A stretch of 64,000 bases of DNA, taken from positions 365,824 to 429,823 of the forward strand of contig CAWHCF010000049.1 of NCBI GenBank assembly GCA_963827655.1. Direction: 5' to 3'. Within the stretch, counting starts at the first letter, position 1; the number at the start of each line of letters is the position of its first letter. The position numbers and the translations under genes were made by a program. Source of the DNA: an uncultured Acidobacteriota bacterium. GTDB lineage: Bacteria; Acidobacteriota; UBA6911. Below the pieces are notes generated by a model. The model was not told the origin of the DNA. It worked only from the letters and a program-made list of their open reading frames with translations, and searched no databases. Positions 1-64,000 of this stretch are shown here, in pieces.

Positions 1-80
1 AAGTAGTGAGAATCGACCTGGATGTCGGCGGTACAGGGAAGCCTAGAAAAAGAAAGTGCGATAGGCACCGCAAATAGGGG
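1..80 (+). other. Partial paralogous copy of a protease-gene segment (nt 5-48 are ~90% identical to nt 443-487 inside the S8 peptidase gene); short frame ends at TAG ~77-79
   Basis: Direct comparison: gtgagaatcgacctggatgtcggcggtacagggaagcctag vs gtgaaaatcgacctggatgttggcggtaccgggagcctag. Translates VVRIDLDVGGTG... like aa ~105-117 of the downstream protease, then diverges. Window edge prevents further interpretation. Confidence 0.3.
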
Positions 81-115
81 TCAATGGAGCTGAACGTCGT
101 GCTGCGAGGTGGGTC

Positions 116-1747
116 ATGAAAAATTTACTATGGCTTGGGATTCTCCTGGGGTTTGTCGGTGTTCGATTAGCTTCCGCACAGGAGAAAGTCGGTCAAGGCG
201 TTATCGAGATTCTACAAAGAGAGGGTGGGGCGAACGTAGTCATCGCACTCGTGGAGCCTCCATCCATGCGGGCATCGCAGATTGATCTGCCCATCTTGAG
301 GAGCGAGATTGCCAGTCTACAAGCTCAGGTGTTATCCACCTTATATGCTTCGGATTACCGTGAGAGACATAGATTCCGAGCTGTGCCCGCCTTGGCGGGC
401 CGGGTAAGCAGGGCTGGACTTGCAGAACTTGTAGCAAATCCCAACGTGGTGAAAATCGACCTGGATGTTGGCGGTACCGGGAGCCTAGCAAACAGTGTCC
501 CGCTCATTCGTGCTGATGATTGGCACGCACTCGGAATCACGGGTAGGGGGGTGGTAGTGGCCGTACTTGATACGGGGATTGATACGGATCATGTCGACCT
601 AGCCGATGATCTTGTTCACCAAGAATGTTTTCTTGATTTCGACGGAGCAATTAACGGGGTAGGGCGCTGTCCCAACGGTAGTGATAGACAATCGGGAGAC
701 GGCGCGGCAGAAAGCGGACTAAACCACGGGGTGATGACGACAGGGATAATCACTTCACGAGGGACCGTGAGTTCAGTTGGCGTTGCACCGGATGCTAAAA
801 TCGTGTCGATTAAGGTCCTCGATAACACCCAACCTGCTGGCATATTCGCATTTTTCTCAGAGTTAGTAGCCGCGTTGGATTTCATTATCAACAATCGCCC
901 CGATGTGAAAGTCATCAATATGAGCCTTGGGACGTTTGCTTTGTTCGCGGGTAACTGTGATAGCGCGACAGCCTTCAACATGGCCGGCGCAGCTGCCATC
1001 AATACGTTACGGAAAAATGGGGTAATCGCCTTTGCGGCTTCAGGTAATAATGGATCAGGAACTCAGATGACGTCTCCTGCCTGTATCAGTAACGTGGTAT
1101 CGGTGGGAGCTACGAATAATGTCGATAATGTAGCAGCTTTCACAAACAGTAATGCTTTTCTCGATCTTATGGCGCCCGGGGTTTATATCACATCTACGGC
1201 GTTGGCTAATGGAATCGCAACCGGGTCCGGAACGAGCTTCGCAAGTCCTCACGCGGCGGGTTGTGCCGCTCTGTTCGTTGATGCGGGGATAGCTGTAAGT
1301 CCTGCCCAGATTGAGGCGCGCCTAAAAGCATCGACGGTACGGATTACTGATCCGAAAAATGGTCTTGCATTTCCAAGGCTCGACTGCTTTGTTGGTGTGG
1401 AGATTGTTAACGACTTGGTCTCAGTGGCTCCATTAGTCACTTCCTCAAGTACTACTCCGGTTCCGAATGGTCCTGCTGGAATATTCGGTATTATAACAAC
1501 CTTTACCAACACCAGTTCCACTTCTATACTGAATCCATTCTTTGGAGTTGTAGAACTCTCCGGTGGAAACTTGTTGCTCAATGCCGATAGTGGTCCAGGT
1601 GGAGTTGGAGCCACTTTGACTCCTAATGTAGGCGCTGATCGGATTTTATCACCGGGAGAATCTTTTAATGTGATTTTTATAGTTGGTCTTCAATCCAGTC
1701 AGCGTTTCACATTCTTTGTCAATCTGTCAGGAGTGCCAGATCCATAA
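116..1747 (+). CDS. Secreted subtilisin-like serine peptidase (S8 family)
   Basis: 543-aa intact ORF with N-terminal signal peptide (MKNLLWLGILLGFVGVRLASA). S8 catalytic triad motifs are present: VAVLDTGID (Asp), HGVMTTGII (His), GTSFASPHAAGCAALF (Ser). SD-like gaggtggg lies 8 nt upstream of the ATG. Confidence 0.9.
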   Translation: MKNLLWLGILLGFVGVRLASAQEKVGQGVIEILQREGGANVVIALVEPPSMRASQIDLPILRSEIASLQAQVLSTLYASDYRERHRFRAVPALAGRVSRAGLAELVANPNVVKIDLDVGGTGSLANSVPLIRADDWHALGITGRGVVVAVLDTGIDTDHVDLADDLVHQECFLDFDGAINGVGRCPNGSDRQSGDGAAESGLNHGVMTTGIITSRGTVSSVGVAPDAKIVSIKVLDNTQPAGIFAFFSELVAALDFIINNRPDVKVINMSLGTFALFAGNCDSATAFNMAGAAAINTLRKNGVIAFAASGNNGSGTQMTSPACISNVVSVGATNNVDNVAAFTNSNAFLDLMAPGVYITSTALANGIATGSGTSFASPHAAGCAALFVDAGIAVSPAQIEARLKASTVRITDPKNGLAFPRLDCFVGVEIVNDLVSVAPLVTSSSTTPVPNGPAGIFGIITTFTNTSSTSILNPFFGVVELSGGNLLLNADSGPGGVGATLTPNVGADRILSPGESFNVIFIVGLQSSQRFTFFVNLSGVPDP

Positions 1748-1968
1748 CAGCCCGTGAAAGTTAATGAACTGGTAGGCCAACTCGACCGCGAGAGACTAGC
1801 AAAAGTAGAGAGGATCGCTCCCTGCCGCCGTAAACGTGCCGTTGTTATCGCTATCAGTCTCATTTCGACGCTCCTGGCGTAGTCATTCCCACGAGAAAAG
1901 AAATTCTCATTTTCCCTCACACAGCGGTCTGAGCTACGCTAGAGTCTTACAACCAATGGAGTCGGTCA

Positions 1969-2946
1969 ATGGCTCGCGATCCCTTCGTTTTTGTTGGCAC
2001 GCTAGGCCAGGGAATCTTTCGCTCCGATGACGGCGGGCTTTCGTTCGTTCGCAAGAGTGTCGGGATGAACTTCGAATGCGACGTGCGGGCTCTGGCGGTG
2101 CATCCCCAGAATCCGCGGCTGCTATATGCCGGAACCAACGAAGGGCTGTACCGCAGTGACGATGCCGGCGAGCATTGGGCCCGTCTCGATTCGCCCATGA
2201 ATCACCTGGTCACGTGGTGTGTGCTGGTCGATCCGCGGCAGCCGGAGGTATTGTTTGCCGGAACACGACCGGCGCGTATCTTCCGCTCGACAGACGCCGG
2301 TCGCAACTGGGTGCAGCTCGATGTCGCGATCGCCCAGCATTGCGACAACCTGGTCTACAATCGGGTGACCACACTGTTGCCCGATCCAAACGTCTTCGAA
2401 GGGTTGTGGGCCGGGATCGAGATTGATGGTATTTGGGGGAGCTCTGATCTCGGTGAAAGCTGGTCACGGCATAGTGCAGGGTTGTCTTCGCTCGATATCC
2501 ATTCGATGGTAATCGTTCCGCGCGACGGGGCTTCACGACGCATCTTCGCATCGACGAACAACGACCTGAACCTGAGTACCGATGAAGGCCGGATGTGGCG
2601 GCCGCAGAGTCTCCAGGCGAAGTTCGAACTGCCCTACTTTCGCGGAACCGCGCAGAAGTCCAATGACGCAAACGTCCTGCTTCTGGGCAACGGAGACGCG
2701 CCGCCAGGTCGCGTCGGGGCCCTGTGGCGATCCGGCGACGGCGGCATCACGTGGGACCAGGCACAGTTGCCGTGCGTGCCAAACAGCACGATCTGGGGGT
2801 TCGCGGTTCATCCCGCCGATCCTGACCGGATTTACACATACAGCGTCAGCGGCGAGCTGTACGGGTCGGTAGACGGCGGGATCGAATGGGAGAAGCTCCC
2901 GCGTGAGTTTGGCGAAATCCGGGCCGTCTTGTGGACTCCCGCTTGA
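1969..2946 (+). CDS. BNR/Asp-box repeat beta-propeller protein (Ycf48-like / sialidase-like fold)
   Basis: Six S-x-D-x-G-x-x-W Asp-box repeats: YRSDDAGEHW, FRSTDAGRNW, WGSSDLGESW, LSTDEGRMW, WRSGDGGITW, YGSVDGGIEW. 325-aa ORF. Confidence 0.75.
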   Translation: MARDPFVFVGTLGQGIFRSDDGGLSFVRKSVGMNFECDVRALAVHPQNPRLLYAGTNEGLYRSDDAGEHWARLDSPMNHLVTWCVLVDPRQPEVLFAGTRPARIFRSTDAGRNWVQLDVAIAQHCDNLVYNRVTTLLPDPNVFEGLWAGIEIDGIWGSSDLGESWSRHSAGLSSLDIHSMVIVPRDGASRRIFASTNNDLNLSTDEGRMWRPQSLQAKFELPYFRGTAQKSNDANVLLLGNGDAPPGRVGALWRSGDGGITWDQAQLPCVPNSTIWGFAVHPADPDRIYTYSVSGELYGSVDGGIEWEKLPREFGEIRAVLWTPA

Positions 2947-2955
2947 CCGTTTTGA

Positions 2956-3366
2956 GAACGAGCGAATGAAAGTGAAACCGAAAAACTCGGTTCCGTCCGA
3001 AAAGCGCTGGAGCAGGCCGACGGAAGCTACGACTGGAGCGCGCAGGTAGAAGTGCAGCGGCTGGCCGCTTCTGCCTGGGTGGCGCACGCGGAAGGAAACA
3101 ACGAGGAGGCAGTCCGGCTGATGCGCTCGGCTGCTGAGCTGGAAGACACGACCGGGAAACATCCAGTCACGCCGGGAGCGGTCCTTCCCGCACGGGAGCT
3201 GTTGGGAGATCTCTTCCTCGAGCTCGACCAGCCGACGCGGGCATTGCCTGAATTTGAAACTGCGCTCCGCAATTTGCCGAAGCGGTTCAATGCGACCTAC
3301 GGCGCTGCGCGCGCAGCCGAGCTGTCAGGCGACCGAAAAAGGCGAAAGAGCGTTACACGGAACTGA
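2956..3366 (+). pseudogene. C-terminal TPR-like gene fragment with no start codon (remnant)
   Basis: The frame is open from a TGA at 2953 with no ATG/GTG/TTG until 3052. The translation (…RKALEQADGSYDWSAQVEVQRLAASAWVAHAEGNNEEAVRLMRSAAELED…AAELSGD) resembles the C-terminal helices of a TPR protein. Begins immediately after the BNR gene stop. Confidence 0.4.
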
Positions 3367-3753
3367 TCGAACTTTGCGCCGATGCCGATTCTGCCAGGCT
3401 GGAACTGCAAAATGCGAGGGCATTCCTGCAGCGCTAAGGTCCCAGCCTCGCTGGTGAGGGCGCAGTCCGTTCTACCAGCTTCTAAGATATACAAGGTCCG
3501 CCGGCCGAGGGGGCCGGAGTTGTCTGACAATGATCGTAAAAGTGGTTGATCTAGCGGCTGGGCGCTCAAGGCAGGTACTGATCCCGACATCGCGGGTCGT
3601 GACATCGTCAACAGGGCTGATTTCCTGGACCGCCGTCGAAATCAACCATCGATCAGCTACGTCGCAACTTTACCCTGCGACACTCCAGTGGAGCGATGGT
3701 TTACGATGTGGCTACCGCCTGACGCCTACACCATGCTGCCCGGAACGTGGTTT

Positions 3754-4152
3754 CTAAATAGCGATCTTGAGCGCTATTTCACTGTAGAGCGTTTCTGGAA
3801 CCTTGACGCGACGCTTTCCAGCGCTTCGGCCTGCGGTCAACTTGACGACACCGTACCCCTCGAGGAGATGTAGATCCTCCTGAACGTTCTTTAGGTTCCG
3901 GTTCAGCTTCTTTGCGAGCTGGTAGATCGAGCTCGGGCGCTCGGTTCGGATCGCTCGGAGGAGGGCCAGGCGATTTGGCGTGAGGAGGTTGCGGGCTGCT
4001 TCGATGCTGGCGAAGTAAACGCCTTCTCGACGTCGAACTCGGCGGCCCGCATCCAGCGCTTTATACGCCTCTCGGAATTCTTTCATCGCCTTTTCCACAG
4101 GTTTGATCCTTATCGTTAAGGTCTTGGCCATTTTCTCTCGCCTACGATCCAT
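3754..4152 (-). CDS. Putative DNA-binding protein (HVO_A0114 / COG4190-like wHTH), antitoxin-like partner
   Basis: 132-aa ORF: KTLTIRIKPVEKAMKEFREAYKALDAG…LTPNRLALLRAIRTERPSSIYQLAKKLNRNLKNVQEDLHLLEGYGVV. This is the winged-HTH-like pattern typical of the small regulators that pair with DUF6516-like genes. Confidence 0.5.
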   Translation of the reverse strand: MDRRREKMAKTLTIRIKPVEKAMKEFREAYKALDAGRRVRRREGVYFASIEAARNLLTPNRLALLRAIRTERPSSIYQLAKKLNRNLKNVQEDLHLLEGYGVVKLTAGRSAGKRRVKVPETLYSEIALKIAI

Positions 4153-4436
4153 CTTACATCCGACGCAAAGTCCGCAAGGAGTCTGTCGACATCCACGAAC
4201 ACATAAGGCTCTTCGATCCCTTCGATGTGGCGATGGTGCCCTTTGGGCCGATGGTTGTCGTACAGTATCGCAGGGACAGTCTCGCCGCGCCGGATGAACG
4301 CCAACCGGTACCGCACCCCCGACGTGTTCTGGGACGTTGCGGGAACCTTCCAGAGCACCAGTTCCACGATGTTGCCCGCCTCATCTATGACCTTCTCGCG
4401 AAAGATCAGTGATGCACGCGCCATCGCAGCTTCCAA
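4116..4436 (-). CDS. Small toxin-like protein (DUF6516-like), upstream member of a two-gene module
   Basis: 106-aa ORF containing the His-rich motif AILYDNHRPKGHHRHIEG. Overlaps the downstream gene by ~37 nt in operon-like fashion. The family name is recalled from memory, not searched. Confidence 0.5.
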   Translation of the reverse strand: MEAAMARASLIFREKVIDEAGNIVELVLWKVPATSQNTSGVRYRLAFIRRGETVPAILYDNHRPKGHHRHIEGIEEPYVFVDVDRLLADFASDVRWIVGERKWPRP

Positions 4437-5052
4437 TATATGGCATTACGTGCCATGTATCAAGCCAAACATATCAACCCGGCGAGGCCTGGAAAGAGAG
4501 GGGCGTTCCGGGATGGACTCGGCCAGGTATTCATCCGTCGCGAATGCGGAAATCCTGCGCAGAACAGCGTACATGCTCGATACGCGGTTAAGAAAGGCGG
4601 AGGAAGATCAGAGATGGAAACTTTCTCCCGGTTAGACCAATTACCGCTGGGAAATCTAGGTCCTGCGTAAGGTGGTTCGAATTCTCAGCGATGGCTCCCA
4701 ACAATACTCTGGTCGGCAGCAGAGGCGTCAACCAGGAACGAGCACGACGTTGTAACCGAGAGAGCGCAGAAGCGCACACTTCGTCGCGATGAGACATGTC
4801 CGAAAGAAAGGTCAAAGTCATGAACCACCCGAAAACCTCAAACAAGCACTGTTGCTGACTCAGTGGGCTCCAACCGAGAAAAATGCGTGAGGCTTCGGCC
4901 GAGAAACTTGGATCTTCGTTCTGCGCATGCTCTGTGGTCGATTACCCGAACGAATGAAAACAGCCCGCCCTAGTCTGTCTGACCACTGCGAGCATGCTCG
5001 ATTCCTGGCAGGCTGTTGGCCTGAGATTTCTTCAAATACAAAGACCCTTCGG

Positions 5053-5665
5053 TTACTTGCGCATGGGACGCAGCTTGATATTGCGGAACTCGATCCGGTT
5101 GTCCTTCTGGCACTGGAAGCCAACCACACCGGAAGAGTGTTTGGACTCCCGCGCGTCGAGCAAAGTCTTGCCGTTAAGCACAACCACGAAGCGGTCGCCC
5201 TCGGCCGTGATCTCGTAGCTGTTCCACTGGTCCGGGAGGATCTTGGTAGCGGCTGCCTTGAGCGATCCTACCAGGCTGCCGGTGTTGAATCCCGCCGGCT
5301 GATAATCCCAGATCTGGAGTTCGTAGCCTGTGATGTGCGGCTGCCCTTCCTTCTGCGAGCGCAGGAAAATGCCGCTGTTCACCTTCTCCGGGCCGCGGAA
5401 CTCCAGCTTCAGAAGCGAAATCGGAGAACGATGCCGAAGTGCCAATCCAGCTCGGCATCGTCCCCGCGCAGACCATCGCTCCATTCTCCGCCTTCCAGTC
5501 TCCCGTCCCGTGCGTCTCCCATCCGTCGAGACTCTTGCCGTCGTATAAAAGCACCCAGCCTTCCGCCGCCTCTTTCTGAGTGAGCGTATTGGGCCGGTCC
5601 TGACCGCGGACCGCACTCGCCGCCAGCGCCACGAGACCGATCCCGATAACCAATTGGCGAACCAT
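5053..5665 (-). pseudogene. DUF1080 (3-keto-disaccharide hydrolase-like, LamG fold) secreted protein, interrupted by one frameshift near ~5415
   Basis: ORF 5174-5665 gives signal peptide + EGWVLLYDGKSLDGWETHGTGDWKAENGAMVCAG…SWIGT. ORF 5053-5616 in another frame gives the family C-terminus LLKLEFRGPEKV…GVVGFQCQKDNRIEFRNIKLRPM. The two frames abut at gatttcgcttctgaagctgga. Confidence 0.7.
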
Positions 5666-5743
5666 GAAAAAATACCTCCGTGTCTCCGGCTGATTATCCA
5701 GTTTCAGAACCGCCCATGACGGAGCGGCCGGTGGCCGTTCTCC

Positions 5744-6706
5744 TCACCACGGCATCGACCTCTTACTGAATTTCCGGCCTTTCTCGGCAGCCGCCTGACC
5801 GCCGGCGCAGATCATGACGCCCTCCTTGATCATGTCTTCGACGTTATTCTCACCGCAGGCGTTCAGGAAGAAGATCTTCGCCTCCTTGGTGGCCTTGAGG
5901 ACACGGGAGCGCGCCTGAAGCATCACCGGCGGAAACTGCCGTTCGCCTCCGCCCGGCCCCTCGCTCTGGGTCAGGCCGACCAGTGACCATCCCATGTCTC
6001 CGGGTCCCCACTCGGCAAACCCGACGCCCGGCACCTTGGACACCTTCTCGGCATTGGCCAGGGCATGCTTGTCTTCGATCTTCAGTCCCAGCAGGATCTC
6101 GCCATTCTTGTTAAGCGGCCAGGGATCGGCCTTTTTCAAGTACTCGGTGGCAGGGATGCCCCAGATCTGCGCCGCAAAACCCTGGCTGCCGCTGCCACGG
6201 AATCCTTCGCCAATTCCGACAACTTTTTCGGCAAACGGATACCGGCTGGCCTCGACCATGATCCGGATCGCCTCCGGGGAGCGCGCGTGACACAAAAGAA
6301 TCCCGTGGACCCCGCAGGCCAGCACCTGCTGCACGACCCAGTAATTCGCCCGCATGCTGATCTCGTCCAGACCCAGGACTGGAAGGGTGGCGATGACGGC
6401 CGGTGTCCGATGGCCGCTCTTGGTCGGGCCGCCTTCCACCAGACCGCGCATGAACTCGCGCAGAGCCGTCATGTCAAACGCGCCGTGCTCCATCTCGTAG
6501 TTGATGTAGTCGGCGTAGGTCTGGGCCAGTTTCTTCCCCTCCTCAAAGCCGCCGCGCCCGCCCGTGTAGTAAATCGGCTGGCCCTGCTCGAGCAGTTCAA
6601 TAGCCTTGTTGATTCGTTTAGGCTTTCCAGTCGCCGGGTTTTGCGCCGCCAGTGGCGCGGCAGCCAGCACGATGGCAATTAGCGTGAATACAAAAGATCT
6701 CTTCAT
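5744..6706 (-). CDS. HpcH/HpaI-family aldolase (2-keto-3-deoxy-sugar-acid aldolase/citrate-lyase-beta-like TIM barrel) with predicted signal peptide
   Basis: Start at MKRSFVFTLIAIVLAAAPLAAQ (internal M of the 333-aa ORF). Body shows HpcH/HpaI-like conservation (…LPVLGLDEISMRANYWVVQQVLACGVHGILLCHARSPEA…GLKIEDKHALANAEKV…). Confidence 0.7.
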   Translation of the reverse strand: MKRSFVFTLIAIVLAAAPLAAQNPATGKPKRINKAIELLEQGQPIYYTGGRGGFEEGKKLAQTYADYINYEMEHGAFDMTALREFMRGLVEGGPTKSGHRTPAVIATLPVLGLDEISMRANYWVVQQVLACGVHGILLCHARSPEAIRIMVEASRYPFAEKVVGIGEGFRGSGSQGFAAQIWGIPATEYLKKADPWPLNKNGEILLGLKIEDKHALANAEKVSKVPGVGFAEWGPGDMGWSLVGLTQSEGPGGGERQFPPVMLQARSRVLKATKEAKIFFLNACGENNVEDMIKEGVMICAGGQAAAEKGRKFSKRSMPW

Positions 6707-7277
6707 GTTCTCTTTCCTCCTGATGGGGGCTCGACCGGTGGCCAAACGCCAAGGCAGGTGAGCTTCGTCGCGTACTTGTACCGCTGTTTCTATCCCCGAC
6801 GCCGTGGGAGGCGCAAGCGAATTTTGGCAGGCGGGTCGGTAAGGCTGATCTCAGGCCATGCTCGAGCAGGAATGAATGCGCGGACAGCGCTCTATAACAC
6901 CGGTGCGGAATTCTCCCTTGCGGACGGAGATGGCAAAAGAATTTTCGGTGGCATGGACGTTTTTGAACTCAGATTCCGCCTTTATGGCTAAGGGCAGCAA
7001 TCAACTGGTCCCTGAGAGTGGTGAAGCCGTTCGGCAAGGACCGGCGCTACCCGAGTTCAACCCGCAGGCGAGCCATCAAACACCGGATATTGTGCGCAGC
7101 GTGACTGAGGCCGCGGCGACCGTGCTCCGGCTAACAGCGCCGGACCCGCAATGAGGCCGATTACTCTGACTCGGCCGCCTGCAAAGCTATCCAGGAGGGC
7201 GGTCCACGCCACTTCTACTCACAGCTCACCAAAAACAAACCTCAGGCCCTCGCCTGAGAGACGAAAGGAACACCACA

Positions 7278-7850
7278 ATGAAACGGACTATCAAAATCAC
7301 CCTGCTTGCTGTAGCCCTGGCTATTCTCGCCAGCCTGCCCGGTATAGTGCCCGGCTTCAGACCTCTGGTTGAACTGCCAGGTATCGTGAAGGCCGCCAAT
7401 AAACATAACCTCACCTTCGATGTAGCGTGCGACTGCCGCATGGCCTCACCGGCATTCATCAGTGGGAACCGGGGCGATGCTTGGATTGTTAGCGGCAAGA
7501 TCTTTCCTGCCGGGACGCTTCCAGCCGGAACCGCCACCAACGATCCGACTCTGCCCGTCCGCGGAGTCGCCCCGATCGGCGATTGGACCTGTCGCGGCCA
7601 AAGCGCTTTCCCATTTCCGCCTGCCGTCGCCGCGGCTTACAGCGCTACACCCTTCGCCTTCAACACCCAGTACTTCATCCTGAACGACGGCCGGGCGTTG
7701 ACCGTGGAAGGCTATGCCATTCCAACCGGAGAGCGATTGTCGCTGACAGGGGGCATCGGCGGCTTCAGTGGCGCCGGCGGTGACGTCGAAGAAGGGCCAT
7801 TCGGCACTAATGCCACCGGATGTCCGAACTTCCATCCGTCTGCGCAGTAA
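7278..7850 (+). CDS. Secreted hypothetical protein
   Basis: 190-aa ORF with clear signal peptide (MKRTIKITLLAVALAILASLPG) and an SD-like aaaggaac upstream. No recognisable domain. Confidence 0.5.
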   Translation: MKRTIKITLLAVALAILASLPGIVPGFRPLVELPGIVKAANKHNLTFDVACDCRMASPAFISGNRGDAWIVSGKIFPAGTLPAGTATNDPTLPVRGVAPIGDWTCRGQSAFPFPPAVAAAYSATPFAFNTQYFILNDGRALTVEGYAIPTGERLSLTGGIGGFSGAGGDVEEGPFGTNATGCPNFHPSAQ

Positions 7851-10498
7851 AGAAACGCGGCCAAAGCTGACTGGGTCACCCACGACAGCGGTCCAGTTAC
7901 GCGGCGATCTGTAGCCTTCCCAGCGCTTCTTCATCTCCGCCATGAACTGAAGGAAGGCAGGGTCTTTGCGGATCGGGTCCAGGAACGAGTCGCGCGCAAA
8001 GAGTGGATAGCAGGGGAAGCCTTCATTAACCGTTATGCGCAGCCACTTCACGGCTTCTTCACTCTTGCCTCCCAGCGCGTAGATGCGGGCGAGTTCGTAC
8101 GTGGAATGATGATACCCGCGGGATTGTTCGGACCTTTTCTAAAACTGAAAGGGCCACCGCTTCAGCCTCCTGGTGTTTCCCCTGCAAAGCCAGCAACAAT
8201 GCCCGGTATACGCGGGTCCACGGGCGGTTGGGATCTTGATACTCCTGCTCGACCCGCGGTTCGGCTTCCTTCAACATTCTCTTTTCGACGTAATATCTGA
8301 GATCGGGTCCCCGATTGAAAAATCTTTTGTTCGCCTCTAAACCCTCATCGGGTCTGGCCGATTGAAGATAGTGGACGACATAGTATTCTTTGGTCCGATC
8401 GTTATTAGGGTCTATCTTCAGGGCTAACTCAAACTCTTCGACCGCCTGCTTTTCCAGGCCGATGTGGTGGTAGAGGTCCGCTAGTTCGGAATGGCCCGCG
8501 TTAGGATCATGCTCTTGTGCCAGACGCAACTCGCGAATTGCAGTTTCAACCTGCCACCCTTCGTACTGGCTGAAGGAAATGAAATAACGCGCCGCGTGAA
8601 CTTCAGCCAGTTGCGGATCGAGTCTTTCCGCGATGCCAAGTTCCTGTTTCGCCTGTTCAATCAGAGTAGGATTGTTTTCCTGAAACACGGCTATCCGAGC
8701 ATAGGCATACCCAAGTTGAGCGTGAGCCAGGGCATATTTCGGATCAAGATCAATCGCTTTCTTAAAGAGATCGATCGCCAGTTCGGACTCTGATCACTAT
8801 TGAGACTGGGACCAATACCACCAGAGTGATAGATGGCCTTCGCGTAGTAGCTATAGGCTTCGAGGTTCGAGGTATAGCGGTTGGTGAGCCGTGCGTGCTG
8901 CGCCGGGCTGAGCTTGAGTGCTCAGACGCTGCGCCACCTGCTGCGAAACCTTGTCTCTGAATTGCGAACATGTCGGTCAAGCGCTCATCAAACTGCTCGG
9001 CCCACAACGAGGCGCTATCCTCGACTCTGATCAGATTCACGGTCACTCGCAACTGGTCGCCCACTTGCAGGAACGTGCTGTCGAGCACGGCATCCACCTT
9101 CAGCTCGCGGCCGCTGCGAGCGCGTCCATTTCCGGGTTAACATATTTGCGCACCGCGCTGGGCGGGCGCACCGTCAGTTCGCCGCTCTGGCTGACCTTCG
9201 TGATGATCTCGGTCGCGATGCCCAGTCCGAGGTAGTCCTCCGTCGGCTCACCGGATTGAGCGATTTGAACGGCAGCACTGCGAGTGATCTGATTTCAGGC
9301 TGTGACCCTGCCGGCGGGCTTCGCCAGAGCAACCAGGAGCCGAGTCCTGCCATCACGACCACGATCACCGCAGCCCAGGCCAGCCTGACGCGAGAGCTGA
9401 GCCAACCGCCCCACCTGAGGCCGGGCGCGCTGACTGTGCTGGTCACGGTTAACTCTTTCGCCCTTTCTTCCAGCTCCTGGTACAGGGCCTTCAGATCCCG
9501 GAGCACGTCCTTGATGGTTTGATAGCGCTCCTCACGGTCTTTGCGCAGCGCTTTCGTCACGATCCGCTCCAGCTCGACCGGAACCTCAGGTAAGAACTGG
9601 GTGAGTGGAAGCGGCTCCTTGGCCAGGAGCGCCGCAATCACGTCGCTCGAGGTCTTGCCTTCGAATGGGGCGCGCCCCGCGATCATCTCGTAGAGGACAA
9701 CGCCCAGGCTGAAGATGTCACTGCGCGCATCCACCTTCTGCCCCCGTGCCTGTTCCGGTGACATATAGTGCACGGTGCCCATCACCACGCCGGCCTCCGT
9801 GCTGACTTCGGCCAGCCGTCAATGCCGCAGTGTCTATGGCCTGCACGCGTGGCTCGGTCAACTTGGCCAGGCCAAAGTCCAAGACTTTGACGTACCCATC
9901 GCGCCGGAGCATGACGTTCTCGGGCTTGACGTCGCGATGCACAATCCCGGCCTCGTGCGCCGCGGCTAAAGCACTCGCAACTTGCACGGCCACGTCGAGG
10001 GCTTCTCTGATCTCGAGCCTCGCGCTCTTCATCCGCTGGCGCAGCGTCTGGCCGTCGATGAACTCGGTGACGAGGTAATGTCTCCCGTCAACTTGCCCGA
10101 TCTCGTGAATGGTGAGGATATTCGGATGGTTGAGCGCCGAGGCCGCCCGCGCCTCTTGCTCGAAGCGGCGCACTCGCTCGGCCTCTTGGGTGAAGCGGGC
10201 CGGCAGCAGCTTGAGCGCGACTTTACGTCTCAGCCTCTGATCCTCGGCCAGGTAGACTTCCCCCATCCCGCCCGCGCCGAGCAGCGAGAGAATCTGGTAG
10301 TGGCCAATCCGTTGCCCAATCAAGGCCGGCACTGAAGCCTGCAGCCTGCGCGCGCGACGCGATCAGCGACTCGACTTCCCGCCGCAGGGCCTCATCGCCG
10401 GCGCACGCTTGAGCAAGGAAAGCCGCCCGCTGACCAGGTTCCAGCTCCAAAGCCGCGTGAAAGATCTGGCCGATTTGCTGATGCCGCTCAGGCGTCAT
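7851..10498 (-). pseudogene. Ser/Thr protein kinase with acidobacterial-type N-terminal domain, TM segment, periplasmic domain and C-terminal TPR repeats, broken by ~5 frameshifts
   Basis: Consecutive minus-strand ORFs carry successive parts of one protein. 10223-10498: N-domain MTPERHQQIGQIFHAALELEPGQRAAF…. 9718-10332: kinase N-lobe GxGxxG…[11 protein letters not shown]…DFGLAK. 9174-9788: [10 protein letters not shown]… plus TM. 8762-9097: VGDQLRVTVNLIRVEDSASLWAEQFDE. 8059-8688: TPRs. 7446-8051: the first ~50 codons are the TPR-protein C-terminus (…FMAEMKKRWEGY). Frame junctions are near 10230-10330, 9775-9790, 9100-9170, 8690-8760 and 8110-8125. Confidence 0.75.
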
Positions 10499-10681
10499 AA
10501 ACAGAGTATGCGTGACGAGTCAGGATTATCAAAACAGTCCCTACTCACTCGTCACGGTTCACTGTTGGGCGAGGGCGTCCTCATCTCATCCCCTCAGGTG
10601 CCGAGCTGGTCATGGGATGGCAGAGATTATAACACCGGTGCGGAATTTCTCTTCTTCGCAGCCTCACCGAGATTTCTGGTA

Positions 10682-10740
10682 TTTCTTCGTGTCTTAGAGG
10701 TGTTTGTTTCGCAGCGCTAACCACGAAGACATGAAGAAAC
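10682..10740. repeat. REP-like extragenic repeat (inverted pair; core ACCACGAAGACATGAAGAAAC)
   Basis: tttcttcgtgtcttagagg … aaccacgaagacatgaagaaac, immediately 3' of the phosphodiesterase gene. Member of the family also seen at 14955, 28959, 30411, 32802, 39096, 40589, 48046, 53843 and 61156. Confidence 0.6.
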
Positions 10741-10749
10741 CGGGCATCG

Positions 10750-12129
10750 CTAACGGGCGAGCGCCTCGGAGAGCACCTTGCCCGGCAGGCCCGGCATGCT
10801 GAGGTCGAGCAGGTGCGCGATCGTCGGCGCCACATCGTAGTTCGTCGTGTGGGGCAGCCGCGCGCCGCGCCGGACCCGGTCTCCCGAAAGCACGAGCGCA
10901 GGATACATCCGCGGATGGCTCGGCAAGTAGCCGTGGCCGTGGTACGGCCTTTCTTTCGGCATCGGCCGGGTCGACTTTACAGACCGATCGGCGGCCAGGT
11001 GGGTGTCGATGTCGGCCAGGATCGCGTAATGTCCCTGCACGTAGGGACTCTCCTCGTAGCGCGGCAGGCCGAGCCCATGGAGATCTTCCGGGCGCACCAC
11101 GCGGGCGACGCCCTCGAGCTTGAGGGCCCGCTCGAAGACCTTCTCGAGGGCCGGGAGATCGCGCGTCCGGTCGAACTTCTGGTCGAGCTCGATCCAGAGT
11201 GTCCAGTCGCCTCCGTGGAGCCGGACACGGTCCGTGAGGCCGGCCTCTTCGAAGAGCGGGTAAAGGTTGACCTGGCGCGCTACCGTGTGGAAACCGTGGT
11301 CGGCGACGATGAAGAACGTAGTGCGCGCCTCGATTCCGGCGTCCCGGACCGCCTGGCGCAAAACCCCGACGCAGGCGTCGGCGTTGGTCAGAGCGGCGGC
11401 GGCCAGGTAGTGGTCCGGGCCATAGCTATGTTGCGCGTCGTCGGTCGCGAGAAAATGAATGGCAAGCAGGTTGGGACGGTGGGCGCGGATGGTATGGGCG
11501 GCCGCCCGCGCCAGAACCGCGTCGGCGGCCCCCTTGAAGCCCGGCGAGCGGTACCACTCGTAGTAAAGGTCGATCGGAACACCTGCCTGCCGCAGCGCCG
11601 CCAGGAAGCGAGGCTCGGCCCCGGTCGGGTCGGCATTGTTGCTCGAGTCGAGTGTCTCCGGCAGGTTATAGTCGATGGCCGGGTCCCCCTTGGTCTCGGG
11701 CCAGAAGAAAGCGGCCGTCGTCAGTCCTTTGCGCTTCGCGGCGTCGAAGAGCGTCGGGACCAGGATCGACTCCGATCGAAGCTTGTTGGTGGGGTGAAAC
11801 GACTCTCCGGTCGTGCGGTGGCGCAGGCGGTTGGAGAGAACGCCGTGGACCCGGGGCGCGACGCCGGTGATGAGCGTCGTATGGGCTGGATGCGTCACGC
11901 TTGGGAAGACGGTCTCGCTGCTGGCGGCCTGCGCACCCTCGGCAGCCAGCGCCCGGATGTTGGGGAGGGAGAGCTTCGGGTTGTCGAGATGATAGGCCGC
12001 GAAGCCGTCGATCGATACCAGCACCACGTACCCAACCTCGGCTCCGGGCGCGAGCGCGGCCACGATAATGACAAGCAGCGCGGGCAGTGCACGCAGGCAC
12101 AGAAATCGAGGCATAGTCATGAACCGCAT
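10750..12129 (-). CDS. Ectonucleotide pyrophosphatase/phosphodiesterase (type I phosphodiesterase, alkaline-phosphatase superfamily), secreted
   Basis: 459-aa ORF with signal peptide. Family motifs present: VVLVSIDGFAAYHL, PSVTHPAHTTLITG, FIVADHGF, GHGYLPSHPRM. Confidence 0.85.
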   Translation of the reverse strand: MRFMTMPRFLCLRALPALLVIIVAALAPGAEVGYVVLVSIDGFAAYHLDNPKLSLPNIRALAAEGAQAASSETVFPSVTHPAHTTLITGVAPRVHGVLSNRLRHRTTGESFHPTNKLRSESILVPTLFDAAKRKGLTTAAFFWPETKGDPAIDYNLPETLDSSNNADPTGAEPRFLAALRQAGVPIDLYYEWYRSPGFKGAADAVLARAAAHTIRAHRPNLLAIHFLATDDAQHSYGPDHYLAAAALTNADACVGVLRQAVRDAGIEARTTFFIVADHGFHTVARQVNLYPLFEEAGLTDRVRLHGGDWTLWIELDQKFDRTRDLPALEKVFERALKLEGVARVVRPEDLHGLGLPRYEESPYVQGHYAILADIDTHLAADRSVKSTRPMPKERPYHGHGYLPSHPRMYPALVLSGDRVRRGARLPHTTNYDVAPTIAHLLDLSMPGLPGKVLSEALAR

Positions 12130-12345
12130 CTTGTATCACGCGCGCGGTTAAATGGAAAGGACAGGGCTCGTTCGAGTCGCAGTCTGCGACCGGATCCCGC
12201 CCGGTCGACGTGCTCAATCGTCTGGTCCCGCGCCAATCAGGTTCGCGGCAATTGCGCTCCGACCGATTGAAGCGGCTAGAGGCAGTCCCGAATTCGCCGC
12301 ACGTGTGATAGAGTACCTCCCCCACGTAACCAAGGAGGTGATTCG

Positions 12346-12819
12346 ATGACCACCAGGAAGTTGTGTTTGCCTGGGCTCGGGATATGCGTGGCCTTGGGTA
12401 TCATTGGGGTAGGTAGAATCCCGGCCTCGACTCAAACTAAATCCGACCAGCCAAAGGCTCCCGACATCGAGACCATAACCGCCGAAGAGCTGAAAGCGAA
12501 AGTAGTCAAGAAAGAACCCGTCACAATCATAGATGTTCGCGCGAGCGACGCGTACGTCAGCAGCGAAAACAAGATCGAGGGTGCCATCTTTGTAAGGTTC
12601 AGAAGACTCAAAACCCGACTTGCCCAGCCGCCTCTCAAGGATGTTCCTCGCGACCGGGAAATCGTTACTTACTGCGCCTGCCCGAACGAGGAAACAAGCA
12701 TCCGCGCCGCGCAACTTTTCTTGGAAGCAGGCTTCCAGCGCGTACGGGTTTTGAAGGGGGGATGGCAGGCGTGGCTCAAGGCCAATGGCGGGATGGAATC
12801 ACGGCCGAAGGGGCCGTAA
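12346..12819 (+). CDS. Rhodanese-domain sulfurtransferase-like protein with signal peptide
   Basis: 157 aa. Rhodanese fold features: …VTIIDVRASDAYVS…REIVTYCACPNEETSIRAAQ…GGWQAW; active-site Cys lies in the CACP loop. Confidence 0.8.
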   Translation: MTTRKLCLPGLGICVALGIIGVGRIPASTQTKSDQPKAPDIETITAEELKAKVVKKEPVTIIDVRASDAYVSSENKIEGAIFVRFRRLKTRLAQPPLKDVPRDREIVTYCACPNEETSIRAAQLFLEAGFQRVRVLKGGWQAWLKANGGMESRPKGP

Positions 12820-12888
12820 GTACGGTTGAGGGGCATGGGCGCGATCGTGACGAAGACAGAAAAAAAACGCGATCAGAACGTTTTTCTC

Positions 12889-12950
12889 TTGACATCGCCG
12901 TCAAGGATTCAATAAATTGGCCGCCTTCACGTTCCGTTCAATAAATTGTC
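12889..12950 (+). promoter_or_regulatory. Putative promoter-like element with duplicated 12-mer TTCAATAAATTG
   Basis: TTGACA at 12889 followed by two direct copies of ttcaataaattg (~12905 and ~12938) in the AT-richer spacer, at the start of the ~800-bp non-coding region upstream of the DUF1111 gene. Confidence 0.25.
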
Positions 12951-13623
12951 GTTCTCTCTGCAACCGCATTCACCAGAGGGAGCGGTCGCAAGAGAGTTCA
13001 AGCAGCCTCTGGCACACTTTTGAACTATTAGGTTTGGTCGCCAGATGAAGGGGAAGCAGCGGCCGGTACGTGGGTTTGCCCCGCGTCGTTTAACCTGTAG
13101 TTCCTCCGGATTTCCGCGGCACACGAGCACGGTAGCTCCGTCATCGTCGTTGCCGGCCGAAACCACCAACTAAGTCTTCCTCGTAAGCTTCTCATCCGAC
13201 GGTCTTCAAGCGACTCGAGAAGCTTGATCTGCCGGTTTTGTTTTTACGGCATCGCTCCCTCTAGGGTAGAGCGATCACCTGAAATGCGGTTTTTCAACCG
13301 ATTCAGGTCTCTAGCGCTTTTCCAGCACAAAGTAAACAGCTAGGCTCGGCTAGTAACCACAACTGTGGCTAGAAGCCTGGGCGAAACTTCCAGGATCGCC
13401 CACGATACCTGTGTGCCCGGATGTTTCCAGGGCACGCCGGCAGTTGAGTTGCCCGTGCTTCGACGGTAGAGGTGTGCCTCGCGGAGTTGCGAGCGAGACA
13501 CCTGGCAAAGGCCGTGCTGTGCGACAAGCGACTGCCGTCCAGTTTCGCGGTGCTCGAGGTGCGCCCTCTTGGTTTCTACTCCAGGCTGCTAGGGCAGTCT
13601 TCCTAAGAAGGGGGAAACTAACA

Positions 13624-14900
13624 ATGAAGCTTCTGAAAATCTCTGTGTCGTTGGTTTTTATGATCGTGTTGTTCTGGCCAATGATCTGAATTCCGTCACG
13701 GGAGACGATTCCGCCAGAGAAGCTCCCACTACTGACTTGAACGTCCTTACCGACGATATTTTCAACGGGTTCGGCGACAAGGGCCGTCCTGTGGACGAAT
13801 GCTCGAATCCGCCGGTGGCGAACCGCTCGTTCGAAGATAACAAGTTCATATTCGACGAGCGCGAGACTCCGGAGGACGGGCTGGGTCCGGTCTATAACGA
13901 TCTCGGCTGCGGCTCCTGCCATCAGAACCCGGAGAGCGGCGGCATCAGCCAGATCAACGAACTGCGGGCCGGACATGTGTCTAAGCGGCAACTTCGTTGA
14001 TCCTCCAGGTGGTTCGCTGATTCAACTGCGGGCGCTCGCCGCCCCCATACAGGAGCGTCTGGACGACGCCCCGCTCGAAAACATCAGGACCTTTCGAACG
14101 ACTCTCAACGTCATCGGCGACGGCTTCATCGAGGCCATCGCCAACAGTAAAATCGAAGAGATTCAGGATCGACCAGCCGTCAGGCTTCCAGGGCACCATC
14201 ATCAGGGTTCCGGTGGTCGAAGACCGCGGTACGCTTCGCGTGGGCCGCTTCGGCTGGAAGAACCAGCATGCCAGTCTGGTGTCGTTCTCCGGTGATGCAT
14301 ATTTCAACGAAATGGGCATCACCAATCCGTTTGACGGGAATGGCGGAAGGAGAGAGAACACCTCTCTGGGCGACTCGGTCGCAGCATTCGACCGAGTAGC
14401 AGACCCCGAGGACGATGGCGAGGATGTCGAAGCCTTCGCCAATTTCATGAGAGCCACCAGCGCTCCCGGCCGCGGGCCGATCACACTCCGCGGTTCGTCG
14501 CGGTGAGGATCTGTTTGAGGAAGTATCCTGCTCTCAATGTCACACTCCGACGATGACTACCGCAGAACCCGGCACCCTTATCAACGGCGGCCAGTTCAGA
14601 GTGCCGTCAGAGCTGGGCAACAAGATCATCCACCCGTTCAGCGATTTCCTGCTGCACGACATCGGGACCGGTGACGGGATCGTCCAGAACGGCGGTCAGG
14701 CCACCCGGAACATGGTGCGAACGCCGCCGCTTTGGGGTGTGCGCACTCGCCCGATGCTGATGCACGACGGGCAGTCGTTCACCTTCAACGAGGCGATTCA
14801 GCGCCACGCGGGTGTGGGCGGCACAATTTCAAGGAACTCCTTTAACGCCCTGTCCTCCTCGCAAAAGGCGGATCTTATTGCGTTCCTGAAGTCGCTGTGA
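13624..14900 (+). pseudogene. DUF1111 / di-heme cytochrome-c peroxidase-like (thiol oxidoreductase-like) secreted protein, broken by ~4 frameshifts
   Basis: Five consecutive plus-strand pieces. 13624-13689: signal peptide MKLLKISVSLVFMIVLF. 13737-14000: CGSCHQNPESGG heme motif. 13975-14295, then 14213-14506: GRFGWKNQHASL. 14553-14900: DFLLHDIGTGDG…TPPLWG…MHDGQSFTFNEAIQRHAG…ADLIAFLKSL. Frames run 1->0->1->2->0. Confidence 0.7.
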
Positions 14901-14954
14901 AGTCACCGGCCTCAGGGTCAGGTGGAGAATATGGACAGAGGCTCGCCGCTGAGT

Positions 14955-15000
14955 TTTTGGGCGAGCCTCTCGTCTTATCTAAAGCCACCACGAAGACACG
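14955..15000. repeat. REP-like extragenic repeat (CCACCACGAAGACACGAAGACAC)
   Basis: Located 3' of the DUF1111 gene; same family as 10682-10740. Confidence 0.55.
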
Positions 15001-15086
15001 AAGACACAATTCATGAAGTAGCCAGGTCATGTATATGATGTCAGAACTACCAAACAAACTCTTTAATGTAGTCTGTTCTTGCCGGG

Positions 15087-15878
15087 GTGTGCATCCTTTC
15101 GCTCAGTTGCTCCAAGCCGCCGGAGACAAGCAAGGTGGAGCCACCGCCCCGAGCTGAGTCAAGATCAACTCCAGCGCCGGTCACGCCCAGGGGGATGCTC
15201 AACCCTCCGCCGCCCGAACCTGAGGAAGTCAACAGGGCGGTTAGACGCGTGTTCAAGGATGCCGTGATCATTGATACCAGGAGCAGCCCCTATTTCATGG
15301 CAGGCGACTTCAACGGGGACCTTACACAGGACATCGCTGTAGTGGTGAAGCCCACCGTGGCCCGGCTGCCGGAGATCAATGACGAACTGGCCAACTGGAT
15401 ACTGGTGGACCTGAAGAACTCGTATCAGTCCAGGCCTCACGCTGGAATGGTGAGGCTGCCGCCAAGAGTTCGCGTGAACGACGGAGACATTCTGTTGGCA
15501 GTCATTCACGGGTTTGGATTCAATGGCTGGAGGGACGATCAGGCAACCCAGACCTACGTGCTCAAGAATGCCGCCGGTGCCGGGATGAGGACCGAGGCGC
15601 GCCAGCAGGTGGTCAGGCCCGACACCCAGGACAAGCTGCCACGCATCCGGGGTGACGTGATCGCGCAGAGCATGGAGGGGCAGGCCGGCTTCCTCTATTA
15701 CAACGGGGCCAGGTACGCCTGGTACGATCCGCGCACTTACAAGGCGGACGCGCTGGCCGGGCGGCCCACGGCAGGACACACGAGACGATGCGGTAGCGGG
15801 CAAGGCACTGAGGGTCGTGCGGTTTTCGGTGTGCGTCGGGCAAAACATTCAAGCTTTGCGGGCGGCGACGTGTGGTAA
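15087..15878 (+). CDS. Hypothetical protein with an FG-GAP-like motif (possible lipoprotein)
   Basis: 263-aa ORF with GTG start; contains FMAGDFNGDLTQDIAVVVKP. The C-terminal tail is Arg-rich, so the true stop may be earlier. No clear RBS. Confidence 0.4.
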   Translation: MCILSLSCSKPPETSKVEPPPRAESRSTPAPVTPRGMLNPPPPEPEEVNRAVRRVFKDAVIIDTRSSPYFMAGDFNGDLTQDIAVVVKPTVARLPEINDELANWILVDLKNSYQSRPHAGMVRLPPRVRVNDGDILLAVIHGFGFNGWRDDQATQTYVLKNAAGAGMRTEARQQVVRPDTQDKLPRIRGDVIAQSMEGQAGFLYYNGARYAWYDPRTYKADALAGRPTAGHTRRCGSGQGTEGRAVFGVRRAKHSSFAGGDVW

Positions 15879-16100
15879 GCGGTCCGGAGAGTGCGCGACC
15901 GGCGATGTTGATGTCATCAGCCGGCCACGCGCTCGGTTGCTGCTCTATGGGTCGAGGTGGTGCGCCCCGTCAGCGCTCGACCGGCGGGACCCAGCGGAGA
16001 AGTTTCTCTCCAGGGGCTGGGTCTCTGCTGGCTGAGGATTCTCCAGAAGGGTTCCGGTACTCTTCGCACCGGCACACATCCCGAATCAACGGATCGCCGT

Positions 16101-16418
16101 CTCAGGGCAGGGCAGAACCGAACCGTGCGCCCGAACTGAGGGTTCCGGCTACGACATTACCCGCAGCGTCCTGAGCGCCCTGATGCCAGAACTGATTGCC
16201 GATGACGCCCAGATGTTCGAGGATAGTACACTCGGGAGATTCCCTGCCGCCGGTGAGGCGTAGATTACATTGATTGCGCCGGCATTCGTGAATCCCGCGA
16301 CGTCTTCTTCCGCGACGCCGATGGCGAGGTCTGCAGCACCGTCACCGTTAAAGTCTCCGGTGGTGAGGGCCGACCCGAAGCGGTCGTTCTCCTCAGCCTC
16401 ATCTAAGATCGCAGAACT
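16101..16418 (-). pseudogene. FG-GAP/VCBS repeat gene remnant (no start, internal frameshift)
   Basis: Minus-strand translation ILDEAEENDRFGSALTTGDFNGDGAADLAIGVAEEDVAGFTNAGAINVIYAS… Then, in another frame, …GNQFWHQGAQDAAGNVVAGTLSSGARFGSALP*. All three frames carry stops just upstream at ~16419-16425. Confidence 0.45.
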
Positions 16419-16867
16419 TCACACTGGGCGAAATCAGTCATCGATCATGGACCAAACTGCTGCGGCTCGCAGGCTGCTCGCAACTCGCACGGTCGCATCC
16501 GACGATCCGAGCCTGGAGCATGCCGAAGGACATGCTGCCTGATCCAGTCCGGCCGAAGCTGGCCATGGCGCGTCGGATGAAGCTGAAGATACGCCATGGT
16601 CGTGAACGTGTCTGGAAAATCGTAGAGACACGGGATCTTTTGGCGTAGAATCTGCGCGAACAAGGGGCCTGGCCGCTCAGATCACGCGCGGATTGTCCGT
16701 CGTTCGCAGAACGCGACATAATCCTGAACGTGGAAGCAGAGGCAGTCACGGCCTGGGCTTAGATGCCAAAGTGCCGCTTGTTTTTTCTATCCGCTCCCAC
16801 GCGGAGTCTTTGCTGAGGAACGTGGTGCCGGGGAACCCGGAGGACCTGCTGGAAAAGGAGTATGCCC

Positions 16868-19800
16868 ATGAGCGATGACGCCGACGGCGTCATGAACCGC
16901 GGCGCCGGTAGACCGCCGACCGACGAAGCCGAGGTGCGGGCAGCCGTCGAGCGAGCGCATGCGCTCCTCGGCGGCGCGGCCGGCCGTCGACGCCGACGAC
17001 GTCGAGGCGCGCCTTACTCGCATCGGCGAGATGATCCGCCTGGCCAGGCGCCTGGAGCGGCCCGGCGGGCAGGACCAGGTGGCACGAGCGCTCGTCGAAA
17101 ACGCACGGGCAGCCGCGATGGATCTGGCGCAGCGTCTCGACCTCGACCAATTCTCGGAACGCGCGAGGGATGGAACGGCCTCGATCGATGACTTCGCCGG
17201 GCTACGGCGGCGCATCGACCACACCATACGCGTGTCCAGACACCTCGAGTATTTCGGTGAGCGAACTCACGCACGGACACTGTTGGCCAGCGCGCGGGTC
17301 GCTGCCATCAATCTCGCTGTTGACATCCTTCGCGGCGCCGGGAGCACGCCAGGCGAGACCTTGGCCCTGGCTAAGCTCCTCGACCGCCTTGACGAGTTCA
17401 ACTTCGCGTGGAGGATTCTCGACAAGGCCCGCGAGCATCGTGACTTCGGCAGAGAGCCCGGCGAGCGGATCCGGATCGTCCAGAAGCGGGCACTCTACAC
17501 ATACAAGGATGTCACCCAGCCTCTCGGCAAGCGGCTCGACGAGGCGCTGACATTTCTTGAGAACGAGGCAGAGCTGAAGACAACGACAGATCAGGAGACG
17601 CTCGGCCTGGCGGGGGCTATCCACAAGCGGAAATGGGAGCTCACCAAGAACGACCGCCACCTGAACGACTCGTACGCCTATTACCATAAGGGATACGCCC
17701 AGAAGCCGTGGAAGGATCAGGGGTATACGAGCATCAACGCCGCCTACCTCCTGGACTTGCTCGCCCAGGCGCATCGAGCCCTGCCGGAGCAGGCCGAGGC
17801 ACACCGTCATCGGGCAGACGAGATCAGGGCGGAGATCATCTCCGTCGTCCCCGAGATGCCGAAGCAGCCCGGTCAGGAGTGGCTGGAGGACATGTGGTTC
17901 TTCTACAGCACGGTCGGCGAGGCGTACTTCGGCCGTGGCGATTTCGACAAGGCTCACCTGTGGCTGGTGACCAAGCCGGAGCTGCGCGGTGTGCGCCCGC
18001 CGGACTGGGAGTTCGAGACGACGGCGCGACAGCTTGCCGAATTGGTGCGGATCCGAAATCCCGACGTCGACTTCGCGTCGACGCCGGCATGGATGGCCTT
18101 CAGGCAGTTCCTCTCTGAAAGCCCGCTCGGCGGGGGAGGCGACGTGAGCAGCGAGGCTGTGGGGCGGCTCGCCGACGGCAAGGCAGGCCTGGCCCTCTCA
18201 GGCGGCGGTTTTCGCGCTTCTCTCTTTCACATCGGCGTCCTCGCTCGACTCGCCGAGCTGGACGTGCTCCGCCGCGTCGAGGTCCTGTCGTGCGTCTCAG
18301 GAGGTTCCATCGTCGGCGCCCACTACTACCTGGAGGTCAGAAAGCTCCTCAGTGAGAAGCCCGACCATCAGATTGAAAAGAAGGACTACATCGAGATTGT
18401 CCAGCGTCTCGAGAAGGAGTTCCTCACCGGTGTGCAGACCAACATCCGCATGAGCGTGGTCACCGAGGCTAAGGCAGTCCGGCGGATGCTCCACCGGAGC
18501 TATTCGCGGACGGTGCGCCTGGGAGAGCTCTACGAGGAGCAGCTCTACTCGCGCGTCGCCCCCATCGAGGGCGAGAAGGTGGATGCGGACAACGGGGTGC
18601 GCGAGCGTTACATGCATGAGCTGGCGATCCACCCCAAGCTCGCGAAGGGTGGTCAATGGACCGACTTTGCGCCAAGGAATCACAACTGGCGGCGCGAGGC
18701 CAAAGCCCCGATCCTTATTCTAAACGCCGCCGCCCTGAATACCGGTCACAACTGGCAGTTCACGGCCAGCTACATGGGCGAGGCGCCCGCCACCATTCAC
18801 CGTGAGATCGACAGCGTCTCGCGGCTGCGTCGCAAGTACTACACAGATGCCCCTCACAGCGCGGCCGCTCCACAGAAGGTGCGGCTCGGCGCCGCGGTGG
18901 CCGCGTCATCCTGTGTGCCCGGTTTGTTCGAGCCCTTGGTGTTCGCGGACATGTACGAGACGCGAGGCAGCGGGCAGCCCATCGACGTCACGCTCGTCGA
19001 CGGCGGCGTCTGCGACAATCAGGGCGTGGCCGGTCTCATCGAACAGGATTGCACCGTCCTGCTCGTCAGTGACGGGAGCGGCCAGATAGACGCGCTGGAC
19101 GCGCCAAGCGCCAGGGCGCTGATGGTGGCCTTGCGCACGAACGGGATCTTGCAGTCGCGTGTCCGCGGCACCCAGTACCGCGAGCTGGATGCGCGGCGCG
19201 GCGCCCTGATGCTGAACGGGTTGATGTTCGTCCATCTTAAGAAGGACCTCGACAACCAACCGGTAGACTGGAAGGACTGCCCTCCGGAGTTGAGGCTCCG
19301 CGCTCCCGATGATCGTGAGGTGCTGACCAAGTACCGAATCTCGAAGGACGTACAGCGGCGGCTGGCCGCCATCCGCACCGATCTCGATTCGTTTTCCGAT
19401 CAGGAGGCCTACGCCCTGATGCTGAGCGGCTATCGGATGACCGAGTATGAGTACGCGAACAGATTCGCTCCCGTGGCCGCGGCCCCCGAGCCGCAGGCCT
19501 GGCGCTTTCGTGCGATCGAGCATGCGATGACGCGGCCGGGTGAAGCTCAGGACTACCTCAACACGATCCTCGACGCCGGGAGCAGCCTCGCCTTCAAGGT
19601 CTGGAAGCTCGATGCGCGGCTCCGGAGCCGCGCGCAGCGCCTGAAGCAGCTGGTAGTCGCGGCTGGCGCGGTCGCCGGGCTCGTCACCTTGCTCGTGCTG
19701 GCCGCTCTGCTGCAGGCCGTGTGGTCACTGTTGGGGGGTGGCGCCTCGGTGTTGCCGGCCGCCGCGCTGACGGGGCTCGGTGCGATCGTCACCGTGGTGG

Positions 19801-20030
19801 CGGTGGTGGTCGTCCTCGGGTCGCTGTTCGCCCTGCTGTTCTATGCGGTGAGGCTGCGAGGGAAGGGCGACGCCGTGGCTCATTTCGCAGTCGGCGCGTT
19901 GCTGCTGTTCGTCGGCGGTCCGGTGGCGCGACACCACATGAGGAAGTACGAGCCAGCGTACCTGGAGCGGGGAAGCATCCGGAAGCTGCCCGGTCCGTCC
20001 AGGGCCGCGTTTAGAACTGCCGCGCGCTGA
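16868..20030 (+). CDS. Patatin-like phospholipase with N-terminal DUF4071-type TPR-like domain and C-terminal 4-helix membrane anchor (putative effector); probable frameshift near 16975 between an SD-equipped ATG at 16868 and the annotated 16959 start
   Basis: Patatin motifs: GGGFRAS (oxyanion loop), CVSGGSIVGAHY (GxSxG nucleophile), DGGVCDNQGV (catalytic Asp). aa ~150-400 align with the TPR region of the 441-aa gene opposite (GAIHKRKWE vs GRIYKDQWE; SYAYYHKGYAQKPWKDQGYTSINAAYL vs AIETYLQGFEADWRDAYPGINAVTL). The C-terminus has four hydrophobic helices (LVVAAGAVAGLVTLLVLAALL…). An aaggag SD sits 7 nt before the ATG at 16868, in frame 2; the annotated ATG 16959 is in frame 0 and has no SD. Confidence 0.8.
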
Positions 20031-20217
20031 TCTCGATTCCCCGGCGCGGATGCCGTCCGGTCGCGGGTCCCTTCGAGCGTCTTCGGGTATAGCAGGAGTC
20101 AACAATGAGTCACCCGGTCAAGCACAACATCCCGTACGCGGAGAGCGACAAGGGAGCGCTACGCCCGATTGAGTTAGCGTCTCGAAGCGCACCTTGAATT
20201 GCTTGGCTGCTCTTAGA

Positions 20218-20240
20218 ACTTCGTGAGGCCTCACGGGGCG
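20218..20240. terminator. Perfect palindrome CGTGAGGCCTCACG (with G run) between convergent genes; candidate bidirectional terminator
   Basis: actt-cgtgaggcctcacg-gggcg lies midway between the patatin stop (20030) and the minus-strand gene stop (20278). Confidence 0.4.
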
Positions 20241-20277
20241 CTTAAATTCGGAGTCGAGTTCAGAAACATATAAAGAA

Positions 20278-21603
20278 TTATTTCGAGTGCTCTAGTAGCT
20301 TCCTCTCAATTTCATCCGCCCAACGAACCTCGTCGTTTCGCTGTTTGCGCGCTTCTCGGATAAGACCCAAGTTTCTCGCCGTGGTTGCTGGTTCCCAGGA
20401 TTCCCGTATTAAGGTCAGCGCAACAGTTAATGAGCTAGTCGCTTGTTGTTGATCTTTGGCTAAGACCGCCAACTCAACCAGAGTGGCATAATCCCAGTAA
20501 TCAGGCTTACCCGTCGCGATACGACGCTCAACCGCGTACGCAACAACCGGGACCAGCCTTTGCTGGCGCGTATCCGGCGGTTCCCTCAGCTCCATCAATG
20601 TAACGGCATTGATTCCAGGGTAAGCGTCTCGCCAGTCAGCCTCGAATCCTTGGAGATAGGTTTCTATGGCCTTTTCCAGCAGGCTCTTTGCGACTGATAT
20701 GTCCTTTCTTTTTGATGCTTCCTCCCATTGATCTTTGTAGATACGCCCAAGAATGCTGCAACTTTCGCTGCTGGGCCCTCGCTTTTCAATCAACTCCTTT
20801 AAAGTCTCTTCGGCTTGGCGTCTCTCGCCGAGGCGATTGAGCGCGAGGGCGAGCTGTTCTTGCACCATGACGGTTGACGCCAAGGGTCGTGACATTTTGT
20901 TTACTAGATCGGTCATTTCCTTCCAGGCCTGAACAGCGCGATAGGAAAGAAGGAGATCAATAACCACTCCAGTGTCACAATGTTCAATGTTGCCAAGCTC
21001 GGCTTCTATTGCGCGCAGCGCTTCAATGTTTTTACCTTTCCGCGCCGCCGCAAGTTGAGCTTTCCTCTCTGGCGAGTATGCTACTACTTCTCGGAAGACG
21101 TCAGTTTTCGTGTGGGCAATACCAGGGTAATTTTCCACCAGCTCATAGATCGAACTGCCAGGAGCCGACTCTCGAACTTCTTTCAATTGAAAAGCCAGCG
21201 CAGCCTTAGCACCCTGAACGTCTTTCAGAGATCCGTTGGAAGTTAGCGCGTAGGTTAAGGTCCGGAGCGTACCGTGGTCAAGGGTCACGCCGCTCGCCTC
21301 GGAAAGGATGACCACCGTAGAGTTCGGACGCACTGCATCCCGCGCACCCAGCTCATAGATCGCGTTGGCATTGGCTGTCGTCAGGTCCACGACCGCGTAC
21401 TCGCAAAGAATAGCTTGCTCAACCATAGGCTTGTGAATCATTCCCCCGATCACCGGCTCATCGGGCCGAATCGCCTCGAGCCCCGCTTCTTTTATTGCAG
21501 GCGCCACCAGGTCTCGATAAATCCCTTCAAAATCGATCGTGAACCCCTTTCCGTCGGCTTTCTGGCCATAGGGCATAAAAACAAAGCAAAGTGGTCGACT
21601 CAT
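20278..21603 (-). CDS. NDT-like (nucleoside 2-deoxyribosyltransferase/TIR-like Rossmann) domain + DUF4071-type TPR protein (ASK1 N-terminal-like)
   Basis: 441-aa intact ORF. N-terminus MSRPLCFVFMPYGQK…AILCEYAVVDLTTANANAIYELGARDAVRP is an NDT-like signature with Glu in an E-[LA]-G context. C-terminal ~250 aa are TPR-like and homologous to the N-terminus of the patatin protein. ~50% GC versus ~63% in flanking genes. Confidence 0.8.
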   Translation of the reverse strand: MSRPLCFVFMPYGQKADGKGFTIDFEGIYRDLVAPAIKEAGLEAIRPDEPVIGGMIHKPMVEQAILCEYAVVDLTTANANAIYELGARDAVRPNSTVVILSEASGVTLDHGTLRTLTYALTSNGSLKDVQGAKAALAFQLKEVRESAPGSSIYELVENYPGIAHTKTDVFREVVAYSPERKAQLAAARKGKNIEALRAIEAELGNIEHCDTGVVIDLLLSYRAVQAWKEMTDLVNKMSRPLASTVMVQEQLALALNRLGERRQAEETLKELIEKRGPSSESCSILGRIYKDQWEEASKRKDISVAKSLLEKAIETYLQGFEADWRDAYPGINAVTLMELREPPDTRQQRLVPVVAYAVERRIATGKPDYWDYATLVELAVLAKDQQQATSSLTVALTLIRESWEPATTARNLGLIREARKQRNDEVRWADEIERKLLEHSK

Positions 21604-21693
21604 AAAATCAGGACCCGTCTCCCTGCACCTCGGCTGAAAAACACCGACGGCTATGAAAACCCGTGCTCTCTCGAGCCACCTGACAATTCGTCT

Positions 21694-22963
21694 TTAAAGC
21701 TCCCAATTCAACACGCGCCGACGGTAAGGATAAGCGATGCGATGCAGAATACCTAACAACTCAACGTCATCGGAGTAAAAGAAGACCTGCTGATCGCGGA
21801 ACATGAACGGAGGGCGACGGCGTGGCGATCGTGCAACCAAATAGAGTTTTGCATCAGCTCCCCGAGCGATACCAGCTTCTATGCAAGTGTTCAAGTTGTC
21901 TTCCGAGATGTCTGAGGCCACCATCGATGCCTTCGCGATTCGCTCAATAATGGTCTGCTGGATCTGGCCCTCGCGAATATCATCGCCCACAACACACGGA
22001 GTTCCCGTGACGCGCTGAAGAATCTGTTTGATGACCTGATTCCGCACTCGGTTTTGATCGTCGAAATTGGTGGAGAGAAAAGTATAGTGGGGCCGTGGAG
22101 GTCGTTTCCATTCATCAGAGATCCACTCAATGCCTTTGCGCAAGCTATTCGCAACTGTGCTGTTGAAACCTCCGTCTGAAGGCGCGACCCGTATTAGACG
22201 TTGCATCGAGCCCTCGGTTACCTGAACACTCGGTTCCGCGATAACAAGGCAAGGCAGGCCGAGCGCTCCAGCAATCTCAATTTCCTGTAGCATGTACTTT
22301 GAAGTCTCACCGTTACCACGATCTGGAAGGATGGCGACCAGTCCCCCACAGCTCGAAATGATGCTCTGAATCCGAGTTGCCTCGACTCCTGGCCAATCCT
22401 TCGAGTCACCAACAAGCCTGAAATCAGCCTGGGCGAGAACTTCTTTGCATATACCGTCGGCCAGGGACGACTCACTTTCTCTCCACGTTCGACTGACGTA
22501 GACGTCACGGGTTTTTTCGAAATCCAGATCCACTTCGTCGTAATACAGATCCGCGAGAAACTGACCATAGGTGACCACTTCTCTCTTATCTTGGACAAGG
22601 TCAACCCACTTGGTCGTTTGCAGGAACCCGGGCACTTGGCATTCGTCAATGCGCACTGGAATAACGCGAAAATCTTTGAGTTGCGTCCGCTGGCCAATCG
22701 CCGCTTCATACTCCTCTCTGACCCAACCCGAATTGATAGAAGCGCTCGATAATACGATGATCATGGAACGGCATTGAGTGACGGATTCCGCGAGTCGTGT
22801 CGCGATGGTAGCGCCGGCGGGTAGATGGCGGGCGTCGTACCAGATCGGAATTCCTGATACCTCACTCAGCCACTTATGCAGACCGTCAACAAATGACTTG
22901 TCGGCATGCGCGTGGCTAAGAAAGGCACAGAACTTGCGCTTGTTTAATGGCAGTTCCCGCCAA
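21694..22963 (-). CDS. TIR-domain protein with two C-terminal NDT-like domains; N-terminal 66 codons of the TIR domain lie upstream of the annotated ATG (22764) with no in-frame canonical start (probable frameshift near 22950, or CTG start)
   Basis: Manual translation upstream of M22764 in the same frame gives a canonical TIR N-half: …LPLNKRKFCAFLSHAHADKSFVDGLHKWLSEVSGIPIWYDARHLPAGATIATRLAESVTQCRSMIIVLSSASINSGWVREEYEAA. A perfect SD aaggagg (22970-22976) and a TTG (22963-22961) sit in a different frame that stops after 15 codons. Downstream domains: DVYVSRTW…CLVIAEP and HYTFLSTNF…ASMVASDISEDNLNTCIEAGIARGADAKLYLV; the second matches the partner gene's NDT-like motif. Confidence 0.75.
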
Positions 22964-23095
22964 AATGTCCCTCCTTGAACTCAAGTATGTCCAGAAAGTC
23001 TACTGTCGATGCCGCAAATTCGAGCTCGAAGATGCCGAATATAGCAGTACTGTTCTTGATGTGCGATCAGTATTTCCGTGGGCTAATTTCCTTGG

Positions 23096-23155
23096 AGTGC
23101 GGTAGCAAGCTTGCTACTGCCTTAGGTCGGCGAAGCTTGCTTCGCCGACGCCAAA
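23096..23155. repeat. GCAAGCTTGC-type palindromic repeat pair (tagcaagcttgcta … cggcgaagcttgcttcgccg)
   Basis: Two adjacent perfect hairpins sharing the HindIII-like core; related copies at 24846-24910 and 58424-58470. Confidence 0.5.
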
Positions 23156-23247
23156 CCTTACAGGCGGTGCGAGCGCATGAACCGGGAGCTTTTTCAACGC
23201 GCTCTGATGACCCGTTCCACAGACCCAATCTTTCACAGCTTCTCAGG

Positions 23248-23324
23248 GCGGGGATCTTGAAGACTCCCCTGACACGAGGTCCGAAGGACCGGCGCGCCGG
23301 CTGTGTCGCAGCTTTGGCGCTCTT
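23248..23324. repeat. ~75-bp dispersed hairpin-rich repeat (copy 1)
   Basis: cccctgacacgaggtccgaaggaccggcgcgccggctgtgtcgcagctttggcgctc is >90% identical to 48240-48298. Contains the ggtccgaaggacc hairpin. Confidence 0.6.
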
Positions 23325-23482
23325 CTTGACCAGCGCGGACGGCCGGCGAACTTGATTCGGCATCCACCTCTTTTGACCAACCCGAGAGTGTTTGACATCG
23401 ACCGGCGAAATAGCTAACCTCAATACGCTTTCACAGGCCGAATTCCAATTGACGACTCATTGGCACTTGCCGCGGAGGTCTT

Positions 23483-24832
23483 ATGAACCGTCGCCAGTTT
23501 CTCGAAGGAACCGCTGCCGCGAGCGTGGCAGCGACTCTATCAAGGCCGGGTGCCTCAGTCGCGAGCCCGAACGATATGGTAAACGTGGCTATCGTCGGAA
23601 TTCGAGGCGAAAGCCAGGGGCAGCCGACGTGGACCCGGCTCGGCCGAGGGCAGGATCACTACGCCGGCCTATCGCATGTGAAGAACGCCCGGATTACGCA
23701 CGTGGTCGACATCGACGAGCGCCACTTTGCGACGGTGCTTCCCAAGCTCCGGTCACGGTGGGGCGGGGATCCGAAGACCGAGACCGACATTCGGCGCATC
23801 CTGGATAATCGCGATGTCGACGCCATCACGATCGCGGTTCCCGATCACTGGCACGCGTTGATGACGGTCTGGGCCTGCCAGGCGGGCAAGGACGTTTATG
23901 TCGAGAAGCCGGTGTGCCACAACCTCTTCGAAGGCCGCAAGATGGTCGAAGCGGCGCGAAAGTACAAGCGCGTTGTGCAGGCGGGCACGCAGCGCCGCAG
24001 CAACCAGCTTACGAAAGAAGCGGTAAAGTTCCTCCAGTCCGGAGGGCTGGGGAAGCTGTACGCCGCACGCTGCTCCGTGCTGCGGCCGCGCGACCCGATA
24101 GGACACAAGGTCGACGGTCCCGTTCCAGAGGGAGTCCACTACGACCTTTGGCTGGGGCCCGCGCCCCTACGCCCCTTCAACGAGTTGCGCTTCCACTACA
24201 CCTGGCACTGGTTTTGGGACTACGGTGACGCGGACCTGGGGAACAACGGTGTGCACGTGCTCGACATCCTGCGCTGGGCGATCGGCAAGCGGGAGCATCC
24301 GCGCCGTATCCACTGCACGGGCGGGCTGTTCGACAAGGGCGCACCCACCGACCAGGAGACCCCGAACACCCAGTACGTCACGTTCGAGTATGCCGACGGC
24401 ACGAACCTGCGCTGCGACGTGCAGGGCTGGTACGGCGGGAGCGACGGAGGCGGGAGTTTCATCTATGGCACCGAGGGTTGGATGGATCTCGGCGGCAGGG
24501 AAGGCCCCCGGATCTTCTTGGGACGCAAGAATGAGCCCGGGCCCGACCTGCGCAAGCTGGCCGGGGGCGGTCAGGGCGATGACGAGGGTCCCGACCCGCA
24601 CTTCCAGAACTTCATCGAATGCGTCCGGTCGCGCAAGTGGCAGGAACTGGCCGCCGACATCGAAGAGGGGTACATGTCAACCGCGCTGTGTCACCTGGGA
24701 AACATCTCCTACCGGCTCAAACGCCCGCTGGTCTTCGACGGGCGCAGCGAGCGCTTCCCGGACGACGCGGAGGCCAACCGGTTCCTCACTCGCGAATATC
24801 GCCGGCCGTTCGTCGTCCCCGAGAAGGTGTGA
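23483..24832 (+). CDS. Gfo/Idh/MocA-family NAD(P)-dependent oxidoreductase with Tat signal
   Basis: Tat motif NRRQFLEGTAAASVAA. N-terminal Rossmann VNVAIVGIRG…; …DVDAITIAVPDHWHA…VYVEKP. 449 aa. Confidence 0.9.
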   Translation: MNRRQFLEGTAAASVAATLSRPGASVASPNDMVNVAIVGIRGESQGQPTWTRLGRGQDHYAGLSHVKNARITHVVDIDERHFATVLPKLRSRWGGDPKTETDIRRILDNRDVDAITIAVPDHWHALMTVWACQAGKDVYVEKPVCHNLFEGRKMVEAARKYKRVVQAGTQRRSNQLTKEAVKFLQSGGLGKLYAARCSVLRPRDPIGHKVDGPVPEGVHYDLWLGPAPLRPFNELRFHYTWHWFWDYGDADLGNNGVHVLDILRWAIGKREHPRRIHCTGGLFDKGAPTDQETPNTQYVTFEYADGTNLRCDVQGWYGGSDGGGSFIYGTEGWMDLGGREGPRIFLGRKNEPGPDLRKLAGGGQGDDEGPDPHFQNFIECVRSRKWQELAADIEEGYMSTALCHLGNISYRLKRPLVFDGRSERFPDDAEANRFLTREYRRPFVVPEKV

Positions 24833-24845
24833 CGGCTCGCTTTTG

Positions 24846-24910
24846 GAGTGCGCAAGCTTGCTAAGCTTGCTTGCGCCTTGTGTTGCGGCAGCTTGCTGCT
24901 GCAGCACGGA
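24846..24910. repeat. GCAAGCTTGC-type palindromic repeat (gtgcgcaagcttgctaagcttgcttgcgccttgtgttgcggcagcttgctgctgc)
   Basis: Shares gcttgcgccttgtg..gcgg.a.cttgctgc.gc with 58424-58470. Lies immediately after the oxidoreductase stop and overlaps the annotated first ~20 codons of the next ORF. Confidence 0.5.
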
Positions 24911-25747
24911 ATCGCTAGACTCCAGGCGCTTTCGCCATTCCAGATACGTTATCGTAATTGCGAAAGCATCCCTGCGCCGAAGAAAAAAGCCTTGAGCCGT
25001 CAGCCGTCCGAGCCCGATGTCCTCCGCTGCGATTTCTGTGGTAAATCGCAGTCTGACGTGAGGAAATTGATTGCCGGGCCGCACGTCTACATCTGCGACG
25101 AGTGCGTGGAGATATGCGTTGAAATCCTGGGCGACGAAGGCGTGAACGTCACGATCGTCCCAGAACCAACAGTCAAGAATGAGAGGATCCCGGACCATAC
25201 CATACTCTGGCGCAGATTGGACCAGGCGGGCCATGAGTCAGCGCGGCTGTCCTATCGAGATTTCTCCTGGCATCTGAACGGAACGTCGGTGTTTGCGCAT
25301 CAACAGCAGCCGTGCCGGCTCGACTACCTGGTGATCTGCAACCGGAAATGGCAGACCGTGTTCGGGCGGGTTAACGGCTGGGTCGGGGACCGGCCCATCA
25401 ATATCGAAATCTCGGCGGACACTTCACGACGCTGGCAGCTCAACGGGAAAGAGAATCCCGAAGTTGAGGGGTGCATCGACCTGGACCTTAACTTCAGCCC
25501 GTCGACCAACCTGCTTCCGATTCGACGGCTGGACCTGGCGGTCGGAAACGAAGCCAACGTACGGGCAGCCTGGCTTCGCTTTCCCGCTTTCACGTTTGAA
25601 CCACTCGACCAGCTCTACCGCCGTACGGATCGCGCGACCTACCATTACGAAAGTGGGGGTGGCGCCTTCGTCGCTGAACTCAGGGTGAGTGAGGCAGGGT
25701 TCGTCACGCATTACTCAGACTTTTTTGAGATCGTCGCGCCGTCATAG
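24848..25747 (+). CDS. ClpX-type C4 zinc-finger fused to a putative glycolipid-binding-like (PF06475-like) domain; true start probably downstream of 24910
   Basis: [36 protein letters not shown] is a ClpX-N-type zinc finger. C-terminal ~190 aa (…[11 protein letters not shown]…[19 protein letters not shown]…) resemble the glycolipid-binding family; family assignment is from memory. Confidence 0.55.
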
Positions 25748-25810
25748 CCAGTCCACCGGCTCTCGGACGCGGCACGAGATCGTCCTGTTCGTGCCTCAAC
25801 GCCACACAAA

Positions 25811-26092
25811 ATGCCCGTACGAGCAAAACAGATCAGAGTTCACGGCAGAGTCCAGGGCGTGGGGTTTCGTTATTTTGTGCAACGGGCCGGCAACCGCCTC
25901 GGTCTCACAGGGAATGTGCGCAATTGCCCGGACGACACCGTGGAGATCGTGGTGGCAGGTGACCCAGAATTGATAGAAGAATTCTTGAAGGAGGTCACCA
26001 AGGGGCCGCCACTCTCCAGGGTCGAGCGTCTTGAGATCAACGACGTAGCTCCGGTCGAGAAGTTCCGAAGTTTTCAAATTGAGGGATGGTGA
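25811..26092 (+). CDS. acyP: Acylphosphatase
   Basis: 93 aa; signature VHGRVQGVGFRYFV and GNVRNCPDDTVEIVV. Confidence 0.9.
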   Translation: MPVRAKQIRVHGRVQGVGFRYFVQRAGNRLGLTGNVRNCPDDTVEIVVAGDPELIEEFLKEVTKGPPLSRVERLEINDVAPVEKFRSFQIEGW

Positions 26093-26610
26093 TCATGCGA
26101 GATCTGAAAGCGGCGATCCGCCAGATTCCTGATTGGCCCCGCAAGGGAATTCTCTTTTACGACGTGACTACTCTCCTCAAGGACGGGCAATGCTTTCGGC
26201 AGGTCGTTGATGCTCTGGTAGCCCCATTTCAGGATAAACCGGTGGAGGTGGTCGTCGGAATTGAGGCCCGCGGATTCATCTTCGCGCCGACCGTGGCCTA
26301 CGGCCTCAATGCGGGTTTTGTTCCTGTGCGGAAGCCGGGGAAACTGCCGGCGCCGACTCACCGAGCCGTGTACCAGCTCGAATATGGGACCGATAGCCTG
26401 GAGATCCATCAGGATGCGATTCAGCCGGGACAAAGAGTCTTGATTGTGGATGACCTCATCGCCACCGGAGGTACGGCGAAGGCGGTCGCCGACCTGGTTC
26501 AGGTGATGGGAGGAATTGTCTTGGGATTCGCTTTCCTGGTCGAGCTTGAATTTCTGAATGGGCGCGACAGGCTGGCGGATTACCAGATCACGAGCGTTCT
26601 GAAATACTGA
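26086..26610 (+). CDS. apt: Adenine phosphoribosyltransferase
   Basis: 174 aa; PRPP-binding motif VLIVDDLIATGGTAKA; …IPDWPRKGILFYD…. Confidence 0.9.
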   Translation: MVIMRDLKAAIRQIPDWPRKGILFYDVTTLLKDGQCFRQVVDALVAPFQDKPVEVVVGIEARGFIFAPTVAYGLNAGFVPVRKPGKLPAPTHRAVYQLEYGTDSLEIHQDAIQPGQRVLIVDDLIATGGTAKAVADLVQVMGGIVLGFAFLVELEFLNGRDRLADYQITSVLKY

Positions 26611-26638
26611 AGGTTGAAGACCCGAAGCGGGAGCCTCC

Positions 26639-28063
26639 ATGCCGGAGTTTCATGCCGAACCTTATGTCTACCTGGCTGGACTGACTCACAAAGCGGCGCT
26701 CATTGCGTGGGGAGGTTTCTACTTCCGAGTCCGAGATCAAAAATCGGATGGAAGTTGGAAACTCGTAGACGACCGTGACCTGGAACATGTTCACCCGCCC
26801 CGGCGCGAAAGCATCGGGGCGAGGTCGGAGCCGTATGGGCCGGCTAAGGTCGAAGTTTTTGATGCCTCCGGAACGCTGGTTTCATCGGCTGAAACCGCCA
26901 CGACCAACCACGTCTGGGTTCCAGGACTCGCACCCGACACGGAATACACCTATCGCGTCATTGTGAATGGCGAAGTTTGGGGAGACGGCGAGCGCCGCGA
27001 CTGGGTCACTGGTTCGGACGGTCAAGGTCTGGTCCGCACCGGCCGGAGGTACGAGAATCGTTTCCGAACTCATCCCCATCCGGAGGAATCCGCCTCGCTG
27101 ACGTTCGCAGTGCTGGGCGACTTCGGAACCGGCGTTCGCAAATCGTCCAAGCCGGAGAAGAGACAACGCGAGGTGGCACGGGCGCTCGACCGGGCCATCG
27201 ATGAAAGAGGAGTGCGCCTGATCATCACAACCGGTGACAACATCTATGCCGGCAAAACCTTTCTCGGGTTGCCCGTGGGGGCCACGGGCGACGAAGACGA
27301 TGACTGGTTTTTCACTTTCTATCAGCCCTACCGATACATCATCAATCGCATTCCGGTTTACCCTTCCGTGGGCAACCACGACAGCAACGAATCGGAAGCG
27401 AGCGACGACCGCCAGCAACTGATCGACAATTTCTATCTTGCGGAGCGTTTTTCGGGCGAAGAAGCAGCCGGTCGAGCGTCCATAAACCCCGGCCTCTTTT
27501 ACCGCTTCCACTATGGCGCCGAAATCGAGTTCATCTGCATAGACACGTCGCGGCAGTCGAGCCTGTTCTCAAAACGGTTTTTCGAGCATCCGAATCACAT
27601 CGCGTTCGTGGAAGCATCATTTCCCGCATCGGGCGCCGCGGCCAGCGACTCGCCGGCCTGGCGCATCCCTTTTTCACACCACCCTCCATATTGTGCGGGC
27701 CCTCGACATTTCAATTCGCGCTCGATGATCGAGAAGCTCGTGCCGTTGTTTGAACGCGCGGGAGTCCGGGCTGCCTTCAGCGGACACGAGCACAATTTTC
27801 AGTATTCGCGCGCGGGCAAGATTCACTACTTCGTCACGGGCGCCGGGGGCAAGGTCCGGCTCGAGACGCCTTCAGAGTTCAGCAAGGCGCAAACGTCCGC
27901 ATGGGCGAGCGCCGGCCATTTCTTACTCGTGGAGGTGGACCGACGGCAAATGATCGTGAGTCCGATCGGAGAAATTGGTTCAGACGACACTCTGTCAAAC
28001 CTGCGCATCGTGAGCCCGGACAATCAGGCCATAACGACGCCAATCATCATTCCCCGGGCATGA
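26639..28063 (+). CDS. Purple acid phosphatase-like metallophosphoesterase (calcineurin-like) with N-terminal FN3-like domain
   Basis: Motifs GDFG, GDNIY, GNHD, GHEHNFQY (metallophosphatase signature). 474 aa. Confidence 0.85.
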   Translation: MPEFHAEPYVYLAGLTHKAALIAWGGFYFRVRDQKSDGSWKLVDDRDLEHVHPPRRESIGARSEPYGPAKVEVFDASGTLVSSAETATTNHVWVPGLAPDTEYTYRVIVNGEVWGDGERRDWVTGSDGQGLVRTGRRYENRFRTHPHPEESASLTFAVLGDFGTGVRKSSKPEKRQREVARALDRAIDERGVRLIITTGDNIYAGKTFLGLPVGATGDEDDDWFFTFYQPYRYIINRIPVYPSVGNHDSNESEASDDRQQLIDNFYLAERFSGEEAAGRASINPGLFYRFHYGAEIEFICIDTSRQSSLFSKRFFEHPNHIAFVEASFPASGAAASDSPAWRIPFSHHPPYCAGPRHFNSRSMIEKLVPLFERAGVRAAFSGHEHNFQYSRAGKIHYFVTGAGGKVRLETPSEFSKAQTSAWASAGHFLLVEVDRRQMIVSPIGEIGSDDTLSNLRIVSPDNQAITTPIIIPRA

Positions 28064-28124
28064 CGCCGAGCGCACGGGCTCGAGCGTTTTCGAGGGCAGG
28101 GGGGATGATTTCGAGACAGCTCAT

Positions 28125-28958
28125 ATGAGGCCGACTACCTTCACACTCGCCCTGATCGTGATCTTCGGTACGGCCTGCAGCCGCGCGCCTTCCGATAATC
28201 CTGAGGGAGAGCGGCGAGCCAACCCTGGCGTGCATGACGCCCTGAAAGCGAAAAACCCGGGCTACAGCGGCCAGGGGCAATTCGAGCCACGAGCCGGCGG
28301 GTTTGCAGCCACGTTGCGTGAGAGCGGGATCAGCGATCTCAGTCCCTTGAAAGAAATGCCCCTGAGAGAACTCGATCTCCAGAATAATCCCGTCACTGAC
28401 TTGAGCCCGCTGCAGGGGTTGCCGCTGGAAGCGCTTTACCTCGAGGGAACTCAGGTCAGCGATCTTCGACCGCTCAAAGGCATGTCGCTGCGCGTTCTCT
28501 ATCTCAGTGGAACCAAGGTGAGCGACCTTTCGCCCCTCAGAGGTGTGCCTCTGCGCGAACTCAATCTGCTGGGCACGCAGGTCACGGATCTCGCGCCTCT
28601 CTACGGCGCGCCGCTGGAGATCGCGTGGCTCAACGAAACACCGGTGCGCGATCTGACCCCGCTCGAAGCTTCGCCACTCGTCAGCCTGACAATCCACCGG
28701 ACACGCGTCGAGAATCTCAGCCCGATTCGCAAGTTGAAAACCCTCCAGCGGCTCCATCTGGCTGAGACCCCGGTCAGTGATCTGACGCCGCTTGAAGGCA
28801 TGGAACTGGTTCGATTGATTTTTTCGCCCGGGCGCATTCGGAAGGGGATCGGGGTAGCGAGGAAGATGAGTTCGATCCGCGAAATCGGCACCGACCTTGA
28901 GGGACGACTCTCACCCGCTGTATTCTGGGAGATGTACGATAAGGGGGAATTCAAGTAA
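28125..28958 (+). CDS. Leucine-rich-repeat (LRR) lipoprotein
   Basis: Signal/lipobox-like LALIVIFGTAC followed by ~9 tandem 22-aa LRRs (LxxLxLxxTxVSDLxPL). Confidence 0.8.
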   Translation: MRPTTFTLALIVIFGTACSRAPSDNPEGERRANPGVHDALKAKNPGYSGQGQFEPRAGGFAATLRESGISDLSPLKEMPLRELDLQNNPVTDLSPLQGLPLEALYLEGTQVSDLRPLKGMSLRVLYLSGTKVSDLSPLRGVPLRELNLLGTQVTDLAPLYGAPLEIAWLNETPVRDLTPLEASPLVSLTIHRTRVENLSPIRKLKTLQRLHLAETPVSDLTPLEGMELVRLIFSPGRIRKGIGVARKMSSIREIGTDLEGRLSPAVFWEMYDKGEFK

Positions 28959-29029
28959 GCGTCTTCGTGTCTCAGCGGTTAGTACTGAAAAACCAAAGCC
29001 ACCGCCAAGACACGAGGACACAAAGAAGC

Positions 29030-29036
<7 letters not shown>
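28959..29036. repeat. REP-like extragenic inverted repeat pair (gcgtcttcgtgtctcagcgg … ccaccgccaagacacgaggacacaaagaagcttag)
   Basis: Between the convergent LRR and monooxygenase genes; same family as 10682-10740. Confidence 0.6.
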
Positions 29037-30337
<1,301 letters not shown>

Positions 30338-30371
30338 CGAGTTACCTTTCGGGTTTTGACCAGCGAGCTTA

Positions 30372-30392
30372 AGATGACATTTTGTCATTATA
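30372..30392 (-). promoter_or_regulatory. Candidate -10 (TATAAT) followed by perfect palindrome ATGACAAAATGTCAT upstream of the monooxygenase gene
   Basis: Minus-strand reading ttcttctgTATAATgacaaaatgtcatcttaag, ~35-50 nt upstream of the start at 30337. The palindrome overlaps the expected +1 and is operator-like. The -35 is poor. Confidence 0.35.
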
Positions 30393-30410
30393 CAGAAGAA
30401 ACTTGGCGCC

Positions 30411-30461
30411 GCGAAACAAATACCACGACGAAACAAAGACACGAAGAAACGCTAAGCGACC
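30411..30461. repeat. REP-like extragenic repeat (gcgaaacaaataccacgacgaaacaaagacacgaagaaacgctaagcgacc)
   Basis: Near-identical to 61156-61205 (gcgaaacaaataccaccaggatccaaagacacgctagcgc). Confidence 0.6.
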
Positions 30462-30788
30462 GATTCTAATCGTGATGCGCGGGTACGATTGACAAAACGT
30501 GAAAGCGATGCCATTAATAATTCGTTTTTAGTCGCCTAAGTTGTCCTCCCTTCCTGGGGGTCAACGCGGGGGAACCAGATCCTCGAAGTAATTCGAGGCG
30601 GGGCTTATGATCGCATGTGAGTGCGACCACGGCAACTTCCAATGCCGAGCCCGTCAGCTAACCTCGCCGGCATTTGGAAGGGCGATCCTCTAGGGTTGAA
30701 TTCCCAATACCCAAGATCTCCCCAGAAAAACGGCATTGAGCGGTGGAAGCCGCTTGCATCGGGATGCGATTCCCTGGGAGAGGTGCGT

Positions 30789-32776
30789 ATGTCTGGCGGA
30801 GCAACAATACTTTTGACAGTCGTGTTCGCAGGGTTAGCGCTTTTTGTCGGCGCCCTGGTGGTTCTGTTTTCGATTCGCAGGATTGGTCCTACTGAGGTGG
30901 GGTTGGTCACGAAGAGATTTTCGGGAAAGAAGCTCGCCAATGACAATCCGATCGCTTTCGCTGGCGAGGCCGGCTACCAGGCCGCGTTGTTAATGCCTGG
31001 ATTGAGATGGAAACCATGGCCGTTGTACAAAGTTGAAAAGTTCACCTGGATCCAGGTGCCGGCCGGTGAAATCGGCGTGGTCATCGCGCAGGTGGGCCAG
31101 CCTTTGCCTATAGGCGCCAAATCCGCCCTGTATAAGGCCGAGTTCGGCACCTTCGCCGATCTCGAGAGCTTCATCGTTAACGGCGGGCAGAAGGGCGTGC
31201 AACGGCCCGTGCTTTCCCTGGGACGTTGGTCCCGATTCATCCCGTAGGTTTCCTTGTCATTACCAAGAGCAAGGTGTACGGGCTGCCGGTTTCGCCCGAA
31301 TTGAAGCGGAGCGCCAGGCTCACTGCGGAATCCTTCGGGCTAAAGCCGGAGCAGCTGGATCTCATGAGGATCTCGCCCCAGCCAAGAGGAGGGCAACACG
31401 GAGTGATTGACACGATCGGCATCGTCACTGTCTTTGAAGGCGACCCTTTGCCTTCCGGCGACATTGCAAGTCGTCTGGGTGGTTTCACCGATGTGGAGCA
31501 GATGGAACAATCCGGAGTCGAAGACGCTCAGATCATCGAGAGACTCCTGGGAAACAAGAACCACCTGCACAATAACTACCAGGATTTTCAGGCGTTCCTG
31601 GACAATGGCGGAAAGATCGGTCTGCAGCATGATCCGCTGATGTACGGCGCCTACGCCTTGAATCCGTTTCTGGTGAGCGTTGAACTTGTCCCAATGCTGG
31701 TTGTGAAGCAAGGAGAGGTGGCGGTGATCAAAGCTTATGTCGGCCTGGTTACCCAGGATACATCTGGCGCTGAATTCAAATTCGGCTCACTGGTAAGGCC
31801 GGGTCATCGAGGGATATGGCAAGAGGCGCTGCGGACCGGCAAATACCCGATCAATCCGCGCTGCTACGAAGCAGAAATCGTTCCGACGGCGATCTTGACC
31901 CTCAATTGGGCAGACGCCGTTTCCCAGGCCCACAACCTGGATGCCCAGCTGAAGCAGATCCGGGCCAAGAGCGGCGAGGGCTTTGTGTTCGATATCGACC
32001 TCCAGGTGCAAATCCATGTTCCGGATACCAAGGCCCCTAGAGTCATCACCATGGTTGGTACCATGAGGAATCTTGTCAATGAGGTTTTGCAGGCGGCAGT
32101 GGGAAACCATTTCAGAGACAAGCTCCAGAGCATGCCCGCGATCAAGTTCATCGAGATGCGGCAGCAAGTCCAGGTGGATGCCTTCAACCACATCAAAACG
32201 GAGCTGGAGCAATATCAGGTCGAGACGCGCGGCGTCTACATTCAGGATGTCATTCTGCCTCAGGATCTGGTCAAGGTTCTGACCGAACGCGAGATCGCGA
32301 ATCAGGAGATCCAGACCTTCAGGAGGCAGAAGGAGGCTCAGGACCAGAGAATCGACATGGAGCGCGCCACCGGGATCGCAGACATGCAGGCTCAATTAGC
32401 CAAGTCGACGGTCGGCGTCGAGATCGAAAAGAATAATGCCAACGCAAGAAAAGCGCAGGCCGATGGCGAGTCGGCGTATATTCGTGAAACCGGCGCCGCC
32501 AAAGGGGCCGAGGTTGAGGCTATCGGACTGGCCCGCGCCAAGGGTTACGAGTCCCAGGTGAAGGCTCTGGGCCCTGGCTCGACGACGATTGTAAACGCCC
32601 TGAATGCCCTGGCCGAGAGCAGGGTCCGGTTCGTTCCCGATGTCCTGGTTTCGGGGGGCAGCAGCGTGACGGCTATTGACGCGCTCGCCGGTGTCCTCAC
32701 GAAATACGTCAATGGGCATAACGGGCAGACTGTACCTGGCAACTCGTCCGATTGCGGAAAAAGCATCGCGACTTAG
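30789..32776 (+). pseudogene. Flotillin-like SPFH/band-7 membrane protein, one frameshift near 31222 (pseudogene or indel error)
   Basis: SD gggagagg + ATG at 30789; TM helix ILLTVVFAGLALFVGALVVLF. 30789-31247 ends …GGQKGVQRPVLSLGR, then 31226-32776 continues VPIHPVGFLVITKSKVYGLP… with the long coiled-coil/EA-rich flotillin tail. Confidence 0.7.
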
Positions 32777-32801
32777 GCGGCGAGTGCGGCCCAGGATTCC
32801 C

Positions 32802-32872
32802 GGTGTTTCCTCATGGCTTCGCGTCTTAGTGGTTCGAGCTGCAGAGCAAAGACCACAAGACGCGAAGAACAA
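32802..32872. repeat. REP-like extragenic inverted repeat pair
   Basis: ggtgtttcc…ttcgcgtcttagtggtt … caaagaccacaagacgcgaagaacaag, between the flotillin and TonB-receptor 3' ends. Confidence 0.55.
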
Positions 32873-32882
32873 GTTTCAGTGG

Positions 32883-35800
32883 TTAGAAGCTCAGCCGGAA
32901 ACCAATCTGAATTCTTCGAGGATCGAACGCGGAGGTGTACCCCAGCGCGACGCTCGGGCCCACGTCCTTTCTGGCCTTGACCCTGTACGGCGGGGCGAAG
33001 CTTGGGCCCACGGTGTTGTTTACGCTGGCGAAGTTCAGGCGATTGAAAAGATTGAAGGCCTCGAAGATTAACTCCAGATTTCGACTCTCTGACCCAAGAC
33101 CGATCCGGCGACCCAGGCGCAAGTCGAGTGTCCAGAAATTCGGGCCTATGCCGGTATTGCGCCCGGCAAAGACAGGACGGTCGGTGGTTGAATGGCGATC
33201 GCCGTTGAGCTCGCCTCCGACCAGCAGATTGAAGGGCCGCGTGCTGTTGGCGCGGAAGATCGGAGTCAGGACAAAGTCTGCGAGGACATTTGAGAGCGCC
33301 GAGTTGCCGGATCCCGACCGATACGGACTCTGAAGAAAGGCATAAATGACGAACTTGTGCCTCTGGTCGAACGCGGAAAGGGCGCGCTCGAGCCGCACGT
33401 TAGTCTGGTCATTAGGCTGGAAATCGCTGTTGTAGTCGGTCACTTCATCAATAGCCTTGCTGAAAGTGTAGCTTCCCGACAGGCTGACATTACCGTGGAA
33501 GCGTTTGCTGATCTCCACGATCATGCCGTGGTAAAAAGCCCTGGCCGAAGATTCGTAGACATTCTCCTGAAACAGCAGCGGGTCTCGAAAGCAAGCGGTG
33601 ATCCCGGCACCCGCGCACCCGGATGCAGCCGTCCAGTCCGAGAATTCCAAGGGGCCCTACCGGGCGTGGAAGGACGTTGATATCCCGGGCGCGCGTAATC
33701 TTGAGGGTACTGCGCGAAGATGTAGTTAGCCGCCGTGCTGAAGCCCGACGCGAACTCGTGTTCGATACCAAGGCTGGCCTGTTGCGAATACGCGTTCCGA
33801 TAGTTCGGGTCGGGCCGGAAGAGCACGGTAAGCGGCGGCCGGGGTCCGGTCTGCGAGACGATGATCCCGAACTGAGCAAGGTCTGCAGGTGTGATCGTCC
33901 GGGTGGTTTGCGGGACGCCAATCACCCCCTGGGCCCGCAGCGTCTGGAATATATTGATGGGGCCGTTCACTGCCAGGGGATTTGCGGCATTGAGCGTGGT
34001 CAAGACCTGCGCAATCTGACGGAAGCCGTCGATTTCGTTCAGGGCATCCACTACATAGTCGATCTGATAGTAGATGGGAGAGTAAAAGATGCCGTAACCG
34101 CCGCGGATAACCGTTCGCTTGTTGTTCCACGGGTCCCACGCGAATCCGAACCGGGGTGCGAAGTTGTTCTTATCTGTGGGAAGCGGGTCGCGGCGATCGT
34201 CCAGTTCGTAACGCAGGCCGTAGTTGAGCGTCAGGTTGGAGCGCAAGTTCCAGCTGTCCTGTGCGTAAAAGGCGACGAAAGGGTCGGTGCTTGCAATCGT
34301 CGGGTCACCGAATCCGGTCTGGTAGGACTGGGGCAGGCCGAGATCGAATGCCTGGAGAGCAGTGATGGGGGCGGCCCCGAGAGCCGGGCTGACGAGAGCG
34401 CCCGGCAGGGTCCCGAATCCGAATCGGCCGCCGAAGAATGTGTGGGACTCGAATTCTCCCCCGCGGATAAGGACGACGGCACCCAATTTAAATCGATGCT
34501 TCCCGCGCGAAAGGATCAGGTTGTCTGCTGCTTCGTACCGTCGCTCGGTATTGAAGGATGGCAGAAAAATATCCCGGTTGAAGAAACCGAAGCCGGTAAT
34601 GTTGAACTCCGGGCCGTTGGGCTCGTTCGGCCGCACATTGTACTTCCGGTAATTCCATTGAAAACGCGCTTCGTTCACCAGGCTCGGACTGAAGATACGG
34701 GTCCAGCCCGCGACCGCGTTACTGTCGAGCCCATGAACGTTGTTCGACCGCGAAAAGCCCAGCAGCGCCCGCGTGCTCTGGTTCCCCTCGTCGGTGTTGG
34801 AGTAGTTGTAGCGCAGGAACAGCTGGTCACTGGTGCTGGCGCTGTGGTCGATTCGCACCGAGAAGGCTTTCGAGTTTGTGGTGAAAGGAAAAACGCCGCT
34901 GTTGGCCCGGAACAGGTCGACGGTGCTTTGCTTGCTGGTCAAAGCCCCGCGTAACACTGTCGCGCAGACCGCGGGTGGCAGCATCGCAGCAGCCGGCACC
35001 GCCGGCAGGCACGCGATCGGAGCGGTGCTGGTATTGGAAGCCAGGGCACTCAGGATTGCGGTTTGAGCCGTCGTGGGCTGAAAGATCGGAAAGGTCGGTC
35101 AGAACCGGCACGGCCGATGATTCGTCGCGATTGAGTCCCTCGAAACCTCCAAAGAAAAAAGTTCGATCCTTCCGCACGGGGAAGCTCAGGGTCCCGCCGT
35201 ACTGCTGCCGTTGGGAAGGTGGCTTGATGCGCTGCGGCGTGGTTCCGACCAGCTCGATGGCAAAGGGATCCCCCGCATCCAGCTTGTCGTGGCGGAAGAA
35301 ACCAAAGGCGCGGCCGTGAAAGTTATTGCTGCCTGACTTGGAGACGATATTGATCACGCCACCACTGGCCCCGCCAAATTCTGCCGCGTAGTTGCTCCGG
35401 TTTATCTGGAACTCCTGCACCGCCTCCTGGCTGAGCGTTGAACGCACGCCGCCGCCCGCGTCGTTTGCCTCCGCTCCGTCCACGGTTACGCTGTTTCCGC
35501 GCCCGTTGCTGCCGTAAAACGAGAGGCCGCTTTGCGCGGCTCTGCGTCACACGAAAGTCGGTATTGTCGGCCAGAGCGTTGGAATCGACCACTCCAGGCG
35601 CCAGGAGGGTAAAGCTCAGGTAGTCGCGGCGATCGATCGGAAGATTGCGAATGTAGTTTTCTTCGATCGTGTTGGATTGTGTGGCGCGCTCGGTCTCAAT
35701 TGCCGGTGGTTCCCCTGAGACGGTGATGGTCTGGGCCGATGTGCCGACCTGAAGGCGAAAGTCGATGGCAAGAGTCTGGCCCACGGTGACGTGAGCGCTG

Positions 35801-36076
35801 CGTACTTGAGCGGCAAAGCCGCTCAACTCGACTCGGACTTCGTAAGCGCCGGGAGGGAGGAGGAGGATGCGGTATTCGCCCCGTTCATCTGTGATAGCGG
35901 TACGCGAGAAACCCGTATCGGTGTTTGTAACCGTGACGGTTGCTCCGGGCACGACCGCCGCCCGAAGCATCGGTGGTGGTTCCCTTGATTTCTCCTGAGG
36001 AGGCGTTGGACTGTGGCAGCGCATGCAGGCAACAGAAGAGAACGGCGACGAATGCGAGCAAGATTGTCTTCCACAT
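32883..36076 (-). pseudogene. TonB-dependent receptor (CarboxypepD_reg-like N-domain + plug + 22-strand barrel, ~1060 aa) broken by ~4 frameshifts
   Basis: Five minus-strand pieces. Signal peptide MWKTILLAFVAVLFCCLHALPQSNASSGEIKGTTTDASGG (ATG 36076, SD aaggag). 35323-36024: GATVTVTNTDTGFSRTAITDERGEYRI…. 34827-35483: VDGAEANDAGGGVRS…FFFGGFEG. 33521-34999: barrel. 32883-33650: C-terminus ending …RRIQIGFRLSF*. Confidence 0.75.
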
Positions 36077-36295
36077 ATTTTTCTCCTTGGAGGGGAAGGG
36101 TGTATGCATCCCGTTTACAAGCAGGCCCTTTAATGTCCTCATTCTCCCCTAAATAGCCGCGTCCAGCAAGTGTCTCCAGATTCCTGGTGCTTCCTCCTGT
36201 CTTCGCGGCCTGGCGGTATTTGTGTCGACGACTCTAATAAACGCATACGTAGAACACTCTTGTTCCGGAATATACTATGGGCGCGCTCGACAACT

Positions 36296-37513
36296 ATGCC
36301 CGATCCTTCTCTCATTCACCGGCAGTCGTTCTTCGGCTTTGCCTCGCTGCGGCTGCTGGGAGCTTCTTCTGCAGCGGCCTCGAACCTGAAAATCGAGGGG
36401 ATGGAAGTCTTCGTGGTCGATGTCAGTCCCAAAGGCAACTGGATTTTCGTTCGCCTCAAGACGAACCGGCATCTGACCGGATTGGGGGAGGCTTCGCACG
36501 GGTTTGGCGCCAGCCACACACATGCTGCCGACGCCGAGCGCATGACAGGCGCGCTCAAAGAGTTTTTTGAGCTGATTCGAGAGCAGAGTCCATTCGAACT
36601 TGAAGAGTATCGGCGTCGCGCCAGGACCCGGGCGAAATCCGGCGGCCTCATGCTGGCGACGGCATTCAGCGCACTGGAACAGGCTCAGTGGGATCTGGTG
36701 GGAAAAGCGCTGGGCGTTCCGGTGAACAGGTTGTTCGGCGGCGAGGCGCGTAGCGAGCTTCCGCTCTACGCGAACATCAACCGCGCCACGATCGAACGGT
36801 CGCCGGCAGCATTCGCCGCGAATGCCGCCAAGGCGGCGGAGCAAGGATTTCGCGCGATCAAGGCGGCGCCTTTCGACGGGTTCCCGCCCTTGACGGCTCC
36901 ACGAGAGCTGATCGCAAGAGCTGTGGACGACGGCATCGCGAGCGTCGCCGCGATGCGCCGGGCTATCGGTCCGGAGGTGGATTTGATGATCGACTGTCAC
37001 AGCAAGTTCGACGTCGACCTATCGATCGAGATCGCGCGCCGTCTGGCGCCGCATGATCTTGCGTGGTATGAGGAGCCGGTAGCTCCGGAACAGACCGAGG
37101 AGACAAAGATCATCCGTTCATCGATCAAACAGCGCATGGCAGGCGGCGAACTACTCTTCGGCGTCGAGGGATTCGCTCCATTGTGTCGCGATCATGGATT
37201 GGACGTCATCATGCCTGACGTCAAGCATTGCGGGGGAATCCTGGAAGGACAGGAGATTGCCGCGCTGGCCCAACTCGAGAATCTCGAGGTTTCACCCCAC
37301 AACCCGAGCGGTCCCGTGGCCACTGCGGCCAGCGTCCAGTGGTGCGCAGGGATGCCAAACTTCACTCTTCTCGAGTACCAGTGGAATGAGGTTCCGTGGC
37401 GCAGTGACCTCATCACGCCTCCCGAGCGCTTCCACCACGGCCGCATTCGCGTGCCCGCCGAACCGGGGTTCGGCATCGAGTTGAACGATAGGGTAGTGCA
37501 GGCGCATAGCTGA
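36296..37513 (+). CDS. Enolase-superfamily enzyme (mandelate racemase/muconate lactonizing enzyme family; sugar-acid dehydratase-like) with signal-like N-terminus
   Basis: Start at MPDPSLIHRQSFFGFASLRLLGASSAAA. MR/MLE N-domain (KIEGMEVFVVDVSPKGNWIFVRLKTNRHLTGLGEA) and barrel residues (…DCHSKFD…AWYEEPV…). Confidence 0.8.
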   Translation: MPDPSLIHRQSFFGFASLRLLGASSAAASNLKIEGMEVFVVDVSPKGNWIFVRLKTNRHLTGLGEASHGFGASHTHAADAERMTGALKEFFELIREQSPFELEEYRRRARTRAKSGGLMLATAFSALEQAQWDLVGKALGVPVNRLFGGEARSELPLYANINRATIERSPAAFAANAAKAAEQGFRAIKAAPFDGFPPLTAPRELIARAVDDGIASVAAMRRAIGPEVDLMIDCHSKFDVDLSIEIARRLAPHDLAWYEEPVAPEQTEETKIIRSSIKQRMAGGELLFGVEGFAPLCRDHGLDVIMPDVKHCGGILEGQEIAALAQLENLEVSPHNPSGPVATAASVQWCAGMPNFTLLEYQWNEVPWRSDLITPPERFHHGRIRVPAEPGFGIELNDRVVQAHS

Positions 37514-37882
37514 AGCCTTTCAACTGCATCACGAACACGCTTGCGGATACGAATCGTGTCATCGTCGTCGGCGTGCGATTTAACTTTTGAAATTCCCATC
37601 ACGACGTGAAGAAACCCCAGGAATAGCACCTCAAAACTTCTCTTTTCCCATGAATTAGTGAAACGAAACCGGGTGGTCGATCATAGAAGTATGTGGATAC
37701 CGTGGGATTTGCCAATGGGAACGTTCTCTTTGAGCGGAAAGTAATTTGAACCGAATACGCGGTTTCGACGTCGATTGCAATTGAACTTCCCCTGATTTCG
37801 ATGGCGGGTTTTTGCTGCGTTTCTCGCTTAATAATATGCGGTGAGGTTTTCTTTGGAGATCTGCTTCTTGAAAGGTACGACC

Positions 37883-39097
37883 ATGCGGTCGAGGGTTTTA
37901 ATACCGGCTTTTTGTTTAATATTGTTGGTGGTTTCGGGCGCAAGTGCTCAGACTTCAGATGATTTCTTCAGCCCTAATGAACTACATGAGATTCGCCTCT
38001 ACATCCATCCGGTCGATTGGGCTAAGCTGCGCGCAAATTACCTGGACAACACCTACTACGACTGCACCTTTGTGTGGCGCTCCGGGCAGTACGAAGTCGC
38101 CTCCGAGTACATCCAGGTTCGCTCGCGCGGTCTGGGGAGCCGCAGCCCAGACAAACCAGGTCTTCGACTGGATTTCGACCCTTTCAGCGATAGACCCCAG
38201 AGGTTCTTGGGACTCAAGTCTTGCGTCCTGGACAACCTGGTCCAGGACCCTTCCATGCTCAGAGAACGGTTGAGCATGCAACTCTTTGAACGGCTGGGAC
38301 TACCCATCTCCCGCGAAGCCAATGCCCGCCTCTACGTCAACGATCAGTACCTTGGGCTTTACACAATTGTGGAATCCGTGGATAAGGATTTCCTCAAACG
38401 CAACTTCGGCGAAAATGACGGTTATCTTTACGAGTACCAGTGGGTGTATCCCTACTACTTCACCTGGCTGGGCGACGATCTCTCGCGTTATCAAGAGCTG
38501 TTCGACCCCAAGACCCATGAAAAGGATTCCAAGGCGGCGCTCTACGGTCCGATCGAAGCCATGATTCGCGCCATAAATCAGTCCGGCCAGGAAAACCTCG
38601 AGAACTCCATGGCCGGATACCTCGATCTGAGGATGTTCGTAACCCTTGCCGCCGTCGAGAGCTTCCTCGCGGAGGCCGATGGCATCCTGGGCTATGCCGG
38701 GATGAACAACTTTTATTTGTACCGTTTTGAAGGCAAGGATCTGTTCCAGTTCATTCCCTGGGATATGGACAACTCAATCAGGTCGATTAACAGTTCGATC
38801 TGGGACCGGGTCAACGAAAATGAGTTAATGCGCCAGGCGCTGGAGATTCCCGAACTGCGCAGCCTGTTCCTGGAAACATTGTTGACCTGCGCGGATGTGG
38901 CAGGCGGACCCGAGGGATGGCTCGAAGGCGAAATCGAGCGCGAGTACCAGCAGATCCGCGACGCCGCACTCGCCGACCCCCACAAGCCCTATTCGAACGA
39001 CGACTTCGAGAATGAGGTGAATTTCCTGAGGCAGTTTGCCCGCGAGCGCAGCGCAAACGTCTGGAGCGAAGTTGTGGCGAACCTTCCACAACCCTAG
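37883..39097 (+). CDS. CotH-kinase-family secreted protein
   Basis: Signal peptide MRSRVLIPAFCLILLVVSGASA. CotH-like conservation (…NNFYLYRFEGKDLFQFIPWDMDNS…). Confidence 0.75.
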   Translation: MRSRVLIPAFCLILLVVSGASAQTSDDFFSPNELHEIRLYIHPVDWAKLRANYLDNTYYDCTFVWRSGQYEVASEYIQVRSRGLGSRSPDKPGLRLDFDPFSDRPQRFLGLKSCVLDNLVQDPSMLRERLSMQLFERLGLPISREANARLYVNDQYLGLYTIVESVDKDFLKRNFGENDGYLYEYQWVYPYYFTWLGDDLSRYQELFDPKTHEKDSKAALYGPIEAMIRAINQSGQENLENSMAGYLDLRMFVTLAAVESFLAEADGILGYAGMNNFYLYRFEGKDLFQFIPWDMDNSIRSINSSIWDRVNENELMRQALEIPELRSLFLETLLTCADVAGGPEGWLEGEIEREYQQIRDAALADPHKPYSNDDFENEVNFLRQFARERSANVWSEVVANLPQP

Positions 39098-39128
39098 CTT
39101 TTCTTCGCGTCTTAGCGGTGACTTCGAA
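39096..39128. repeat. REP-like extragenic repeat (ttcttcgcgtcttagcggtgacttcg)
   Basis: Immediately 3' of the CotH gene; same family as 10682-10740. Confidence 0.45.
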
Positions 39129-39931
39129 TGAGTTCGAGATCAGCCATATCGGGGCGGTACGTGTATTCAAGGAGGCGGCTGCGCGATGTGCTGCACAGGC
39201 AGGAAACGCGGCGGGGCCTGCTGATTGCCTTCGAGGGACCGGATGGCGCGGGCAAGACGACCCAGCGAAAACTTTTCAAAGAGTGGCTGAAGAGCGAGGG
39301 TCACGAGGTCGTTACAACCAAGTGGAAATCGTCGCCTGTGATCAAGCCACTTCTCACGGCGCGGAAGGCTGCGCGCGCTCTCAATCCCGAAGAGTTCTGC
39401 TTGCTTCACGCCGCCGACTTTCGGCACCGGCTGGAAAACGTGATTCTGCCGGCGTTGTGGCAAGGGAAGATGGTGGTGGCGGACCGGTACTTGTTCACAG
39501 GTCTGGCGCGCGACGGGGCGCGGGGTTTGACACTGGACTGGATGATGTCTGTCTATGGTCCGTTGCTGTGGCCGGACGTGGTCTTCTACTTCTCGGTCTC
39601 TCCGGAGACCTCGGGCCGCCGCGTCACCGCGAGTCGCACACCAAAGTTCTACGAGGCAGGCCAGGACATCACCGATATCGAGGATCCGCTCGAAAGCTTC
39701 AGGCAGTTTACCGGACGTGTGATTGAAGAATACGAAGCGCTGGCGCTGATCTTCCGATTCGTTAAGGTGGACGCCGAGCAGTCGATTCATGAACAGCATC
39801 GATTGATTCGTCAAGTATTCCAGGAGGGGCAGCGGCGTCCCTGGGCCGAATGGAATGTGGATGCGGTGCTGGACTGGCTGGCGAGTAAACCCGTGATGGA
39901 CCTTGGAATGGAGATCCCAATTGGGGCGTGA
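39128..39931 (+). CDS. Thymidylate-kinase-family P-loop kinase (alternative GTG start at 39188 is more likely)
   Basis: P-loop LIAFEGPDGAGKTTQ and DRY motif VVADRYLFTGLA. The ~20-aa N-terminal extension has no counterpart in the family. Confidence 0.75.
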   Translation: MSSRSAISGRYVYSRRRLRDVLHRQETRRGLLIAFEGPDGAGKTTQRKLFKEWLKSEGHEVVTTKWKSSPVIKPLLTARKAARALNPEEFCLLHAADFRHRLENVILPALWQGKMVVADRYLFTGLARDGARGLTLDWMMSVYGPLLWPDVVFYFSVSPETSGRRVTASRTPKFYEAGQDITDIEDPLESFRQFTGRVIEEYEALALIFRFVKVDAEQSIHEQHRLIRQVFQEGQRRPWAEWNVDAVLDWLASKPVMDLGMEIPIGA

Positions 39932-40553
39932 CTCTATACCAAAAGGGCAACTGATTGCCGTTGAAGGCGGGCAGGGGCGCTACGTTGGCGCTGCGGCCCG
40001 GTTCTTGCTGCGCTATTCAAAAGTAGAAGCGGGAATCAGCGCATGGGATGCCTCCAGCATCTTCTATGAAATGCGATGCGGCAATCCCGGCGATTCCGGT
40101 CTGTCGCCAAGGGTGCTGGTACTGCTTTATGCTGCGGATCTGGCGTTCAGACTTCGATGGGACATTCGCCCCGCGCTCGAGGAAGGGCGCTGCGTGATCG
40201 CGGCGCCTTACGTCGAAACCGCCATCGCTTTCGGCCGGGCCGCCGGCCTGCCGCATCGCTGGCTGGTTCAGTTGTTCCGATTCGCGATCAAACCTCACGC
40301 CTGCTACCGCATCGGTGGACGGTCTGAATCACCGCTGGACGAACCCGCCGCCGGTTATCTGGAGTTTTGCTGCTCGACGCTGAGCGCTGGCTCTCCCTCT
40401 TGGAATTCGGCAGAACTACTCCGGAGATTTGGAAACTACCTTGACCGACTGGAGCGGCGAAGCGCGCGCACGACGATGGTCGTGCAGCCGTTGCCTCCGG
40501 CGGATCGATCACCCGGTTTTGCCCGCCACGATCTTCGCAGCACTGCCCGATAA
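39903..40553 (+). CDS. Degenerate thymidylate-kinase-like paralog (pseudokinase-like), overlapping the upstream gene by 29 nt
   Basis: Same fold signatures as the upstream gene (LIAVEGGQGRYVG in place of the P-loop; LLYAADLAFRL vs LLHAADFRHRL; APY replaces DRY). Confidence 0.55.
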   Translation: MEWRSQLGRDSIPKGQLIAVEGGQGRYVGAAARFLLRYSKVEAGISAWDASSIFYEMRCGNPGDSGLSPRVLVLLYAADLAFRLRWDIRPALEEGRCVIAAPYVETAIAFGRAAGLPHRWLVQLFRFAIKPHACYRIGGRSESPLDEPAAGYLEFCCSTLSAGSPSWNSAELLRRFGNYLDRLERRSARTTMVVQPLPPADRSPGFARHDLRSTAR

Positions 40554-40588
40554 AAATTCTTCCGCCTTCCCCTTCAGCCTGCTCCGAA

Positions 40589-40633
40589 CCTTAGTCGGCT
40601 GGTGTTTCTTCGTGTCTTTGTGTCTTTGTGGTT
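40589..40633. repeat. REP-like extragenic repeat (ggtgtttcttcgtgtctttgtgtctttgtggtt)
   Basis: Reverse-orientation copy of the AACCACAAAGACACAAAGACACGAAGAAACACC family. Confidence 0.55.
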
Positions 40634-40825
40634 ACTTTCCCCTCAGCACTTTTTACTTTTCACTCTCCACAGGAGTTCTGCCAAATTTCCTTGTCCGGAA
40701 TGAGCGGCGATAATAAGATCGACGCACCGGGAACGTCGAGATGCACTAACGCCTGCGCATGTTAGCATTCGCAAAAAGGGGGTGGGGGATGAAGCTTGTC
40801 TGCATATTATGCTCCGCCTGGGTGA

Positions 40826-40984
40826 GCCTGGCCGCAGTCGCGGCATCTGGACGAAAGCGGCGATCTCAAGATGACCACTGATTTCCGGCGCGTTTACGCG
40901 ACGATGCTGGACGAATGGATGGGATGCAAAGATATCCGCTCGCTCTTGCGCGGCGACTATTCCGCCCTGGGAGTTTTCAGCTAA
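40826..40984 (+). pseudogene. 3'-terminal remnant (~50 codons) of a DUF1501-family gene
   Basis: Frame opens after TGA at 40823: …RHLDESGDLKMTTDFRRVYATMLDEWMGCKDIRSLLRGDYSALGVFS*. This matches the characteristic DUF1501 C-terminus (…TTDFRSVYATVLE.WLG…). No upstream coding continuation in any frame. Confidence 0.5.
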
Positions 40985-41221
40985 GGGTTCGCGCAGAAAT
41001 AAGTTCGCATTCTGCTGCAGGCCCCCAGGCCCGCTGGCGAGACGCGAGCGACGATGCGTACCCGGCGCGGTACGTGAGGAGCTAGCAACAAAGCCAGCGG
41101 GCCTGCGGGCCGCAGCCCGAAGGGGCGCGATCCTCGGCGGCTTAGCGAACAGAAACCGGTTCATGATTTGACCACCAACTCTCGCGCCAGAATGTGAAGT
41201 TATTTCTGTGCGAGCCCTAAG
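40981..41221. mobile_element. MITE-like element: 241 bp bounded by ~34-bp imperfect terminal inverted repeats, internal nested palindromes, flanked by direct 9-mer GGAGTTTTC
   Basis: Left arm ctaagggttcgcgcagaaataagttcgcattctg and right arm cagaatgtgaagttatttctgtgcgagccctaag match 29/34 as an inverted repeat. Internal palindromes: aggcccgctggc/gccagcgggcct and gtacccggcgcggtac. ggagttttc occurs at 40970-40978 and 41228-41236. Confidence 0.4.
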
Positions 41222-41284
41222 ATTCTCGGAGTTTTCGGGTCCACTCACGAAGACCTGACGCTACCCGTATCACCGGAGAGCAGG

Positions 41285-42574
41285 ATGAGTCTTGCAAGGA
41301 TCGTATTCTGCGCTGTTTCGATAATTCTGGGGCTGCCCCTCAAGGGGCAGGAGCCGGTGCCGGGCAATCCCGCCGATGTTATCCGGGAGGGTCAAAATCA
41401 GAAGAGAGCGTTAAGAATCGTCGAGGGTGTCTATCAGGCGGTTGGTTTCGGCAACACCTTCATGGTGACCACGAGCGAAGGGAACGTGATCATCGATACC
41501 TCGCTCGCCGCGGGAGCTGCCCACCACGTTAAACTCCTCAAGGCCGAGAATGCCGGGCCGATCCGATATATCATTCTGACCCATGGGCACGGAGACCACA
41601 CCGGCGGTGTGGGGCTGTGGAGAGAACCGGGCACCGCTATCATTGCGCAAAGAAACCATGTTGAATTCATGCACTACCAGGCGCGACTGCACGGATTCTT
41701 CGGATTGCGTAATGCGGCACAGTTCGCTCTGCCCAGGCCGGCGGGCCGCGAGTGGCCCGGCAACTACGGCGCGAAGATCGAGCCCAGCCTCTTGTTCGAC
41801 GACAGACATGAGTTCACCCTCGGCGCGACCAAATTCGAGCTGTATCACACGCCGGGCGAAACACCGGATCATCTCACGGTGTGGCTGCCGCAGAGTAAGG
41901 CCGCCTTCGTGGGCGATAACTATTACCAGTCATTTCCCAACATCTACACCTTGCGCGGCACGCAGCCGCGGTGGGCATTGGACTACATCCATTCGCTTGA
42001 CAAGGTCCTGTCGCTCAAGCCCGAGGTCGTTCTGCCGAGTCACGGTCCGCCTATCCACGGCAATGCGGAGATTACCCGCCTTCTGACGCGCTACCGCGAT
42101 GCCGTTCAATACGTACACGACGAGACGGTGAAAGGGATGAACGCGGGCAAGGATGTTTTTACCCTGATGCGCGAGATCAAGCTTCCCGCCGCACTGGATG
42201 TGGGTGAAGGTTACGGCAAGTTGAGCTGGTCGATACGAGGCATTTACGAAGGGTACGCCGGATGGTTTGACTTGAATCCGGCCACGATGTACGAGGTGCC
42301 TTCGTCTTCTGTTCACGCGGACCTTGTAAGGCTTGCCGGCGGGGCTGGTGCCATTGTCAAGCTGGCGACGGAACGAGTCGAGGGCGGCCGGGCCGTCGAG
42401 GCATTACACCTGATCGAGGCCGCTCTGGCTGCTGATCCGGACAGCCGCCCGGCGCTCGAGGTCCGGCTCAAGGCGCTCCAGTCTCTTCGGGACCGGTCCC
42501 GCAACAGCAATGAGCGCGGGTGGCTGGATTACAGCATAGGCGTTACCAAAGGTAAGCTTGTGGGAAAACAATGA
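41285..42574 (+). CDS. Secreted MBL-fold metallo-hydrolase, alkyl/aryl-sulfatase-like (MBL + dimerisation + SCP2-like C-domain architecture)
   Basis: Signal peptide; YIILTHGHGDHTGG metallo-beta-lactamase motif; ~430 aa, consistent with the SdsA1-like layout. Confidence 0.75.
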   Translation: MSLARIVFCAVSIILGLPLKGQEPVPGNPADVIREGQNQKRALRIVEGVYQAVGFGNTFMVTTSEGNVIIDTSLAAGAAHHVKLLKAENAGPIRYIILTHGHGDHTGGVGLWREPGTAIIAQRNHVEFMHYQARLHGFFGLRNAAQFALPRPAGREWPGNYGAKIEPSLLFDDRHEFTLGATKFELYHTPGETPDHLTVWLPQSKAAFVGDNYYQSFPNIYTLRGTQPRWALDYIHSLDKVLSLKPEVVLPSHGPPIHGNAEITRLLTRYRDAVQYVHDETVKGMNAGKDVFTLMREIKLPAALDVGEGYGKLSWSIRGIYEGYAGWFDLNPATMYEVPSSSVHADLVRLAGGAGAIVKLATERVEGGRAVEALHLIEAALAADPDSRPALEVRLKALQSLRDRSRNSNERGWLDYSIGVTKGKLVGKQ

Positions 42575-42648
42575 GGGAAAGGGTCCACCTCTCTTGACGG
42601 GCTTTCCCGCTGCGCTGGAGACGCGAATGTATTGAGGCTTGACGGCCG

Positions 42649-43089
42649 TTGAGAGGGTTGAGCGCTATGGGACGAAGCGTATTGGCCGTGTTGCTGGGTG
42701 TCGTAGTTGGCGGTCTTCTGGTTGCAGCAGTCGAATTCGTGAGCCATTTGATCTATCCGCCGCCACCGGGCCTGGACCCAGCCAACATCGAGGCATTGAA
42801 GGCGGCGATGGCGAACGCTCCGGCCGGTGCTCTTCTGTTTGTCCTGCTCGCATGGGCCTTAGGCAGTCTTGGGGGAGGCTGGCTCGCGGCGAGCATTGCG
42901 CGCCGCTCTCACACACGGCACGCCCTGATTGTGGGGGCAGTCCTGATGGCGATGGGAATCCTGAATATGGTGATGATTCCCCATCCACCATGGTTCTGGC
43001 TTGCCGCGCTGGTACTTTTTCTTCCCGCCGCCTACCTGGGAGCGAGGCTGGCCAGGCCGGGAGTGCCGCCGGAAACCTCGCGTGCGTGA
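42649..43089 (+). CDS. Small integral membrane protein (3-4 TM helices), unknown function
   Basis: Hydrophobic helices: VLAVLLGVVVGGLLVAAV, ALLFVLLAWALGSLGGGWLAA, ALIVGAVLMAMGILNMVMI, WFWLAALVLFLPAAYLGA. Confidence 0.5.
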   Translation: MRGLSAMGRSVLAVLLGVVVGGLLVAAVEFVSHLIYPPPPGLDPANIEALKAAMANAPAGALLFVLLAWALGSLGGGWLAASIARRSHTRHALIVGAVLMAMGILNMVMIPHPPWFWLAALVLFLPAAYLGARLARPGVPPETSRA

Positions 43090-43386
43090 ACGATCCGGGC
43101 ACATATTCCTTGCCCAAGAATCGGTTTTGGTCTACGTTACTCTCCAGCGCGGCGCCCAATTGGGATCGCGGCGAATGCCTATGATTGTCGTCTGATTTTG
43201 AGCAGGTTGTAGCCGGCTTCGGGCGGCGGAATGAACGCCGCTTGCCAGACGGTAAGGTCTGCTCAACCCTCCACTCGAAAAACACCAGCCATTTCCGGCG
43301 TTGTTCGCTTCGCGAGCAGCGGATCGCCTCGTCTACGTGACGAGGCTGGCTGCCCTGCTGTTGTGATCCGACAACCGAAACCAGAA

Positions 43387-44493
43387 ATGGCAAAACAGAA
43401 CATCGATTCTCTCAGACTCAGGAGACAGAAAGTGGCGACGCTCGAAGCATTAGGGTGGAATTCGTTTTTTGCGGAGCAAGCGCGCAGGTTTCCTGGCCTC
43501 GCGCCCGCGCGGGTGACGGTAGAGCACAAGCATTTCTATCGTGTCGTCGTGGAGTGCGGCGAGATGCGTGCGGAGGTGGCTGGCCGGCTGCGTCATCAGG
43601 CGACAGGAAGGGACGGCTTTCCGGCGGTGGGCGACTGGGTGCTCGTCCAGCCTCGGCCACTGGAGAAGCGCGCGACGATTCATCGCATTCTTGATCGCCG
43701 AAGCAAGCTCTCGCGCAAGGCAGCCGGCCTCGAGACGCAGGAGCAGATCCTCGTCGCGAACATCAATACCGTGTTTCTGCTCCAGTCGCTCAACCGGGAC
43801 TTCAACCCGCGGCGCCTGGAGCGCTATCTCACGATGGCGTGGGATAGCGGCGCGAATCCGGTTGTGCTGTTGACGAAGCTGGATCTCTGCCGGGACGTGA
43901 GGCCCTTTCTTGACCAGGTGGAAGTCGTTGCCGCCGGCGTCCCGGTTCATGCCTTGAGCGCGATCACCGGTGACGGGCTCGAAAGCCTCGACCCGTATCT
44001 CGGGATCGGCCAATCCGTGGTGATGCTGGGCTCATCCGGTGTCGGAAAGAGCACGCTGGTTAACCACCTCGCAGGCGCCCATCTCCTCGAGGTTGGGGAA
44101 ATCCGGTACGACGATGATCGAGGCCGGCATACAACCGCACAGCGGCAGCTGATCCTTCTTCCGCGCGGCGGCATCGTGATCGACACGCCCGGAATGCGCG
44201 AGCTTCAACCGTGGGCCGCCGGACTCGATAGGACGTTTGCCGACGTCGAAGATCTTGCGCGCGAGTGCCGTTTCCGCGATTGCAAGCACGAAGCCGAGCC
44301 CGGTTGCCGCGTGCGGACCGCCCTCCAGGAGGGGATCCTCGATGCGGCGCGCTTTCACAGCTACCGGAAGCTGGGTGCGGAGTTGAAGTACCTCGAGCGC
44401 CGGCGCGACGCATTCGGCATGGCGCAAGAGAAAGAGAAGTGGAAAAAGATTCACAAGGCCCACAACAGGATGATGCGCGAGCGCGGCCGCTGA
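43387..44493 (+). CDS. rsgA: Ribosome small-subunit-dependent GTPase A
   Basis: OB-fold N-domain. Circularly permuted GTPase motifs: LLTKLDL (G4), MLGSSGVGKSTLVN (G1), DTPG (G3). C-terminal zinc-finger cysteines CRFRDCKHEAEPGC. ATG 43387 chosen within the longer ORF. Confidence 0.9.
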   Translation: MAKQNIDSLRLRRQKVATLEALGWNSFFAEQARRFPGLAPARVTVEHKHFYRVVVECGEMRAEVAGRLRHQATGRDGFPAVGDWVLVQPRPLEKRATIHRILDRRSKLSRKAAGLETQEQILVANINTVFLLQSLNRDFNPRRLERYLTMAWDSGANPVVLLTKLDLCRDVRPFLDQVEVVAAGVPVHALSAITGDGLESLDPYLGIGQSVVMLGSSGVGKSTLVNHLAGAHLLEVGEIRYDDDRGRHTTAQRQLILLPRGGIVIDTPGMRELQPWAAGLDRTFADVEDLARECRFRDCKHEAEPGCRVRTALQEGILDAARFHSYRKLGAELKYLERRRDAFGMAQEKEKWKKIHKAHNRMMRERGR

Positions 44494-44620
44494 ACGGACG
44501 AGTGGGCCGATCGTAACCATTTAGATGAATCTTGGTTACCGTTTGCCACCGGCGAACAGCGTGTCTAGTGGTCTTCTGTTTCGTGTCACTGCGTGGTCAT
44601 CTTATGAGTCTTCGGCGACA

Positions 44621-47600
44621 TTACAGGCGGATTTCGGCCTCGCGGGCAGGCAGGATGCGCACCGGCCCCAGGAGCCCGGATGCGAGCAGCGGCGTGCTCT
44701 TATTCCAGCGCGCGTTGGTGCGCGCAAGCTCCGATGCTTCCGACAGCGCCTGACCGGTCAAGCGATTTGACCACGTGTTGGCCACTTCCACCTCCAGGCG
44801 GTTCGTGCCGGCGTCTGCCGCTTGAGTGATCTCGAGCCGGAACGGTCGGGTCCAGCAGATTCCTGCTTCTTTGCCGTTAAGGCGGAGGCGGGCGATCACG
44901 CGCACATCACCCAGGTCGAGAAACAGGCGCAGACCGGGTTCGAAAAGCTCACCAGGGAGGTCGACCGTCTTACTGTAAGTGGCGATTCCGGAGAAATACT
45001 TGATCCCCGGCTCGGTGTTTTCCGTCCATGACACCAGCCTCGGGAAAGTTGTCGAGACGGGCGCTCCCCAGCCCTCGCCGAAACGAACGTCCCACGGTCC
45101 GGCGATCTCAACTGCCGGAGGCATCCTGTCCAGCGTACAGTTCGACTGCCGACCGGCACGGACCCGGTAAGAGCCGGGACTGAACGAGAGCAGCTTCACG
45201 CGGTCTTGATCCGGCATCGACACTTCAACCGATGGGAGATGCTCGATCGCCATGTTGGCCGCGACCGCCTGTCCATCGCGGACAATTGTTAAAGGTTCCG
45301 AGTTCGTGGACCGGTCGAACACCACGAACGACGAGCCGAGGGGTGGGAGAACGAGTGGAACGCGCGTACCGCCGCCGTCGGCTCCGGATACGGGCAGCGG
45401 GTGCCTGACACCGGTCACGGGATCCCAGAGATTCGGCCGGCCCTTTTGCGCGAAAGACGCAATCAGCCGGGGCCCATTCTTCGCCCTTGTTGCGGACGAA
45501 GTAGACGTCGCGAGGGCCGTCCCGGCGATGGATGTAATCGAGATCGATTTGGCCGCCACGGCCCGAGAAAGAGAAATCCGGCCGCAATCCGCGGCGTCGC
45601 AGAATCTCGGCGATGGACACGCCGCAATAGACCATGCCCTTACCGTGCGCCCGCTCTCGGATCCGTACGCCATCGCAATCGCCCCAGAGCCTGGAAGCAA
45701 GATCCCGCACCCTGGCGTCGCAATCGGGATAGTCCCTCAGGCCTGTGGCGCGCCGGGGCCTCGGCCCGGAAACAGTCGCGCCTTCGCGGACCAGTTGCTC
45801 GATCCGTTCGAGAACCTCGACATCCAGGTCGCGGCGATCAGGCAAGACGAGCACTTCGTAGCTCAAACCATCAGGGAGGACCAACCTGCGGTTTTTGACC
45901 ACGATTCGGTTCAGGAGCGCATCCGAGTTCGTGGTGTCGAAGTCGTAGCCGGTGGGCAAGCCGATTTCGGCCGCGGAGCTTTTTTCAGGCGCGAAGTTGA
46001 AGCCCCGCTCGCCGTAGTAGTAGCAGATGTCGGCGACGAACAAGCCCTGCCGCAGGAACCAGGAGCAGCGGGCAAGGTAATCGAGAAACGGGTTGACCAT
46101 TGGCCACCAGGTTTCGTTCGGGCCGAAGTGAGTGCCGGCGTGATAGACCCATCCAGGCTTGCCCGCCTGCTCGGGCACGTGCGGCATGGTATGCCAGACG
46201 AAGTGATTGGCGCCGTCGCAGAAAGCGCGGTCGGCAATTTCTTTGATGTCACGTGGGCCGTCCTGCCAGTGCCGGAAGCTGGTGAATGCTTCCATTTGCA
46301 CCAGAGGCCGGCCGTAAATGTGGGCTGCCGAAGCGGTCTCTTTCACCACCCAGGTCTGCCGTCCCTTCCAGAATTCGCCTCGGGGAATGTCCAGAGCGCC
46401 CTGGGCTCTGAGCGCATCGACGGGGACCTGGTGCAATGGCCAGCCGGGGCCGCCGGCTTCGGCGACCAGCTTCAGCCCGTACTCTGAAGCGGTCTCCCGG
46501 GTCACGCGGTAGAAGTTATCGATAAACAGGTCACTGACGGTGCGACGGTAATCGATGCGGAAGCGTTCCGACACGTCTTCGTCTGCAACTACGGCGCCCG
46601 CCAGTACCGGCAGATAGCGGCGCGGGTCGTAGCCGCGCCGGCGACGGAATTCCTCGATAAAGTTCGGAGTCCAGATCGAGCCACGGACCTCGTAGCTGCA
46701 CGCATAAAAATACTTCAGCGCCGTCTTGCGAAGATCGCCCAGCTCCGCGCGCAGGCGCTCCAGCATATGCCGCGTGTGCATGCGGGCTGCATCCGCGCTG
46801 AAGTGATCGATAATGAAACCATCGGAGTGCGGGCTGGGGGCTTTCAGCTTTTCTCCGTTATTGGCCGCGATGAATCGGTACACAATCCATTTTCCGGCAG
46901 GGACGTCCCAGGTGAGGCGGTTGTGCGCGTCGAGACGGCTCGTCAGGTCCAGGATCTCCGATGGATCTCTGACCAGGGGAGGAGCCCCGCTCACGGCGGC
47001 CCAGCTACCCTCGGGGCCGGTCAACCGCCCATCATAGATATTTTCGGCCATCCACTCGCGCTCGAGGCCAGCCTCCGTGGTGAAGCGCACCAGGCCCCCG
47101 ACCGTCTTGCGGCCGTCGGCCGTCTGGACTGTCACGACGTTGTGGCGTCGGCCGAGAACGCTTCGAACTCAGCCAGCGCCACGCGGCCACCGGGATCATG
47201 ACCGGAGACGACGCGGAGCTTCAGGAACTTCGCGCGAGCGGGCGGAATCGTAAAGGATTGTGCTCCCGTGCGGGCCTGCAGGGTACCGCGAAATGCTTCA
47301 CGGAAATCCGAGGCATCGCTTCCCGATTCCGAAGCGTAGATGACAAACTCTTTGACGGATGAGTCCGACGCGGCATTGTGCAGCGTCACGCGGTTCACGG
47401 TGTGAGTCCCCGGGGCGAGATCGAAGACGAAGTCGAAACCCGGCCAGCTCTCATCAGCCGAAAGTGCGAGCACGGCCACGTCGTTGTAGTAGGCGGGCGA
47501 GCCGTCGAGGTTTCGCGGCACCGGCGCGGGAAGCTTCGGGAAGGGCAATACCTCGGAGAAAGTGGCAGGTCCCTGGACGGTCATGCGCGACCAATACAGT

Positions 47601-48025
47601 CCCTTGCTTGCGTGGTTCGGGCCGACCCACGATCCGCCGGAGTTCCAACTGCTGGCGTTGGTAAGGCCGACTTCCATGCCTAGACGTCCGGCTTCGCGCA
47701 CGGCGTGAGCGATCGCCTGGAGAGACTCCGTCCCCATGTATGCAGGTCCGGCTGGCACGCGATCGCCCGCGCGAGCCCCGATTTCCAGGATGTAGACGGC
47801 GCTGATGCCTGCTTTCTTCAGCTCCTCCAGTTCGCGGGTCATGCTGCGCCTGTCGGTGAATCCATTCAGCCATACCCAGTAGGTGGACGGGCGCGCCTCC
47901 CAGGGCGGATCGGCGAAGTGGGATACGTCCGCGTCGGCGCGCAGTTGTCGCGCTGCCAGCAAGGCGCCGCCGGCAATGAGAAATTCGCGGCGATTCAATC
48001 GGGTCTCCGCCATGGCCTCGCTCAA
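44621..48025 (-). pseudogene. Large (~1130 aa) Tat-secreted glycoside-hydrolase-like protein with inserted discoidin-like domain and GH2-type sugar-binding-like C-terminal domain; split over 3 ORFs (4-nt overlap at 47132-47135; frame change within 45225-45700)
   Basis: 47132-48025: Tat signal RREFLIAGGALLAA, TIM-barrel start (YWVWLNGF…AVYILEIG) and an F5/8-type-C-like segment. 45225-47135: …KYFYACSYEVRGSIWTPNFIEEFRRRRGYDPRRYLPVLAG…. 44621-45700: …RLFLDLGDVRVIARLRLNGKEAGICWTRPFRLEIT…NRLEVEVANTWSNRL. Could alternatively be 2-3 translationally coupled genes. Confidence 0.55.
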
Positions 48026-48045
48026 AAATAGAAGCGCAACGCGCC

Positions 48046-48130
48046 TGGTGCTTCTTCGTGTCTTTCAGTCTTAACGGTATTTGTCAGACAGCTCCAACCA
48101 CGAAGACACGAAGGAACACTAAGTCGGTTG
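48046..48130. repeat. REP-like extragenic inverted repeat pair (ggtgcttcttcgtgtctttcag … aaccacgaagacacgaaggaacactaag)
   Basis: Two arms in opposite orientation separated by ~30 nt. Same family as 10682-10740. Confidence 0.6.
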
Positions 48131-48226
48131 GTTCATAATTACGCCGACGTATTGGGCAGAGTCGGAGTCGGCTGTGTTGTTGCCTAGGGCCGAAGGCCCG
48201 TCAGTGAGTAGCCCCGCCCGTAAGGG

Positions 48227-48300
48227 CGGGGTTTTCAAAGGGTCCCTGACACGAGGTCCGAAGGACCGGCACTCCGGCTGTGTCGCACCTTCGGCGCTCC
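48227..48300. repeat. ~75-bp dispersed hairpin-rich repeat (copy 2), preceded by ccccgcccgtaagggcgggg and gggccgaaggccc hairpins
   Basis: ccctgacacgaggtccgaaggaccggcactccggctgtgtcgcaccttcggcgctcc matches 23265-23322. Confidence 0.6.
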
Positions 48301-48435
48301 TTTTTAATATTGCAAGTATGATCCCGGCCTTACGGCCGGGCCTACTCTCTGGCGGCCCTTCAGGCCTTACTGCCAAAATACAGTCACCGTAATTGCGAAC
48401 AGCAGCACTAAGGACGAATTTTTGAAGCTCTGTAC

Positions 48436-49428
48436 TCAGGTTGCGCTCCGCTGCATCTCTCGTCCGCTGTCGGGGAGGTTAAGCTTCCACCAGGATTCCG
48501 CGTGGGTTTGGGTCCAGCGGGCTCCCAATTCCACCTTATTCAATTCTTCCCAGAGTTCCAAGGCTGAAGAAGGCCTATCCGTTGGCAGCTTTTCCAGGCA
48601 GGCGAGAACGATGTCGTCAAGAGTTGCGGGAATGTGGAGCTTGCACTCTTGCGATGGCGGGGAAGGTTTCCGCTGAGTATGCTCGAGCATCAGTTGGACC
48701 ACGTTGTCGGCTTCAAAAGGAGGTCGTCCGGTCAGCATCCAGTAAGCCACGCACCCGACGCCGTACAAGTCCGCCCTGTGGTCCACCGCCTGTCCGAGGA
48801 TTACTTCCGGTGCCGCGAAGGCAGGCGTCCCCACGAAGCCGCCGGTGCCGGTAACCGTCGTCTGCTCGCACGCTGCCCCCTCCTTGACCATTCCAAAATC
48901 CAGTACCTTGAGAAAGTCGTATTCGGAACCCATCTTGCACACGAAAATGTTGCCCGGCTTGATATCTCGATGGACGAGTCCGGCTTCGTGCGCCTCGGTC
49001 AGGGAACGGCACGTCTGTTGCAACAACATGGCGGCGAGCTGCATGGCCATCATCCCGGTATAGTGCATGGCGCCGATTCCAAGACCCATCAACATGCCAC
49101 TCAGCAGGAGAAGCGGAACACTCCACTGCTTCCGGCTCATCATCAACAAAACGACTCCTGCCGCCAGAACCGATGGGATCACCGACAACAACGTTGTCTG
49201 GATATCGTAGGTGACAGGAATCGGCAGGCGCAGGGCCAGCATGCCGATGAAGTGCATTGCCCATACGCCCATTCCCATAGTCGCGGCGCCGGCGACGAGC
49301 CAGGCGGCGAGGGTCGACGTTTTCTCCGATCCCTTAATGCGACCGGACAGTCCGAAGACCGCATAAGAGGCGATGGAAGCAATCACAACGGAGACTGCTA
49401 CAAGCTCCGGGTTGTAGGAAGCTGGCAG
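48436..49428 (-). CDS. Chimeric MHYT-domain (membrane sensor) N-terminus fused in-frame to a Ser/Thr-kinase C-lobe lacking the ATP-binding N-lobe; probable CTG start with strong SD
   Basis: MHFIGM and MHYTGM motifs in TM helices, then directly …AAMLLQQTCRSLTEAHEAGLVHRDIKPGNIFV…DFGMVK…APE… (kinase subdomains VIb-XI only). Upstream in frame there is no ATG/GTG/TTG, but aaggag + 7 nt + CTG at 49428 gives LVPIKFLTGSSSVDLALPASYNPELVAVSV…, the typical MHYT N-terminus. Confidence 0.55.
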   Translation of the reverse strand: MPASYNPELVAVSVVIASIASYAVFGLSGRIKGSEKTSTLAAWLVAGAATMGMGVWAMHFIGMLALRLPIPVTYDIQTTLLSVIPSVLAAGVVLLMMSRKQWSVPLLLLSGMLMGLGIGAMHYTGMMAMQLAAMLLQQTCRSLTEAHEAGLVHRDIKPGNIFVCKMGSEYDFLKVLDFGMVKEGAACEQTTVTGTGGFVGTPAFAAPEVILGQAVDHRADLYGVGCVAYWMLTGRPPFEADNVVQLMLEHTQRKPSPPSQECKLHIPATLDDIVLACLEKLPTDRPSSALELWEELNKVELGARWTQTHAESWWKLNLPDSGREMQRSAT

Positions 49429-49820
49429 GGCCAGGTCAACGGAAGAACTGCCGGTTAGAAACTTGATGGGAACCAGTTGCTGACTCCTTTCACGGCCATG
49501 CGGGAGGGCACATCAATCGGATACTCGACCTCGGTCGCATTTTGCAACTCTGATAGGAAGGGCTCCCTCTCCAGGGTCGAATCGACCATGAGAAGGTCTG
49601 TCCGGCATTCAGGTATTTCAGTTCCGCTATACGGCAGCATGCCGCATTATAACCCTGTCCGCTGGTTATGAGATGCCTGGACGGCCGAGGCCTGCCGCTG
49701 CAGGACAATCCAGATGCGTAGCCGACTTAATGTTTTTCCTGGTCCGGCGAACACGCCGGCCTTGGTCCAAAGCAGGCGTTGCAGGTAACGTAGCTCGGAG
49801 ATCACGCGAGGGGGGATTGA

Positions 49821-50087
49821 GTGTCCTTTCTACTTAAGTGCCCTAATTGCGGTGAACGCAGCGTGTACGAATTTCGCTTCGGGGGAGAATACCGGCCGCG
49901 TCCCGCACGGGATGCGCCGGATTCTGCGTGGGTCGAATACGTGTATTCACGAGAAAACAAAAACGGCGTGCACCGGGAGTGGTGGTACCACCGCGACGGG
50001 TGCGGAGCCTGGTTTCTGGCCCAGAGGGACACGGTCACCAATAACGTTCTGACAACCGTATGGCCCGAGAGTGCCACACAGGATTAA
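49821..50087 (+). CDS. soxD: Sarcosine oxidase delta subunit
   Basis: 88 aa; GTG start with SD gagggggg; N-terminal C-P-N-C-G zinc ribbon (LLKCPNCGERSVYEFRFGGEY) typical of SoxD. Confidence 0.8.
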   Translation: MSFLLKCPNCGERSVYEFRFGGEYRPRPARDAPDSAWVEYVYSRENKNGVHREWWYHRDGCGAWFLAQRDTVTNNVLTTVWPESATQD

Positions 50088-50090
50088 TGC

Positions 50091-52988
50091 ATGAGTGAAA
50101 ACGGCGTTCGACTTCCCGCGGCGCCCTCGCGACAGGTCGATTATTCCCGGAGAGTGACCTTCTATTTCGAGGGTCAGCCGCTCGAAGCCTTTACCGGAGA
50201 AACGGTGGCCATGGCGCTGTTTGCCGCCGGACGCCGGATTTTCAGCCGCAGTTTCAAATATCACCGGCCCCGAGGCCTGCTCTGTTGTTCGGGAGATTGT
50301 CCCAACTGCCTTATGCACGTTGCCGGGCGCCCCAACCAGCGCGCCTGCCGCGTTCCCGTCCGTGAAGGTCTGCAGGTTTCGGCCCAGCATGCGTGGCCGT
50401 CGCTCGATCGCGATCTCCTTCACGGCATCGAGCTCTTCAGCCGGCTGATGCCTGTGGGTTTCTACTACAAGACGCTCTACCGGCCGAGGTTTCTCTGGAA
50501 GCTGGCTGAGCCGGTCATTCGTCATCTGGCCGGTTTGGGGCAGATAGATATCAACGATCAGGGCCACGGCGAGTACGAACATAGCCATGAGTTCACGGAT
50601 GTGACCGTTGTAGGCGGCGGACCGGCCGGCATCCAGGCGGCTCTCCGCGCGGCGAAGGCAGGCGTTTCCGTGACTCTGGTCGACGGCGAAGCCCGGCTCG
50701 GGGGACACCTCTGCTACCAAACGCTGCCCTGTGATCCTGGTGGTATGCCAGGCTATGAGGCGGCCGGCGAGATGGCGGCTGCCGTGCGGGAGCAATCCAA
50801 CATTCGTGTTATGGAATCTTCCTCCGCCGTTGGAGCCTACGAAGGTGGTCTGATTCCGATCCTTCAGGAGAACACCCTGGTTCACTTAAGGACCAGGTGC
50901 CTGATTGCCGCCACGGGTTGCCACGAATATCCGCTGGTTTTTCGCAACAACGATGTGCCGGGTGTGATGTTGGGCCGCGCCGCTCTACGGATGATAAACA
51001 TCTTTGGAATCCGGCCTGGCCGCCGCGCCGTCGTTGTGACAGCCAACGATCATGGCTATGCAGTGGCGCTGGAGTGCGCGCGCAGCGGAATTGAGATTGC
51101 GGAAGTCGTCGATGCGCGCCACCAAGTCTCAAATTCTCATGAAGCATCCCGGTTGCGGCAGCAAGGGATTTCCGTCAGCCAGGGACACACTGTACGCGAG
51201 GTTATCGGAAAACGCGCGGTCCGCGCGGCACGCCTGGGTCGTGTCGATGCCGACGGACGGCACATAGCCGGCGGCAGCAGGGAGATCCGCTGTGATCTGG
51301 TGCTTGTTTCGGCCGGCTGGCAGCCGGCCGCGTCTCTCCTGTATCAAGCCGGCTGCCGTATGGAATTCGATCCTTTGCTGGGTCAGGCTGTGCCGCGCAA
51401 GCTTGCGCCCGGAGTGTTTGCAGCGGGCGAGGTGATAGGGCTTCGCGATCTGGCAGACATCCTTCTGTCGGGAGAAAAGGCTGCCGAGGCTGCCATCGCG
51501 TTCTTGAACGGGGATGTTGCGGTCAGCGGAAGGGACGACGTGGAAGAGTCGCTCGATCGCCTTCGCCGCGCCTCTCCGGCATTTTCCATCGACAGCAGCA
51601 CGGGCCAGGAGCGGAACTTTGTTTGCTGGTGCGAGGATGTGGTCGAGAAGGACCTGAAGCAGGCCGTCGTTGAGGGCTACGATGAAATAGAGACGCTCAA
51701 GCGCTACACCACGGTGTCCATGGGACCGTGCCAGGGTCGCATGTGCGCCCGCGCTGCAGCCGAGATCTGCGCGCGCGCAACCGGTAAAGAGCTGCGCACC
51801 ATTGGTACTACTACGTCACGACCGCCGCTCGTTCCTGTCCCGCTGGGAGCCCTGGCTGGACAGGAGCTCCATCCGGTGAAGCTCGGCAGCATCCATTACA
51901 AACATGCGGCTCTCACCCACCGGATGATGAACATGGGGGTGTGGCAACGACCCGGCGTTTACTCTTCTGTTCAGGAAGAGTACGACGCCGTGCGTAACCA
52001 TGCGGGTTTGATCGACGTGAGCACTCTTGGGAAGCTTGTCGTAAAGGGCCGAGACGCGGCAAGTCTTCTCGACAAGGTCTACACCCATTGGTTTTCGACG
52101 CTTAAGTCGGGGCGCGTCCGTTACGGAGTTATTTGTGACGAGAGCGGCACTATTCTTGACGATGGCACTGTGTCGCGCCTGGCGGAGGACCATTACTACA
52201 TCACAACCTCCACCGGCAATGTCGATTTCGTCGAGCAGTGGCTCAAGTGGTGGGCGGCCGGCACCGGATGGTGTGTGCATGTTGTCAACGTGACGGCCGC
52301 TTACGCCGCGCTGAATCTTGCCGGACCGAAGGCCAGGGAAGTCCTCGCCACATTGACCGACATGGATTTGTCGCCGGCGGCATTTCCCTACATGGCCTGC
52401 GTGGAAGGCAGAGTCGCCGGCGTCCCGGCTCTGTTGTTGCGCATCGGCTTCGTCGGAGAAACCGGCTGGGAAATACACTTTCCGGCCGAGTGCGGCGAGT
52501 ATCTTTGGGATCGTCTCCTGGAGTCGGGACGCCAATCCGGCTGCCGGCCATTCGGCGTTGAAACCCAGCGATTGCTCCGGTTGGAGAAGAAGCATGTGAT
52601 CGTAGGCCAGGATACGGATGCGCTTTCCAACCCCTACGAGGCGGACATGTCCTGGATCGTCAGACTCGACAAGGAAGACTTTGTCGGGCGGCACGCGCTG
52701 GCAAATCTTCAGAGACGAGAGATAAGAAACCGCCTCGTCGGCTTCCGAATGTCGGATGGTGGTTGCCCTCAGGATGGCAATGCCGTTGTGATTGCAGGAA
52801 AGCTGGCCGGGCGAGTAACCAGCGCCCGTTTCAGCCCGGCGTGGAATGAGTATGTAGGGATGGCCTGGGTTCCCGCGGAGTTCGCCAAAGAGGGAACGCG
52901 GATTGAAGTCCACGTGGATGGCAGGCTGGGATCTGCGACGATCGTCGAAAAACCCTTCTATGATCCTGATGGGTTACGGTTGAAATGA
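50091..52988 (+). CDS. soxA: Sarcosine oxidase alpha subunit (2Fe-2S/FAD/NAD-binding + GcvT-like folate-binding domain)
   Basis: 965 aa. Cys cluster CCSGDCPNCLMHV; Rossmann VTVVGGGPAGIQAALRAAKAGVSVTLVD; C-terminal aminomethyltransferase-like region. Confidence 0.9.
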   Translation: MSENGVRLPAAPSRQVDYSRRVTFYFEGQPLEAFTGETVAMALFAAGRRIFSRSFKYHRPRGLLCCSGDCPNCLMHVAGRPNQRACRVPVREGLQVSAQHAWPSLDRDLLHGIELFSRLMPVGFYYKTLYRPRFLWKLAEPVIRHLAGLGQIDINDQGHGEYEHSHEFTDVTVVGGGPAGIQAALRAAKAGVSVTLVDGEARLGGHLCYQTLPCDPGGMPGYEAAGEMAAAVREQSNIRVMESSSAVGAYEGGLIPILQENTLVHLRTRCLIAATGCHEYPLVFRNNDVPGVMLGRAALRMINIFGIRPGRRAVVVTANDHGYAVALECARSGIEIAEVVDARHQVSNSHEASRLRQQGISVSQGHTVREVIGKRAVRAARLGRVDADGRHIAGGSREIRCDLVLVSAGWQPAASLLYQAGCRMEFDPLLGQAVPRKLAPGVFAAGEVIGLRDLADILLSGEKAAEAAIAFLNGDVAVSGRDDVEESLDRLRRASPAFSIDSSTGQERNFVCWCEDVVEKDLKQAVVEGYDEIETLKRYTTVSMGPCQGRMCARAAAEICARATGKELRTIGTTTSRPPLVPVPLGALAGQELHPVKLGSIHYKHAALTHRMMNMGVWQRPGVYSSVQEEYDAVRNHAGLIDVSTLGKLVVKGRDAASLLDKVYTHWFSTLKSGRVRYGVICDESGTILDDGTVSRLAEDHYYITTSTGNVDFVEQWLKWWAAGTGWCVHVVNVTAAYAALNLAGPKAREVLATLTDMDLSPAAFPYMACVEGRVAGVPALLLRIGFVGETGWEIHFPAECGEYLWDRLLESGRQSGCRPFGVETQRLLRLEKKHVIVGQDTDALSNPYEADMSWIVRLDKEDFVGRHALANLQRREIRNRLVGFRMSDGGCPQDGNAVVIAGKLAGRVTSARFSPAWNEYVGMAWVPAEFAKEGTRIEVHVDGRLGSATIVEKPFYDPDGLRLK

Positions 52989-53710
52989 ATGACATCTACA
53001 AGCTGACCCCTATCCATCACTGGCATCAGCAACATGGTGCCCGTTTCGTGCTGGAGGCAGGGTGGAAGCGGGTCGAAAGCTACGGCAACCCGGAACAGGA
53101 GGTGTCGCAGGTTTCCACGGCGGCCGGCATCTGCGACGCCACCCCGCTGACCAAAATCGATCTTCAAGGTAAGGATGCAGCCGCTTTCCTGGCCAGGCAG
53201 CTGCCTGGAGCCGCCATCCCCGCGTTGGGATTTCACAACCGCGTCCGCCTCTCCGGCGATGAGAAAGGCGGTGAACTTCAAGTTGCCCGCTTGAAGACCG
53301 AGCGTTTGCTGGTCTTTGGCCCTCCTGATGCACGGGATGTTTTAGTTCCACGCTTCGCCGAGCGCGCTACTAGCCTGGAATGCTCGCACGTCACCGACTT
53401 GACCTCGGCCTTTGCTGCGATGCGTCTGGTCGGTCCTTCAAGCGCCGCCGTGCTGAAGAAAATCTGCCCGCTTGATTTGGATCGACTGGCCTCTGGGCGG
53501 TGTGCCCAGGCGCCGGTTGCGCGAGTGGGGGCGGTGGTGCTGCGGGATGACCTCATGGGATGGATGGGCTACCTGATCCTGGTTTCCAGGGACTATGGCG
53601 AATATGTCTGGAAAAGCATGCTGTCCGCCGGGGAAGGGCTTCATATGGGTTATTTCGGTTTGACGGCGGAAAAGAGAGTGAAAAGTAAAAAAGTAAAAAG
53701 TGCTGAGTAG
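52985..53710 (+). CDS. soxG: Sarcosine oxidase gamma subunit (GcvT-like)
   Basis: 241 aa; ATGA overlap with soxA (translational coupling); MNDIYKLTPIHHWHQQHGARF… resembles SoxG/aminomethyltransferase N-terminus. Confidence 0.8.
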   Translation: MNDIYKLTPIHHWHQQHGARFVLEAGWKRVESYGNPEQEVSQVSTAAGICDATPLTKIDLQGKDAAAFLARQLPGAAIPALGFHNRVRLSGDEKGGELQVARLKTERLLVFGPPDARDVLVPRFAERATSLECSHVTDLTSAFAAMRLVGPSSAAVLKKICPLDLDRLASGRCAQAPVARVGAVVLRDDLMGWMGYLILVSRDYGEYVWKSMLSAGEGLHMGYFGLTAEKRVKSKKVKSAE

Positions 53711-53842
53711 AAAGTGCTGAGGGGAAAGTAGGGAGGAAGCGATGGCGGAGAGAAAAAGAGTCGAACGGTTTGAGGATTTGATTGCGTGGCAGAAGGCGCG
53801 CGTTGAGGCTCTCTGCCCTCAAGCGGAGGAGGTGAACATCGG

Positions 53843-53875
53843 TCGCTTAGCGTTTCTTTGTGTCTTTGTGTCTTG
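53843..53875. repeat. REP-like extragenic repeat (cgcttagcgtttctttgtgtctttgtgtcttgg)
   Basis: Between soxG and soxB; same family as 10682-10740. Confidence 0.55.
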
Positions 53876-53901
53876 GAGGTTGTTTTTTCCGCCGAGCACT
53901 T

Positions 53902-55101
53902 ATGAATAGCGAACCCATGTGGCGCAAGGCACCGCTGCGAGATCGATATGATGTGGTTATCGTCGGCGCCGGAGTGCATGGCCTGGCCATCGCATACTAT
54001 CTCTGCAAACGCGGAATCAGAAATATCGCGGTCCTGGAGCGAGGGTACCTTGGCATCGGCAACAGCGGGCGAAACACGGCCATCCTGCGCTCGAACTACA
54101 GGACCCCGGAAGCTATTCCTTTCTACAACGAAAGTATCAAACGGTGGGAGGGCCTCTCGGCGGAACTGGAATTCAACCTGCTGTTTTCTCAGCAGGGCCA
54201 CCTCACCCTCGCGCACACCGATTCGGCCCTGAACGGGCTCCGGGTGCGCGCCGACGCCAACCGGCTGCTTGGGGTCGACAGCTACCTCGTCGGTCCGCAG
54301 GAGATCAAGAGACTGGTACCGGCCATCGATATCAGTTCCCATGTGCGCTATCCCATTGAGGGCGGTCTGTATCATCCTCCGGGAGGAATCATCCGTCACG
54401 ATGCGGTGGTGTGGGCTTACGCTCGGGCCGCCAGCCGGATGGGAGCCGAAATCCACACCCATACCGAGGTCGTGGGAATCGGAAGAGGCAACAATCAAAT
54501 CGAATCGGTTAAAACCAGTCGGGGGGACATCAACACGGGGGTCGTTGTCAATGCCACGTCGGGCTGGTGCACGACCGTGGCCCGGATGGCGGGCGTTTCC
54601 TTGCCGGTGACGTCGCACCCGCTGCAAGCCTGCGTCACGGAGACTCTCAACCCTTTTTTGAGCAAAGTGGTGGTTTCGGCAAACCTGCACGTTTACGTGA
54701 ATCAGACCGATCGAGGCGAGGTGGTCCTTGGCTCTGAAATTGATCCCTATGCTTCTTACAGCCAGCGTTCCACGCTTCCAACCCTGGAGATGATTGCTGC
54801 CCATACCCTGGATTTGTTTCCCTGTCTGCGTCACGTGTGCGTGATGCGCCAGTGGACCGGCGTGTGCGACATGACTCCGGATTTCAGCCCTATCATCGGG
54901 GAGGCGCCCGGCGTGAAAGGATTCATCCTGGATGTGGGCTGGGGGACTTACGGTTTCAAAAGCGGCCCGGTCGCCGGATATCGGGTCGCCGAGTTGATTG
55001 ACACGGGGAAAACTCCCGACCTGATACGTCCGTTCGCGCTCTCCAGGTTCAGCGAAGATCGACTGGTAGGCGAGAAAGCCGCGGCCGCGGTTTCTTCATG
55101 A
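53902..55101 (+). CDS. soxB: Sarcosine oxidase beta subunit (FAD-dependent oxidoreductase)
   Basis: Start at MNSEPMWRK; dinucleotide fold YDVVIVGAGVHGLAIAYYL; …SGRNTAILRSNY… typical SoxB. Confidence 0.9.
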   Translation: MNSEPMWRKAPLRDRYDVVIVGAGVHGLAIAYYLCKRGIRNIAVLERGYLGIGNSGRNTAILRSNYRTPEAIPFYNESIKRWEGLSAELEFNLLFSQQGHLTLAHTDSALNGLRVRADANRLLGVDSYLVGPQEIKRLVPAIDISSHVRYPIEGGLYHPPGGIIRHDAVVWAYARAASRMGAEIHTHTEVVGIGRGNNQIESVKTSRGDINTGVVVNATSGWCTTVARMAGVSLPVTSHPLQACVTETLNPFLSKVVVSANLHVYVNQTDRGEVVLGSEIDPYASYSQRSTLPTLEMIAAHTLDLFPCLRHVCVMRQWTGVCDMTPDFSPIIGEAPGVKGFILDVGWGTYGFKSGPVAGYRVAELIDTGKTPDLIRPFALSRFSEDRLVGEKAAAAVSS

Positions 55102-55368
55102 CAAGAAAAATGGATCGGCGAGTCCTCGACGCCGCAGGTTCTCACCGGCGCAGCTCATTCTGTCGCCGAGGAAATGTCGGTAACAATGGTGCCCCCCTGG
55201 TTCGGAGCTTCCGTCATCAATCGTGGTGAAGACCAATCCGGATTTTTTTGGTCGTCGCCGATTGTCCGAATCTGTCCGTCTGAAGCTCCCGCAACGGAGA
55301 GTGCGGCTATTTTTCGATCATTGAACCGGCAAAAGTGGGCTGCTCTTTCGAGCCAGCGATCAAGATTT

Positions 55369-55944
55369 TCATGAGTTCTTAGACCCAGCCTCTCCACCGT
55401 CTTCAGGCGGATAATAATAATGAGGCACTGGGTCTAAACGCCGGAACAGGACCACGCCTCCCTCGAATGGCTCAGCGCGGAGCACGTCCTGCCGGTGGCG
55501 GGCCGCCTCGAGACCAGGCACGTCGTCCGCCACCAGCGTGATTCCGAACAAGGTATCGGCTTGGTACTCCTCGGGATCAATATCGGCTTCGGCCTCCTCA
55601 TCGAAGAACACGTACTGCAGGTGGAGGCGCCGCAGGAGTTCTTCTCCGATGTGAATCAAGGTGCGCGTCAGTTCTTTCCGCCCATGCCGGTTCCCCACCG
55701 CCTCGAACAGTTCTTCGTCAATGTCCAGCGTAGAAGCGACCCATCCGTCCCGCTGGTAGGATCGGCAGGTCATCGGCAGGCCCTCCCCGACGAAGGAAAG
55801 AATCCACTGCCTCACTCGCATCCCATCCATCGAAACGCCGGCGTCGCCGGGATTCAGCCCGGCGTGTTCCAGAGCCTGATCCAAAGTGGCGGCATCCTCG
55901 AGCGATCCCGGCCAACCAAAGGCTAAGCTGACAAAGGCACCCAT
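55369..55944 (-). CDS. Acidic small protein immediately downstream of the toxin-like gene (putative immunity protein)
   Basis: 191 aa. SD ggtgagg 6 nt upstream of ATG. Start lies 3 nt after the stop of the upstream gene. Acidic stretch FFDEEAEADIDPEEYQ. Confidence 0.45.
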   Translation of the reverse strand: MGAFVSLAFGWPGSLEDAATLDQALEHAGLNPGDAGVSMDGMRVRQWILSFVGEGLPMTCRSYQRDGWVASTLDIDEELFEAVGNRHGRKELTRTLIHIGEELLRRLHLQYVFFDEEAEADIDPEEYQADTLFGITLVADDVPGLEAARHRQDVLRAEPFEGGVVLFRRLDPVPHYYYPPEDGGEAGSKNS

Positions 55945-55947
55945 CGG

Positions 55948-56928
55948 CTACCTCACCCGGAAGTTCGAAGCGCCTGACGGTGGCGCAGTCAGTTTGACGC
56001 CGGCCAGTTTGTTGGCCGCATTGGTCCAGCCGCTAATGAAATTCCCCGAAAGATCGGTGACCACGATCTGATTCCCCTTAAAGGCATGCACGGCCCATGG
56101 AGAATTGTGATACGGACCGAGATAGACTTCATCGGCTTTGGCGACCACTTCGTCCACGGCGTTCTTAAACTGGGCATGGGCTGCCTTATCCGTCGCCTTC
56201 CACGACGTCGCGACACCGAAGTCGGCAGCATGTTTCCACTTCTTCTGGAGGCTCGACGCGGACATCGTCGTGGCCGTGAGCGCAGCGGCCTTGTCGAGAT
56301 CGGCCTTGCCAACCTTTTGAAGCGCTTCGCCCCCATATTTGATCATCGCATCGGCGCCGTCCTGCGTGACGAGCTTGACGAAGTCATCCACGCCGACCTT
56401 GGCGATCGTGTCCTTGAGGGTCAGCCCGTGGAACGTCGTCGCGTCCATACTCTTGAACAGGCGCTCGGTGACGCTGGCGCCTAGCTCTTTGGTCAGTTTC
56501 TCGACGACGTTCTGGCCCAATTCCTTGAGTAACTTGCCCGCGGCTTCCGCGCCAAACTTGTCTACAAGACCCTTGAGACCCGCCGCCGTCATGTCGGCGG
56601 TGAGATCGCCCACCGCTTTGGCTCCCATCTCCCGCGTCAGCGCCTGAACCGCGTCCACGCCAAGCGTGTCCACAAGCTCCTTCAACCCCTTAGCTCCGAG
56701 GCGGTCGGTAAGTTCCTTGACGGCGTTCACTCCGAGCTTCTCTACGACGGTTTTGAGCGTCGCCGAGCCAAGCGTCTCGGCGAGTTGTTTCACGCCCTGG
56801 GTGCCGAGGTTATCTACGACTTGTTTCAAAGTTCGTGGGCTGAGCTCCTCGGCTAGTTCGGCTGTCAGCTTAGGGCCGAGTTCCTTCGCCAGCTTCTCGA
56901 AGCCTTCCTTGCCGAACTCTTTGATCAT
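55948..56928 (-). CDS. Helical-repeat protein (LGxxAVKxLxxxLG ~12-aa repeats) with distinct C-terminal ~110-aa toxin-like domain
   Basis: 326 aa. ~14 tandem repeats, then …KKWKHAADFGVATSWKATDKAAHAQFKNAVDEVVAKADEVYLGPYHNSPWAVHAFKGNQIVVTDLSGNFISGW… ATGA overlap with the upstream 85-aa ORF. The upstream frame also reads sensibly (…VTREMIKEFGK), so this may be one fused protein. Confidence 0.5.
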   Translation of the reverse strand: MIKEFGKEGFEKLAKELGPKLTAELAEELSPRTLKQVVDNLGTQGVKQLAETLGSATLKTVVEKLGVNAVKELTDRLGAKGLKELVDTLGVDAVQALTREMGAKAVGDLTADMTAAGLKGLVDKFGAEAAGKLLKELGQNVVEKLTKELGASVTERLFKSMDATTFHGLTLKDTIAKVGVDDFVKLVTQDGADAMIKYGGEALQKVGKADLDKAAALTATTMSASSLQKKWKHAADFGVATSWKATDKAAHAQFKNAVDEVVAKADEVYLGPYHNSPWAVHAFKGNQIVVTDLSGNFISGWTNAANKLAGVKLTAPPSGASNFRVR

Positions 56929-57182
56929 CTCGCGGGTAACCGTTTGCCGCTCAGGCGTATCGTGACCTCCAACGCGGCGATCTTACCCGCGACCTTGCTA
57001 CGCACCAGCTTGCTCAGCCACTTCACGCCCTTACCAATCCCCTTGGCGCCCTTGGCCACATATTTCAGAAGGTTGCCCAGCCCTGGGATCGCGAAAATGC
57101 CGGAGATGATCCGGCCGACGATGCCGACTTTCTCCCCCGTAACGGGATTGACGCCGGTCACAGCAATGATGGCATCCTTCAC
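56925..57182 (-). CDS. Pre-toxin TG (PT-TG)-like segment
   Basis: …FAPGVSNVKDAIIAVTGVNPVTGEKVGIVGRIISGIFAIPGLGNLLKYVAKGAKGIGKGVKWLSK matches the PT-TG pattern (TGxDPxTGE + Gly/Lys-rich tail). Frame is sensible upstream of the GTG, back to ~57215 (DFAPGVSN). Confidence 0.45.
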   Translation of the reverse strand: MKDAIIAVTGVNPVTGEKVGIVGRIISGIFAIPGLGNLLKYVAKGAKGIGKGVKWLSKLVRSKVAGKIAALEVTIRLSGKRLPAR

Positions 57183-58068
57183 ATTGCTTACTCCCGGGGC
57201 GAAATCGGTCCCAGATCGGCGATGATTTCTCCGACATCGGTTTTATCCTCCTTCTCTCAGGTTTCTGCTCTCGCTCCTCTTCGGAAAGAGGCGGCGCCGA
57301 AGACAGCGGGGCGGGAAACATGTAGGGTTGTCCGGCGTTCTTGTCGGACCGGGGCGAGAAGACGTAAACGTCATAATCGAAGGGTTGCTTCAGCCAGAGC
57401 TTGGAGTCAGGCTCGCGCTCAGGGTGGTACCCGACGCGTTCCGCGAACGCGCGCGCGACAATCCCTTTGGTGGGGTGCCGAAAGGCCGTGTAGGATGGGC
57501 GAATCGTGCCGCCCTTCACGTACTTGCGATAGACGAAACTCGCCGTGGTTTCCGCTAAGAGATCGCGATCAATCCCGGCGTTCTCGGCGATGATGGCGCG
57601 AACGAGCAGTGCGCCGGGCTTTGTGCTGTAGAACGTAGATCCAGCCCGGTGCCAGCGATATCCAGGGAAGCTCTCCTCATCGATGGGGTCGGTTGCTTCG
57701 GTGGGAGATTTGTCATCAGGATGACGTTGAAGCGTGGGCGACGCCGTAGCTCCTATCTGGAGGCCTGCGTTGGCGGGCGCCTGGAGTAAACGCTGCATGT
57801 AGCGGTTGCCGTAATGCTGCTGCAGCCGCTCGGCCAGTGCGTGCTGCACTGGACGGCTGGCCGGGCTACCGCGTTGCCGGCCAGTGAGGAGGGAGCGGTG
57901 GCGTTCGACGGGCGGATTCGTCAGTCTTCCGCCGCCGTTCGTCTGCGTCGAAGCCGCATCGGCCACGCGCTGTGCCGGTGTCAACTGCGGTTGTGGTGCG
58001 AGCTCCGGTTCGGTGGAGTGCTTAAGCTCTTCGGTTTTCTTACTCGTGGATTCTCTGCTCGCCGTCAT
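57031..58068 (-). CDS. N-terminal region of a polymorphic-toxin-like protein with DUF4157-type leader (…ALAERLQQHYGNRYMQRLL…LQRHPDD)
   Basis: 345-aa ORF. Protein-like to ~57215, then Arg/Cys-rich nonsense (…CEGCHHCCDRRQSR…) while the PT-TG frame becomes sensible. This implies a frameshift near 57205-57215 and a single large protein 58068->55948. Confidence 0.5.
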   Translation of the reverse strand: MTASRESTSKKTEELKHSTEPELAPQPQLTPAQRVADAASTQTNGGGRLTNPPVERHRSLLTGRQRGSPASRPVQHALAERLQQHYGNRYMQRLLQAPANAGLQIGATASPTLQRHPDDKSPTEATDPIDEESFPGYRWHRAGSTFYSTKPGALLVRAIIAENAGIDRDLLAETTASFVYRKYVKGGTIRPSYTAFRHPTKGIVARAFAERVGYHPEREPDSKLWLKQPFDYDVYVFSPRSDKNAGQPYMFPAPLSSAPPLSEEEREQKPERRRIKPMSEKSSPIWDRFRPGSKQCEGCHHCCDRRQSRYGGESRHRRPDHLRHFRDPRAGQPSEICGQGRQGDW

Positions 58069-58423
58069 TGAGCGGATAGGTAGGGCAAGGAGCCTTTTTC
58101 GGGGGTAGTTCTGCGGCGGCTTTCCTCAACGGTTTCTGAGTTCAGCTAACTTCCGGCAGTTCCTGCACCGTTGCCAATCGGGCCGGAAGGGCTATCTTAC
58201 CTCGATCGATGCCGACAACGGTGGAGTTTTCGCACACTCCGTCTTCCGGCGCGAGCTGCGGGCGCTACTCGAGGAGCAGCGAGCGAACCAGCGTGGTCCG
58301 AGGTCCGAGGGATCGGCCCTCCGAATGTACAGGACCTTCGGCACGTATACGACCTTCAGCGCTCATGGTTGTGAGCCCCAATTTTCCCGGCCTCAGTCCG
58401 GGTATAGCGAAGCAACGCCTGGG

Positions 58424-58470
58424 GCGGTAGCAAGCTTGCGCCTTGTGCCGCGGGCACCTTGCTGCCGCGA
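58424..58470. repeat. GCAAGCTTGC-type palindromic repeat (gcggtagcaagcttgcgccttgtgccgcgggcaccttgctgccgcg)
   Basis: Matches 23096-23120 and 24850-24905; preceded by hairpin cccggcctcagtccggg. Confidence 0.5.
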
Positions 58471-58796
58471 AATGACCAATCTCCAGGCGCGGGTCTGATC
58501 GGCGCCACACAAGCCAAAACGCTCCGGTCAATCGAGAACTGTTCACTGAATTGTTCACACTTCTCACAGACGGGCTAGTACGGTTGGCCCTTGTGGCTTT
58601 CCCCGTCTTCGTTCTCGGCCAGCGAGCACTGTCTGAATCTCAGGACTGTATTTGGTGGAGATAGATTTTCCTTTCGGGAATAATGCAAATCAGCCGCTTC
58701 CCGTGGGATCACCCGAACGAGGAATCACTGTCCCGACGGATCGCGCGGCGAAAATCTTGTTGATACTGGATGAATCAAAGGGAGGTGGCCGTACCC

Positions 58797-61154
58797 ATGC
58801 TTCGAATTCTACCGCTTCTTTTCCTTGTTTCCGCGGCGCTCGCCCAGACACCCGATCGCGCGCCGGCTTCCGACGAGTGGGGATACCGGCCGCTCGACGG
58901 TTCGATGGTCTCGCTGAACCCGCCTTCTTTGACCTGGGTACACGAACCCGAGAGCGCTTCGTACGTTCTCGAATGGTCACAGGACGCTGATTTCAAGGAC
59001 GTCGCGACCGTGAAAGACCTGCCCTGGAGCGTCTACACGTACAACCAGCCGTTGTCAGCCGGAACGTATCACTGGCGCTACCGGATTATCAGGCGAAATG
59101 GCGACCCGTCACCGTGGAGCCGCATCCGGCGATTCACGGTGCCGGCTGACGCAGTGGTTTTTCCGCAGCCGAGCATGGATGAATTGCGCCGCAGGATTCC
59201 CAGCCAGCACCCGCGCGTATTCGTCACCCAGGGAGACCTTGTGCGCCTTCGGACGTGGGCGGAAGGCGAGGGCCAGCAAGCCTTCCAGAAGCTCCTGCGA
59301 AGGGCGGACGAACTGCTCGTCAGCGAGCCGACAGCCGAACCTTCCGTACGCGCCAGCGCGTCCGATCCGGCGACCAACCAGTTCTGGTGGTCCAATCGTC
59401 TCCAGGCGATCCGGGCTGCCCAGGAGGCCGAGGTCCTGTCATTCGTTTACCTTCTGACTGGAAACGAAAAATACAAGGCGCCAACCCGGCGCCGGATTCT
59501 TGGTCTGGCCTCATGGGATCCTGATGGGCCGACCAACTGGAAGGTGAACTGCGAAGCCGCGAAACCCATGCTCCATCGCCTTGCGCGCGTCTATGACTGG
59601 GGATACGCAACACTCAGCGATGAGGAACGCCGGAGGGTGCAGGCGGTTCTGCTACGGCGGGCGATGGATGCGTGGAACAGCGGTGAAGTGAGACAGGGCG
59701 CCGGTCACCTGAACCAGCCCTACAACAGCCACGGCAACCGTACCTGGCACAAGCTCGCTGAAAACGCGCTCGCCACTTTCGGCGAAACGCCCGAGTCCGA
59801 GAAGTTTTTGCACTATGCGGTCTCGAAGTTTTTCGCCGCATACCCCGTTTGGGCCGATGACGATGGCGGCTGGCACGAAGGCCTCAACTATTGGGCGGGC
59901 TACATGGCCAAGGCTACGTGGTGGTTGTCGCTGGCTAAAACAACGCTTGGTATCGACGGCTTCAAGAAACCATTCTTTACCCATTTCGCGGATTACGCGC
60001 TGTACACGGCTCCGCCGGGCTCGCCGAACATGGGCCTCGGTGACCTCGCCTACCGACCGCCTTCCCCTTCCTGGTCATTCCTCTATTACGTGATTCGCGA
60101 GACCCGGCAACCGTCTTGGGCCTGGTGGGCCGGGCAATGGAAGATCCAGACCGAGCCGGATGAACCGGTGCTTGCCTTCCTGTGGGGCGCCGCGCCGCCG
60201 GTCGAGCCTCGGACTCCCGCGGACCTGCCTTCGTCCAAGGTCTTTAGCGGCATCGGCGTCGCCATCTTGAACAGCACGCTCATCGACGCCGCTACCAATG
60301 TGCAGGTCCGCTTCAAGTCGAGTCCGTTTGGCAGCCGCAGCCATGGACTGGACCCCCAGAATTCTTTCACCTTCACAGCCTACGGAGAACCGCTCCTTGT
60401 CAACAATACGTATCGCGATTTGTACGGAAGTCCGTTTCATAAGGGTTGGTGCTGGACCACCAGGGCTCATAATGCCGTGCTGGTGAATGGCGAGGGTCAA
60501 AAGTCCCGTTCGCCGGATCCGGCGGGCCGCATCGTTTCATGGAGTTTTCAGGACGGCCTGGACCACGTGGCAGGCGATGGAACCGCCTCTTATGAAGGCA
60601 GGCTAAAGCGCGCCGTGCGGCATGTTCTCTTCGTCAAGCCTGATCTGGCCATCATCGTTGACGATCTGGAAGCGCCACGGCCGAGCACGTTTCAGTGGAT
60701 GCTGCACGGACTCAACCCCTTCAAGATTGATGAACAGGCCGCGCGTCTGGAGCGAAACAACGCCAGCGTTCTGGTTGACTACGTCAGTTCCCAACCGCTC
60801 AGTCTCCGTCAGTGGACTGGTTACGACCCGCCGCCTGACGCGCGGTACCTCGCCTCCATCAATCACCCGGGAATTCCGGAACAGTGGCACCTGGAAGCCG
60901 CCACATCTTCGCCTGCCGAACGCAGTTTCACCCTGACTGTGCTCCGTCCTTTTCGCCGCGATCAACCTCCGGCATCGAAAATCAAAGTGGAACAGAACGA
61001 CACGGCAGTTCTGCTGCGGGTTCATGGTGATTCCGAAACTACGGTCGCGTTGCGCAAACCCGGCGCCGCAAAAGCGCTGATCGGCAGTCTGTCATTTAGT
61101 GATTTCGCCCTCGTGCGCAAGGCCGCTCGGGAGTGGAGGGTGAAAGCGGAGTAG
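58797..61154 (+). CDS. Heparinase II/III-like polysaccharide lyase family protein (alginate-lyase-like N-domain + Hepar_II_III C-domain), secreted
   Basis: SD aagggagg + ATG 58797 (MLRILPLLFLVSAALA signal peptide). Large alpha/alpha toroid + beta-sandwich pattern with W-rich motifs (…WHEGLNYWAGYMAKATWW…HGLDPQNSFTFTAYGEPLLVN…). Confidence 0.7.
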   Translation: MLRILPLLFLVSAALAQTPDRAPASDEWGYRPLDGSMVSLNPPSLTWVHEPESASYVLEWSQDADFKDVATVKDLPWSVYTYNQPLSAGTYHWRYRIIRRNGDPSPWSRIRRFTVPADAVVFPQPSMDELRRRIPSQHPRVFVTQGDLVRLRTWAEGEGQQAFQKLLRRADELLVSEPTAEPSVRASASDPATNQFWWSNRLQAIRAAQEAEVLSFVYLLTGNEKYKAPTRRRILGLASWDPDGPTNWKVNCEAAKPMLHRLARVYDWGYATLSDEERRRVQAVLLRRAMDAWNSGEVRQGAGHLNQPYNSHGNRTWHKLAENALATFGETPESEKFLHYAVSKFFAAYPVWADDDGGWHEGLNYWAGYMAKATWWLSLAKTTLGIDGFKKPFFTHFADYALYTAPPGSPNMGLGDLAYRPPSPSWSFLYYVIRETRQPSWAWWAGQWKIQTEPDEPVLAFLWGAAPPVEPRTPADLPSSKVFSGIGVAILNSTLIDAATNVQVRFKSSPFGSRSHGLDPQNSFTFTAYGEPLLVNNTYRDLYGSPFHKGWCWTTRAHNAVLVNGEGQKSRSPDPAGRIVSWSFQDGLDHVAGDGTASYEGRLKRAVRHVLFVKPDLAIIVDDLEAPRPSTFQWMLHGLNPFKIDEQAARLERNNASVLVDYVSSQPLSLRQWTGYDPPPDARYLASINHPGIPEQWHLEAATSSPAERSFTLTVLRPFRRDQPPASKIKVEQNDTAVLLRVHGDSETTVALRKPGAAKALIGSLSFSDFALVRKAAREWRVKAE

Positions 61155-61155
61155 C

Positions 61156-61205
61156 GCTGCGAAACAAATACCACCAGGATCCAAAGACACGCTAGCGCTT
61201 CTTCC
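61156..61205. repeat. REP-like extragenic repeat (gcgaaacaaataccaccaggatccaaagacacgctagcgcttcttcc)
   Basis: Directly after the heparinase-like stop; ~80% identical to 30411-30461. Confidence 0.55.
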
Positions 61206-61376
61206 GGTGCACCAACGACCCGGTTGCCGGCGCCAGGCCGAAATTCGTTTGTTCCGTGGCCGCCCGCGTGATAGAAACGGTTATCCTCGGCGAAGGCAGG
61301 AGAGAAATCAAACGTTGCAGGGCAACTATTGATGAATTGTCAGCCGCGGCACCGGTTACGGGGAGGCAGCCGTTGT

Positions 61377-63062
61377 ATGGTCCTGCCCGTCATGCGAGGA
61401 TTGTTGCCGCTGATCCCTATTCTCACGCTCCTTGCCTGGGCGGATCTTCCATCGCGCAGGCCTTTTCCGGGACAAACGCGCGTCAAGCTGGCGATTCGCA
61501 CGCCGCAAGGAAAACCCACGGGCTTGCGTTTGCGCGTGACCGACGCCTCGGGAGCCTACTTCGCGCCTCTCGGTCACGCTTCGATCGCAGAAAGCCGCCG
61601 GTCCGCCGGCGACGTACTTTTCGGCGACGGCAAGACCTCGCCTTTCGAGCTAGCCGCCCTGGTCTACGACGGCGCACAAATCGATCTTCCGCCCGGATCG
61701 TATAAATTTGCCGCCCGCAAGGGCTTCGAGTACGAGCCCGTCGACATGCAGGTCTCGATCGGGACGGCGCCGGAGCAGACGGTGACGCTTCCCTTGCGGA
61801 AGTTCGCCGATTTCGAGGCGCAAGGCTGGTACCCGGGCGACACGCACATGCACTTTCCCGATCCATCCGGCATCCGCTACGAGATGGAGTGCGAGGGCCT
61901 GCGGGTTTGCAGCCTCCTCATTTATAAGAACGGCTACGCCCGCCCGCCTCGCCCCGGCGAGGGGGTGTTCCTGAACGTCGAGCACTTCACCGGCAAGTTG
62001 TCCCCCGTCTCGGACGCGGAGCATTTCGTGAAGGTGGGCGAAGAGTTTCGCAATGGCCTGTTGGCCCACCTCATCTTCCAGAACCTGAAGCAGATCGTCT
62101 GGCCGGTGTCGACCGGCGGCCTGCGTGAGAGCGGCACCGGAGGTTACGACTGGCCCTTGATGCTGGGCGCGTCCGACGACGCCCGCGCGCAGCGCGCGCT
62201 CGTCACCTGGGCGCACTGGCCCTACCCCAGCATGGAGGCGCCGCTAGACATCGCGCTCGGGCGCATCGACTCGCTGGACATCCTCACGACCGGCAATCCG
62301 TTCGAGCACCATCCCGAACTGGTCCAGATTTATAAGATGCACGGACCGAAAGCCTACAGCACGCCGCCCATCGAGATGTACTACCACTACCTCAACTGCG
62401 GCTTCCGCCTGGCCGTGTCGTCGGGTTCGGACAAGATGGCCCAGAACCCGCCCATGGGCAGCGCTCGGGTTTACGTCAAGACCAAGGGACGCCTCGACTA
62501 CGATTCGTGGATCGAGGGCATCAGGGAGGGACGGACCTTCATCAGCAACTACCCCCTGCTCGAGATGTCCGTCGACGGAAAAATCGCCGGGGACACGCTG
62601 CGCCTTTCGCCGGGCAAGGCCAAGTTGCACGTACGCGCCCGCGCCCGCTCGATCGAGCCCTACGAGGTGCTGGAGATCATCGTCAACGGTGCCGTGGTGG
62701 CGAAGTCCACGCCCGGGGGCCCCGGCACCCGATACGAAGCGGCTCTCGATCAGGTGATCGAAGTCGAACGCGGCGGCTGGATCGCGGCGCGGGCGCATGG
62801 ACCGATGATGCTGCCTTACGGGGCCACCTGGTGGCAGATGCCGGTCTTCGCCCACACCTCGCCGATCTACCTCGACATGCCGGGTCGTCCGGCGATTGCG
62901 GAGAAATCGGCCGAGATTCTCCTCGAACAGCTGGGATATCTCGAGCGCTGGGCCAAGGAGAAGGCCAACTTTCCCACCGCCGATGCCCGCGCCCAGGCGC
63001 TCGACTACATCGCCCAGGCCACGAAGGTATACGAGGACGCGAAGGCCGGCTCGGGGAAGTAG
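61377..63062 (+). CDS. CehA/McbA-family metallohydrolase (PHP-like) with signal peptide
   Basis: MVLPVMRGLLPLIPILTLLAWA. Metal motif GWYPGDTHMHF. ~560 aa, typical of the family. Confidence 0.75.
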   Translation: MVLPVMRGLLPLIPILTLLAWADLPSRRPFPGQTRVKLAIRTPQGKPTGLRLRVTDASGAYFAPLGHASIAESRRSAGDVLFGDGKTSPFELAALVYDGAQIDLPPGSYKFAARKGFEYEPVDMQVSIGTAPEQTVTLPLRKFADFEAQGWYPGDTHMHFPDPSGIRYEMECEGLRVCSLLIYKNGYARPPRPGEGVFLNVEHFTGKLSPVSDAEHFVKVGEEFRNGLLAHLIFQNLKQIVWPVSTGGLRESGTGGYDWPLMLGASDDARAQRALVTWAHWPYPSMEAPLDIALGRIDSLDILTTGNPFEHHPELVQIYKMHGPKAYSTPPIEMYYHYLNCGFRLAVSSGSDKMAQNPPMGSARVYVKTKGRLDYDSWIEGIREGRTFISNYPLLEMSVDGKIAGDTLRLSPGKAKLHVRARARSIEPYEVLEIIVNGAVVAKSTPGGPGTRYEAALDQVIEVERGGWIAARAHGPMMLPYGATWWQMPVFAHTSPIYLDMPGRPAIAEKSAEILLEQLGYLERWAKEKANFPTADARAQALDYIAQATKVYEDAKAGSGK

Positions 63063-63692
63063 CTCACGGCCCCCTCCACCTCCACAAGCACGAGACCGCT
63101 TCAGTCAGAAAGGCCGATGATCACCTCTGCCGTGGCCTTCTAGGCGGCGCGAACGAGTACTACCACCTCGTGGTCAATTCCCGACCAGTTGCGGCACGAG
63201 GAACTTGCCGGCCGCCCGCTGCCACCGCGACCAAGACTCTCATCGCGGCGGCTCCGCCAGGGGGCGGTCTGTCGCCAGCACGGGTGAAGCGGACGCCGGA
63301 TGTTCATAGCAGCGGCCTGACTTCCTCGAATCGATCCGCCGACCTGCGCCCAAACAGGACGGTCTCCATGCCGCGGCATGTAGATCGCTCGCCTTGCTGA
63401 CTTCACTACGGTATCCGGAGCTGTGCGTGCTCAGAGCCTCAAGACGTCTAGATGTCACTTCGTCTGCCTTGCCGAATGGACCGGCGGCAGGGCAAGAAAC
63501 GTGTTGTTCGTTCCTCAGTTTCGGTTAAACTTGGTATTGCGCTGACAGACGCAGCGACAACCGACCGAGCCACTGGCGTGGCGCATGTAAGTCCGGGACT
63601 TGATCAACTGCTGACAGGTACCAGGCAATGACGAGCGACCTTTTCACTCCATCATTTCCGCACCTATCAGCTTGCCTCCAATGAGGTGAGCC

Positions 63693-64000
63693 ATGAACGT
63701 CTCTATTTTTCTTACTGCCAAGATCGAGGGCAGAAAGCTCTCGCTGGTTACCTGCTACGATTACACCTTTGCCCGGCTGCTGTCGAAGAGCTCCGTTGAT
63801 GCGATCCTTGTCGGTGACAGCGCGGCTATGGTGATGCACGGACATCCCTCGACTCTTCAGGCGACTCTGGAGATCATGCGCCTCCACACCGAGGCGGTTG
63901 TGCGCGGGGCTGGAAAAAAATGTGTTATCGCCGATATGCCGTTTCTGACATTCCGGAAAGGAGTTCCGGCTGCCCTTGAAGTTGCGCAAGCGCTCATGAG
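63693..64000 (+). CDS. panB: 3-methyl-2-oxobutanoate hydroxymethyltransferase, 5' partial (runs off window end)
   Basis: Absent from the ORF track (no stop). ATG 63693: MNVSIFLTAKIEGRKLSLVTCYDYTFARLLSKSSVDAILVGDSAAMVMHGHPSTLQATLEIMRLHTEAVVRGAGKKCVIADMPFLTF… is the canonical PanB N-terminus. Confidence 0.85.
   Translation, partial: MNVSIFLTAKIEGRKLSLVTCYDYTFARLLSKSSVDAILVGDSAAMVMHGHPSTLQATLEIMRLHTEAVVRGAGKKCVIADMPFLTFRKGVPAALEVAQALM

Follow-up and report, generated by a model that had tools for sequence, protein, structure and literature searches.

The short repeats dispersed through intergenic spacers of the window, a 64,000-nucleotide stretch of the genome of an uncultured Acidobacteriota bacterium, are best explained as gene-less copies, either one arm or two paired arms, of a selfish element that forms hairpins, occurs in many phyla and in its complete form is a GxxExxY gene cassette. 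We put the probability of this reading at roughly 0.55. This particular genome is linked to the GxxExxY cassettes solely through membership of the same sequence family.

By reading the sites listed in a preliminary description directly and conducting a profile search, we located 15 units in the window. They lie in both orientations at 11 intergenic loci, eight of them arranged as four inverted pairs, six standing alone and one decayed (Table 1). The sites listed earlier are real, except for a bracketed copy at 37581 that no search recovered; a half-copy at 36176 had been missed, and a further inverted pair (pair 1) joins those reported at 28959, 32802 and 48046. The unit begins with RCCAC, ends with AAGAAAC and reads RCCAC-N-AAGA/CAC-N-AAGA/CAC-N-AAGA/AAC, corresponding to about three CACNAAGA octamers with irregular 8-8-10 spacing within the core (AAGAAACAC-N-AAGA), where the tandem GAAGACAC units noted earlier are indeed present. 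T is absent from one strand of the unit and A from the other, and because one strand has no T a unit cannot pair with itself; GTGG occurs solely as the complement at the 3′ end. At window scale the motif is well above expectation, the 21-mer ACCACGAAGACACGAAGAAAC being found six times with up to three mismatches and not once in any of 100 shuffles. The GCTAAGCG/CGCTTAGC ends ascribed to several copies are exact at just two sites, 30451 and 53844, with only looser CTAAG/CTTAG variants at other copies. The window copies have no ORF, and the inverted pairs span 70–108 bp with a non-coding interior.

Table 1. Units of the repeat family in the window.
Feature	Coordinates	Strand	Evidence	Context and remarks
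Unit, left arm of inverted pair 1 (whole pair 10659-10765)	10659..10716	-	21-mer, reading, profile E 7e-8	Core 10681-10701; lineage-specific extension GCGCTGCGAAACAAAC; folds with right arm
Unit, right arm of inverted pair 1	10705..10765	+	21-mer, reading, profile E 2e-8, fold	Core 10720-10740; end 9 nt from stop of gene 10750-12129(-)
Single unit (ACCACGAAGACACGAAGACAC)	14974..15029	+	21-mer, reading, profile; cassette-arm profile E 0.0055	86 nt past stop of 14553-14900
Unit, left arm of pair 2 (whole pair 28959-29041)	28959..28993	-	Reading, profile, fold	Begins directly 3′ of TAA stop of 28125-28958
Unit, right arm of pair 2	28994..29041	+	Reading, profile, fold; cassette-arm profile E 0.0026	Overlaps stop of convergent gene 29030-30289(-)
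Single unit, 5′ extension GCGCCGCGAAACAAAT, 3′ GCTAAGCGACCGAT	30408..30468	+	Reading, profile	Between divergent genes, upstream of c-di-AMP riboswitch
Unit, left arm of pair 3 (whole pair 32789-32896)	32789..32849	-	Reading, profile E 3e-9, fold	
Unit, right arm of pair 3, degenerate	32838..32896	+	Reading, profile, fold	
Decayed half-copy	36176..36228	-	Profile E 8.5e-4	Missing from earlier list; arm and spacer (GGTATTTGTGTCGAC..CTCTAA) in common with pair 4
Single unit	39076..39132	-	Reading, profile	Starts at TAG stop of CotH gene 37922-39097
Single unit, three perfect octamers plus ACCAGCCGACTAAG	40585..40648	-	21-mer, reading, profile; cassette-arm profile E 3.5e-4	Best of the window copies against the cassette-arm profile
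Unit, left arm of pair 4 (whole pair 48031-48132)	48031..48092	-	Reading, profile, fold	6-20 nt upstream of start of 47132-48025(-)
Unit, right arm of pair 4	48087..48132	+	21-mer, reading, profile	
Single unit (CGCTTAGCGTTTCTTTGTGTCTTTGTGTCTTGGAGGT)	53834..53888	-	Reading, profile, cassette-arm profile	Fused to remnant of four-helix-bundle (23S rRNA IVS protein) gene
Single unit, truncated after ..CAAAGACACG	61156..61211	+	Reading, profile	Starts 1 nt past TAG stop of 58770-61154

Judged by ORF-based gene calls, seven of the 11 loci are no more than 40 nt away from a stop codon (stop-adjacent positions 10740, 28959/29030, 32789/32883, 39097, 40585 and 61156), in agreement with the preliminary description; two lie between divergent genes (30408 and 36176) and two 6–20 nt upstream of a start codon (48031 and 53834). 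Folding is predicted for both strands of all four pairs, with energies of −19 to −36 kcal/mol and z scores of −3.0 to −5.5, which bears out the hairpins proposed for the pairs reported earlier. Folding is restricted to inverted pairs; six of the 11 loci are single arms, which are unable to fold. The suggested role as terminators finds no support: neither a U-tract nor a run of T was found after any of the four pairs, whichever strand is read, and 46 units are sense and 52 antisense relative to transcription, with no bias. A terminator scan of positions 28000–41500, which hold pairs 2 and 3, yielded no terminator-like site coinciding with a pair, and such sites were not more numerous there than in shuffles. 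The free N agreed between two arms in 46% of cases versus 39% in shuffled partners, a modest excess at uncertain register. The window also contains separate GTAG-plus-hairpin motifs at 48186-48231 and 48322-48367, which are two Acido-Lenti-1 matches.

In 10 of 10 independent cassettes, six of which were picked by protein similarity alone, CACNAAGA units form inverted arms around a 130-amino-acid GxxExxY gene, whose product (PF13366) has a PD-(D/E)XK nuclease fold. The cassette is ~0.5 kb long and consists of an arm, 10–20 nt, the gene, and an inverted arm directly after its stop codon; in the predicted fold of one cassette transcript (L095) a long stem made by the arms encloses the ORF. The pairs in the window have the reverse topology, all four with their RCCAC ends pointing to the spacer, and this RCCAC-to-spacer doublet is also found between adjacent cassettes in L085. 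Each window copy and each cassette retrieved is situated either in a spacer separating protein genes or next to a tRNA gene. The GxxExxY gene is present in only four of 77 loci selected by the motif, and is absent from the window and from its 93%-identical relative L081. It is the only ORF that recurs between units: in an all-against-all BLAST of 1926 ORFs near units a small three-locus cluster turned out to be GxxExxY, and no other cargo gene was recognised between inverted units. No transposase was found between inverted units in ~100 loci and none was recurrent; an IS110 gene adjoins units in L063 and lacks unit-type ends. A regular expression for the Y-motif of Y1 transposases had no hit in the window or the 77 loci. 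Within this scope we see no evidence for the proposal that the repeats are targets of a REP-associated tyrosine transposase (RAYT). As for family size, all but 20 of 8000 scored GxxExxY candidates passed E 1e-10 (PF13366/TIGR04256), and many related genes sit on ~1 kb contigs. We know of no activity for GxxExxY proteins.

The repeat had been taken for a genome-specific family, a view that can no longer be held. An exact 23-mer, expected ~0.07 times by chance, matched more than 77 loci, and the titles of the genomes concerned span at least 15 phyla. The core at these loci keeps the irregular 8-8-10 spacing, and the same arm grammar is seen in Acidobacteriota, Bacteroidota, Desulfobacterota, Chlamydiota, Planctomycetota, Proteobacteria, Cyanobacteria and others. 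Seven of the eight octamer positions are fixed across phyla, only N being free; octamer copy number differs freely among copies, three repeats being the mode (157 of 244 runs), and there are lineage-specific subfamilies. The units occur as singles, as inverted doublets in both topologies and in clusters, and other IS elements have inserted into them. Their distribution is patchy, with no match in E. coli genomes. The plasmid collection gave one weak match and the viral collection one contig, and a plasmid or phage vehicle was therefore rejected. The preliminary description knew of no earlier account of the consensus, and we likewise found no description of the family in Rfam (no match at the elements, whether at the gathering score or with E values up to 5) or in the searchable literature, where full-text searches with element sequence strings returned nothing and keyword searches general REP and intervening sequence (IVS) papers only.

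Two metagenome relatives of the CotH gene were taken up in the search for an empty site. Unit 39076..39132 is present in one of them (L078, 96.7% identical) and missing after the 82%-identical CotH orthologue in the other (L079), which is not a clean empty site because synteny is broken there; no pair of filled and empty sites was found. In L081 the orthologue of pair 4 lies at 3746-3829, and the orthologous pair decays faster than its coding flanks. One segment missing from L081 (1.7 kb) begins just past the right arm of pair 4 (48087..48132), and another (2.3 kb) starts inside the truncated unit 61156..61211.

[quoted passage not shown] Moreover, one window unit (53834..53888) is fused to an S23p/IVP gene remnant. 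Unlike IVS, however, the elements described here have protein genes or a tRNA gene as neighbours and do not occupy 23S rRNA helix 9, 25 or 45, their ORF encodes a PD-(D/E)XK GxxExxY protein and not a four-helix bundle, their arm sequence is conserved across phyla, and most copies are ORF-less. That the units generally serve as arms of four-helix-bundle IVP genes was rejected: among 120 IVP homologues, not one had a CACNAAGA-encoded tail, the tails deriving from other 7-nt periodic arms. In TIRtrons (Di Nocera 2013, PMC3733652), which are reported in Acidobacteria, a Y1 transposase gene lies between long non-REP inverted repeats. As here, the inverted repeats around the small gene are non-palindromic and are also scattered singly, as dimers or in groups, whereas the gene encodes a Y1 transposase and the reported motif (GGGGWSAS) bears no relation to ours. 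Free-standing homing endonuclease genes are similar in that a small nuclease-fold gene lies between flanks also found gene-less, and GxxExxY shows a strong horizontal-transfer signal; however, the flanks here are inverted repeats and not a host gene, and homing is putative. Sigma-E/ECF or sigma-54 promoters, parS, attC, CRISPR repeats and uptake sequences were dismissed by eye as their motifs do not fit.

We regard it as unlikely that the repeats are host-selected cis-acting RNA hairpins (3′-end stabilisers, RNase III sites or terminators) conserved for that function. The stems are stable and many copies abut stop codons, next to which (≤15 nt) REPs have been reported (cited in PMC6006769) to affect E. 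coli translation. The arms are also more conserved than the interior when L019 is compared with L057, which leaves room for a host-level function. However, more than half of the window loci are single arms that could not fold, neither an orientation bias nor a U-tract is seen, and the G.U versus A.C asymmetry of HSG8 hairpins is three for and three against gene direction. The faster decay of the orthologous pair relative to its coding flanks speaks against such conservation, as does the orthologous spacer of one relative, which holds a different periodic hairpin. Somewhat less credible still is that the repeats are ordinary MITEs, that is, deletion derivatives of a DDE-transposase IS with CACNAAGA arms as terminal inverted repeats. 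Like Correia/NEMIS, RUP, ERIC and Nezha elements, the pairs measure 70–250 bp, have inverted ends, lack coding capacity and may plausibly be co-transcribed with their neighbours. The betaproteobacterial copies are particularly MITE-like, being 200–250 bp long with 40–45-bp inverted ends, often bounded by TA, and sharing one interior among several genomes; however, most interiors differ between copies within one genome, and palindromy often runs on beyond the arms in place of direct target duplications. No cognate DDE IS or clear target duplication was found, nor any transposase between inverted units in ~100 loci, the motif is nearly absent from plasmids and viral contigs, and the arms consist of octamer repeats common to distant phyla.

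The fixed octamer positions, the prevalence of three repeats and the persistence of single arms could also be explained by arrays of sites at which a conserved host protein binds DNA or RNA, reading CAC-N-AAG at 8-nt spacing, comparable to metbox or HutP/TRAP triplet arrays. This seems improbable given that no candidate protein was identified, that the distribution is patchy and octamer number varies freely, and that the arms accompany a single gene family and not promoters or operons. Least probable in our estimation are REP/BIME-type elements mobilised by a RAYT or TIRYT. The REP/BIME likeness drawn in the preliminary description holds insofar as the units are short, abundant, extragenic, partly hairpin-forming, located near gene ends, found alone, in clusters or as inverted doublets of either topology, and targeted by other IS elements, all as in BIMEs and REPINs. 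Non-palindromic 'TIR repeats' with Y1 transposases are known in Acidobacteria (PMC3733652), and class 3 Y1 genes in Acidobacteria and Planctomycetes (PMC6006769). The likeness fails in that the unit is not a 20–40-nt imperfect palindrome, has no 5′ GT[AG]G foot and is common to many phyla, whereas REPs are described as species-specific (PMC6006769). Furthermore, the sole recurring ORF between units is the nuclease-fold GxxExxY gene, with no Y1-like motif in the window or the 77 loci, and the GTAG-tagged hairpins in the window are separate elements.

One arm comprises ~30–40 nt (RCCAC-N-AAGA, CAC-N-AAGA, CAC-N-AAGA, AA-CAC-N-AAGA), equal to three to four CACNAAGA octamers. If the repeats are, as we favour, gene-less arms of the GxxExxY-carrying element, the complete element would be the ~0.5 kb cassette, whose transcript arms are predicted to pair into a ~25–35 bp stem around the ORF. 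Copies would multiply within a genome and come to occupy intergenic spacers, in many cases directly abutting a stop or start codon; they would lose the ORF, gain or lose octamers through slippage and degenerate until a single arm is left. The GxxExxY nuclease may drive copying, for instance by cutting arms or cruciforms that are repaired from a filled copy; the stems of cassettes and pairs may be RNase III substrates, and the window copies are probably neutral or only mildly affect neighbouring transcripts. More tentatively, the arms and the GxxExxY gene might represent an unrecognised self-propagating 'hairpin-homing' class akin to ORF-bearing rRNA IVS, in which the nuclease recognises the octamer array or cruciform and drives cassette copying into ORF-less hairpins across at least 15 phyla. 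If true, this would account both for a very large protein family that has no known function and for how IVS-like insertions arose.

Collectively, our results describe a non-coding arm of ~30–40 nt with one sequence grammar over many phyla, as opposed to REPs, which are regarded as species-specific. The stop-codon-free arms cause spurious ORFs and contig breaks, and mark points of indel and rearrangement, for example between the window and its 93%-identical relative. The link to GxxExxY provides a concrete, testable substrate for a huge family without known function, and bears on the old question of what ORF-bearing rRNA IVS are and how they move.

With three mismatches or fewer allowed, the core 21-mer of the repeat is present six times in the window, and 100 shuffles gave no occurrence; reading of the listed sites, alignment of the copies and a profile search yielded a total of 15 units at 11 loci. 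The repeat family noted in the preliminary description is therefore real, although the site bracketed there at 37581 was recovered by none of the searches. The unit (the CACNAAGA unit or arm) reads RCCAC-N-AAGA, CAC-N-AAGA, CAC-N-AAGA, AAC, often directly followed by AC-N-AAG.. or GCTAAGCG; T is absent from one of its strands and A from the other. As had been proposed, the paired copies are predicted to fold, all four pairs doing so on either strand (-19 to -36 kcal/mol, z -3.0 to -5.5). None of the four is followed by a T-run, and no terminator-like site coincides with a pair in the scanned stretch 28000-41500. By ORF-based gene calls, seven of the 11 loci are at most 40 nt from a stop codon, two occupy spacers between divergent genes, and the remaining two shortly precede start codons. 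The copies at 10697, 30411 and 61159 have GCGCYGCGAAACAAATACC in common, and those at 48070 and 36200 have GGTATTTGT..GAC..CTC; such lineage-specific flanks and spacers, common to copies of one genome, indicate copying within the genome.

The surroundings of the units hold further features. One unit lies 55 nt upstream of a c-di-AMP riboswitch (ydaO type), which itself precedes 30813-31247 and an SPFH-domain gene (31226-32776). The region also seems rich in gene fragments, several adjoining units: ORFs with partial Pfam-model matches comprise a DHOR C-terminus, an OMP barrel fragment and kinase fragments, and a DUF1501-like C-terminal remnant was recognised by reading.

Positions of repeat units and other features in the window and in other loci or contigs (L handles)
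Feature	Sequence	Positions	Remark
Inverted pair 1	window	10659-10765	
Inverted pair 2	window	28959-29041	
Inverted pair 3	window	32789-32896	
Inverted pair 4	window	48031-48132	
Single units	window	14974, 30408, 39076, 40585, 53834, 61156	
Decayed half-copy	window	36176-36228	absent from the preliminary description
c-di-AMP riboswitch	window	30523-30687 (+)	54.9 bits, E 5e-10
Fragment-type ORFs	window	14553-14900, 32883-33650, 9718-10332, 48436-49386, 40870-40985	
Acido-Lenti-1 match	window	48186-48231 (-)	51 bits
Acido-Lenti-1 match	window	48322-48367 (+)	38.5 bits
1.7-kb segment	window	48120-49805	absent from L081
2.3-kb segment	window	61180-63491	absent from L081
Further stretches	window	55101-58644, 58924-59696	absent from L081
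Four-helix-bundle remnant	window	53742-53842	
Four-helix-bundle gene	L081	7830-8246	intact
Its partial 3′ duplication	L081	8252-8431	
IS5-like MITE	window	40985-41222	
IS5-like MITE	L081	11556-11705, 14569-14723	
IS110-family transposase gene	L063	3849-5204	451 aa
Periodic-plan families	L019	5520-5700	
Periodic-plan families	L082	6530-6612	
Periodic-plan families	L001	1880-1915	
Periodic-plan families	L052		many
Tandem array or run	L029	1300-1710	
Tandem array or run	L043	770-1250, 2280-2800	
Tandem array or run	L020	2766-2898	
Protein-selected, arms present	L085-L094		JGI metagenome contigs
Protein-selected, arms present	L095-L098		Cloacimonetes
Protein-selected, arms present	L099		WOR-3
Protein-selected, arms present	L100-L103		Marinimicrobia
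Protein-selected, arms present	L104		
Protein-selected, arms present	L105-L106		Rhodothermales

Contrary to what had been supposed, the repeat is not genome-specific. The exact pattern AAGACACRAAGACACRAAGAAAC matched at least 77 loci, against about 0.07 expected by chance under a uniform model over 596 Gb, and the record titles name Acidobacteriota, Bacteroidota, Ignavibacteria, Desulfobacterota, Chlamydiota, Planctomycetota, Verrucomicrobiota, Alpha- and Betaproteobacteria, Chloroflexota, Cyanobacteria, Gemmatimonadota, Synergistota, Abditibacteriota, Calditrichota, KSB1, Sumerlaeota and Desantisbacteria; the isolates among the carriers are Desulfonema magnum and two Sphingopyxis species. The names carried by homologues point to an Acidobacteriota of Bryobacterales type as the host of the window. 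Contamination as the source of the cross-phylum matches was rejected, since flanks differ between loci in both sequence and G+C content. The loci also share an irregularity, three regular octamers being followed by AAGA-AA-CAC-N-AAGA, which points to common descent and not to convergence. The motif had no match in 5,426 E. coli genomes, one in plasmids and one in viral contigs. With no Rfam model matching the repeat and no match to the unit sequence in searchable papers, the pan-bacterial family to which it belongs, and which is linked to GxxExxY genes, is apparently undescribed.

The connection to these genes came from an all-against-all comparison, in which a small cluster of ORFs proved to be GxxExxY proteins (TIGR04256, PF13366 PDDEXK_3). 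The gene lies between inverted units in L002, L029, L037 and L053, and was present in only four of the 77 motif-selected loci. Since these four had been chosen by motif, genes were then sampled by protein similarity alone, and arms were present in every lineage so fetched. When a profile was made from the protein-selected arms alone, its 11 best matches were the window units, five of them with E <0.05. The cassette consists of an arm, 10-20 nt, ATG, a 393-nt ORF, a stop codon and a 3′ arm, TTTT-N-GTG.CTT-N-GTG.CTT-N-GTGGC; in L104 and L105 the element spans from the TGA of the upstream gene to one base before the next ATG. In the predicted fold of the full L095 cassette the arms pair into a stem of about 35 bp that closes the structure and buries the start codon. 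The number of GTGTCTTT octamers in the downstream arm of one Marinimicrobia locus is one, two or three depending on the sample, and L085 has an additional arm and gene-tail remnant compared with L088/L089. The proteins (P0241-P0360) are 73-84% identical across Rhodothermales, Thermodesulfobacteriota, Cloacimonetes, Marinimicrobia and WOR-3, and the family is recorded as having no known function and having undergone multiple transfers (PMC3424549). Both these genes and those of a four-helix-bundle family (P0121-P0240) are mostly found on contigs of about 1-5 kb, which fits repeat-induced assembly breaks.

Units occur singly, as inverted pairs with RCCAC ends outside or inside, and as tandem arrays. 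RCCAC-outside pairs have short loops in most phyla and 100-130-nt interiors in Betaproteobacteria; all four window pairs have RCCAC inside. Between L019 and L057 one octamer was added to, or lost from, both arms in step. Some tandem arrays are satellite-like, repeating every 47 or 70 nt; a pure (AAGACACA)n run occupies the end of one contig, and in L029 an array immediately precedes a frameshifted GxxExxY gene. Other hairpin or repeat families follow a periodic plan, namely ACGAGGGN/CGTGGNA (beside a tRNA gene), GGTCCNTG/GGACCAAS and ACCGCTGAGCACGCAGAGGAAA, and in L052 (Gemmatimonadales) GTCATCCCGAGCGAAGCGAGGGATC and CCCCGGCG..CGCCGGGGTGAC modules are interspersed with CACNAAGA units; these similarly periodic families suggest a wider superfamily of periodic-arm elements.

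Comparison with L081, a syntenic relative of about 93% identity, placed three large differences exactly at units. Two are segments present only in the window: one, following 48120, holds an MHYT-kinase fragment gene and an Acido-Lenti-1 pair, and the other, starting inside a unit, holds a 561-aa ORF without a Pfam match. The third difference, at 53800-53940, is a window unit joined to what is left of a four-helix-bundle gene (TIGR02436), a head fragment of about the first 20 codons and a tail fragment of about the last 15 having been fused together; in L081 this gene (TIGR02436/PF05635, the 23S rRNA intervening sequence protein family) is intact, bracketed by inverted 7-nt-periodic arms (GTGAAAA/GTAGAAA/GTGCTGA).

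Three other elements were noted. The two Rfam matches to Acido-Lenti-1, each composed of GAGTAG, an 8-bp G+C stem, a GTAA loop and the stem again, are mutually inverted with about 90 nt between them; they resemble a REP doublet tagged with GTAG, so that the "Acido-Lenti-1 RNA" could in reality be a REP/REPIN family. Another is a MITE of about 150-240 bp with GGGYTCGCRCAGAAATAASTTCRCATTCTG ends and a CTAA target duplication (IS5-like YTAR), one L081 copy of which interrupts a CACNAAGA unit at CC|CTAA|GAC. In L063, from a Vicinamibacterales MAG, a transposase gene, assigned to the IS110 family from motifs read by eye, is flanked by a CACNAAGA unit on one side and a complete CACNAAGA hairpin on the other, an arrangement reminiscent of IS110-family elements targeting REPs.

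The window copies are best explained as ORF-less arms and arm-pairs of the hairpin cassette family. A host function of the hairpins as RNA is unlikely. In its favour, the arms of L019 and L057 match to about the degree seen in coding DNA (the interior being only about 67% identical); against it, single arms occur, and pair 4 is 82% identical in L081, decaying faster than the surrounding genes. Orientation bias is also absent. In the 77 loci and the window, 98 units lie in tandem, 40 in convergent and 30 in divergent spacers (271, 85 and 75 available), and those in tandem spacers are 46 sense and 52 antisense, unlike what is expected of a directional cis-regulatory signal.

That the units are a classical MITE is slightly less probable still, as the corresponding insertion sequence is missing, and an array of host protein-binding sites is quite improbable. 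The preliminary description was right to call the repeats REP-like, as they behave in this way, but they are not REPs: three of the four defining features are lacking, and REP elements with a RAYT transposase are the least probable source. The cassette reading is itself weakened on several counts: neither the 64-kb window nor the 21-kb L081 contains a GxxExxY gene, no filled-versus-empty site pair was found, few motif-selected loci carry the gene, and the topology of the window pairs is opposite to that of the cassette, although the same doublet occurs between adjacent cassettes in L085.

Within the cassette reading, we infer that the nuclease-fold protein drives the spread of the element; RNase III would cut the stems, and the copies would presumably be neutral or have no more than a mild effect on neighbouring transcripts. 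In ORF-bearing intervening sequences of 23S rRNA, RNase III cuts the stem formed by the terminal inverted repeats, the loop contains a small ORF, variable-number tandem heptamers sit just upstream of this ORF, and mobility is unknown (PMC4990558). These elements are the nearest described relatives of the cassette family. The TIGRFAM comments on TIGR04256 and TIGR02436 refer to members located within 23S rRNA intervening sequences; if so, part of the cassette picture may already be familiar to curators.

Follow-up and report, generated by a model that had tools for sequence, protein, structure and literature searches.

Here we ask whether three large open reading frames lying side by side in the window (the whole stretch of 64,000 nucleotides that was analysed) constitute a new kind of biological-conflict system. 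The initial annotation had seen in them three adjacent genes with TIR, NDT-like/TPR and patatin domains, a combination that it took to be undescribed and for which it proposed a different activation logic. The first part of that description agrees with our results, as gene A on the forward strand and genes B and C on the reverse strand (Table 1) carry the Pfam domains TPR-S and Patatin (A), MAP3K_TRAF_bd and TPR-S (B) and TIR_2 (C). The claim of novelty does not, since BcTir/Tpr, type VIII Thoeris and 'Patatin-Tpr' assemblies have already been published, and the locus is a variant of a described kind, with a TIR enzyme and effectors that have the common TPR-S sensor, and not a new kind of system. 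The prediction that the three genes serve in biological conflict, also made in the initial annotation, is well supported by domain content, catalytic residues, gene linkage recurring across many phyla and fusion proteins.

Table 1. Features of the locus (positions in the window)
Feature	Position	Strand	Extent or basis
Ancestral 5' end of A, ATG 16868	16868..16991	+	comparison with sister contig L081
Gene A: TPR-S, patatin phospholipase, C-terminal membrane anchor	16959..20030	+	1023 aa from ATG 16959; ORF and Pfam
TPR-S core of A, predicted ligand sensor	17400..17753	+	aa 148-265, Pfam
Patatin domain of A	18189..19028	+	aa 411-690, Pfam
Hydrophobic C-terminal region of A	19641..19931	+	aa 895-991, Kyte-Doolittle scan
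Convergent intergenic region A/B	20031..20277		
Gene B: ThsI/BcTpr-like, MilB/NDT-like N-glycosidase domain and ASK1-type TPR (TPR-S)	20278..21603	-	441 aa
TPR-S / MAP3K_TRAF_bd helical domain of B	20281..21072	-	aa 178-441
N-terminal Rossmannoid (DRHyd/MilB-like) domain of B	21166..21603	-	aa 1-146
Gene C reading frame: TIR and two Rossmann-like domains	21694..22980	-	stop-to-stop
Domain 3 of C, Rossmann-like	21718..22089	-	AF2 model
Domain 2 of C, Rossmann-like alpha/beta	22108..22515	-	AF2 model
TIR domain of C	22588..22923	-	
Translation-start region of C	22951..22976	-	three-way alignment with L081 and L170

Domains and catalytic residues

The matches of A to the Pfam families TPR-S (1.8e-15) and Patatin (1.5e-13) are a pairing found in more than 4000 homologues. 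Its oxyanion motif GGGFR (415-419), the nucleophile S447 in CVSGG (18297-18299) and the catalytic D681 in D681-GG (18999-19001) are unchanged across 20 homologues, so the Ser/Asp dyad is intact and the patatin does possess, as had been claimed, all of its catalytic motifs. The membrane anchor was said to have four helices; three hydrophobic stretches were found by the Kyte-Doolittle scan, from which three to four transmembrane helices are predicted, in a region weakly conserved among homologues. The statement that A lacks a known sensor misleads, since sensing is the very role predicted for TPR-S. Burroughs and Aravind are said to have described TPR-S in 2020 as a common sensor on varied effectors, tied to TIR, DRHyd and SLOG and linked to the TPR of ASK1, and that work is the source of the Pfam family TPR-S (PF20308). 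The TPR-S of A contains a motif, ETLGLAGAIHKRKWE...YTSINA, that is common to B and to a ThsI orthologue, and A should thus respond to signals of the class that B recognises.

An NDT-like domain joined to an ASK1-type TPR had been proposed for B, and both are present, as a MilB/NDT-like domain and a Pfam TPR-S. The putative catalytic motif is N78-A-N80-A-I-Y-E84 (N-x-N-x-x-x-E, 21352-21372). Its TPR is of the type known from animal ASK1 (MAP3K5, central regulatory region), but B has no kinase. The family is highly conserved (55-62% identity across phyla) and its distribution is patchy and cross-phylum, including one archaeon.

C matches TIR_2 (2.1e-25), with a putative catalytic Glu in WVREE (W+4, 22711-22713) that is at least 90% conserved; no TIR with the conserved motifs of C was found in the portion of the Thoeris census table that was examined. 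The initial annotation gave C two NDT-like domains after the TIR, which holds in part. The AF2 model (pLDDT 88) of the intact sister protein P0121, of 422 aa, shows three alpha/beta domains, and domain 3 has the MilB/BcTpr-type sequence D-I-S-x-x-N-L-N-T-C-I-E-A-G (21877-21897; N, E and G invariant). The motif (N-x-N-x-x-x-E-x-G) is however lacking in domain 2, whose conserved residues are R..W..E, RxGD and PDRGxGxTS..E; neither domain has a sequence match in Pfam or PDB, and hhalign of the C domains against the N-domain of B was weak (E 0.005 for domain 3).

Relationship to described systems

Type VIII Thoeris, made of the TIR protein ThsB and ThsI ('CMP hydrolase and TPR'), protects against phage; its signal is canonical cADPR, presumably sensed by the TPR; the TIR alone produces cADPR on infection, and external cADPR is toxic to system-bearing cells (bioRxiv 10.64898/2025.12.03.692087). 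As in that system, the TIR gene of our locus adjoins and is co-oriented with a gene for a protein with a MilB/CMP-hydrolase-like N-domain and an Aravind-type TPR, and B keeps the catalytic N..E motif and can be aligned from end to end (25% identity, E 7e-34) with the ThsI orthologue of plasmid pA7J1, a TRAFs-binding protein whose neighbouring TIR shares 76% identity with that of the tested system. There are also differences. B falls in a subfamily of its own, which is highly conserved; C, in its intact form of 422 aa, joins TIR_2 to two further Rossmann-like domains, whereas a ThsB-type TIR has about 130 aa; and the locus adds a second TPR-S effector, the patatin.

BcTir/Tpr of Bacillus cereus, a two-gene system that also defends against phage, points to a different division of labour: BcTpr binds cADPR (Kd 1.9 uM), with N82 and E86 essential, makes a cADPR isomer and depletes NAD+, whereas its TIR, with Lys at the Glu position, is catalytically dead and regulatory (bioRxiv 10.1101/2023.05.26.542521). 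By description and motif, B resembles BcTpr in having an N-terminal MilB-like glycosidase, a C-terminal TPR and the equivalent catalytic N and E. The published roles of a B-type protein, an effector activated by TIR-made cADPR (bioRxiv 10.64898/2025.12.03.692087) or an enzyme that makes a cADPR isomer (bioRxiv 10.1101/2023.05.26.542521), are therefore in conflict. Following the second, B would be the NAD+-cleaving messenger cyclase, C would regulate or sense through a complex with B, and A would be a TPR-S effector downstream. B is indeed the invariant core of neighbourhoods whose partners vary, and at nine of the 15 loci with B and a patatin no TIR was detected at a distance of up to 6 kb, which suggests a trigger there other than a linked TIR, although the TIR HMM used for these counts may overlook divergent or distant genes. 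Against this arrangement, which we consider improbable, C retains the Glu that BcTir lacks, and the type VIII TIR makes cADPR by itself.

Neither is the patatin without precedent. 'Patatin-Tpr' assemblies appear in a 2023 survey (4/78; bioRxiv 10.1101/2023.05.26.542521), the BcTir/Tpr operon that was tested having no patatin. A is predicted to be, like the CBASS patatin effectors (CapV/CapE) and the SLOG-patatin Thoeris candidates, a membrane-destroying patatin gated by a small molecule and acting in abortive infection. It differs from these in carrying its own transmembrane anchor, with no CD-NTase, SAVED or SLOG gene in the neighbourhood of the locus, and its predicted sensor is TPR-S instead of SLOG or direct cGAMP binding. 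The different activation logic that had been suggested for the TPR shared by A and B finds no support either, as this TPR is the TPR-S for which later papers credit Burroughs and Aravind (2020, J Bacteriol 202:e00365-20) with predicting a role as sensor of NAD+ derivatives produced by TIR domains.

Gene linkage, fusions and composition

Homologues of the three genes do co-occur elsewhere, though each of them is often found without the other two. An A-type patatin adjoins B in about 20 of 80 species-level genomes with B, the two being co-directional neighbours with gaps of 16-185 nt in at least nine of these cases. Among 74 other genomes, a TPR-S-patatin gene lies within 6 kb of B in 14, often in the same operon, and a TIR gene in 25; with the window included (75 loci), the counts are 26 for TIR, 15 for patatin and six for both. 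The trio of TIR, B and A recurs at five loci (L004, L005, L024, L039 and L040). In the genes closest to B on either side (69 upstream, 71 downstream) the Pfam domains were TPR-S (26), Patatin (14), TIR_2 (13), Abhydrolase_6 (6), Trypsin_2 (4) and DUF4231/SLATT (4). Elsewhere in B-bearing genomes TPR-S is fused to trypsin or to an alpha/beta-hydrolase, other partners of the B family include TIR-STAND/NACHT, and fusion proteins join the modules themselves (TIR-TPR-S-patatin in P0305, nSTAND1-TPR-S-patatin and SLATT-DRHyd-TPR-S). For the C family (80 loci), B/TPR-S genes are the commonest neighbour cluster (14 loci), and C is followed by an A-type patatin at two; most loci have neither B nor A nearby, many of those contigs being short.

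Could these genes have no role in defence and form a physiological NAD+/stress-signalling module governing membrane lipid turnover? The unusual conservation of B would fit, as would the housekeeping-type genes flanking the locus in the window and the half of the B loci without a recognisable conflict partner (40 of 75 have neither TIR nor patatin within 6 kb, and 37 of those 40 have no other TPR-S gene). We find this highly improbable, since homologous two-gene systems guard against phage (bioRxiv 10.1101/2023.05.26.542521; bioRxiv 10.64898/2025.12.03.692087), the partners (patatin, trypsin, SLATT, TIR-STAND/NACHT) are typical conflict effectors, and the spread of the family is patchy and the composition foreign.

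That composition divides the locus. A has 65.4% GC and a GC3 of 82%, like host genes, while B and C have 52-53% GC and a GC3 of 55%. The trio was therefore not acquired in one event, and C-B resembles a two-gene cassette gained by horizontal transfer, beside a compositionally native A. We may then be dealing with two separate units, C-B being a self-sufficient type VIII-like Thoeris cassette and A an independent TPR-S-patatin defence gene, adjacent by chance, which might answer other TIR proteins of the genome or be self-contained. A is moreover convergent with B, which precludes co-transcription; the C-B pair, kept in the relatives L081, L165 and L170, has no A beside it in L165 or on the short contig L170; A-type genes are solitary in L169 and L171, and the 62%-identical homologue of A stands alone. 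Yet the adjacency of B and A in 14-20 other genomes, often operonic, the TPR-S motif common to both and the recurrence of the trio make two units unlikely in our view, if worth keeping in mind. Between A and B, a stretch of 123 nt (20139-20261) is not present in L081, and no terminator-like site stood out in the intergenic region.

Integrity of the genes in the window

The limits set for the locus in the initial annotation, 16868 and 22980, are both 'repaired' boundaries. The former is the ancestral ATG of A, whose version in L081 has 1051 aa and starts MSDDADG, but in the window a net +7 nt at 16976-16991 puts it in a different frame from the main ORF; the intact ORF opens at ATG 16959. The latter is the first codon (GTT) past a stop and not a start. 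In C, a Shine-Dalgarno sequence (AAGGAGG, 22970-22976) precedes a TTG (22961-22963) and an in-frame CTG (22951-22953), and an extra T at 22952, specific to the window and missing in the close relatives L081 and L170, shifts the frame at codon 5, so that translation from the TTG meets a stop after 15 codons. No ATG, GTG or TTG occurs in the TIR frame until the M at 22764, a position already within the TIR domain. As written, the window copy of C is untranslatable from a canonical start and, were this sequence correct, the trigger gene would not be expressed.

These lesions, and the gene fragments at 13-16.8 kb of the window (a DHOR C-terminal piece; an FG-GAP piece in L081), might indicate that what this genome retains is a decaying locus without function. 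We doubt it. The window reads AACTG where the relatives have AACG and AATG, as a merged C/T polymorphism would look, and the insertion in C is probably an assembly or polishing artefact; many small indels separate the window from L081; and B and A throughout, like C outside the insertion, are stop-free and 97-99% identical to intact relatives, A keeping every domain from ATG 16959.

Proposed mechanism

Several observations sit uneasily with a single Thoeris-like system: the genes are often separate, the TIR of C is not of the small ThsB type, the composition is split, C is frameshifted, the published roles of B conflict, and PADLOC (2023), which the initial annotation had proposed to consult, has no model fitting A or B. 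On balance we nevertheless favour, with moderate confidence and from sequence comparison, a Thoeris-like abortive-infection system of the TIR/TPR-S family driven by an NAD+-derived signal, nearest to type VIII Thoeris and BcTir/Tpr, in which two effectors have one type of sensor. The TIR of C is the probable generator of the signal, with B as its partner and the membrane patatin A as the candidate killing effector. Upon infection, the TIR, with its putative catalytic Glu, would cleave NAD+ to yield a messenger of the cyclic-ADPR type, the two additional domains of C being candidates for phage sensing or product processing. By homology to ThsI and BcTpr, binding of this messenger to the TPR-S scaffold of B would release the MilB-like N-glycosidase (N80/E84), which would deplete NAD+ or nucleotides and may add more messenger. 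The original or amplified messenger would then bind the TPR-S of A and switch on the membrane-anchored Ser447/Asp681 phospholipase, which would wreck the inner membrane and kill the cell ahead of phage release.

Organization of the locus and its reading frames

Three large ORFs (genes A, B and C) occupy 16.9-23.0 kb of the window and, judged from their sequences, represent a variant within the type VIII Thoeris-like TIR/TPR-S family rather than a new category of system. C precedes B on their common strand with 90 nt between them, and A is convergent with B across a spacer of 247 nt. The same trio is found in a syntenic sister contig about 99% identical to the window (L081; ENA ERZ25039541 contig_8391), where C, B and A encode proteins of 422, 441 and 1051 aa, respectively.

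Coordinates of the genes of the locus and of related features (window positions unless another contig is named)
Feature	Position	Strand	Content
Gene A	16959-20030	+	1023 aa; Pfam TPR-S 148-265 (1.8e-15), Patatin 411-690 (1.5e-13)
Gene B	20278-21603	-	441 aa; Pfam MAP3K_TRAF_bd/DUF4071 (4.8e-50), TPR-S (1.6e-27)
Gene C	21694-22980 (stop-to-stop frame)	-	Pfam TIR_2 (2.1e-25)
Stretch in B/A spacer	20139-20261		123 nt
Region beside A	13000-16800		short ORFs only
DHOR piece	14553-14900		115 aa
Metallophos gene	26639-28063		calcineurin-like
ParD cassette	L081 3748-4797; missing at window 28092-28118		~1 kb
RyR loci beside C homologues	L082 1743-3625; L088 9411-11324; L091 1950-4739		metagenome
SLATT_1/DRHyd/TPR-S fusion	L084 275-3559		1094 aa
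Rhizobium plasmid island (L162)	pCC511_4 12160-25446		TIR and TPR-S genes

The limits initially proposed for the locus (16868-22980) are, according to alignment with L081 and with L170, a relative having the same C-B order, the coordinates of the intact ancestral genes but not the ends encoded in the window. The ancestral ATG of A at 16868 is out of frame through a net gain of 7 nt at 16976-16991, and from the ATG at 16959 all domains are retained. In C, an extra T at 22952 relative to both relatives (GGGAACTGCC vs GGGAAC-GCC in L081 and GGGAAT-GCC in L170, hence AACTG vs AACG and AATG; window 22951-22976, L081 9990-10015, L170 360-385) shifts the frame of the TIR gene at codon 5. Because of this base, the TTG standing behind a strong Shine-Dalgarno sequence (AAGGAGG) runs into a stop 15 codons on; in the TIR frame no ATG, GTG or TTG lies upstream of an internal Met within the TIR domain, and the sole in-frame start-type codon noted was a CTG (22953-22951). 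Since the relatives carry C and T where the window has CT, the simplest explanation of the frameshift would be an assembly artefact in which a C/T polymorphism was merged. The extra base resembles two alleles fused by the assembler. Many small indels distinguish the window from L081, each aligned 3-5 kb block containing between 3 and 48 gap openings. B has no indel. A real inactivating mutation has also to be kept in consideration, and the copy of the locus in the window's genome would then be dead, a reading that hinges on the extra T being real and that we regard as improbable.

Domain composition and conserved residues

The assignment of A to the patatins was confirmed by the Pfam match and by the hallmarks of patatin-like phospholipases, namely a Gly-rich oxyanion loop (GGGFR, residues 415-419), a nucleophile Ser elbow (CVSGG, with Ser447) and a catalytic Asp (Asp681-Gly-Gly), and because these motifs are invariant in 20 homologues we consider the Ser/Asp dyad to be intact. 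In the A family, Cys replaces the first Gly of the GxSxG elbow. Three hydrophobic stretches at residues 895-991 yield three to four predicted transmembrane helices. The family comprises more than 4000 relatives, and its fusions include TIR-TPR-S-patatin (protein P0305) and MinD/nSTAND1-TPR-S-patatin.

The DUF4071-type TPR region initially described in B was likewise recovered in Pfam, as MAP3K_TRAF_bd/DUF4071 together with TPR-S, an ASK1-type TPR (PF20308) and predicted sensor. The AF2 model of B (pLDDT 82) places an alpha/beta domain at the N-terminus and a helical repeat at the C-terminus, and a PDB sequence search gave ASK1 as sole match (3e-7). The motif N78-A-N80-A-I-Y-E84-L-G of B has an invariant N80 and an E84 conserved in at least 90% of cases, and the TPR-S regions of A and B have in common the motif E-[ST]-x-x-[IL]-x-G-x-I-[YH]-K-x-x-W-E ... 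[PT]-[GS]-I-N-A.

The AF2 model of the intact sister protein of C (pLDDT 88, pTM 0.88) shows three alpha/beta domains. The TIR domain of C has a Glu at W+4 (WVREE), the usual catalytic position, and across 36 homologues this residue reaches a conservation of at least 90%. For domains 2 and 3, Pfam gave no match and profile searches of PDB sequences gave only chance-level matches, and hhalign of the C domains against the N-terminal domain of B was weak (best E 0.005). Domain 3 carries the invariant motif D-I-S-x-x-N-L-N-T-C-I-E-A-G, whose pattern N-x-N-x-x-x-E-x-G is also present in B and matches the essential N82/E86 of BcTpr, the TPR protein of the Bacillus cereus two-gene BcTir/Tpr system. 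A TIR domain followed by two NDT-like domains, as first proposed for C, is therefore plausible, for domain 3 by motif and for domain 2 by fold only. The matches of C to ThsB models were weak (Pfam ThsB_TIR 4.6e-7, PADLOC ThsB 1e-6), and its TIR motifs do not occur among the listed rows of Table S1 of the Thoeris census. The PADLOC model Aga_TIR-PNTD1-PNTD2, of equal length, was rejected as an identification of C, the alignment covering the TIR domain alone and the literature search giving nothing on PNTD. The C family contains 518 relatives of about 422 aa.

Genomic context in the window and its sister contig

The genes flanking the locus are of housekeeping type (GFO/IDH/MocA oxidoreductase, glycolipid-binding protein, phosphoesterase, rhodanese and phosphodiesterase), with a few gene fragments on one side. 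No CD-NTase/SMODS cyclase, SAVED, SLOG or SIR2 was present among the flanks in the window and the sister contig, and in Pfam searches SIR2, SLOG and Macro were absent from A, B, C and the flanking genes. At the locus itself we found no tRNA or integrase signal, nor any promoter or terminator that was convincing. A megablast search of plasmids with the locus as query gave no match, and NCBIfam gave nothing informative. Calcineurin has been listed among Tpr partners (bioRxiv 10.1101/2023.05.26.542521); the Metallophos (calcineurin-like) gene of the window was ruled out as a component, as it lies 3.7 kb off behind housekeeping-type genes and shows weak, sub-threshold matches to PhoD_N and to the purple-acid-phosphatase N-terminal domain.

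Other differences between the two contigs surround the locus. A stretch of the B/A spacer is absent from L081 and occurs in single copy in the window; the spacer as a whole gives a strong predicted fold (-84 kcal/mol over 248 nt, a raw value for the native sequence alone). L081 has a ParD-antitoxin gene with a 109-aa partner that the window lacks, a toxin-antitoxin cassette some 5 kb from the locus whose presence differs between strains. Beside A, the short ORFs include a C-terminal piece of a di-haem oxidoreductase (DHOR) of about 500 aa, and the counterpart of this region in L081, containing an FG-GAP fragment, aligns at 95.8% identity with 48 gap openings; the region looks like a decaying, variable one.

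Linkage and shuffling of the three modules

Conservation of the neighbourhood, initially proposed as a check, was borne out, as the B-A, C-B and TIR-B linkages recur across genomes. B has more than 6700 matches at 55-62% identity, distributed among Acidobacteriota, Nitrospirota, Desulfobacterota, Bacteroidota, Proteobacteria and the MAG of a Nitrososphaeraceae archaeon, and this level of identity across phyla and into an archaeal MAG suggests a strongly constrained gene that is often transferred horizontally. Such conservation is unusually high for a putative defence gene.

An A-type TPR-S-patatin gene adjoins B in about 20 of 80 species-level genomes, at least nine of these pairs being co-directional with gaps of 16-185 nt and the others convergent as in the window. 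Other neighbours of B are TPR-S domains with a trypsin-like peptidase or an alpha/beta-hydrolase as fusion partner, TIR proteins (TIR-nSTAND1, TIR-NACHT-TPR and short TIR), DUF4062-nSTAND1-FGE-sulfatase and a SLATT/DUF4231 protein. A Pfam census of the nearest neighbours of B (69 upstream and 71 downstream genes) returned TPR-S 26 times, Patatin 14, TIR_2 13, Abhydrolase_6 6, Trypsin_2 4 and DUF4231/SLATT 4. Within 6 kb of B, 26 of 75 loci have a TIR gene, 15 a patatin and six both (the window counted), while 37 of the 75 have neither TIR, patatin nor another TPR-S gene. In 80 metagenome loci of the C family, neighbours fall most often into the B/TPR-S cluster (14 loci, including one SLATT-DRHyd-TPR-S fusion); C followed by an A-type patatin occurs in two, TIR-NACHT or TIR-WD40 proteins lie near C in seven, and many loci, a good number of them on short contigs, have no recognisable partner. 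The C-B order is also seen in L081, in L165 (77% and 64% identity) and in L170 (97% for B). These counts indicate that the A, B and C modules are truly linked but shuffled, none being obligatory for the others.

The locus itself shows a sharp compositional break between 16959-20030 and 20278-22980. A has 65.4% GC and a GC3 of 82%, like the high-GC host genes including the flanks, vs 52.7% and 52.4% GC in B and C with a GC3 of about 55%; given this gap, C-B looks like a two-gene cassette acquired recently and separately beside a compositionally native A. It is possible, although we find it doubtful, that C and B alone make up the system and that A is an independent neighbour: homologues of A at 62-63% identity stand alone, and the recurrent B-A pairs and the TPR-S motif common to both proteins argue for a connection.

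Some of the related loci are of interest in themselves. Directly upstream of one C-family gene, SLATT_1, a B-like DRHyd (the MilB/NDT-like N-glycosidase fold) and TPR-S are joined in one protein, in effect a ThsH-type and a ThsI-type effector in a single polypeptide. A neighbour with a RyR (ryanodine-receptor repeat) domain, joined either to TrkA_N or to an AAA ATPase, is found in 10 of the 80 C-family loci; in animals, cADPR signalling is linked to ryanodine receptors. On the Rhizobium plasmid pCC511_4, a B homologue (48% identity) lies amid three TIR-domain genes and genes for DUF4231 (SLATT-family), 7-cyano-7-deazaguanine synthase and HhH-GPD glycosylase, a dense island built around genes of the TIR and TPR-S kinds.

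Relationship to known defence systems

The participation of TPR-S in TIR-mediated NAD+-derived signalling, with "Tpr" as assembly core, is a prediction credited to Burroughs & Aravind (2020) in passages of two preprints (bioRxiv 10.1101/2023.05.26.542521; 10.64898/2025.12.03.692087). Type VIII Thoeris consists of a TIR protein and the effector ThsI ("CMP hydrolase and TPR"), its signal being canonical cADPR, and rare operons contain two effectors answering one signal (bioRxiv 10.64898/2025.12.03.692087). The initial annotation did not recognise the gene combination as a described system, a view that has to be abandoned: B aligns over its full length with the ThsI orthologue of plasmid pA7J1 (BLASTP, 25% identity, E 7e-34), a TRAFs-binding protein beside a 134-aa TIR that is 76% identical to the validated type VIII TIR. 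As in type VIII Thoeris, B has a MilB/CMP-hydrolase-like N-terminal domain followed by a TPR-S-type TPR and is adjoined by a co-oriented TIR gene, C (frameshifted at codon 5 in the window); however, the type VIII TIR belongs to a small ThsB-type clade tied to ThsI/ThsH, whereas C has 422 aa with TIR_2 and two further domains. The locus resembles TPR-S NAD+-signal systems in that TPR-S is common to the core protein and the effector (B and A), and in the linkage of TIR/DRHyd/SLOG-class enzymes to exchangeable effectors, represented here by the patatin, trypsin, alpha/beta-hydrolase, SLATT and TIR-STAND neighbours of B. It differs from type I Thoeris (ThsA SIR2-SLOG with ThsB), whose effector is SIR2-SLOG (or Macro, caspase, etc.), SIR2, SLOG and Macro domains being absent from A, B, C and the flanks, and from patatin-effector CBASS, which has a CD-NTase/SMODS cyclase in the operon; the neighbours in the window and the sister contig include none, and A has no PADLOC CBASS match. 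PADLOC (2023), among the checks initially proposed, recovered the TIR of C by generic models, A and B matching no model. The parts that are uncharacterised are the TPR-S-gated membrane-anchored patatin and the three-domain TIR protein.

BcTir/Tpr guards E. coli against T-phages; BcTpr, with a MilB-like N-terminal domain and TPR, depletes NAD+, produces a cADPR isomer and binds cADPR, and a survey of 78 operons counted Tpr alone 29 times, Tir-Tpr 28 and Patatin-Tpr 4 (bioRxiv 10.1101/2023.05.26.542521). The essential N82/E86 of BcTpr match N80/E84 of B. A signal made by B and not by C, in line with the claim for BcTpr, would agree with the many B-A operons lacking a nearby TIR; nevertheless the TIR of BcTir is catalytically dead and regulatory, its catalytic Glu being replaced by Lys, whereas the TIR of C retains the Glu, and we hold this alternative to be unlikely.

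A model for the locus and its implications

The domains, catalytic residues, linkage, fusions and ThsI homology make the original reading as a conflict system a sound one, and a module with a non-defence signalling role seems highly improbable. These same observations underlie the account that we favour as somewhat the more probable, a three-step abortive-infection pathway from C through B to A, of which we infer the biochemical steps, the ligand and the order. Infection would activate the TIR of C to produce a cADPR-type messenger. Binding of this messenger to the TPR-S of B would unlock the MilB-like N-glycosidase, leading to NAD+/nucleotide depletion and perhaps to signal amplification, and the same or the amplified messenger would bind the TPR-S of A and switch on the membrane-anchored patatin, leading to membrane collapse and an aborted infection.

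More speculatively, and in our opinion with little likelihood, the C family, with its TIR and two DRHyd-like domains of which the last would have an intact MilB-type active site, may comprise two-step signal synthases. These would turn the TIR product into a new messenger derived from NAD+, such as an ADPR derivative that has been trimmed or has exchanged its base, to be read specifically by TPR-S proteins of the highly conserved B subfamily, B acting as amplifier and the TPR-S-patatin, -trypsin and -hydrolase proteins as interchangeable executioners. If true, the locus would stand for a Thoeris type that is new and has a new messenger, and phospholipase activation would give a tractable read-out for the ligand of TPR-S, a fold retained in animal ASK1.

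If the locus is functional, the Thoeris/TPR-S family would gain a patatin effector that is membrane-lytic and gated by TPR-S, together with a TIR generator of three domains, and the locus would show that one messenger can fire two different effectors having a common sensor fold. As phospholipase activity is easily assayed, A could be used to find the TPR-S ligand, which bears on the disagreement as to whether proteins of the ThsI/BcTpr type are effectors or signal makers and, more distantly, on whether a nucleotide-derived ligand is bound by the homologous TPR of animal ASK1.

What the first reader, a model, noticed from the sequence alone, without database searches (positions are those of the whole stretch)
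17300..21300. Patatin effector and partner share a homologous DUF4071-type TPR module (possible hetero-oligomerisation switch)
Seen directly: GAIHKRKWE…SYAYYHKGYAQKPWKDQGYTSINAAYLLDL in the 1023-aa protein vs GRIYKDQWE…AIETYLQGFEADWRDAYPGINAVTLMEL in the 441-aa protein, with conserved W/Y/G spacing over ~120 aa. In ASK1 this TPR region mediates signalosome oligomerisation. Shared TPRs in effector and sensor would allow TPR-TPR docking to couple nucleotide processing (NDT/TIR) to phospholipase activation.
Basis: partly seen in the sequence, partly recalled or inferred. Interest (0 to 1): 0.7.

Follow-up and report, generated by a model that had tools for sequence, protein, structure and literature searches.

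The report
Two immune effectors share one sensor module
A membrane phospholipase gene and its neighbour really do carry the same ASK1-like helical-repeat module, but it is a catalogued domain (Pfam TPR-S) predicted to sense signals made by TIR enzymes, so the locus looks like a known type of anti-phage system with two effectors, not a new docking switch.

Summary

The proposed TPR-TPR hetero-oligomerisation switch is not supported. In ASK1 the isolated TPR-containing region is monomeric and the TPRs do not contact each other. Each kind of TPR-S protein also occurs, or works, without the other.

The 441-aa protein and the upstream 419-aa TIR gene look like a type VIII Thoeris pair (ThsB plus ThsI). 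The 441-aa protein aligns end to end (E 7e-34) with a plasmid stand-in (proxy) for an experimentally validated ThsI. The TPR-S of the patatin protein matches that proxy better (E 7e-15) than it matches its own neighbour (E 0.003).

In 77 related loci, TIR genes (24) and genes with the ThsI-type N-terminal domain (23) cluster next to TPR-S-patatin genes, and some sit in overlapping operons.

The best reading is that one TIR-made NAD-derived signal, probably cADPR, switches on two effectors through homologous TPR-S sensors. Ligand binding by TPR-S has never been shown directly.

In this window the TIR-ThsI pair is compositionally foreign and convergent to a native patatin gene, so coupling here is inferred. 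This is a new member of a known kind, of modest interest.

The parts
16959..20030 (+). 1023-aa gene for a TPR-S - patatin phospholipase - C-terminal membrane-anchor protein. The true start may lie downstream, because most homologues begin at about aa 80-120.
   Evidence: ORF. Pfam TPR-S plus Patatin. At least 4212 homologues; the 120 listed all carry Patatin plus TPR-S. GC3 0.824, like the flanking genes.
17325..18119 (+). TPR-S-type helical-repeat module of the patatin protein (aa 123-387; Pfam core aa 148-265 = 17400..17753).
18189..19028 (+). Patatin-like phospholipase domain (aa 411-690). It carries the GGGFR oxyanion motif, the nucleophile Ser447 in CVSGG, and Asp681 in DGG.
   Evidence: Pfam PF01734 E 1.5e-13. 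The motif residues are invariant in the 26-sequence alignment A1. Sequence shown. The family profile hits the PlpD patatin structure 5fqu.
19641..19931 (+). Hydrophobic C-terminal region (aa 895-991), probably about three membrane-spanning helices that anchor the phospholipase.
   Evidence: Kyte-Doolittle scan, 19-aa windows, values up to 2.97. Hydrophobic consensus retained across homologues.
20031..20277 (.). 247-bp spacer between the stop codons of the two convergent genes.
   Evidence: Coordinates. No convincing terminator found in the consensus scan.
20278..21603 (-). 441-aa ThsI-like protein: an N-terminal nucleotide N-glycosidase-like (DRHyd / 'CMP hydrolase') domain followed by TPR-S.
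   Evidence: PF13281 E 4.8e-50 and TPR-S E 1.6e-27. Foldseek top hits are ASK1 8qgy and 5ulm. End-to-end alignment with the ThsI proxy from plasmid pA7J1, E 7e-34. GC3 0.548.
20290..20952 (-). TPR-S-type helical module of the 441-aa protein (aa 218-438).
   Evidence: Helices from aa 178 onward in the AF2 model.
21154..21603 (-). N-terminal alpha/beta enzymatic domain of the 441-aa protein (aa 1-150). The motif ...TTANANAIYELG... contains N80 and E84.
   Evidence: Beta-alpha pattern in the AF2 model. N78, N80, Y83 and E84 are nearly invariant in alignment A4. Sub-threshold profile hits to DNPH1/Rcl at aa 29-92, E about 1. The N-x-x-x-E spacing matches the catalytic N82/E86 reported for BcTpr.
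21694..22953 (-). 419-aa TIR protein gene, the presumed signal generator (ThsB-like): a TIR domain plus a C-terminal extension of about 280 aa. The first codon is CTG here and ATG in a 99%-identical relative.
   Evidence: the ORF listing reports only 21694..22764. The frame stays open upstream and encodes the N-terminal half of the TIR domain. L084 encodes the same 419-aa protein from an ATG. Full-length homologues lie next to ThsI-like genes in L084, L087, L093 and L133.
22543..22932 (-). TIR domain (aa 8-137), with the conserved glutamate in ...SGWVREEYEAA...
   Evidence: Pfam TIR_2 on the part of the domain inside the listed ORF. Local TIR profile E 2.9e-33 over the full domain. The glutamate was placed by eye against the WEIE and WELD motifs of the validated type VIII ThsB sequences.

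Best explanation
The shared region is TPR-S ('tetratricopeptide repeats - sensor'), an ASK1-type helical module that moves between effector proteins.

In this locus a TIR protein (419 aa) and a ThsI-like protein (nucleotide N-glycosidase-like head plus TPR-S) form a type VIII Thoeris-like cassette. The convergent neighbour is a membrane-anchored patatin phospholipase with its own TPR-S.

Proposed mechanism:
1. On phage infection the TIR domain converts NAD+ into a cyclic ADP-ribose-type messenger. This is inferred from characterised type VIII systems.
2. The messenger is bound by TPR-S. This is predicted in the literature and not yet shown directly.
3. Binding releases the attached enzyme. In the 441-aa protein that is a nucleotide/NAD-degrading head; in the 1023-aa protein it is a phospholipase that damages the membrane.

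On this reading the two TPR modules are parallel receivers of one small-molecule signal, not docking surfaces for each other.

What is shown here: the homology of the modules, the domain architectures, intact catalytic motifs, and recurrent genomic linkage. What is inferred: the identity of the ligand, ligand binding by TPR-S, and coupling in this particular strain.
For: Homology and fold.

System identity:
- The TIR gene lies directly upstream of the 441-aa gene here and in L084, L087, L093 and L133.
- The TIR on plasmid pA7J1 is 76% identical to a ThsB TIR validated as type VIII Thoeris. Its neighbour aligns end to end with the window's 441-aa protein (E 7e-34).
- Type VIII ThsB makes canonical cADPR, and cADPR is toxic to cells carrying the system. 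The TPR is presumed to be the sensor (preprint 10.64898/2025.12.03.692087).

Patatin module as a sensor of the same class: its TPR-S aligns with the TPR-S of that ThsI proxy at 30% identity over 188 columns, E 7e-15.

Linkage, in 77 loci centred on patatin homologues from one-genome-per-species contigs:
- TIR genes lie within 10 kb in 24 loci. Genes with the ThsI-type N-terminal domain (DRHyd; 11 of them close full-length ThsI homologues) lie within 10 kb in 23. Either is present in 35.
- Both fall off with distance. TIR goes from 0.095 per side in the first kb to 0.02 or less at 7-9 kb.
- TIR_2 is the commonest Pfam family among the adjacent or operonic non-ThsI neighbours (15 of 105).
- Co-directional thsI-then-patatin pairs with 16-89 nt gaps occur in L021, L039 and L080. 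In L124 TIR, ThsI and patatin run in one direction, with ThsI and patatin overlapping.
- The convergent layout seen in the window recurs in L001-L003, L008, L009 and L088.
- TIR-TPR-S-patatin fusions exist (P0065, L034).

Precedent for two effectors on one TIR: ThsH plus ThsI in one operon. 'Patatin-Tpr assemblies' were already counted as 4 of 78.

The effectors look active: patatin Ser447/Asp681 and the oxyanion motif, plus N80/E84 in the 441-aa protein.
Against: - No experiment shows that TPR-S binds any nucleotide. The 2025 preprint says only 'presumably'.
- 42 of the 77 patatin loci have neither a TIR gene nor a gene with the ThsI-type N-terminal domain within 10 kb, although some of these are short contigs. 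11 loci have such a gene next to patatin with no TIR nearby. One shared local TIR signal does not explain these.
- In this window the genes are convergent, not co-transcribed. The TIR-ThsI pair has GC3 0.55-0.56 against 0.82 for the patatin gene and the flanks, so the two parts have different histories.
- The two TPR-S modules share only about 25% identity and belong to different subtypes, so they might read different ligands.
- The TIR gene lacks a canonical start codon here.
- The BcTir/Tpr preprint assigns signal production to the TPR protein rather than to the TIR. That would fit a relay better than parallel sensing.
Confidence: 0.55

Rival explanations
1. Independent neighbours. The TIR-ThsI pair is a self-contained, recently acquired Thoeris cassette that landed beside a resident TPR-S-patatin gene. 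The patatin gene answers to a different signal or a distant generator. The shared module then reflects common ancestry of sensor domains, not coupling in this strain.
For: - GC3 is 0.548/0.560 for the cassette against 0.824 for the patatin gene and 0.82-0.84 for two of the flanking genes. The same contrast is seen in L088.
- The genes are convergent.
- L005-L007 keep the synteny of L002/L008 but lack the ThsI-like gene.
- 42 of 77 patatin loci have no TIR or ThsI-type (DRHyd) partner nearby.
- The two TPR-S modules are different subtypes.
- The flanking genes are housekeeping genes, so this is not a defence island.
Against: - The convergent patatin/ThsI-like pair recurs in a different genomic context with matched GC3 (L008, L009, L003).
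- Tight co-directional pairs or operons occur in several phyla.
- The frequency of the partner genes falls with distance from the patatin gene. Chance adjacency does not predict that.
Confidence: 0.2
2. Relay or ASK1-like trans assembly. The ThsI-like protein acts upstream of the patatin protein. Either its glycosidase head makes or converts the messenger that the patatin TPR-S reads, or that head docks in trans on the patatin TPR-S, as the ASK1 N-terminal domain docks on the partner protomer's TPR.
For: - BcTpr, not BcTir, is reported to make the cADPR isomer.
- 11 loci pair a gene with the ThsI-type N-terminal domain with TPR-S-patatin and have no TIR within 10 kb. Six of these have full 10-kb flanks (L008, L009, L021, L038, L066, L078).
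- Some pairs have very short or overlapping gene junctions.
Against: - In validated type VIII systems the TIR alone makes cADPR, and ThsI behaves as the toxic effector.
- 12 patatin loci have TIR genes but no ThsI-type partner within 10 kb, and TIR-patatin fusions exist.
- There is no interaction data.
Confidence: 0.15
3. One reading: the two TPR modules bind each other, and this hetero-oligomerisation switches the phospholipase on.
For: - The modules are homologous and the genes are adjacent.
- BcTir and BcTpr are reported to form a complex, so protein-protein contacts do exist in this system class.
Against: - The isolated ASK1 TPR+PH region is monomeric, and no TPR-TPR contact is seen in the dimer.
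- Each partner occurs, or functions, without the other.
- The patatin TPR-S is closer to the TPR-S of a distant proteobacterial ThsI than to its own neighbour's. Co-evolving interaction partners would not be expected to show that.
Confidence: 0.07

Closest known systems
Type VIII Thoeris (ThsB TIR plus ThsI 'CMP hydrolase and TPR'; preprint 10.64898/2025.12.03.692087)
   Same: - A TIR gene lies next to a gene for an N-glycosidase-like head plus TPR.
- The 441-aa protein aligns end to end (E 7e-34) with the neighbour of a TIR that is 76% identical to a validated ThsB.
- Dual-effector operons are described for this signal.
   Different: - ThsB here is 419 aa, with an extension of about 280 aa; the pA7J1 homologue of the validated ThsB is 134 aa.
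- The host is probably an acidobacterium rather than a proteobacterium.
- The additional effector is TPR-S-patatin, not SLATT, and it is encoded convergently.
- No activity has been tested.
BcTir/BcTpr system of Bacillus cereus (preprint 10.1101/2023.05.26.542521), with the TPR-centred assemblies of Burroughs and Aravind 2020 that it summarises
   Same: - Same architecture of glycosidase-like N domain (aa 1-189) plus C-terminal TPR, with catalytic N and E four residues apart.
- A TIR partner gene is present.
- 'Patatin-Tpr' neighbourhoods were already listed (4 of 78).
   Different: BcTir has lysine in place of the catalytic glutamate, and the TPR protein is reported as the signal maker. Here the TIR keeps the glutamate.
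ASK1/MAP3K5 N-terminal domain plus TPR (PDB 5ulm, 8qgy)
   Same: It is the best structural match for both modules. It also matches the 441-aa protein by sequence (E 3e-7 for the single sequence, 2e-13 for the family profile).
   Different: The bacterial proteins have no PH domain and no kinase. The ASK1 TPR is a scaffold within a dimer, not a known nucleotide sensor. The patatin family has no sequence-level hit to ASK1.
CBASS CapV and other nucleotide-activated patatin effectors
   Same: A patatin phospholipase is used as a membrane-damaging immune effector and is switched on by a nucleotide second messenger (PMC12480259, abstract seen).
   Different: The patatin protein here carries an N-terminal TPR-S module, which this report reads as the sensor, and has its own C-terminal membrane anchor. 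I did not examine CapV's own domain composition. The Thoeris survey tested SLOG-patatin candidates, not TPR-S-patatin.

Membership tests
Pfam PF20308 TPR-S | Whole-protein score above the curated gathering cut-off (27.6 bits) | tested here: met
   Patatin protein 57.8 bits; 441-aa protein 96.5 bits.
Pfam PF13281 MAP3K_TRAF_bd (DUF4071) | Match to the full model, which covers the N-terminal alpha/beta domain plus the TPR | tested here: met
   The 441-aa protein scores 171.1 bits over profile positions 2-357 of 371. This row applies to the 441-aa protein only.
Pfam PF13281 MAP3K_TRAF_bd (DUF4071) | The same full-model match in the patatin protein, as 'DUF4071-type' in the finding's title implies | tested here: not met
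   The patatin protein matches TPR-S and Patatin only. Its relation to DUF4071 is limited to the TPR part.
Type VIII Thoeris | TIR-domain gene adjacent to the effector gene, with the catalytic glutamate retained | tested here: met
   The TIR gene 21694..22953(-) ends 90 bp upstream of the 441-aa gene. The glutamate in WVREEYE was aligned by eye with WEIE/WELD of validated ThsB sequences. Caveat: the start codon is CTG.
Type VIII Thoeris | Effector homologous to ThsI ('CMP hydrolase' head plus TPR) | tested here: met
   E 7e-34 over 432 columns against the neighbour of a TIR that is 76% identical to validated ThsB. Similarity of the head to DNPH1 is only sub-threshold (E about 1). No validated ThsI sequence itself was available.
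Type VIII Thoeris | TIR makes canonical cADPR on infection, cADPR activates the effector, and the system protects against phage | not testable with these tools
   This needs LC-MS, cADPR feeding and plaque assays of the kind described.
Patatin-like phospholipase | Oxyanion G-G-G-x-R/K, nucleophile G-x-S-x-G and catalytic D-G-G/A | tested here: met
   GGGFR, CVSGG (first G replaced by C; Ser447) and DGG (Asp681) are all invariant in 26 homologues. Pfam E 1.5e-13.
ASK-type signalosome | TPR followed by a PH domain and a protein kinase, with oligomerisation through those domains | tested here: not met
   No PH or kinase domain in either protein. The ASK1 TPRs do not contact each other.
PADLOC-catalogued defence systems (2023) | Significant match to a PADLOC protein model | tested here: not met
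   No hit for the patatin or 441-aa proteins. The TIR protein has only weak hits (E 0.002-0.005). The library predates type VIII Thoeris.

The most novel reading that the evidence does not exclude
A foreign TIR-ThsI cassette has been wired onto a resident, otherwise orphan TPR-S-patatin effector, and the two TPR-S proteins act in series or as one complex. Either the ThsI-like glycosidase head converts the TIR product into the ligand read by the patatin TPR-S, or it docks in trans on that TPR-S as the ASK1 N-terminal domain docks on its partner's TPR. That would be a bacterial forerunner of the ASK1 assembly logic, and a route by which orphan effectors gain new inputs.
Probability: 0.12. Interest if true: 0.65.

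Novelty: new member of a known kind. Interest (0 to 1): 0.35.

Why it matters
If the reading is right, this locus is a natural case of one TIR signal driving two different killing activities, nucleotide depletion and membrane lysis, through homologous TPR-S receivers.

TPR-S-patatin is a very large family: at least 4212 homologues in one search, mostly from Acidobacteriota. I found no experimental test of it. The Thoeris survey tested only SLOG-patatin candidates.

The patatin TPR-S is clearly similar to the TPR-S of a cADPR-responsive ThsI. That gives a direct, cheap experiment: does cADPR activate this phospholipase? The same experiment would also provide the first direct test of whether TPR-S binds the messenger at all, which bears on what the homologous region of human ASK1 once did.

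The module sharing itself is already in domain databases and was noted in comparative-genomics work, so the finding is not new in kind.

Tried and rejected
- PADLOC and NCBIfam gave no useful hit for the patatin or 441-aa proteins.
- Sequence and profile searches of the PDB with the patatin protein and its family found no ASK1 hit, only the PlpD patatin structure.
- Burroughs and Aravind 2020 (J Bacteriol e00365-20, PMC7685563) could not be read by DOI or PMC id. What it says is taken second-hand from two preprints and from my memory of its abstract.
- A full-text search for 'TPR-S' found nothing relevant.
- The contig of the 96%-identical patatin homologue P0001 had no DNA available, so I could not ask whether a close relative lacks the cassette.
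- Pfam at a permissive threshold did not name the N-terminal head of the 441-aa protein or the C-terminal extension of the TIR protein, apart from a weak TIR-like hit at E 0.04.
- Promoter and terminator consensus scans of the locus did not exceed the shuffled controls.
- I first considered the GAF protein and the roughly 375-aa protein next to the pair in L001-L003 as system components. I rejected this because L005-L007 keep those genes without the ThsI-like gene.

Full report
**What is at the locus**

Three genes matter.
- A 1023-aa ORF at 16959..20030(+).
- A convergent 441-aa ORF at 20278..21603(-).
- A TIR gene upstream of the 441-aa ORF on the minus strand. The ORF lister reports it as 356 aa (21694..22764).

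Pfam gives these domain assignments.
- The 1023-aa protein has TPR-S (PF20308, aa 148-265, E 1.8e-15) and Patatin (aa 411-690, E 1.5e-13).
- The 441-aa protein has MAP3K_TRAF_bd/DUF4071 (PF13281, aa 82-425, E 4.8e-50), with TPR-S nested inside at aa 227-337 (E 1.6e-27).
- The third protein has a TIR_2 match that starts at profile position 54, so the listed ORF is missing the N-terminal half of its TIR domain.

The patatin protein keeps the GGGFR oxyanion motif, Ser447 (in CVSGG) and Asp681 (in DGG). All are invariant in 26 homologues. Its C-terminal stretch aa 895-991 is strongly hydrophobic and is probably a membrane anchor. No other ORF in the 64-kb window belongs to these families.

**Checking the observation**

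Profiles built from about 100 homologues of each protein were cut to patatin aa 100-400 and partner aa 180-441. They align with hhalign probability 97% and E 1.1e-10 over 131 columns. With a permissive setting the alignment runs for 212 columns, patatin aa 123-387 against partner aa 218-438.

Of the 62 aligned columns that are at least 85% conserved in both families, 30 carry the same residue. These fall into four motifs: E-T-x-G-x-x-G-x-I-x-K-x-x-W-E, Y-x-x-G-Y/F, D-x-x-Y-x-x-x-N-A and W-E-x-E-x-T-x-R-Q/N-L.

Structure agrees with sequence.
- The AlphaFold2 model of patatin aa 100-420 is confident (pLDDT 92.4) and all helical.
- The 441-aa model (pLDDT 81.6) has the same ASK1 entries as its best Foldseek hits (E 3.7e-9, 423 columns spanning the N-terminal domain and the TPR). 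It also matches ASK1 by sequence.

One refinement: only the TPR part is shared. The patatin protein does not match the whole DUF4071 model.

**The TIR gene**

The minus-strand frame stays open upstream of 22764 and encodes the missing half of the TIR domain (LPLNKRKFCAFLSHAHADKSF...), but it contains no ATG, GTG or TTG.

A metagenomic contig, L084, carries a 97%-identical 441-aa gene. It encodes the same TIR protein (99% identity) as 419 aa starting from an ATG. The window differs from L084 by two single-base insertions at that point (TTTT for TTT, AACTG for AATG). As a result the codon at 22953..22951 is CTG.

The gene is therefore 21694..22953(-), with either a weak start or an assembly error. 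The window also holds a di-haem oxidoreductase gene broken into several frames at 13737..14900, so indel errors are a real possibility.

Full-length homologues of this 419-aa protein lie next to ThsI-like genes in L084 (99%), L087 (77%), L093 (51%) and L133 (37%). The TIR/441-aa pair is thus a conserved two-gene module.

**What the pair is**

Two papers bear on it.

The first is a 2025 preprint (10.64898/2025.12.03.692087). It defines type VIII Thoeris as a TIR protein (ThsB) plus an effector, ThsI, with a 'CMP hydrolase' domain and a TPR.
- The TIR makes canonical cADPR only on infection.
- Added cADPR is toxic to cells that carry the system.
- The authors write that the TPR 'presumably' perceives cADPR, and that this TPR was earlier predicted to take part in TIR signalling.

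The second is a 2023 preprint (10.1101/2023.05.26.542521). It describes BcTir/BcTpr with the same architecture: a glycosidase-like domain at aa 1-189, then a TPR, with catalytic N82 and E86. It counts, among 78 TPR-centred operons taken from Burroughs and Aravind 2020, 28 with TIR and 4 'Patatin-Tpr' assemblies.

I could not read the 2020 paper. From memory, its abstract speaks of a TPR scaffold predicted to recognise NAD+-derived signals.

To test membership directly I searched plasmids.
- Pseudomonas plasmid pA7J1 carries a 'TRAFs-binding domain' gene followed by a 134-aa TIR gene.
- That TIR is 76% identical to the validated type VIII ThsB TIR sequence printed in the preprint's Table S1. 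Its neighbour therefore serves here as a stand-in (proxy) for the validated ThsI.
- The window's 441-aa protein aligns with that proxy over 432 columns (25% identity, E 7e-34). The alignment includes the N-terminal motif around N80 and E84.
- The family profile also gives sub-threshold hits to DNPH1/Rcl at aa 29-92.

**The patatin module and the validated system**

The TPR-S of the patatin protein (aa 173-354) aligns with the TPR-S of the same ThsI proxy at 30% identity over 188 columns, E 7e-15. That is far better than its match to the 441-aa protein encoded next door (E 0.003). The patatin protein therefore carries the same subtype of module as a cADPR-responsive effector.

The reverse case also occurs. 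In L013, L029 and L082 the neighbouring glycosidase-TPR proteins carry a patatin-subtype TPR-S: profile E of 1e-28 to 1e-33 against the patatin-type profile, and about 1e-5 against the ThsI-type profile. The module has evidently been exchanged between effector heads.

**Are the two genes linked?**

I fetched 80 loci around patatin homologues from a one-genome-per-species collection. They come from Acidobacteriota, Desulfobacterota, Nitrospirota, Gemmatimonadota, Verrucomicrobiota, Myxococcota and Proteobacteria. I scanned them with family profiles built here. A patatin gene could be called in 77 of them.

| Within 10 kb of the patatin gene | Loci (of 77) |
|---|---|
| TIR gene | 24 |
| Gene with the ThsI-type N-terminal domain (DRHyd); 11 are close full-length ThsI homologues | 23 |
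| Either | 35 |
| Both | 12 |
| Neither | 42 |

Further points from these loci:
- Both kinds of gene thin out with distance. TIR genes fall from 0.095 per flank in the first kb to 0.02 or less at 7-9 kb. ThsI-type (DRHyd) genes fall from 0.04-0.07 in the first 3 kb to about 0.01 beyond.
- Among 105 adjacent or operonic non-ThsI neighbours, TIR_2 is the commonest Pfam family (15 members).
- Co-directional thsI-then-patatin pairs with 16-89 nt gaps occur in L021, L039 and L080. Looser co-directional arrangements with intervening genes occur in L010, L061, L064 and L069.
- The window's convergent layout recurs in L001-L003, L008 and L009, which share a different genomic context, and in L088, whose 441-aa homologue is 87% identical.

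The reverse survey used 80 metagenomic loci around homologues of the 441-aa protein. The gene could be called in 76. TIR is nearby in 28 and patatin in 6. One of these, L124, has a 995-aa TIR gene, ThsI and TPR-S-patatin in one direction, with ThsI and patatin overlapping.

Fusions also occur. TIR-TPR-S-patatin is seen in P0065 and in the 2157-aa ORF of L034. Fusions to nSTAND1 and MinD-like ATPases are seen in P0017, P0027 and others.

Linkage is therefore real and recurrent, but not obligatory. 42 of 77 loci show neither partner within 10 kb. L005-L007 keep the synteny of L002/L008 without the ThsI-like gene.

**This window in particular**

| Gene | GC3 |
|---|---|
| Patatin gene | 0.824 |
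| Two flanking genes (10750..12129 and 23483..24832) | 0.82-0.84 |
| 441-aa gene | 0.548 |
| TIR gene | 0.560 |

L088 shows the same contrast, whereas in other genomes the paired genes have matching GC3. The flanking genes are ordinary metabolic genes. In this lineage a foreign TIR-ThsI cassette therefore sits beside a native patatin gene. Functional coupling here is an inference from the behaviour of the families elsewhere.

**Mechanism**

The best-supported reading is that TPR-S is a portable receiver for a TIR-made NAD-derived messenger, and that the locus has one generator and two effectors. One effector degrades nucleotides or NAD. The other attacks the membrane. The precedent is the ThsH plus ThsI operons that share cADPR.

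- The isolated TPR+PH region is monomeric.
- The two regulatory regions touch only through their PH domains.
- The TPR is contacted by the N-terminal domain of the other chain.

That last contact keeps open a more interesting minority model. The glycosidase head of the 441-aa protein could dock in trans on the patatin TPR-S, or the 441-aa protein could make or convert the ligand. The BcTpr report and the loci that have the pair but no TIR give this model some support.

I put parallel sensing at 0.55, independent neighbours at 0.20, relay or trans assembly at 0.15, and TPR-TPR docking at 0.07.

**Novelty**

TPR-S is a curated Pfam family that is already pre-computed on both protein families in public data. 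Its association with TIR and with patatin genes has been reported, and the TIR-ThsI pair has been characterised experimentally.

What is not in the literature I could reach is an experimental test of TPR-S-patatin as a TIR-signal effector. The observation that its module is the ThsI subtype is also absent there.

I rate this a new member of a known kind, with modest interest.

Noticed in passing
window 22951-22975 (minus strand): The TIR gene has CTG where the 99%-identical protein in L084 starts with ATG. Two single-base insertions relative to L084 (TTTT for TTT, AACTG for AATG) remove the canonical start, so the ORF lister reports a truncated 356-aa ORF. This is either a weakly translated or decaying signal generator, or an assembly indel.
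   Followed up: yes
window 20278-22953 versus 16959-20030 and the flanks: GC3 is 0.55-0.56 for the TIR and 441-aa genes, against 0.82-0.84 for the patatin gene and two flanking genes. The cassette looks recently acquired and sits beside a native TPR-S-patatin gene. L088 shows the same contrast; other genomes do not.
   Followed up: yes
window 13737-14900 (+): A di-haem oxidoreductase (Pfam DHOR) gene is split over at least four overlapping ORFs in different frames. It is either a pseudogene or a sign of indel errors in this assembly.
   Followed up: partly
window 21694-22530 (minus strand; aa 142-419 of the TIR protein): The C-terminal extension of about 280 aa looks like two further Rossmann-like repeats (motifs ...EIEIAGALGLPCLVIAE... 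and ...CIEAGIARGADAKLYLVA...). It gives only a weak TIR hit (E 0.04) and weak PADLOC hits to TIR effector models. Its role is unknown. It is conserved down to 37% identity in ThsI-linked homologues.
   Followed up: partly
L005, L006, L007 versus L002/L008: The same chromosomal synteny is kept (response regulator, EamA, patatin, GAF protein, a roughly 400-aa protein, a roughly 1450-aa protein) with or without the ThsI-like gene. The ThsI-like gene is therefore a presence/absence variable next to a vertically inherited patatin gene.
   Followed up: partly
L013:13009-14451, L029:6744-8123, L082:6557-7810: Glycosidase-TPR proteins encoded next to patatin genes carry a patatin-subtype TPR-S (profile E 1e-28 to 1e-33) rather than the ThsI subtype. 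This suggests the sensor module is swapped between neighbouring effectors.
   Followed up: partly
L085 (and its near-duplicate L086): A dense island holds three DUF4071/TPR-S genes or fragments, three TIR genes, a TPR-S-patatin gene, and a polyprenyl synthetase gene wedged between the ThsI-like gene and the TIR genes.
   Followed up: no
L168 (Rhizobium plasmid pCC511_4): A homologue of the 441-aa protein (48% identical) lies in a cluster with three TIR genes, a DUF4231 protein (which I recall as SLATT-related; not checked), a 7-cyano-7-deazaguanine synthase and an HhH-GPD glycosylase. This may be another multi-effector TIR island.
   Followed up: no
P0017, P0027, P0041, P0042, L042, L047, L052 and others: Many TPR-S-patatin homologues of about 1450 aa are fused at the N terminus to a MinD-like ATPase plus an nSTAND1 NTPase. 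Where the loci were examined (L042, L047, L052), a TIR gene of about 430-450 aa lies immediately upstream.
   Followed up: no
window 16959-17250 (+): The first roughly 80-120 residues of the 1023-aa ORF are not covered by most homologues (query coverage 75-91%). The real start codon may lie downstream of 16959.
   Followed up: no
window 24848-25747 (+): An ORF combines a ClpX-type C4 zinc finger (E 1e-18) with a putative glycolipid-binding domain (E 2e-44). I noted the pairing but did not look into it.
   Followed up: no

Follow-up and report, generated by a model that had tools for sequence, protein, structure and literature searches.

The window analysed here, a 64-kb stretch of DNA from an uncultured Acidobacteriota bacterium, contains a block of low GC content formed by two genes that share a strand and are 90 nt apart. 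We refer to these genes as TIR and Tpr; a third gene, encoding a TPR-S-patatin protein, faces them tail to tail, and both edges of the block carry strain-variable segments (Table 1).

Table 1. Genes and other features in and around the low-GC block (coordinates are those of the window)
Feature	Position	Strand	Remarks
TPR-S-patatin	16959..20030	+	1023 aa; convergent with Tpr; GC 0.654, GC3 0.824
Spacer between convergent patatin and Tpr	20104..20262		strain-variable
Tpr	20278..21603	-	441 aa; GC 0.527, GC3 0.548; Pfam, PDB and fold matches
TIR	21694..22963	-	422 aa, as in sister strain L085; start TTG at 22963; GC 0.52, GC3 0.560
REP-like hairpin pair upstream of TIR	23088..23154		perfect/near-perfect; common AAGCTTGC core
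REP/MITE-like segment with dispersed repeat 23267-23322	23180..23332		strain-variable

Tpr consists of an N-terminal NDT/MilB-like domain followed by a C-terminal MAP3K_TRAF_bd / TPR-S repeat scaffold, with Pfam scores of 171.1 bits for PF13281 (cutoff 24.1) and 96.5 bits for PF20308 (cutoff 27.6). The best PDB match by sequence is ASK1 (5ulm/8qgy, E 3e-7), and ASK1 is again the top Foldseek match of the AF2 model (pLDDT 83; 8qgy, E 6e-10 over 463 columns). The N-domain carries the motif N78-A79-N80...E84, in which N80 is invariant and E84 at least 90% conserved across 30 homologues. When the profile of this domain is compared with the PDB, Rcl/DNPH1 comes out on top, and the YELG motif of the N-domain lines up with the catalytic Glu of Rcl/DNPH1, a weak match at E 0.7. 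Members of the family from Acidobacteriota, Desulfobacterota, Nitrospirota and Ignavibacteria share approximately 60% identity, and no recorded sequence is identical to the Tpr of the window. As judged from its sequence, Tpr is the core protein of TPR-S systems and has the ASK1 fold. The fold is shared with the N-terminal regulatory region of human ASK1 (MAP3K5; 5ULM, 8QGY), the alignment spanning both the N-domain and the TPR part; unlike ASK1, Tpr has no kinase, PH or SAM domains and keeps the putative glycosidase residues. TPR-S domains are also of wider interest, since the regulatory region of ASK1 has its ancestry in these bacterial domains.

The TIR protein has three parts: a TIR domain at residues ~10-140, which scores above the Pfam gathering threshold, and two further alpha/beta domains, one TIR-like at ~150-260 and one NDT-like at ~290-415. 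A PDB profile search with the C-terminal part gave no match, and an hhalign comparison of the C-terminal domains with the N-domain of Tpr showed weak similarity at most (P 0.004 and a probability of 8% for domain 3). The TIR domain contains the motif W80-V-R-E-E84 (422-aa numbering); across 36 homologues W80 never varies and the conservation of E84 is 90% or more. We take E84, which stands in the W-x-x-x-E position, to be the catalytic Glu equivalent to E642 of SARM1. In the window the reading frame is broken: compared with two sequences of the same species, L085 and L001, there is an extra base at 22952/22953 that shifts the frame after codon 4, and the first ATG in frame after this is that of M64 at 22764. 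The strains show a C/T polymorphism at the insertion site, so a consensus artefact is likely, and the 1-nt insertion at the start of the gene is probably an artefact of assembly.

The patatin protein has an N-terminal TPR-S region (PF20308, 57.8 bits), a patatin phospholipase domain (PF01734, 51.8 bits, cutoff 27.7) and, towards the C-terminus, two or more hydrophobic helices, with hydrophobic stretches at ~898-918 and 933-960. Its motifs are GGGFR at 415, CVSGG at 445 (Ser447) and DGG at 681. Every one of 80 patatin homologues (80/80) has GGGFR, the nucleophile Ser and the Asp of DGG; CVSGG is identical in 78/80 and DGGV in 75/80. The protein is a probable effector arm. With its GGxR, nucleophile Ser and DGG it presumably resembles the membrane-degrading phospholipase effectors of the CBASS CapV type; it differs from these in its N-terminal TPR-S sensor, in its C-terminal hydrophobic-helix anchor and in having no CD-NTase nearby.

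The original prediction described the block as a low-GC island. The GC of 20278-22992 is 0.526 (52.6%) against a mean of 0.593 (59.3%) over the whole window, approximately 2.9 SD below the mean (SD 0.023, 2.7-kb windows), and equally low values are found only in windows overlapping the block and in window 1-2000. The GC profile drops from 0.68 to 0.51 at ~20100 and comes back up between ~23100 and ~23500, and non-coding sequence at 20100-20277 and 22964-23100 is likewise low in GC. While the island itself stands, the accompanying statement that all flanking genes have a GC of 62-65% was overstated: typical genes in the window have 57-62%, and the patatin and Gfo/Idh/MocA (23483-24832, GC 0.647) genes on either side lie towards the top of the range (GC3 0.82). 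GC3 sets both genes of the block apart, as predicted: measured against the window's 16 remaining genes that encode 400 aa or more (mean 0.725, SD 0.052), Tpr has a z of -3.4 and TIR of -3.2. The subtilase gene at 116-1747 has a GC3 of 0.454, which is below both. The expected tetranucleotide deviation was seen in the raw distance, the largest of the window (z +3.3 to +3.4), but in the GC-normalised TETRA correlation it is only z -1.45 (rank 18/205), non-significant alone. In codon usage the deviation of the two genes is weak as well: the synonymous-codon likelihood has z values of -1.2 and -0.65 and is not significant alone. The signal is essentially one of base composition.

Between strains dN/dS is 0.15-0.45, a sign of purifying selection. 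Strain comparison also shows what lies at the edges. In the spacer between the convergent genes L001 lacks 20104-20236 and L085 lacks ~20145-20262; at the other end the REP/MITE-like segment is missing in L001 and present in L085. Both kinds of repeat that had been reported at this edge are there. The palindromic repeats correspond to two 9-10-bp hairpins within 23099-23149 (-20.6 kcal/mol, folding z -4.8), and the dispersed repeat has a 93% copy at 48244-48299; its 16-nt core is present 3 times, compared with an expectation of 0.19, and at 58302 it is found with two mismatches. Their reading as a sign of acquisition does not survive: the repeats are REP/MITE-like, occur elsewhere as well, vary between strains and mark no insertion. 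We have ruled them out as insertion scars, since they are REP-like hairpins with copies at other places in the window and, in a related species, at a different position; on the related contig L087, an 87% copy of the hairpin element is located directly downstream of the Gfo gene.

The pairing of the two genes is not confined to this chromosome. TIR followed by Tpr is the gene order in L001, L085 and L169, the last being the closest cassette outside the species; in L168 this order is probable, the downstream gene being cut off. In L168 and L169, the closest outside cassettes, TIR is 77-80% identical and the gene contexts are unrelated; Tpr is 64% identical in L169. The context of the cassette differs in L172 too. 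There are 58 plasmids with a homologue of Tpr, of which 30 are conjugative, and on some Rhizobium plasmids the Tpr homologue is surrounded by TIR genes. Phage records contain fragments of the Tpr N-domain only, in two records.

We infer that the TIR-Tpr cassette was probably acquired by horizontal transfer. The original prediction of a horizontally acquired two-gene module thus keeps its foreign composition and its conserved TIR-Tpr unit, and the unrelated contexts, the presence on plasmids and the GC3 gap to patatin described below lend it indirect support; it falls short where hallmarks of mobility at the borders are concerned. There are no tRNA genes in the 64 kb, no direct repeats were found flanking the block, Pfam scans detected no integrase or transposase domains, and the search for Rfam families and promoter/terminator consensus sequences found nothing. 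Carriage of the block by all three sampled same-species sequences counts against transfer. An empty site was found neither in these three nor in scans of genome and metagenome contigs, where nothing was closer than 62-63%: matches to the patatin in the genome-contig scan were at most 62% identical and came from other phyla, and matches to the Gfo neighbour in the metagenome-contig scan were at most 63% identical. Among Gfo orthologues, the best one with a long contig around it (71% identical) is without shared synteny. A 94%-identical one is on the 2.5-kb contig L087; this contig is 90% identical, but homology is lost at 23376 and the contig ends a mere 161 nt on.

The composition of the block could have a source other than transfer. 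Low GC might come from constraint or selection on individual genes that have long been resident, such as a need to keep toxic defence genes weakly expressed. The presence of the genes in all sampled strains would be in keeping with this, as would the lack of a clearly foreign oligonucleotide signature beyond GC and the GC3 of the cassettes in L168 and L169, also slightly lower than that of their own flanks. However, 16 other genomes have Tpr next to TPR-S-patatin, and there the GC3 of Tpr spans 0.45-0.78 and follows that of the adjacent patatin, so that Tpr is under no apparent intrinsic low-GC constraint; the non-coding flanks of the block, moreover, are poor in GC too. We consider such a constraint very unlikely. 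It is also improbable, though somewhat less so, that the whole patatin-Tpr-TIR trio came as one already mosaic defence island with the GC step inside it. The trio does recur in other phyla, as does an analogous layout of Tpr, TIR and a TPR-S-protease, and patatin homologues have a patchy distribution over many phyla with 41-62% identity. To the left of the patatin gene, 16410-16823 is 76% identical or absent between strains, and further left strain identity falls from 99% to 95.8%; with conservation this poor, the variable region could extend leftward past patatin before it ends. Against a single island stands the GC3 of patatin, which fits that of high-GC3 residents (Gfo 0.82, the gene at 61329-63062 0.83, the 2OG oxygenase of L085 0.89). 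In the 16 other patatin-Tpr pairs the GC3 values are, furthermore, equal (difference -0.018 ± 0.053, here -0.276), and a gap of 0.28 within one unit would therefore be exceptional. Our preferred reading remains a transferred TIR-Tpr cassette. Patatin and Tpr, being convergent and 13 GC points apart, are separate transcription units with separate histories. With so sharp a GC mismatch between signal module and effector, the locus may serve as a small, clean test case for the idea that defence systems are put together from parts of different origin.

TPR-S-centred systems, the TIR-Tpr pair among them, are said to have been predicted through comparative genomics by Burroughs and Aravind, writing in J Bacteriol in 2020. 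The locus is another case of these already known systems, and experimental support for the kind comes from one preprint, in which the BcTir/BcTpr pair of B. cereus guards E. coli against T phages (Liu et al., bioRxiv 10.1101/2023.05.26.542521). Production of a cADPR isomer, depletion of NAD+ and defence all depend on BcTpr residues N82 and E86, and among the Tpr-centred assemblies collected there 28/78 have a TIR partner and 4/78 a patatin partner (bioRxiv 10.1101/2023.05.26.542521). The pair described here is likewise a two-gene operon of a TIR and a protein with a putative MilB/NDT-like N-glycosidase domain and a TPR scaffold, and the N-x-N...E motif is kept (N80-P81-N82...E86 in BcTpr, N78-A79-N80...E84 here). 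The two differ in the TIR partner: BcTir is small and single-domain, with Lys replacing the catalytic Glu, whereas the 422-aa TIR of the window has two extra conserved alpha/beta domains and retains the Glu. Firmicute-type Tpr proteins are only ~25% identical to the Tpr here. The TPR-S-patatin gene alongside is a further difference from BcTir/BcTpr, yet patatin-Tpr is among the variants of the preprint. As in Thoeris (ThsB TIR plus ThsA), the predicted logic is that a TIR-made, NAD+-derived signal acts on an effector and leads to NAD+ depletion or abortive infection; unlike in Thoeris, the predicted sensor is TPR-S and not SLOG or Macro. Thoeris itself was rejected as an assignment: there is no ThsA (SIR2/Macro/SLOG) gene, and the PADLOC ThsB matches of TIR are weak (E 1e-6 or worse). 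PADLOC, which is without a Tpr model, returned no match for Tpr or patatin, and NCBIfam gave nothing above cutoffs. Current views are not overturned by the locus, which adds a probably acidobacterial case from the environment to the TPR-S/ASK1-like branch of TIR immunity; its Glu-retaining TIR, the rare fixed three-domain TIR and the recurrent pairing with a TPR-S effector may help in designing experiments on the way NAD+-derived signals are read by TPR-S domains.

Taken as a whole, we think it likely that the low-GC block is a horizontally acquired TIR-Tpr defence cassette of the NAD+-derived-signal family, set beside a TPR-S-patatin gene and working in steps. The block at ~20.1-23.4 kb would be the TIR-Tpr cassette of a TPR-S-centred defence system, brought from a lower-GC donor (~52-56%) into a chromosome of ~59% GC, not yet ameliorated, and placed tail-to-tail with a membrane-anchored TPR-S-patatin phospholipase. 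Upon phage infection TIR, with its retained Glu, and/or the N-domain of Tpr, with N80 and E84 retained, would cleave NAD+ to yield a cADPR-like nucleotide, and this signal would be bound by the TPR-S scaffolds. In the signal-bound state Tpr would deplete NAD+ and the TPR-S-patatin would be activated, degrading membrane lipid and aborting the infection. The identity of the signal and its coupling to patatin are what we infer from this arrangement. The TIR partner in B. cereus is catalytically dead and regulatory, and the role of TIR may therefore differ here.

The original prediction cast patatin as a resident or co-acquired neighbour. The adjacency is confirmed, but patatin does not look like a mere bystander, as TPR-S is shared and Tpr and TIR are enriched next to its homologues: 16/80 patatin loci have a strong Tpr match and 18/80 have TIR ORFs, compared with 0/80 in controls (Fisher p ~1e-5), and patatin, Tpr and TIR are found together in L012, L042, L046, L051 and L072 and also in L002. 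Its own TPR-S and this neighbourhood enrichment make it most likely, on sequence grounds, that patatin belongs to the same system class as TIR-Tpr. A self-contained TPR-S-patatin system that is independent of the cassette, with adjacency reflecting the clustering of defence genes and TIR-Tpr working alone as in B. cereus, is a real possibility to which we give somewhat less than even odds. BcTir/BcTpr defends without a patatin, the TIR-Tpr pair of L169 has no TPR-S effector in view, and the genes of our locus are convergent and differ in composition; moreover, the flanks of 64/80 patatin homologues contain nothing that matches Tpr strongly, and patatin may therefore work by itself. The enrichment relative to controls speaks against such independence, as do the same rare sensor domain in both proteins and an effector-swapped parallel in Telluribacter, where a Tpr-TIR pair lies opposite a convergent TPR-S-trypsin gene. 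We tentatively propose a modular three-part assembly, in which an incoming low-GC TIR-Tpr generator came to lie beside a resident TPR-S-patatin and would drive it via the shared TPR-S. More generally, this could be a distinct three-component system made up of Tpr, a 420-aa three-domain TIR and a convergent TPR-S effector of the patatin or trypsin-protease type, with TPR-S as the receptor of the TIR- or NDT-made nucleotide. The adjacency of Tpr and patatin, in the same convergent layout, is also seen in L085 and L006.

The 20278-22992 block is a genuine compositional island. Its GC content is 52.6% against a window mean of 59.3%, and among 2.7-kb windows (mean GC 0.594, SD 0.023) only those overlapping it and the window's first 2 kb fall as low. 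GC3 of its two genes is 0.548 and 0.560 (z = -3.4 and -3.2 relative to genes of at least 400 aa, mean 0.725 ± 0.052), and its raw tetranucleotide distance tops the whole window (z = +3.3 to +3.4), which bears out the low-GC island of the original prediction. The anomaly is a base-composition signal: with GC normalised, the TETRA correlation is unremarkable (z = -1.45), as is the synonymous-codon likelihood of either gene (z = -1.2 and -0.65). The patatin gene (GC 65.4%, GC3 0.824) and the Gfo/Idh/MocA gene (64.7%, 0.818) are indeed far higher in GC, as had been claimed, but the size of the contrast appears exaggerated, since both adjoining genes are GC-rich outliers. GC steps sharply from 0.68 to 0.51 at ~20100 and recovers between ~23100 and ~23500, so the non-coding flanks on both sides belong to the low-GC block. 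At the window edge, a subtilase gene with values below those of the island constitutes a second compositional outlier (Table).

Table. Positions of the cassette, the neighbouring patatin gene, other features of the window and two related clusters
Feature	Position	Strand	Description
TIR gene	upstream of Tpr gene	-	TIR_2 90 bits; 422 aa in sister strain
Tpr gene	20278-21603	-	441 aa; Pfam MAP3K_TRAF_bd 171 bits, TPR-S 96.5 bits
TPR-S-patatin gene	16959-20030	+	1023 aa; convergent with Tpr gene; N-terminal TPR-S, patatin domain, then C-terminal hydrophobic helices
Subtilase (Peptidase_S8) gene	116-1747	+	GC 0.50, GC3 0.454 (z -5.2)
Partial ORF, protein kinase	9721-10332	-	Pfam match reaches position 153 of 263
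Partial ORF, DHOR	14553-14897	+	match covers positions 392-499 of 499
Partial ORF, TonB-type barrel	33524-34999	-	match covers positions 149-393 of 838
Unusual fusion gene	24848-25747	+	directly downstream of Gfo/Idh/MocA gene; ClpX-type C4 zinc finger plus putative glycolipid-binding domain (PF06475)
Stem-loops	48030-48340; also 10670-10740, 30411-30456, 58302-58317		short, GC-rich, GAAG-, TTCG- or GTAAG-type loops; intergenic cluster
Telluribacter sp. cluster (L172, JAFEUV020000022.1)	221-12469		dense: TIR-endonuclease, TIR-WD40, Tpr, 426-aa TIR, TPR-S-Trypsin_2 (convergent), SLOG-TIR, NB-ARC
Rhizobium plasmid cluster (L170, NZ_CP104156.1)	1465-9127		Tpr homologue flanked by three TIR genes, QueC-like 7-cyano-7-deazaguanine synthase, HhH-GPD glycosylase, carbohydrate kinase, DUF4231 protein

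In 2020, Burroughs and Aravind reportedly predicted that a TIR gene beside a 'core Tpr' gene (MilB-like glycosidase domain plus TPR) senses NAD+-derived signals. The TIR-Tpr cassette is of this kind, for which there is a comparative-genomics prediction and preliminary testing. The B. cereus pair BcTir/BcTpr shields E. coli from T phages; both genes are required, the cADPR isomer and NAD+ depletion are due to BcTpr rather than BcTir, N82 and E86 of BcTpr are essential, the pair functions without a patatin, and the partner among 78 Tpr operons is a TIR in 28 and a patatin in four (Liu et al., bioRxiv 10.1101/2023.05.26.542521). The window Tpr retains the Asn and Glu equivalent to those of BcTpr, whereas the TIR proteins differ: the catalytic Glu is a Lys in BcTir, and the window TIR retains it and carries two further domains. 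No PADLOC model exists for Tpr or the window patatin, and the TIR domain matched weakly only.

The closest solved relative of the Tpr protein is the regulatory region of human ASK1, in sequence (E 3e-7) as well as structural comparison (Foldseek E 6e-10 across 463 columns). Tpr residues 1-150 form an alpha/beta domain with N78-A79-N80...E84, N80 being invariant and E84 nearly so among 30 homologues ~60% identical to the window protein; in the N-domain profile the YELG Glu lines up with the Rcl/DNPH1 catalytic Glu at E 0.7, without statistical support. In the TIR protein the Glu at the catalytic position (W80...E84) is conserved. Over its C-terminal 277 residues, Pfam matches (to TIR_2 and Nuc_deoxyrib_tr) all stay below threshold, and this module is rare: a search of 1.84 billion representative proteins yielded 366 matching clusters, in which it nearly always lies at ~residues 147-425 of ~420-440-aa proteins, which is its place behind the TIR domain in the TIR homologues examined.

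The TIR frame of the window is broken four codons past its TTG start (22948-22963) by a one-base insertion: the window reads GGA ACTG CCA, and the same-species sequences L085 and L001 read GGA ACG CCA and GGA ATG CCA. The likeliest explanation is a consensus error, because the extra base coincides exactly with the C/T difference between strains and several other window genes look truncated. If the insertion is real, the TIR gene of the window strain would be inactivated or reliant on a non-canonical start. The partial ORFs listed in the Table suggest frameshifts, pseudogenes or assembly indel errors.

The cassette was probably acquired horizontally, and its composition, unrelated contexts and plasmid carriage argue for this part of the original prediction. 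The closest cassettes outside the species (L168, TIR 80% identical; L169, TIR 77% and Tpr 64%) lie in unrelated neighbourhoods and have a GC of 53.5-55.8%. The Tpr family holds ~60% identity across several phyla, and 58 plasmid records carry homologues, 30 of these plasmids being predicted to be conjugative; the carriers include Rhizobium plasmids with several TIR genes around Tpr. One such cluster, L170 (Table), represents a nucleotide-modifying and more elaborate form of the Tpr system. Low GC is not intrinsic to the family, since Tpr GC3 in 16 other loci with an adjoining TPR-S-patatin ranges from 0.45 to 0.78 and tracks that of the patatin, the difference between the two being -0.018 ± 0.053 there and -0.276 in the window. 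Against acquisition, all three same-species sequences (the window, L001 and L085) carry the block at 98-99% identity, genome and metagenome scans for relatives turned up no empty site, and searches of the window found no tRNA, integrase, transposase or flanking direct repeat.

The dispersed repeat and palindromes at the island edge are both real, but we reject their reading as an insertion scar, and with it as a mark of acquisition. The variable spacers are made up of REP/MITE-like hairpin elements that recur elsewhere in the window; the related contig L087 has a copy at a different site, directly downstream of the Gfo gene. L001 and L085 lack all or part of spacer 20104-20262, and L001 also lacks segment 23180-23332; such strain variation indicates unstable intergenic DNA. 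The stem-loops at 48030-48340 are accompanied by a dispersed 'CTTCGTGTCTT...AAGACACGAAG' hairpin element with copies at several window sites and in L087. Identity to L085 is 99.0-99.3% over 20263-28092, 98.6% over the patatin and 95.8% over 11418-16410, with 16410-16823 at 76% or absent; collinearity stops near 28.2 kb, where L085 carries ParD antitoxin, PepSY_TM and 2OG-oxygenase genes instead. By this comparison, 11418-28208 is a mosaic, recombining segment.

The patatin carries the oxyanion motif GGGFR, nucleophile Ser447 and the catalytic Asp681 of DGG, all kept in 80/80 homologues (80 loci, 41-62% identity, many phyla). A strong full-length Tpr match is found in 16 of these loci, often directly adjacent, and TIR ORFs in 18, compared with 0/80 control loci (755 kb) having Tpr or TIR (Fisher p ~1e-5); patatin, Tpr and TIR occur together in L012, L042, L046, L051 and L072, and also in L002. 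In Telluribacter (Bacteroidota), a convergent TPR-S-trypsin gene lies opposite a Tpr gene and a 426-aa TIR that belongs to the family of the window TIR; this is the layout of the window trio with the effector swapped. Set against this enrichment and recurrence, most patatin homologues lack a nearby Tpr, in locus L173 a non-Tpr protein comes after the TIR homologue, and BcTir/BcTpr works patatin-free, so that functional coupling of the patatin to TIR-Tpr is about as probable as its absence. The mismatch in composition is taken here as evidence for different histories of the patatin and TIR-Tpr in this genome; the TPR-S-patatin effector probably shares the signalling logic of the cassette. Outside the species, the Tpr most similar to that of the window (68%) is on the near-duplicate contigs L002 and L003 (ENA ERZ25039463), which share one cluster: within 10 kb it also holds Tpr fragments, a polyprenyl synthase, TPR-S-patatin, two other TIR genes and another TIR_2 gene.

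Upon infection, NAD+ would be cleaved to a cADPR-like nucleotide by the TIR domain, the N-domain of Tpr or both, and the TPR-S scaffolds would bind this nucleotide; Tpr would then deplete NAD+, and the membrane-anchored TPR-S-patatin, once activated, would hydrolyse phospholipids and abort the infection. Of this scheme, the domains, the conserved catalytic residues, the order of the genes and their co-occurrence are shown here; the putative signal, receptor and activation steps draw on the preprint and on how TIR systems generally behave. Strain comparisons yield dN/dS values of 0.15-0.45, based on few substitutions and consistent with functional genes.
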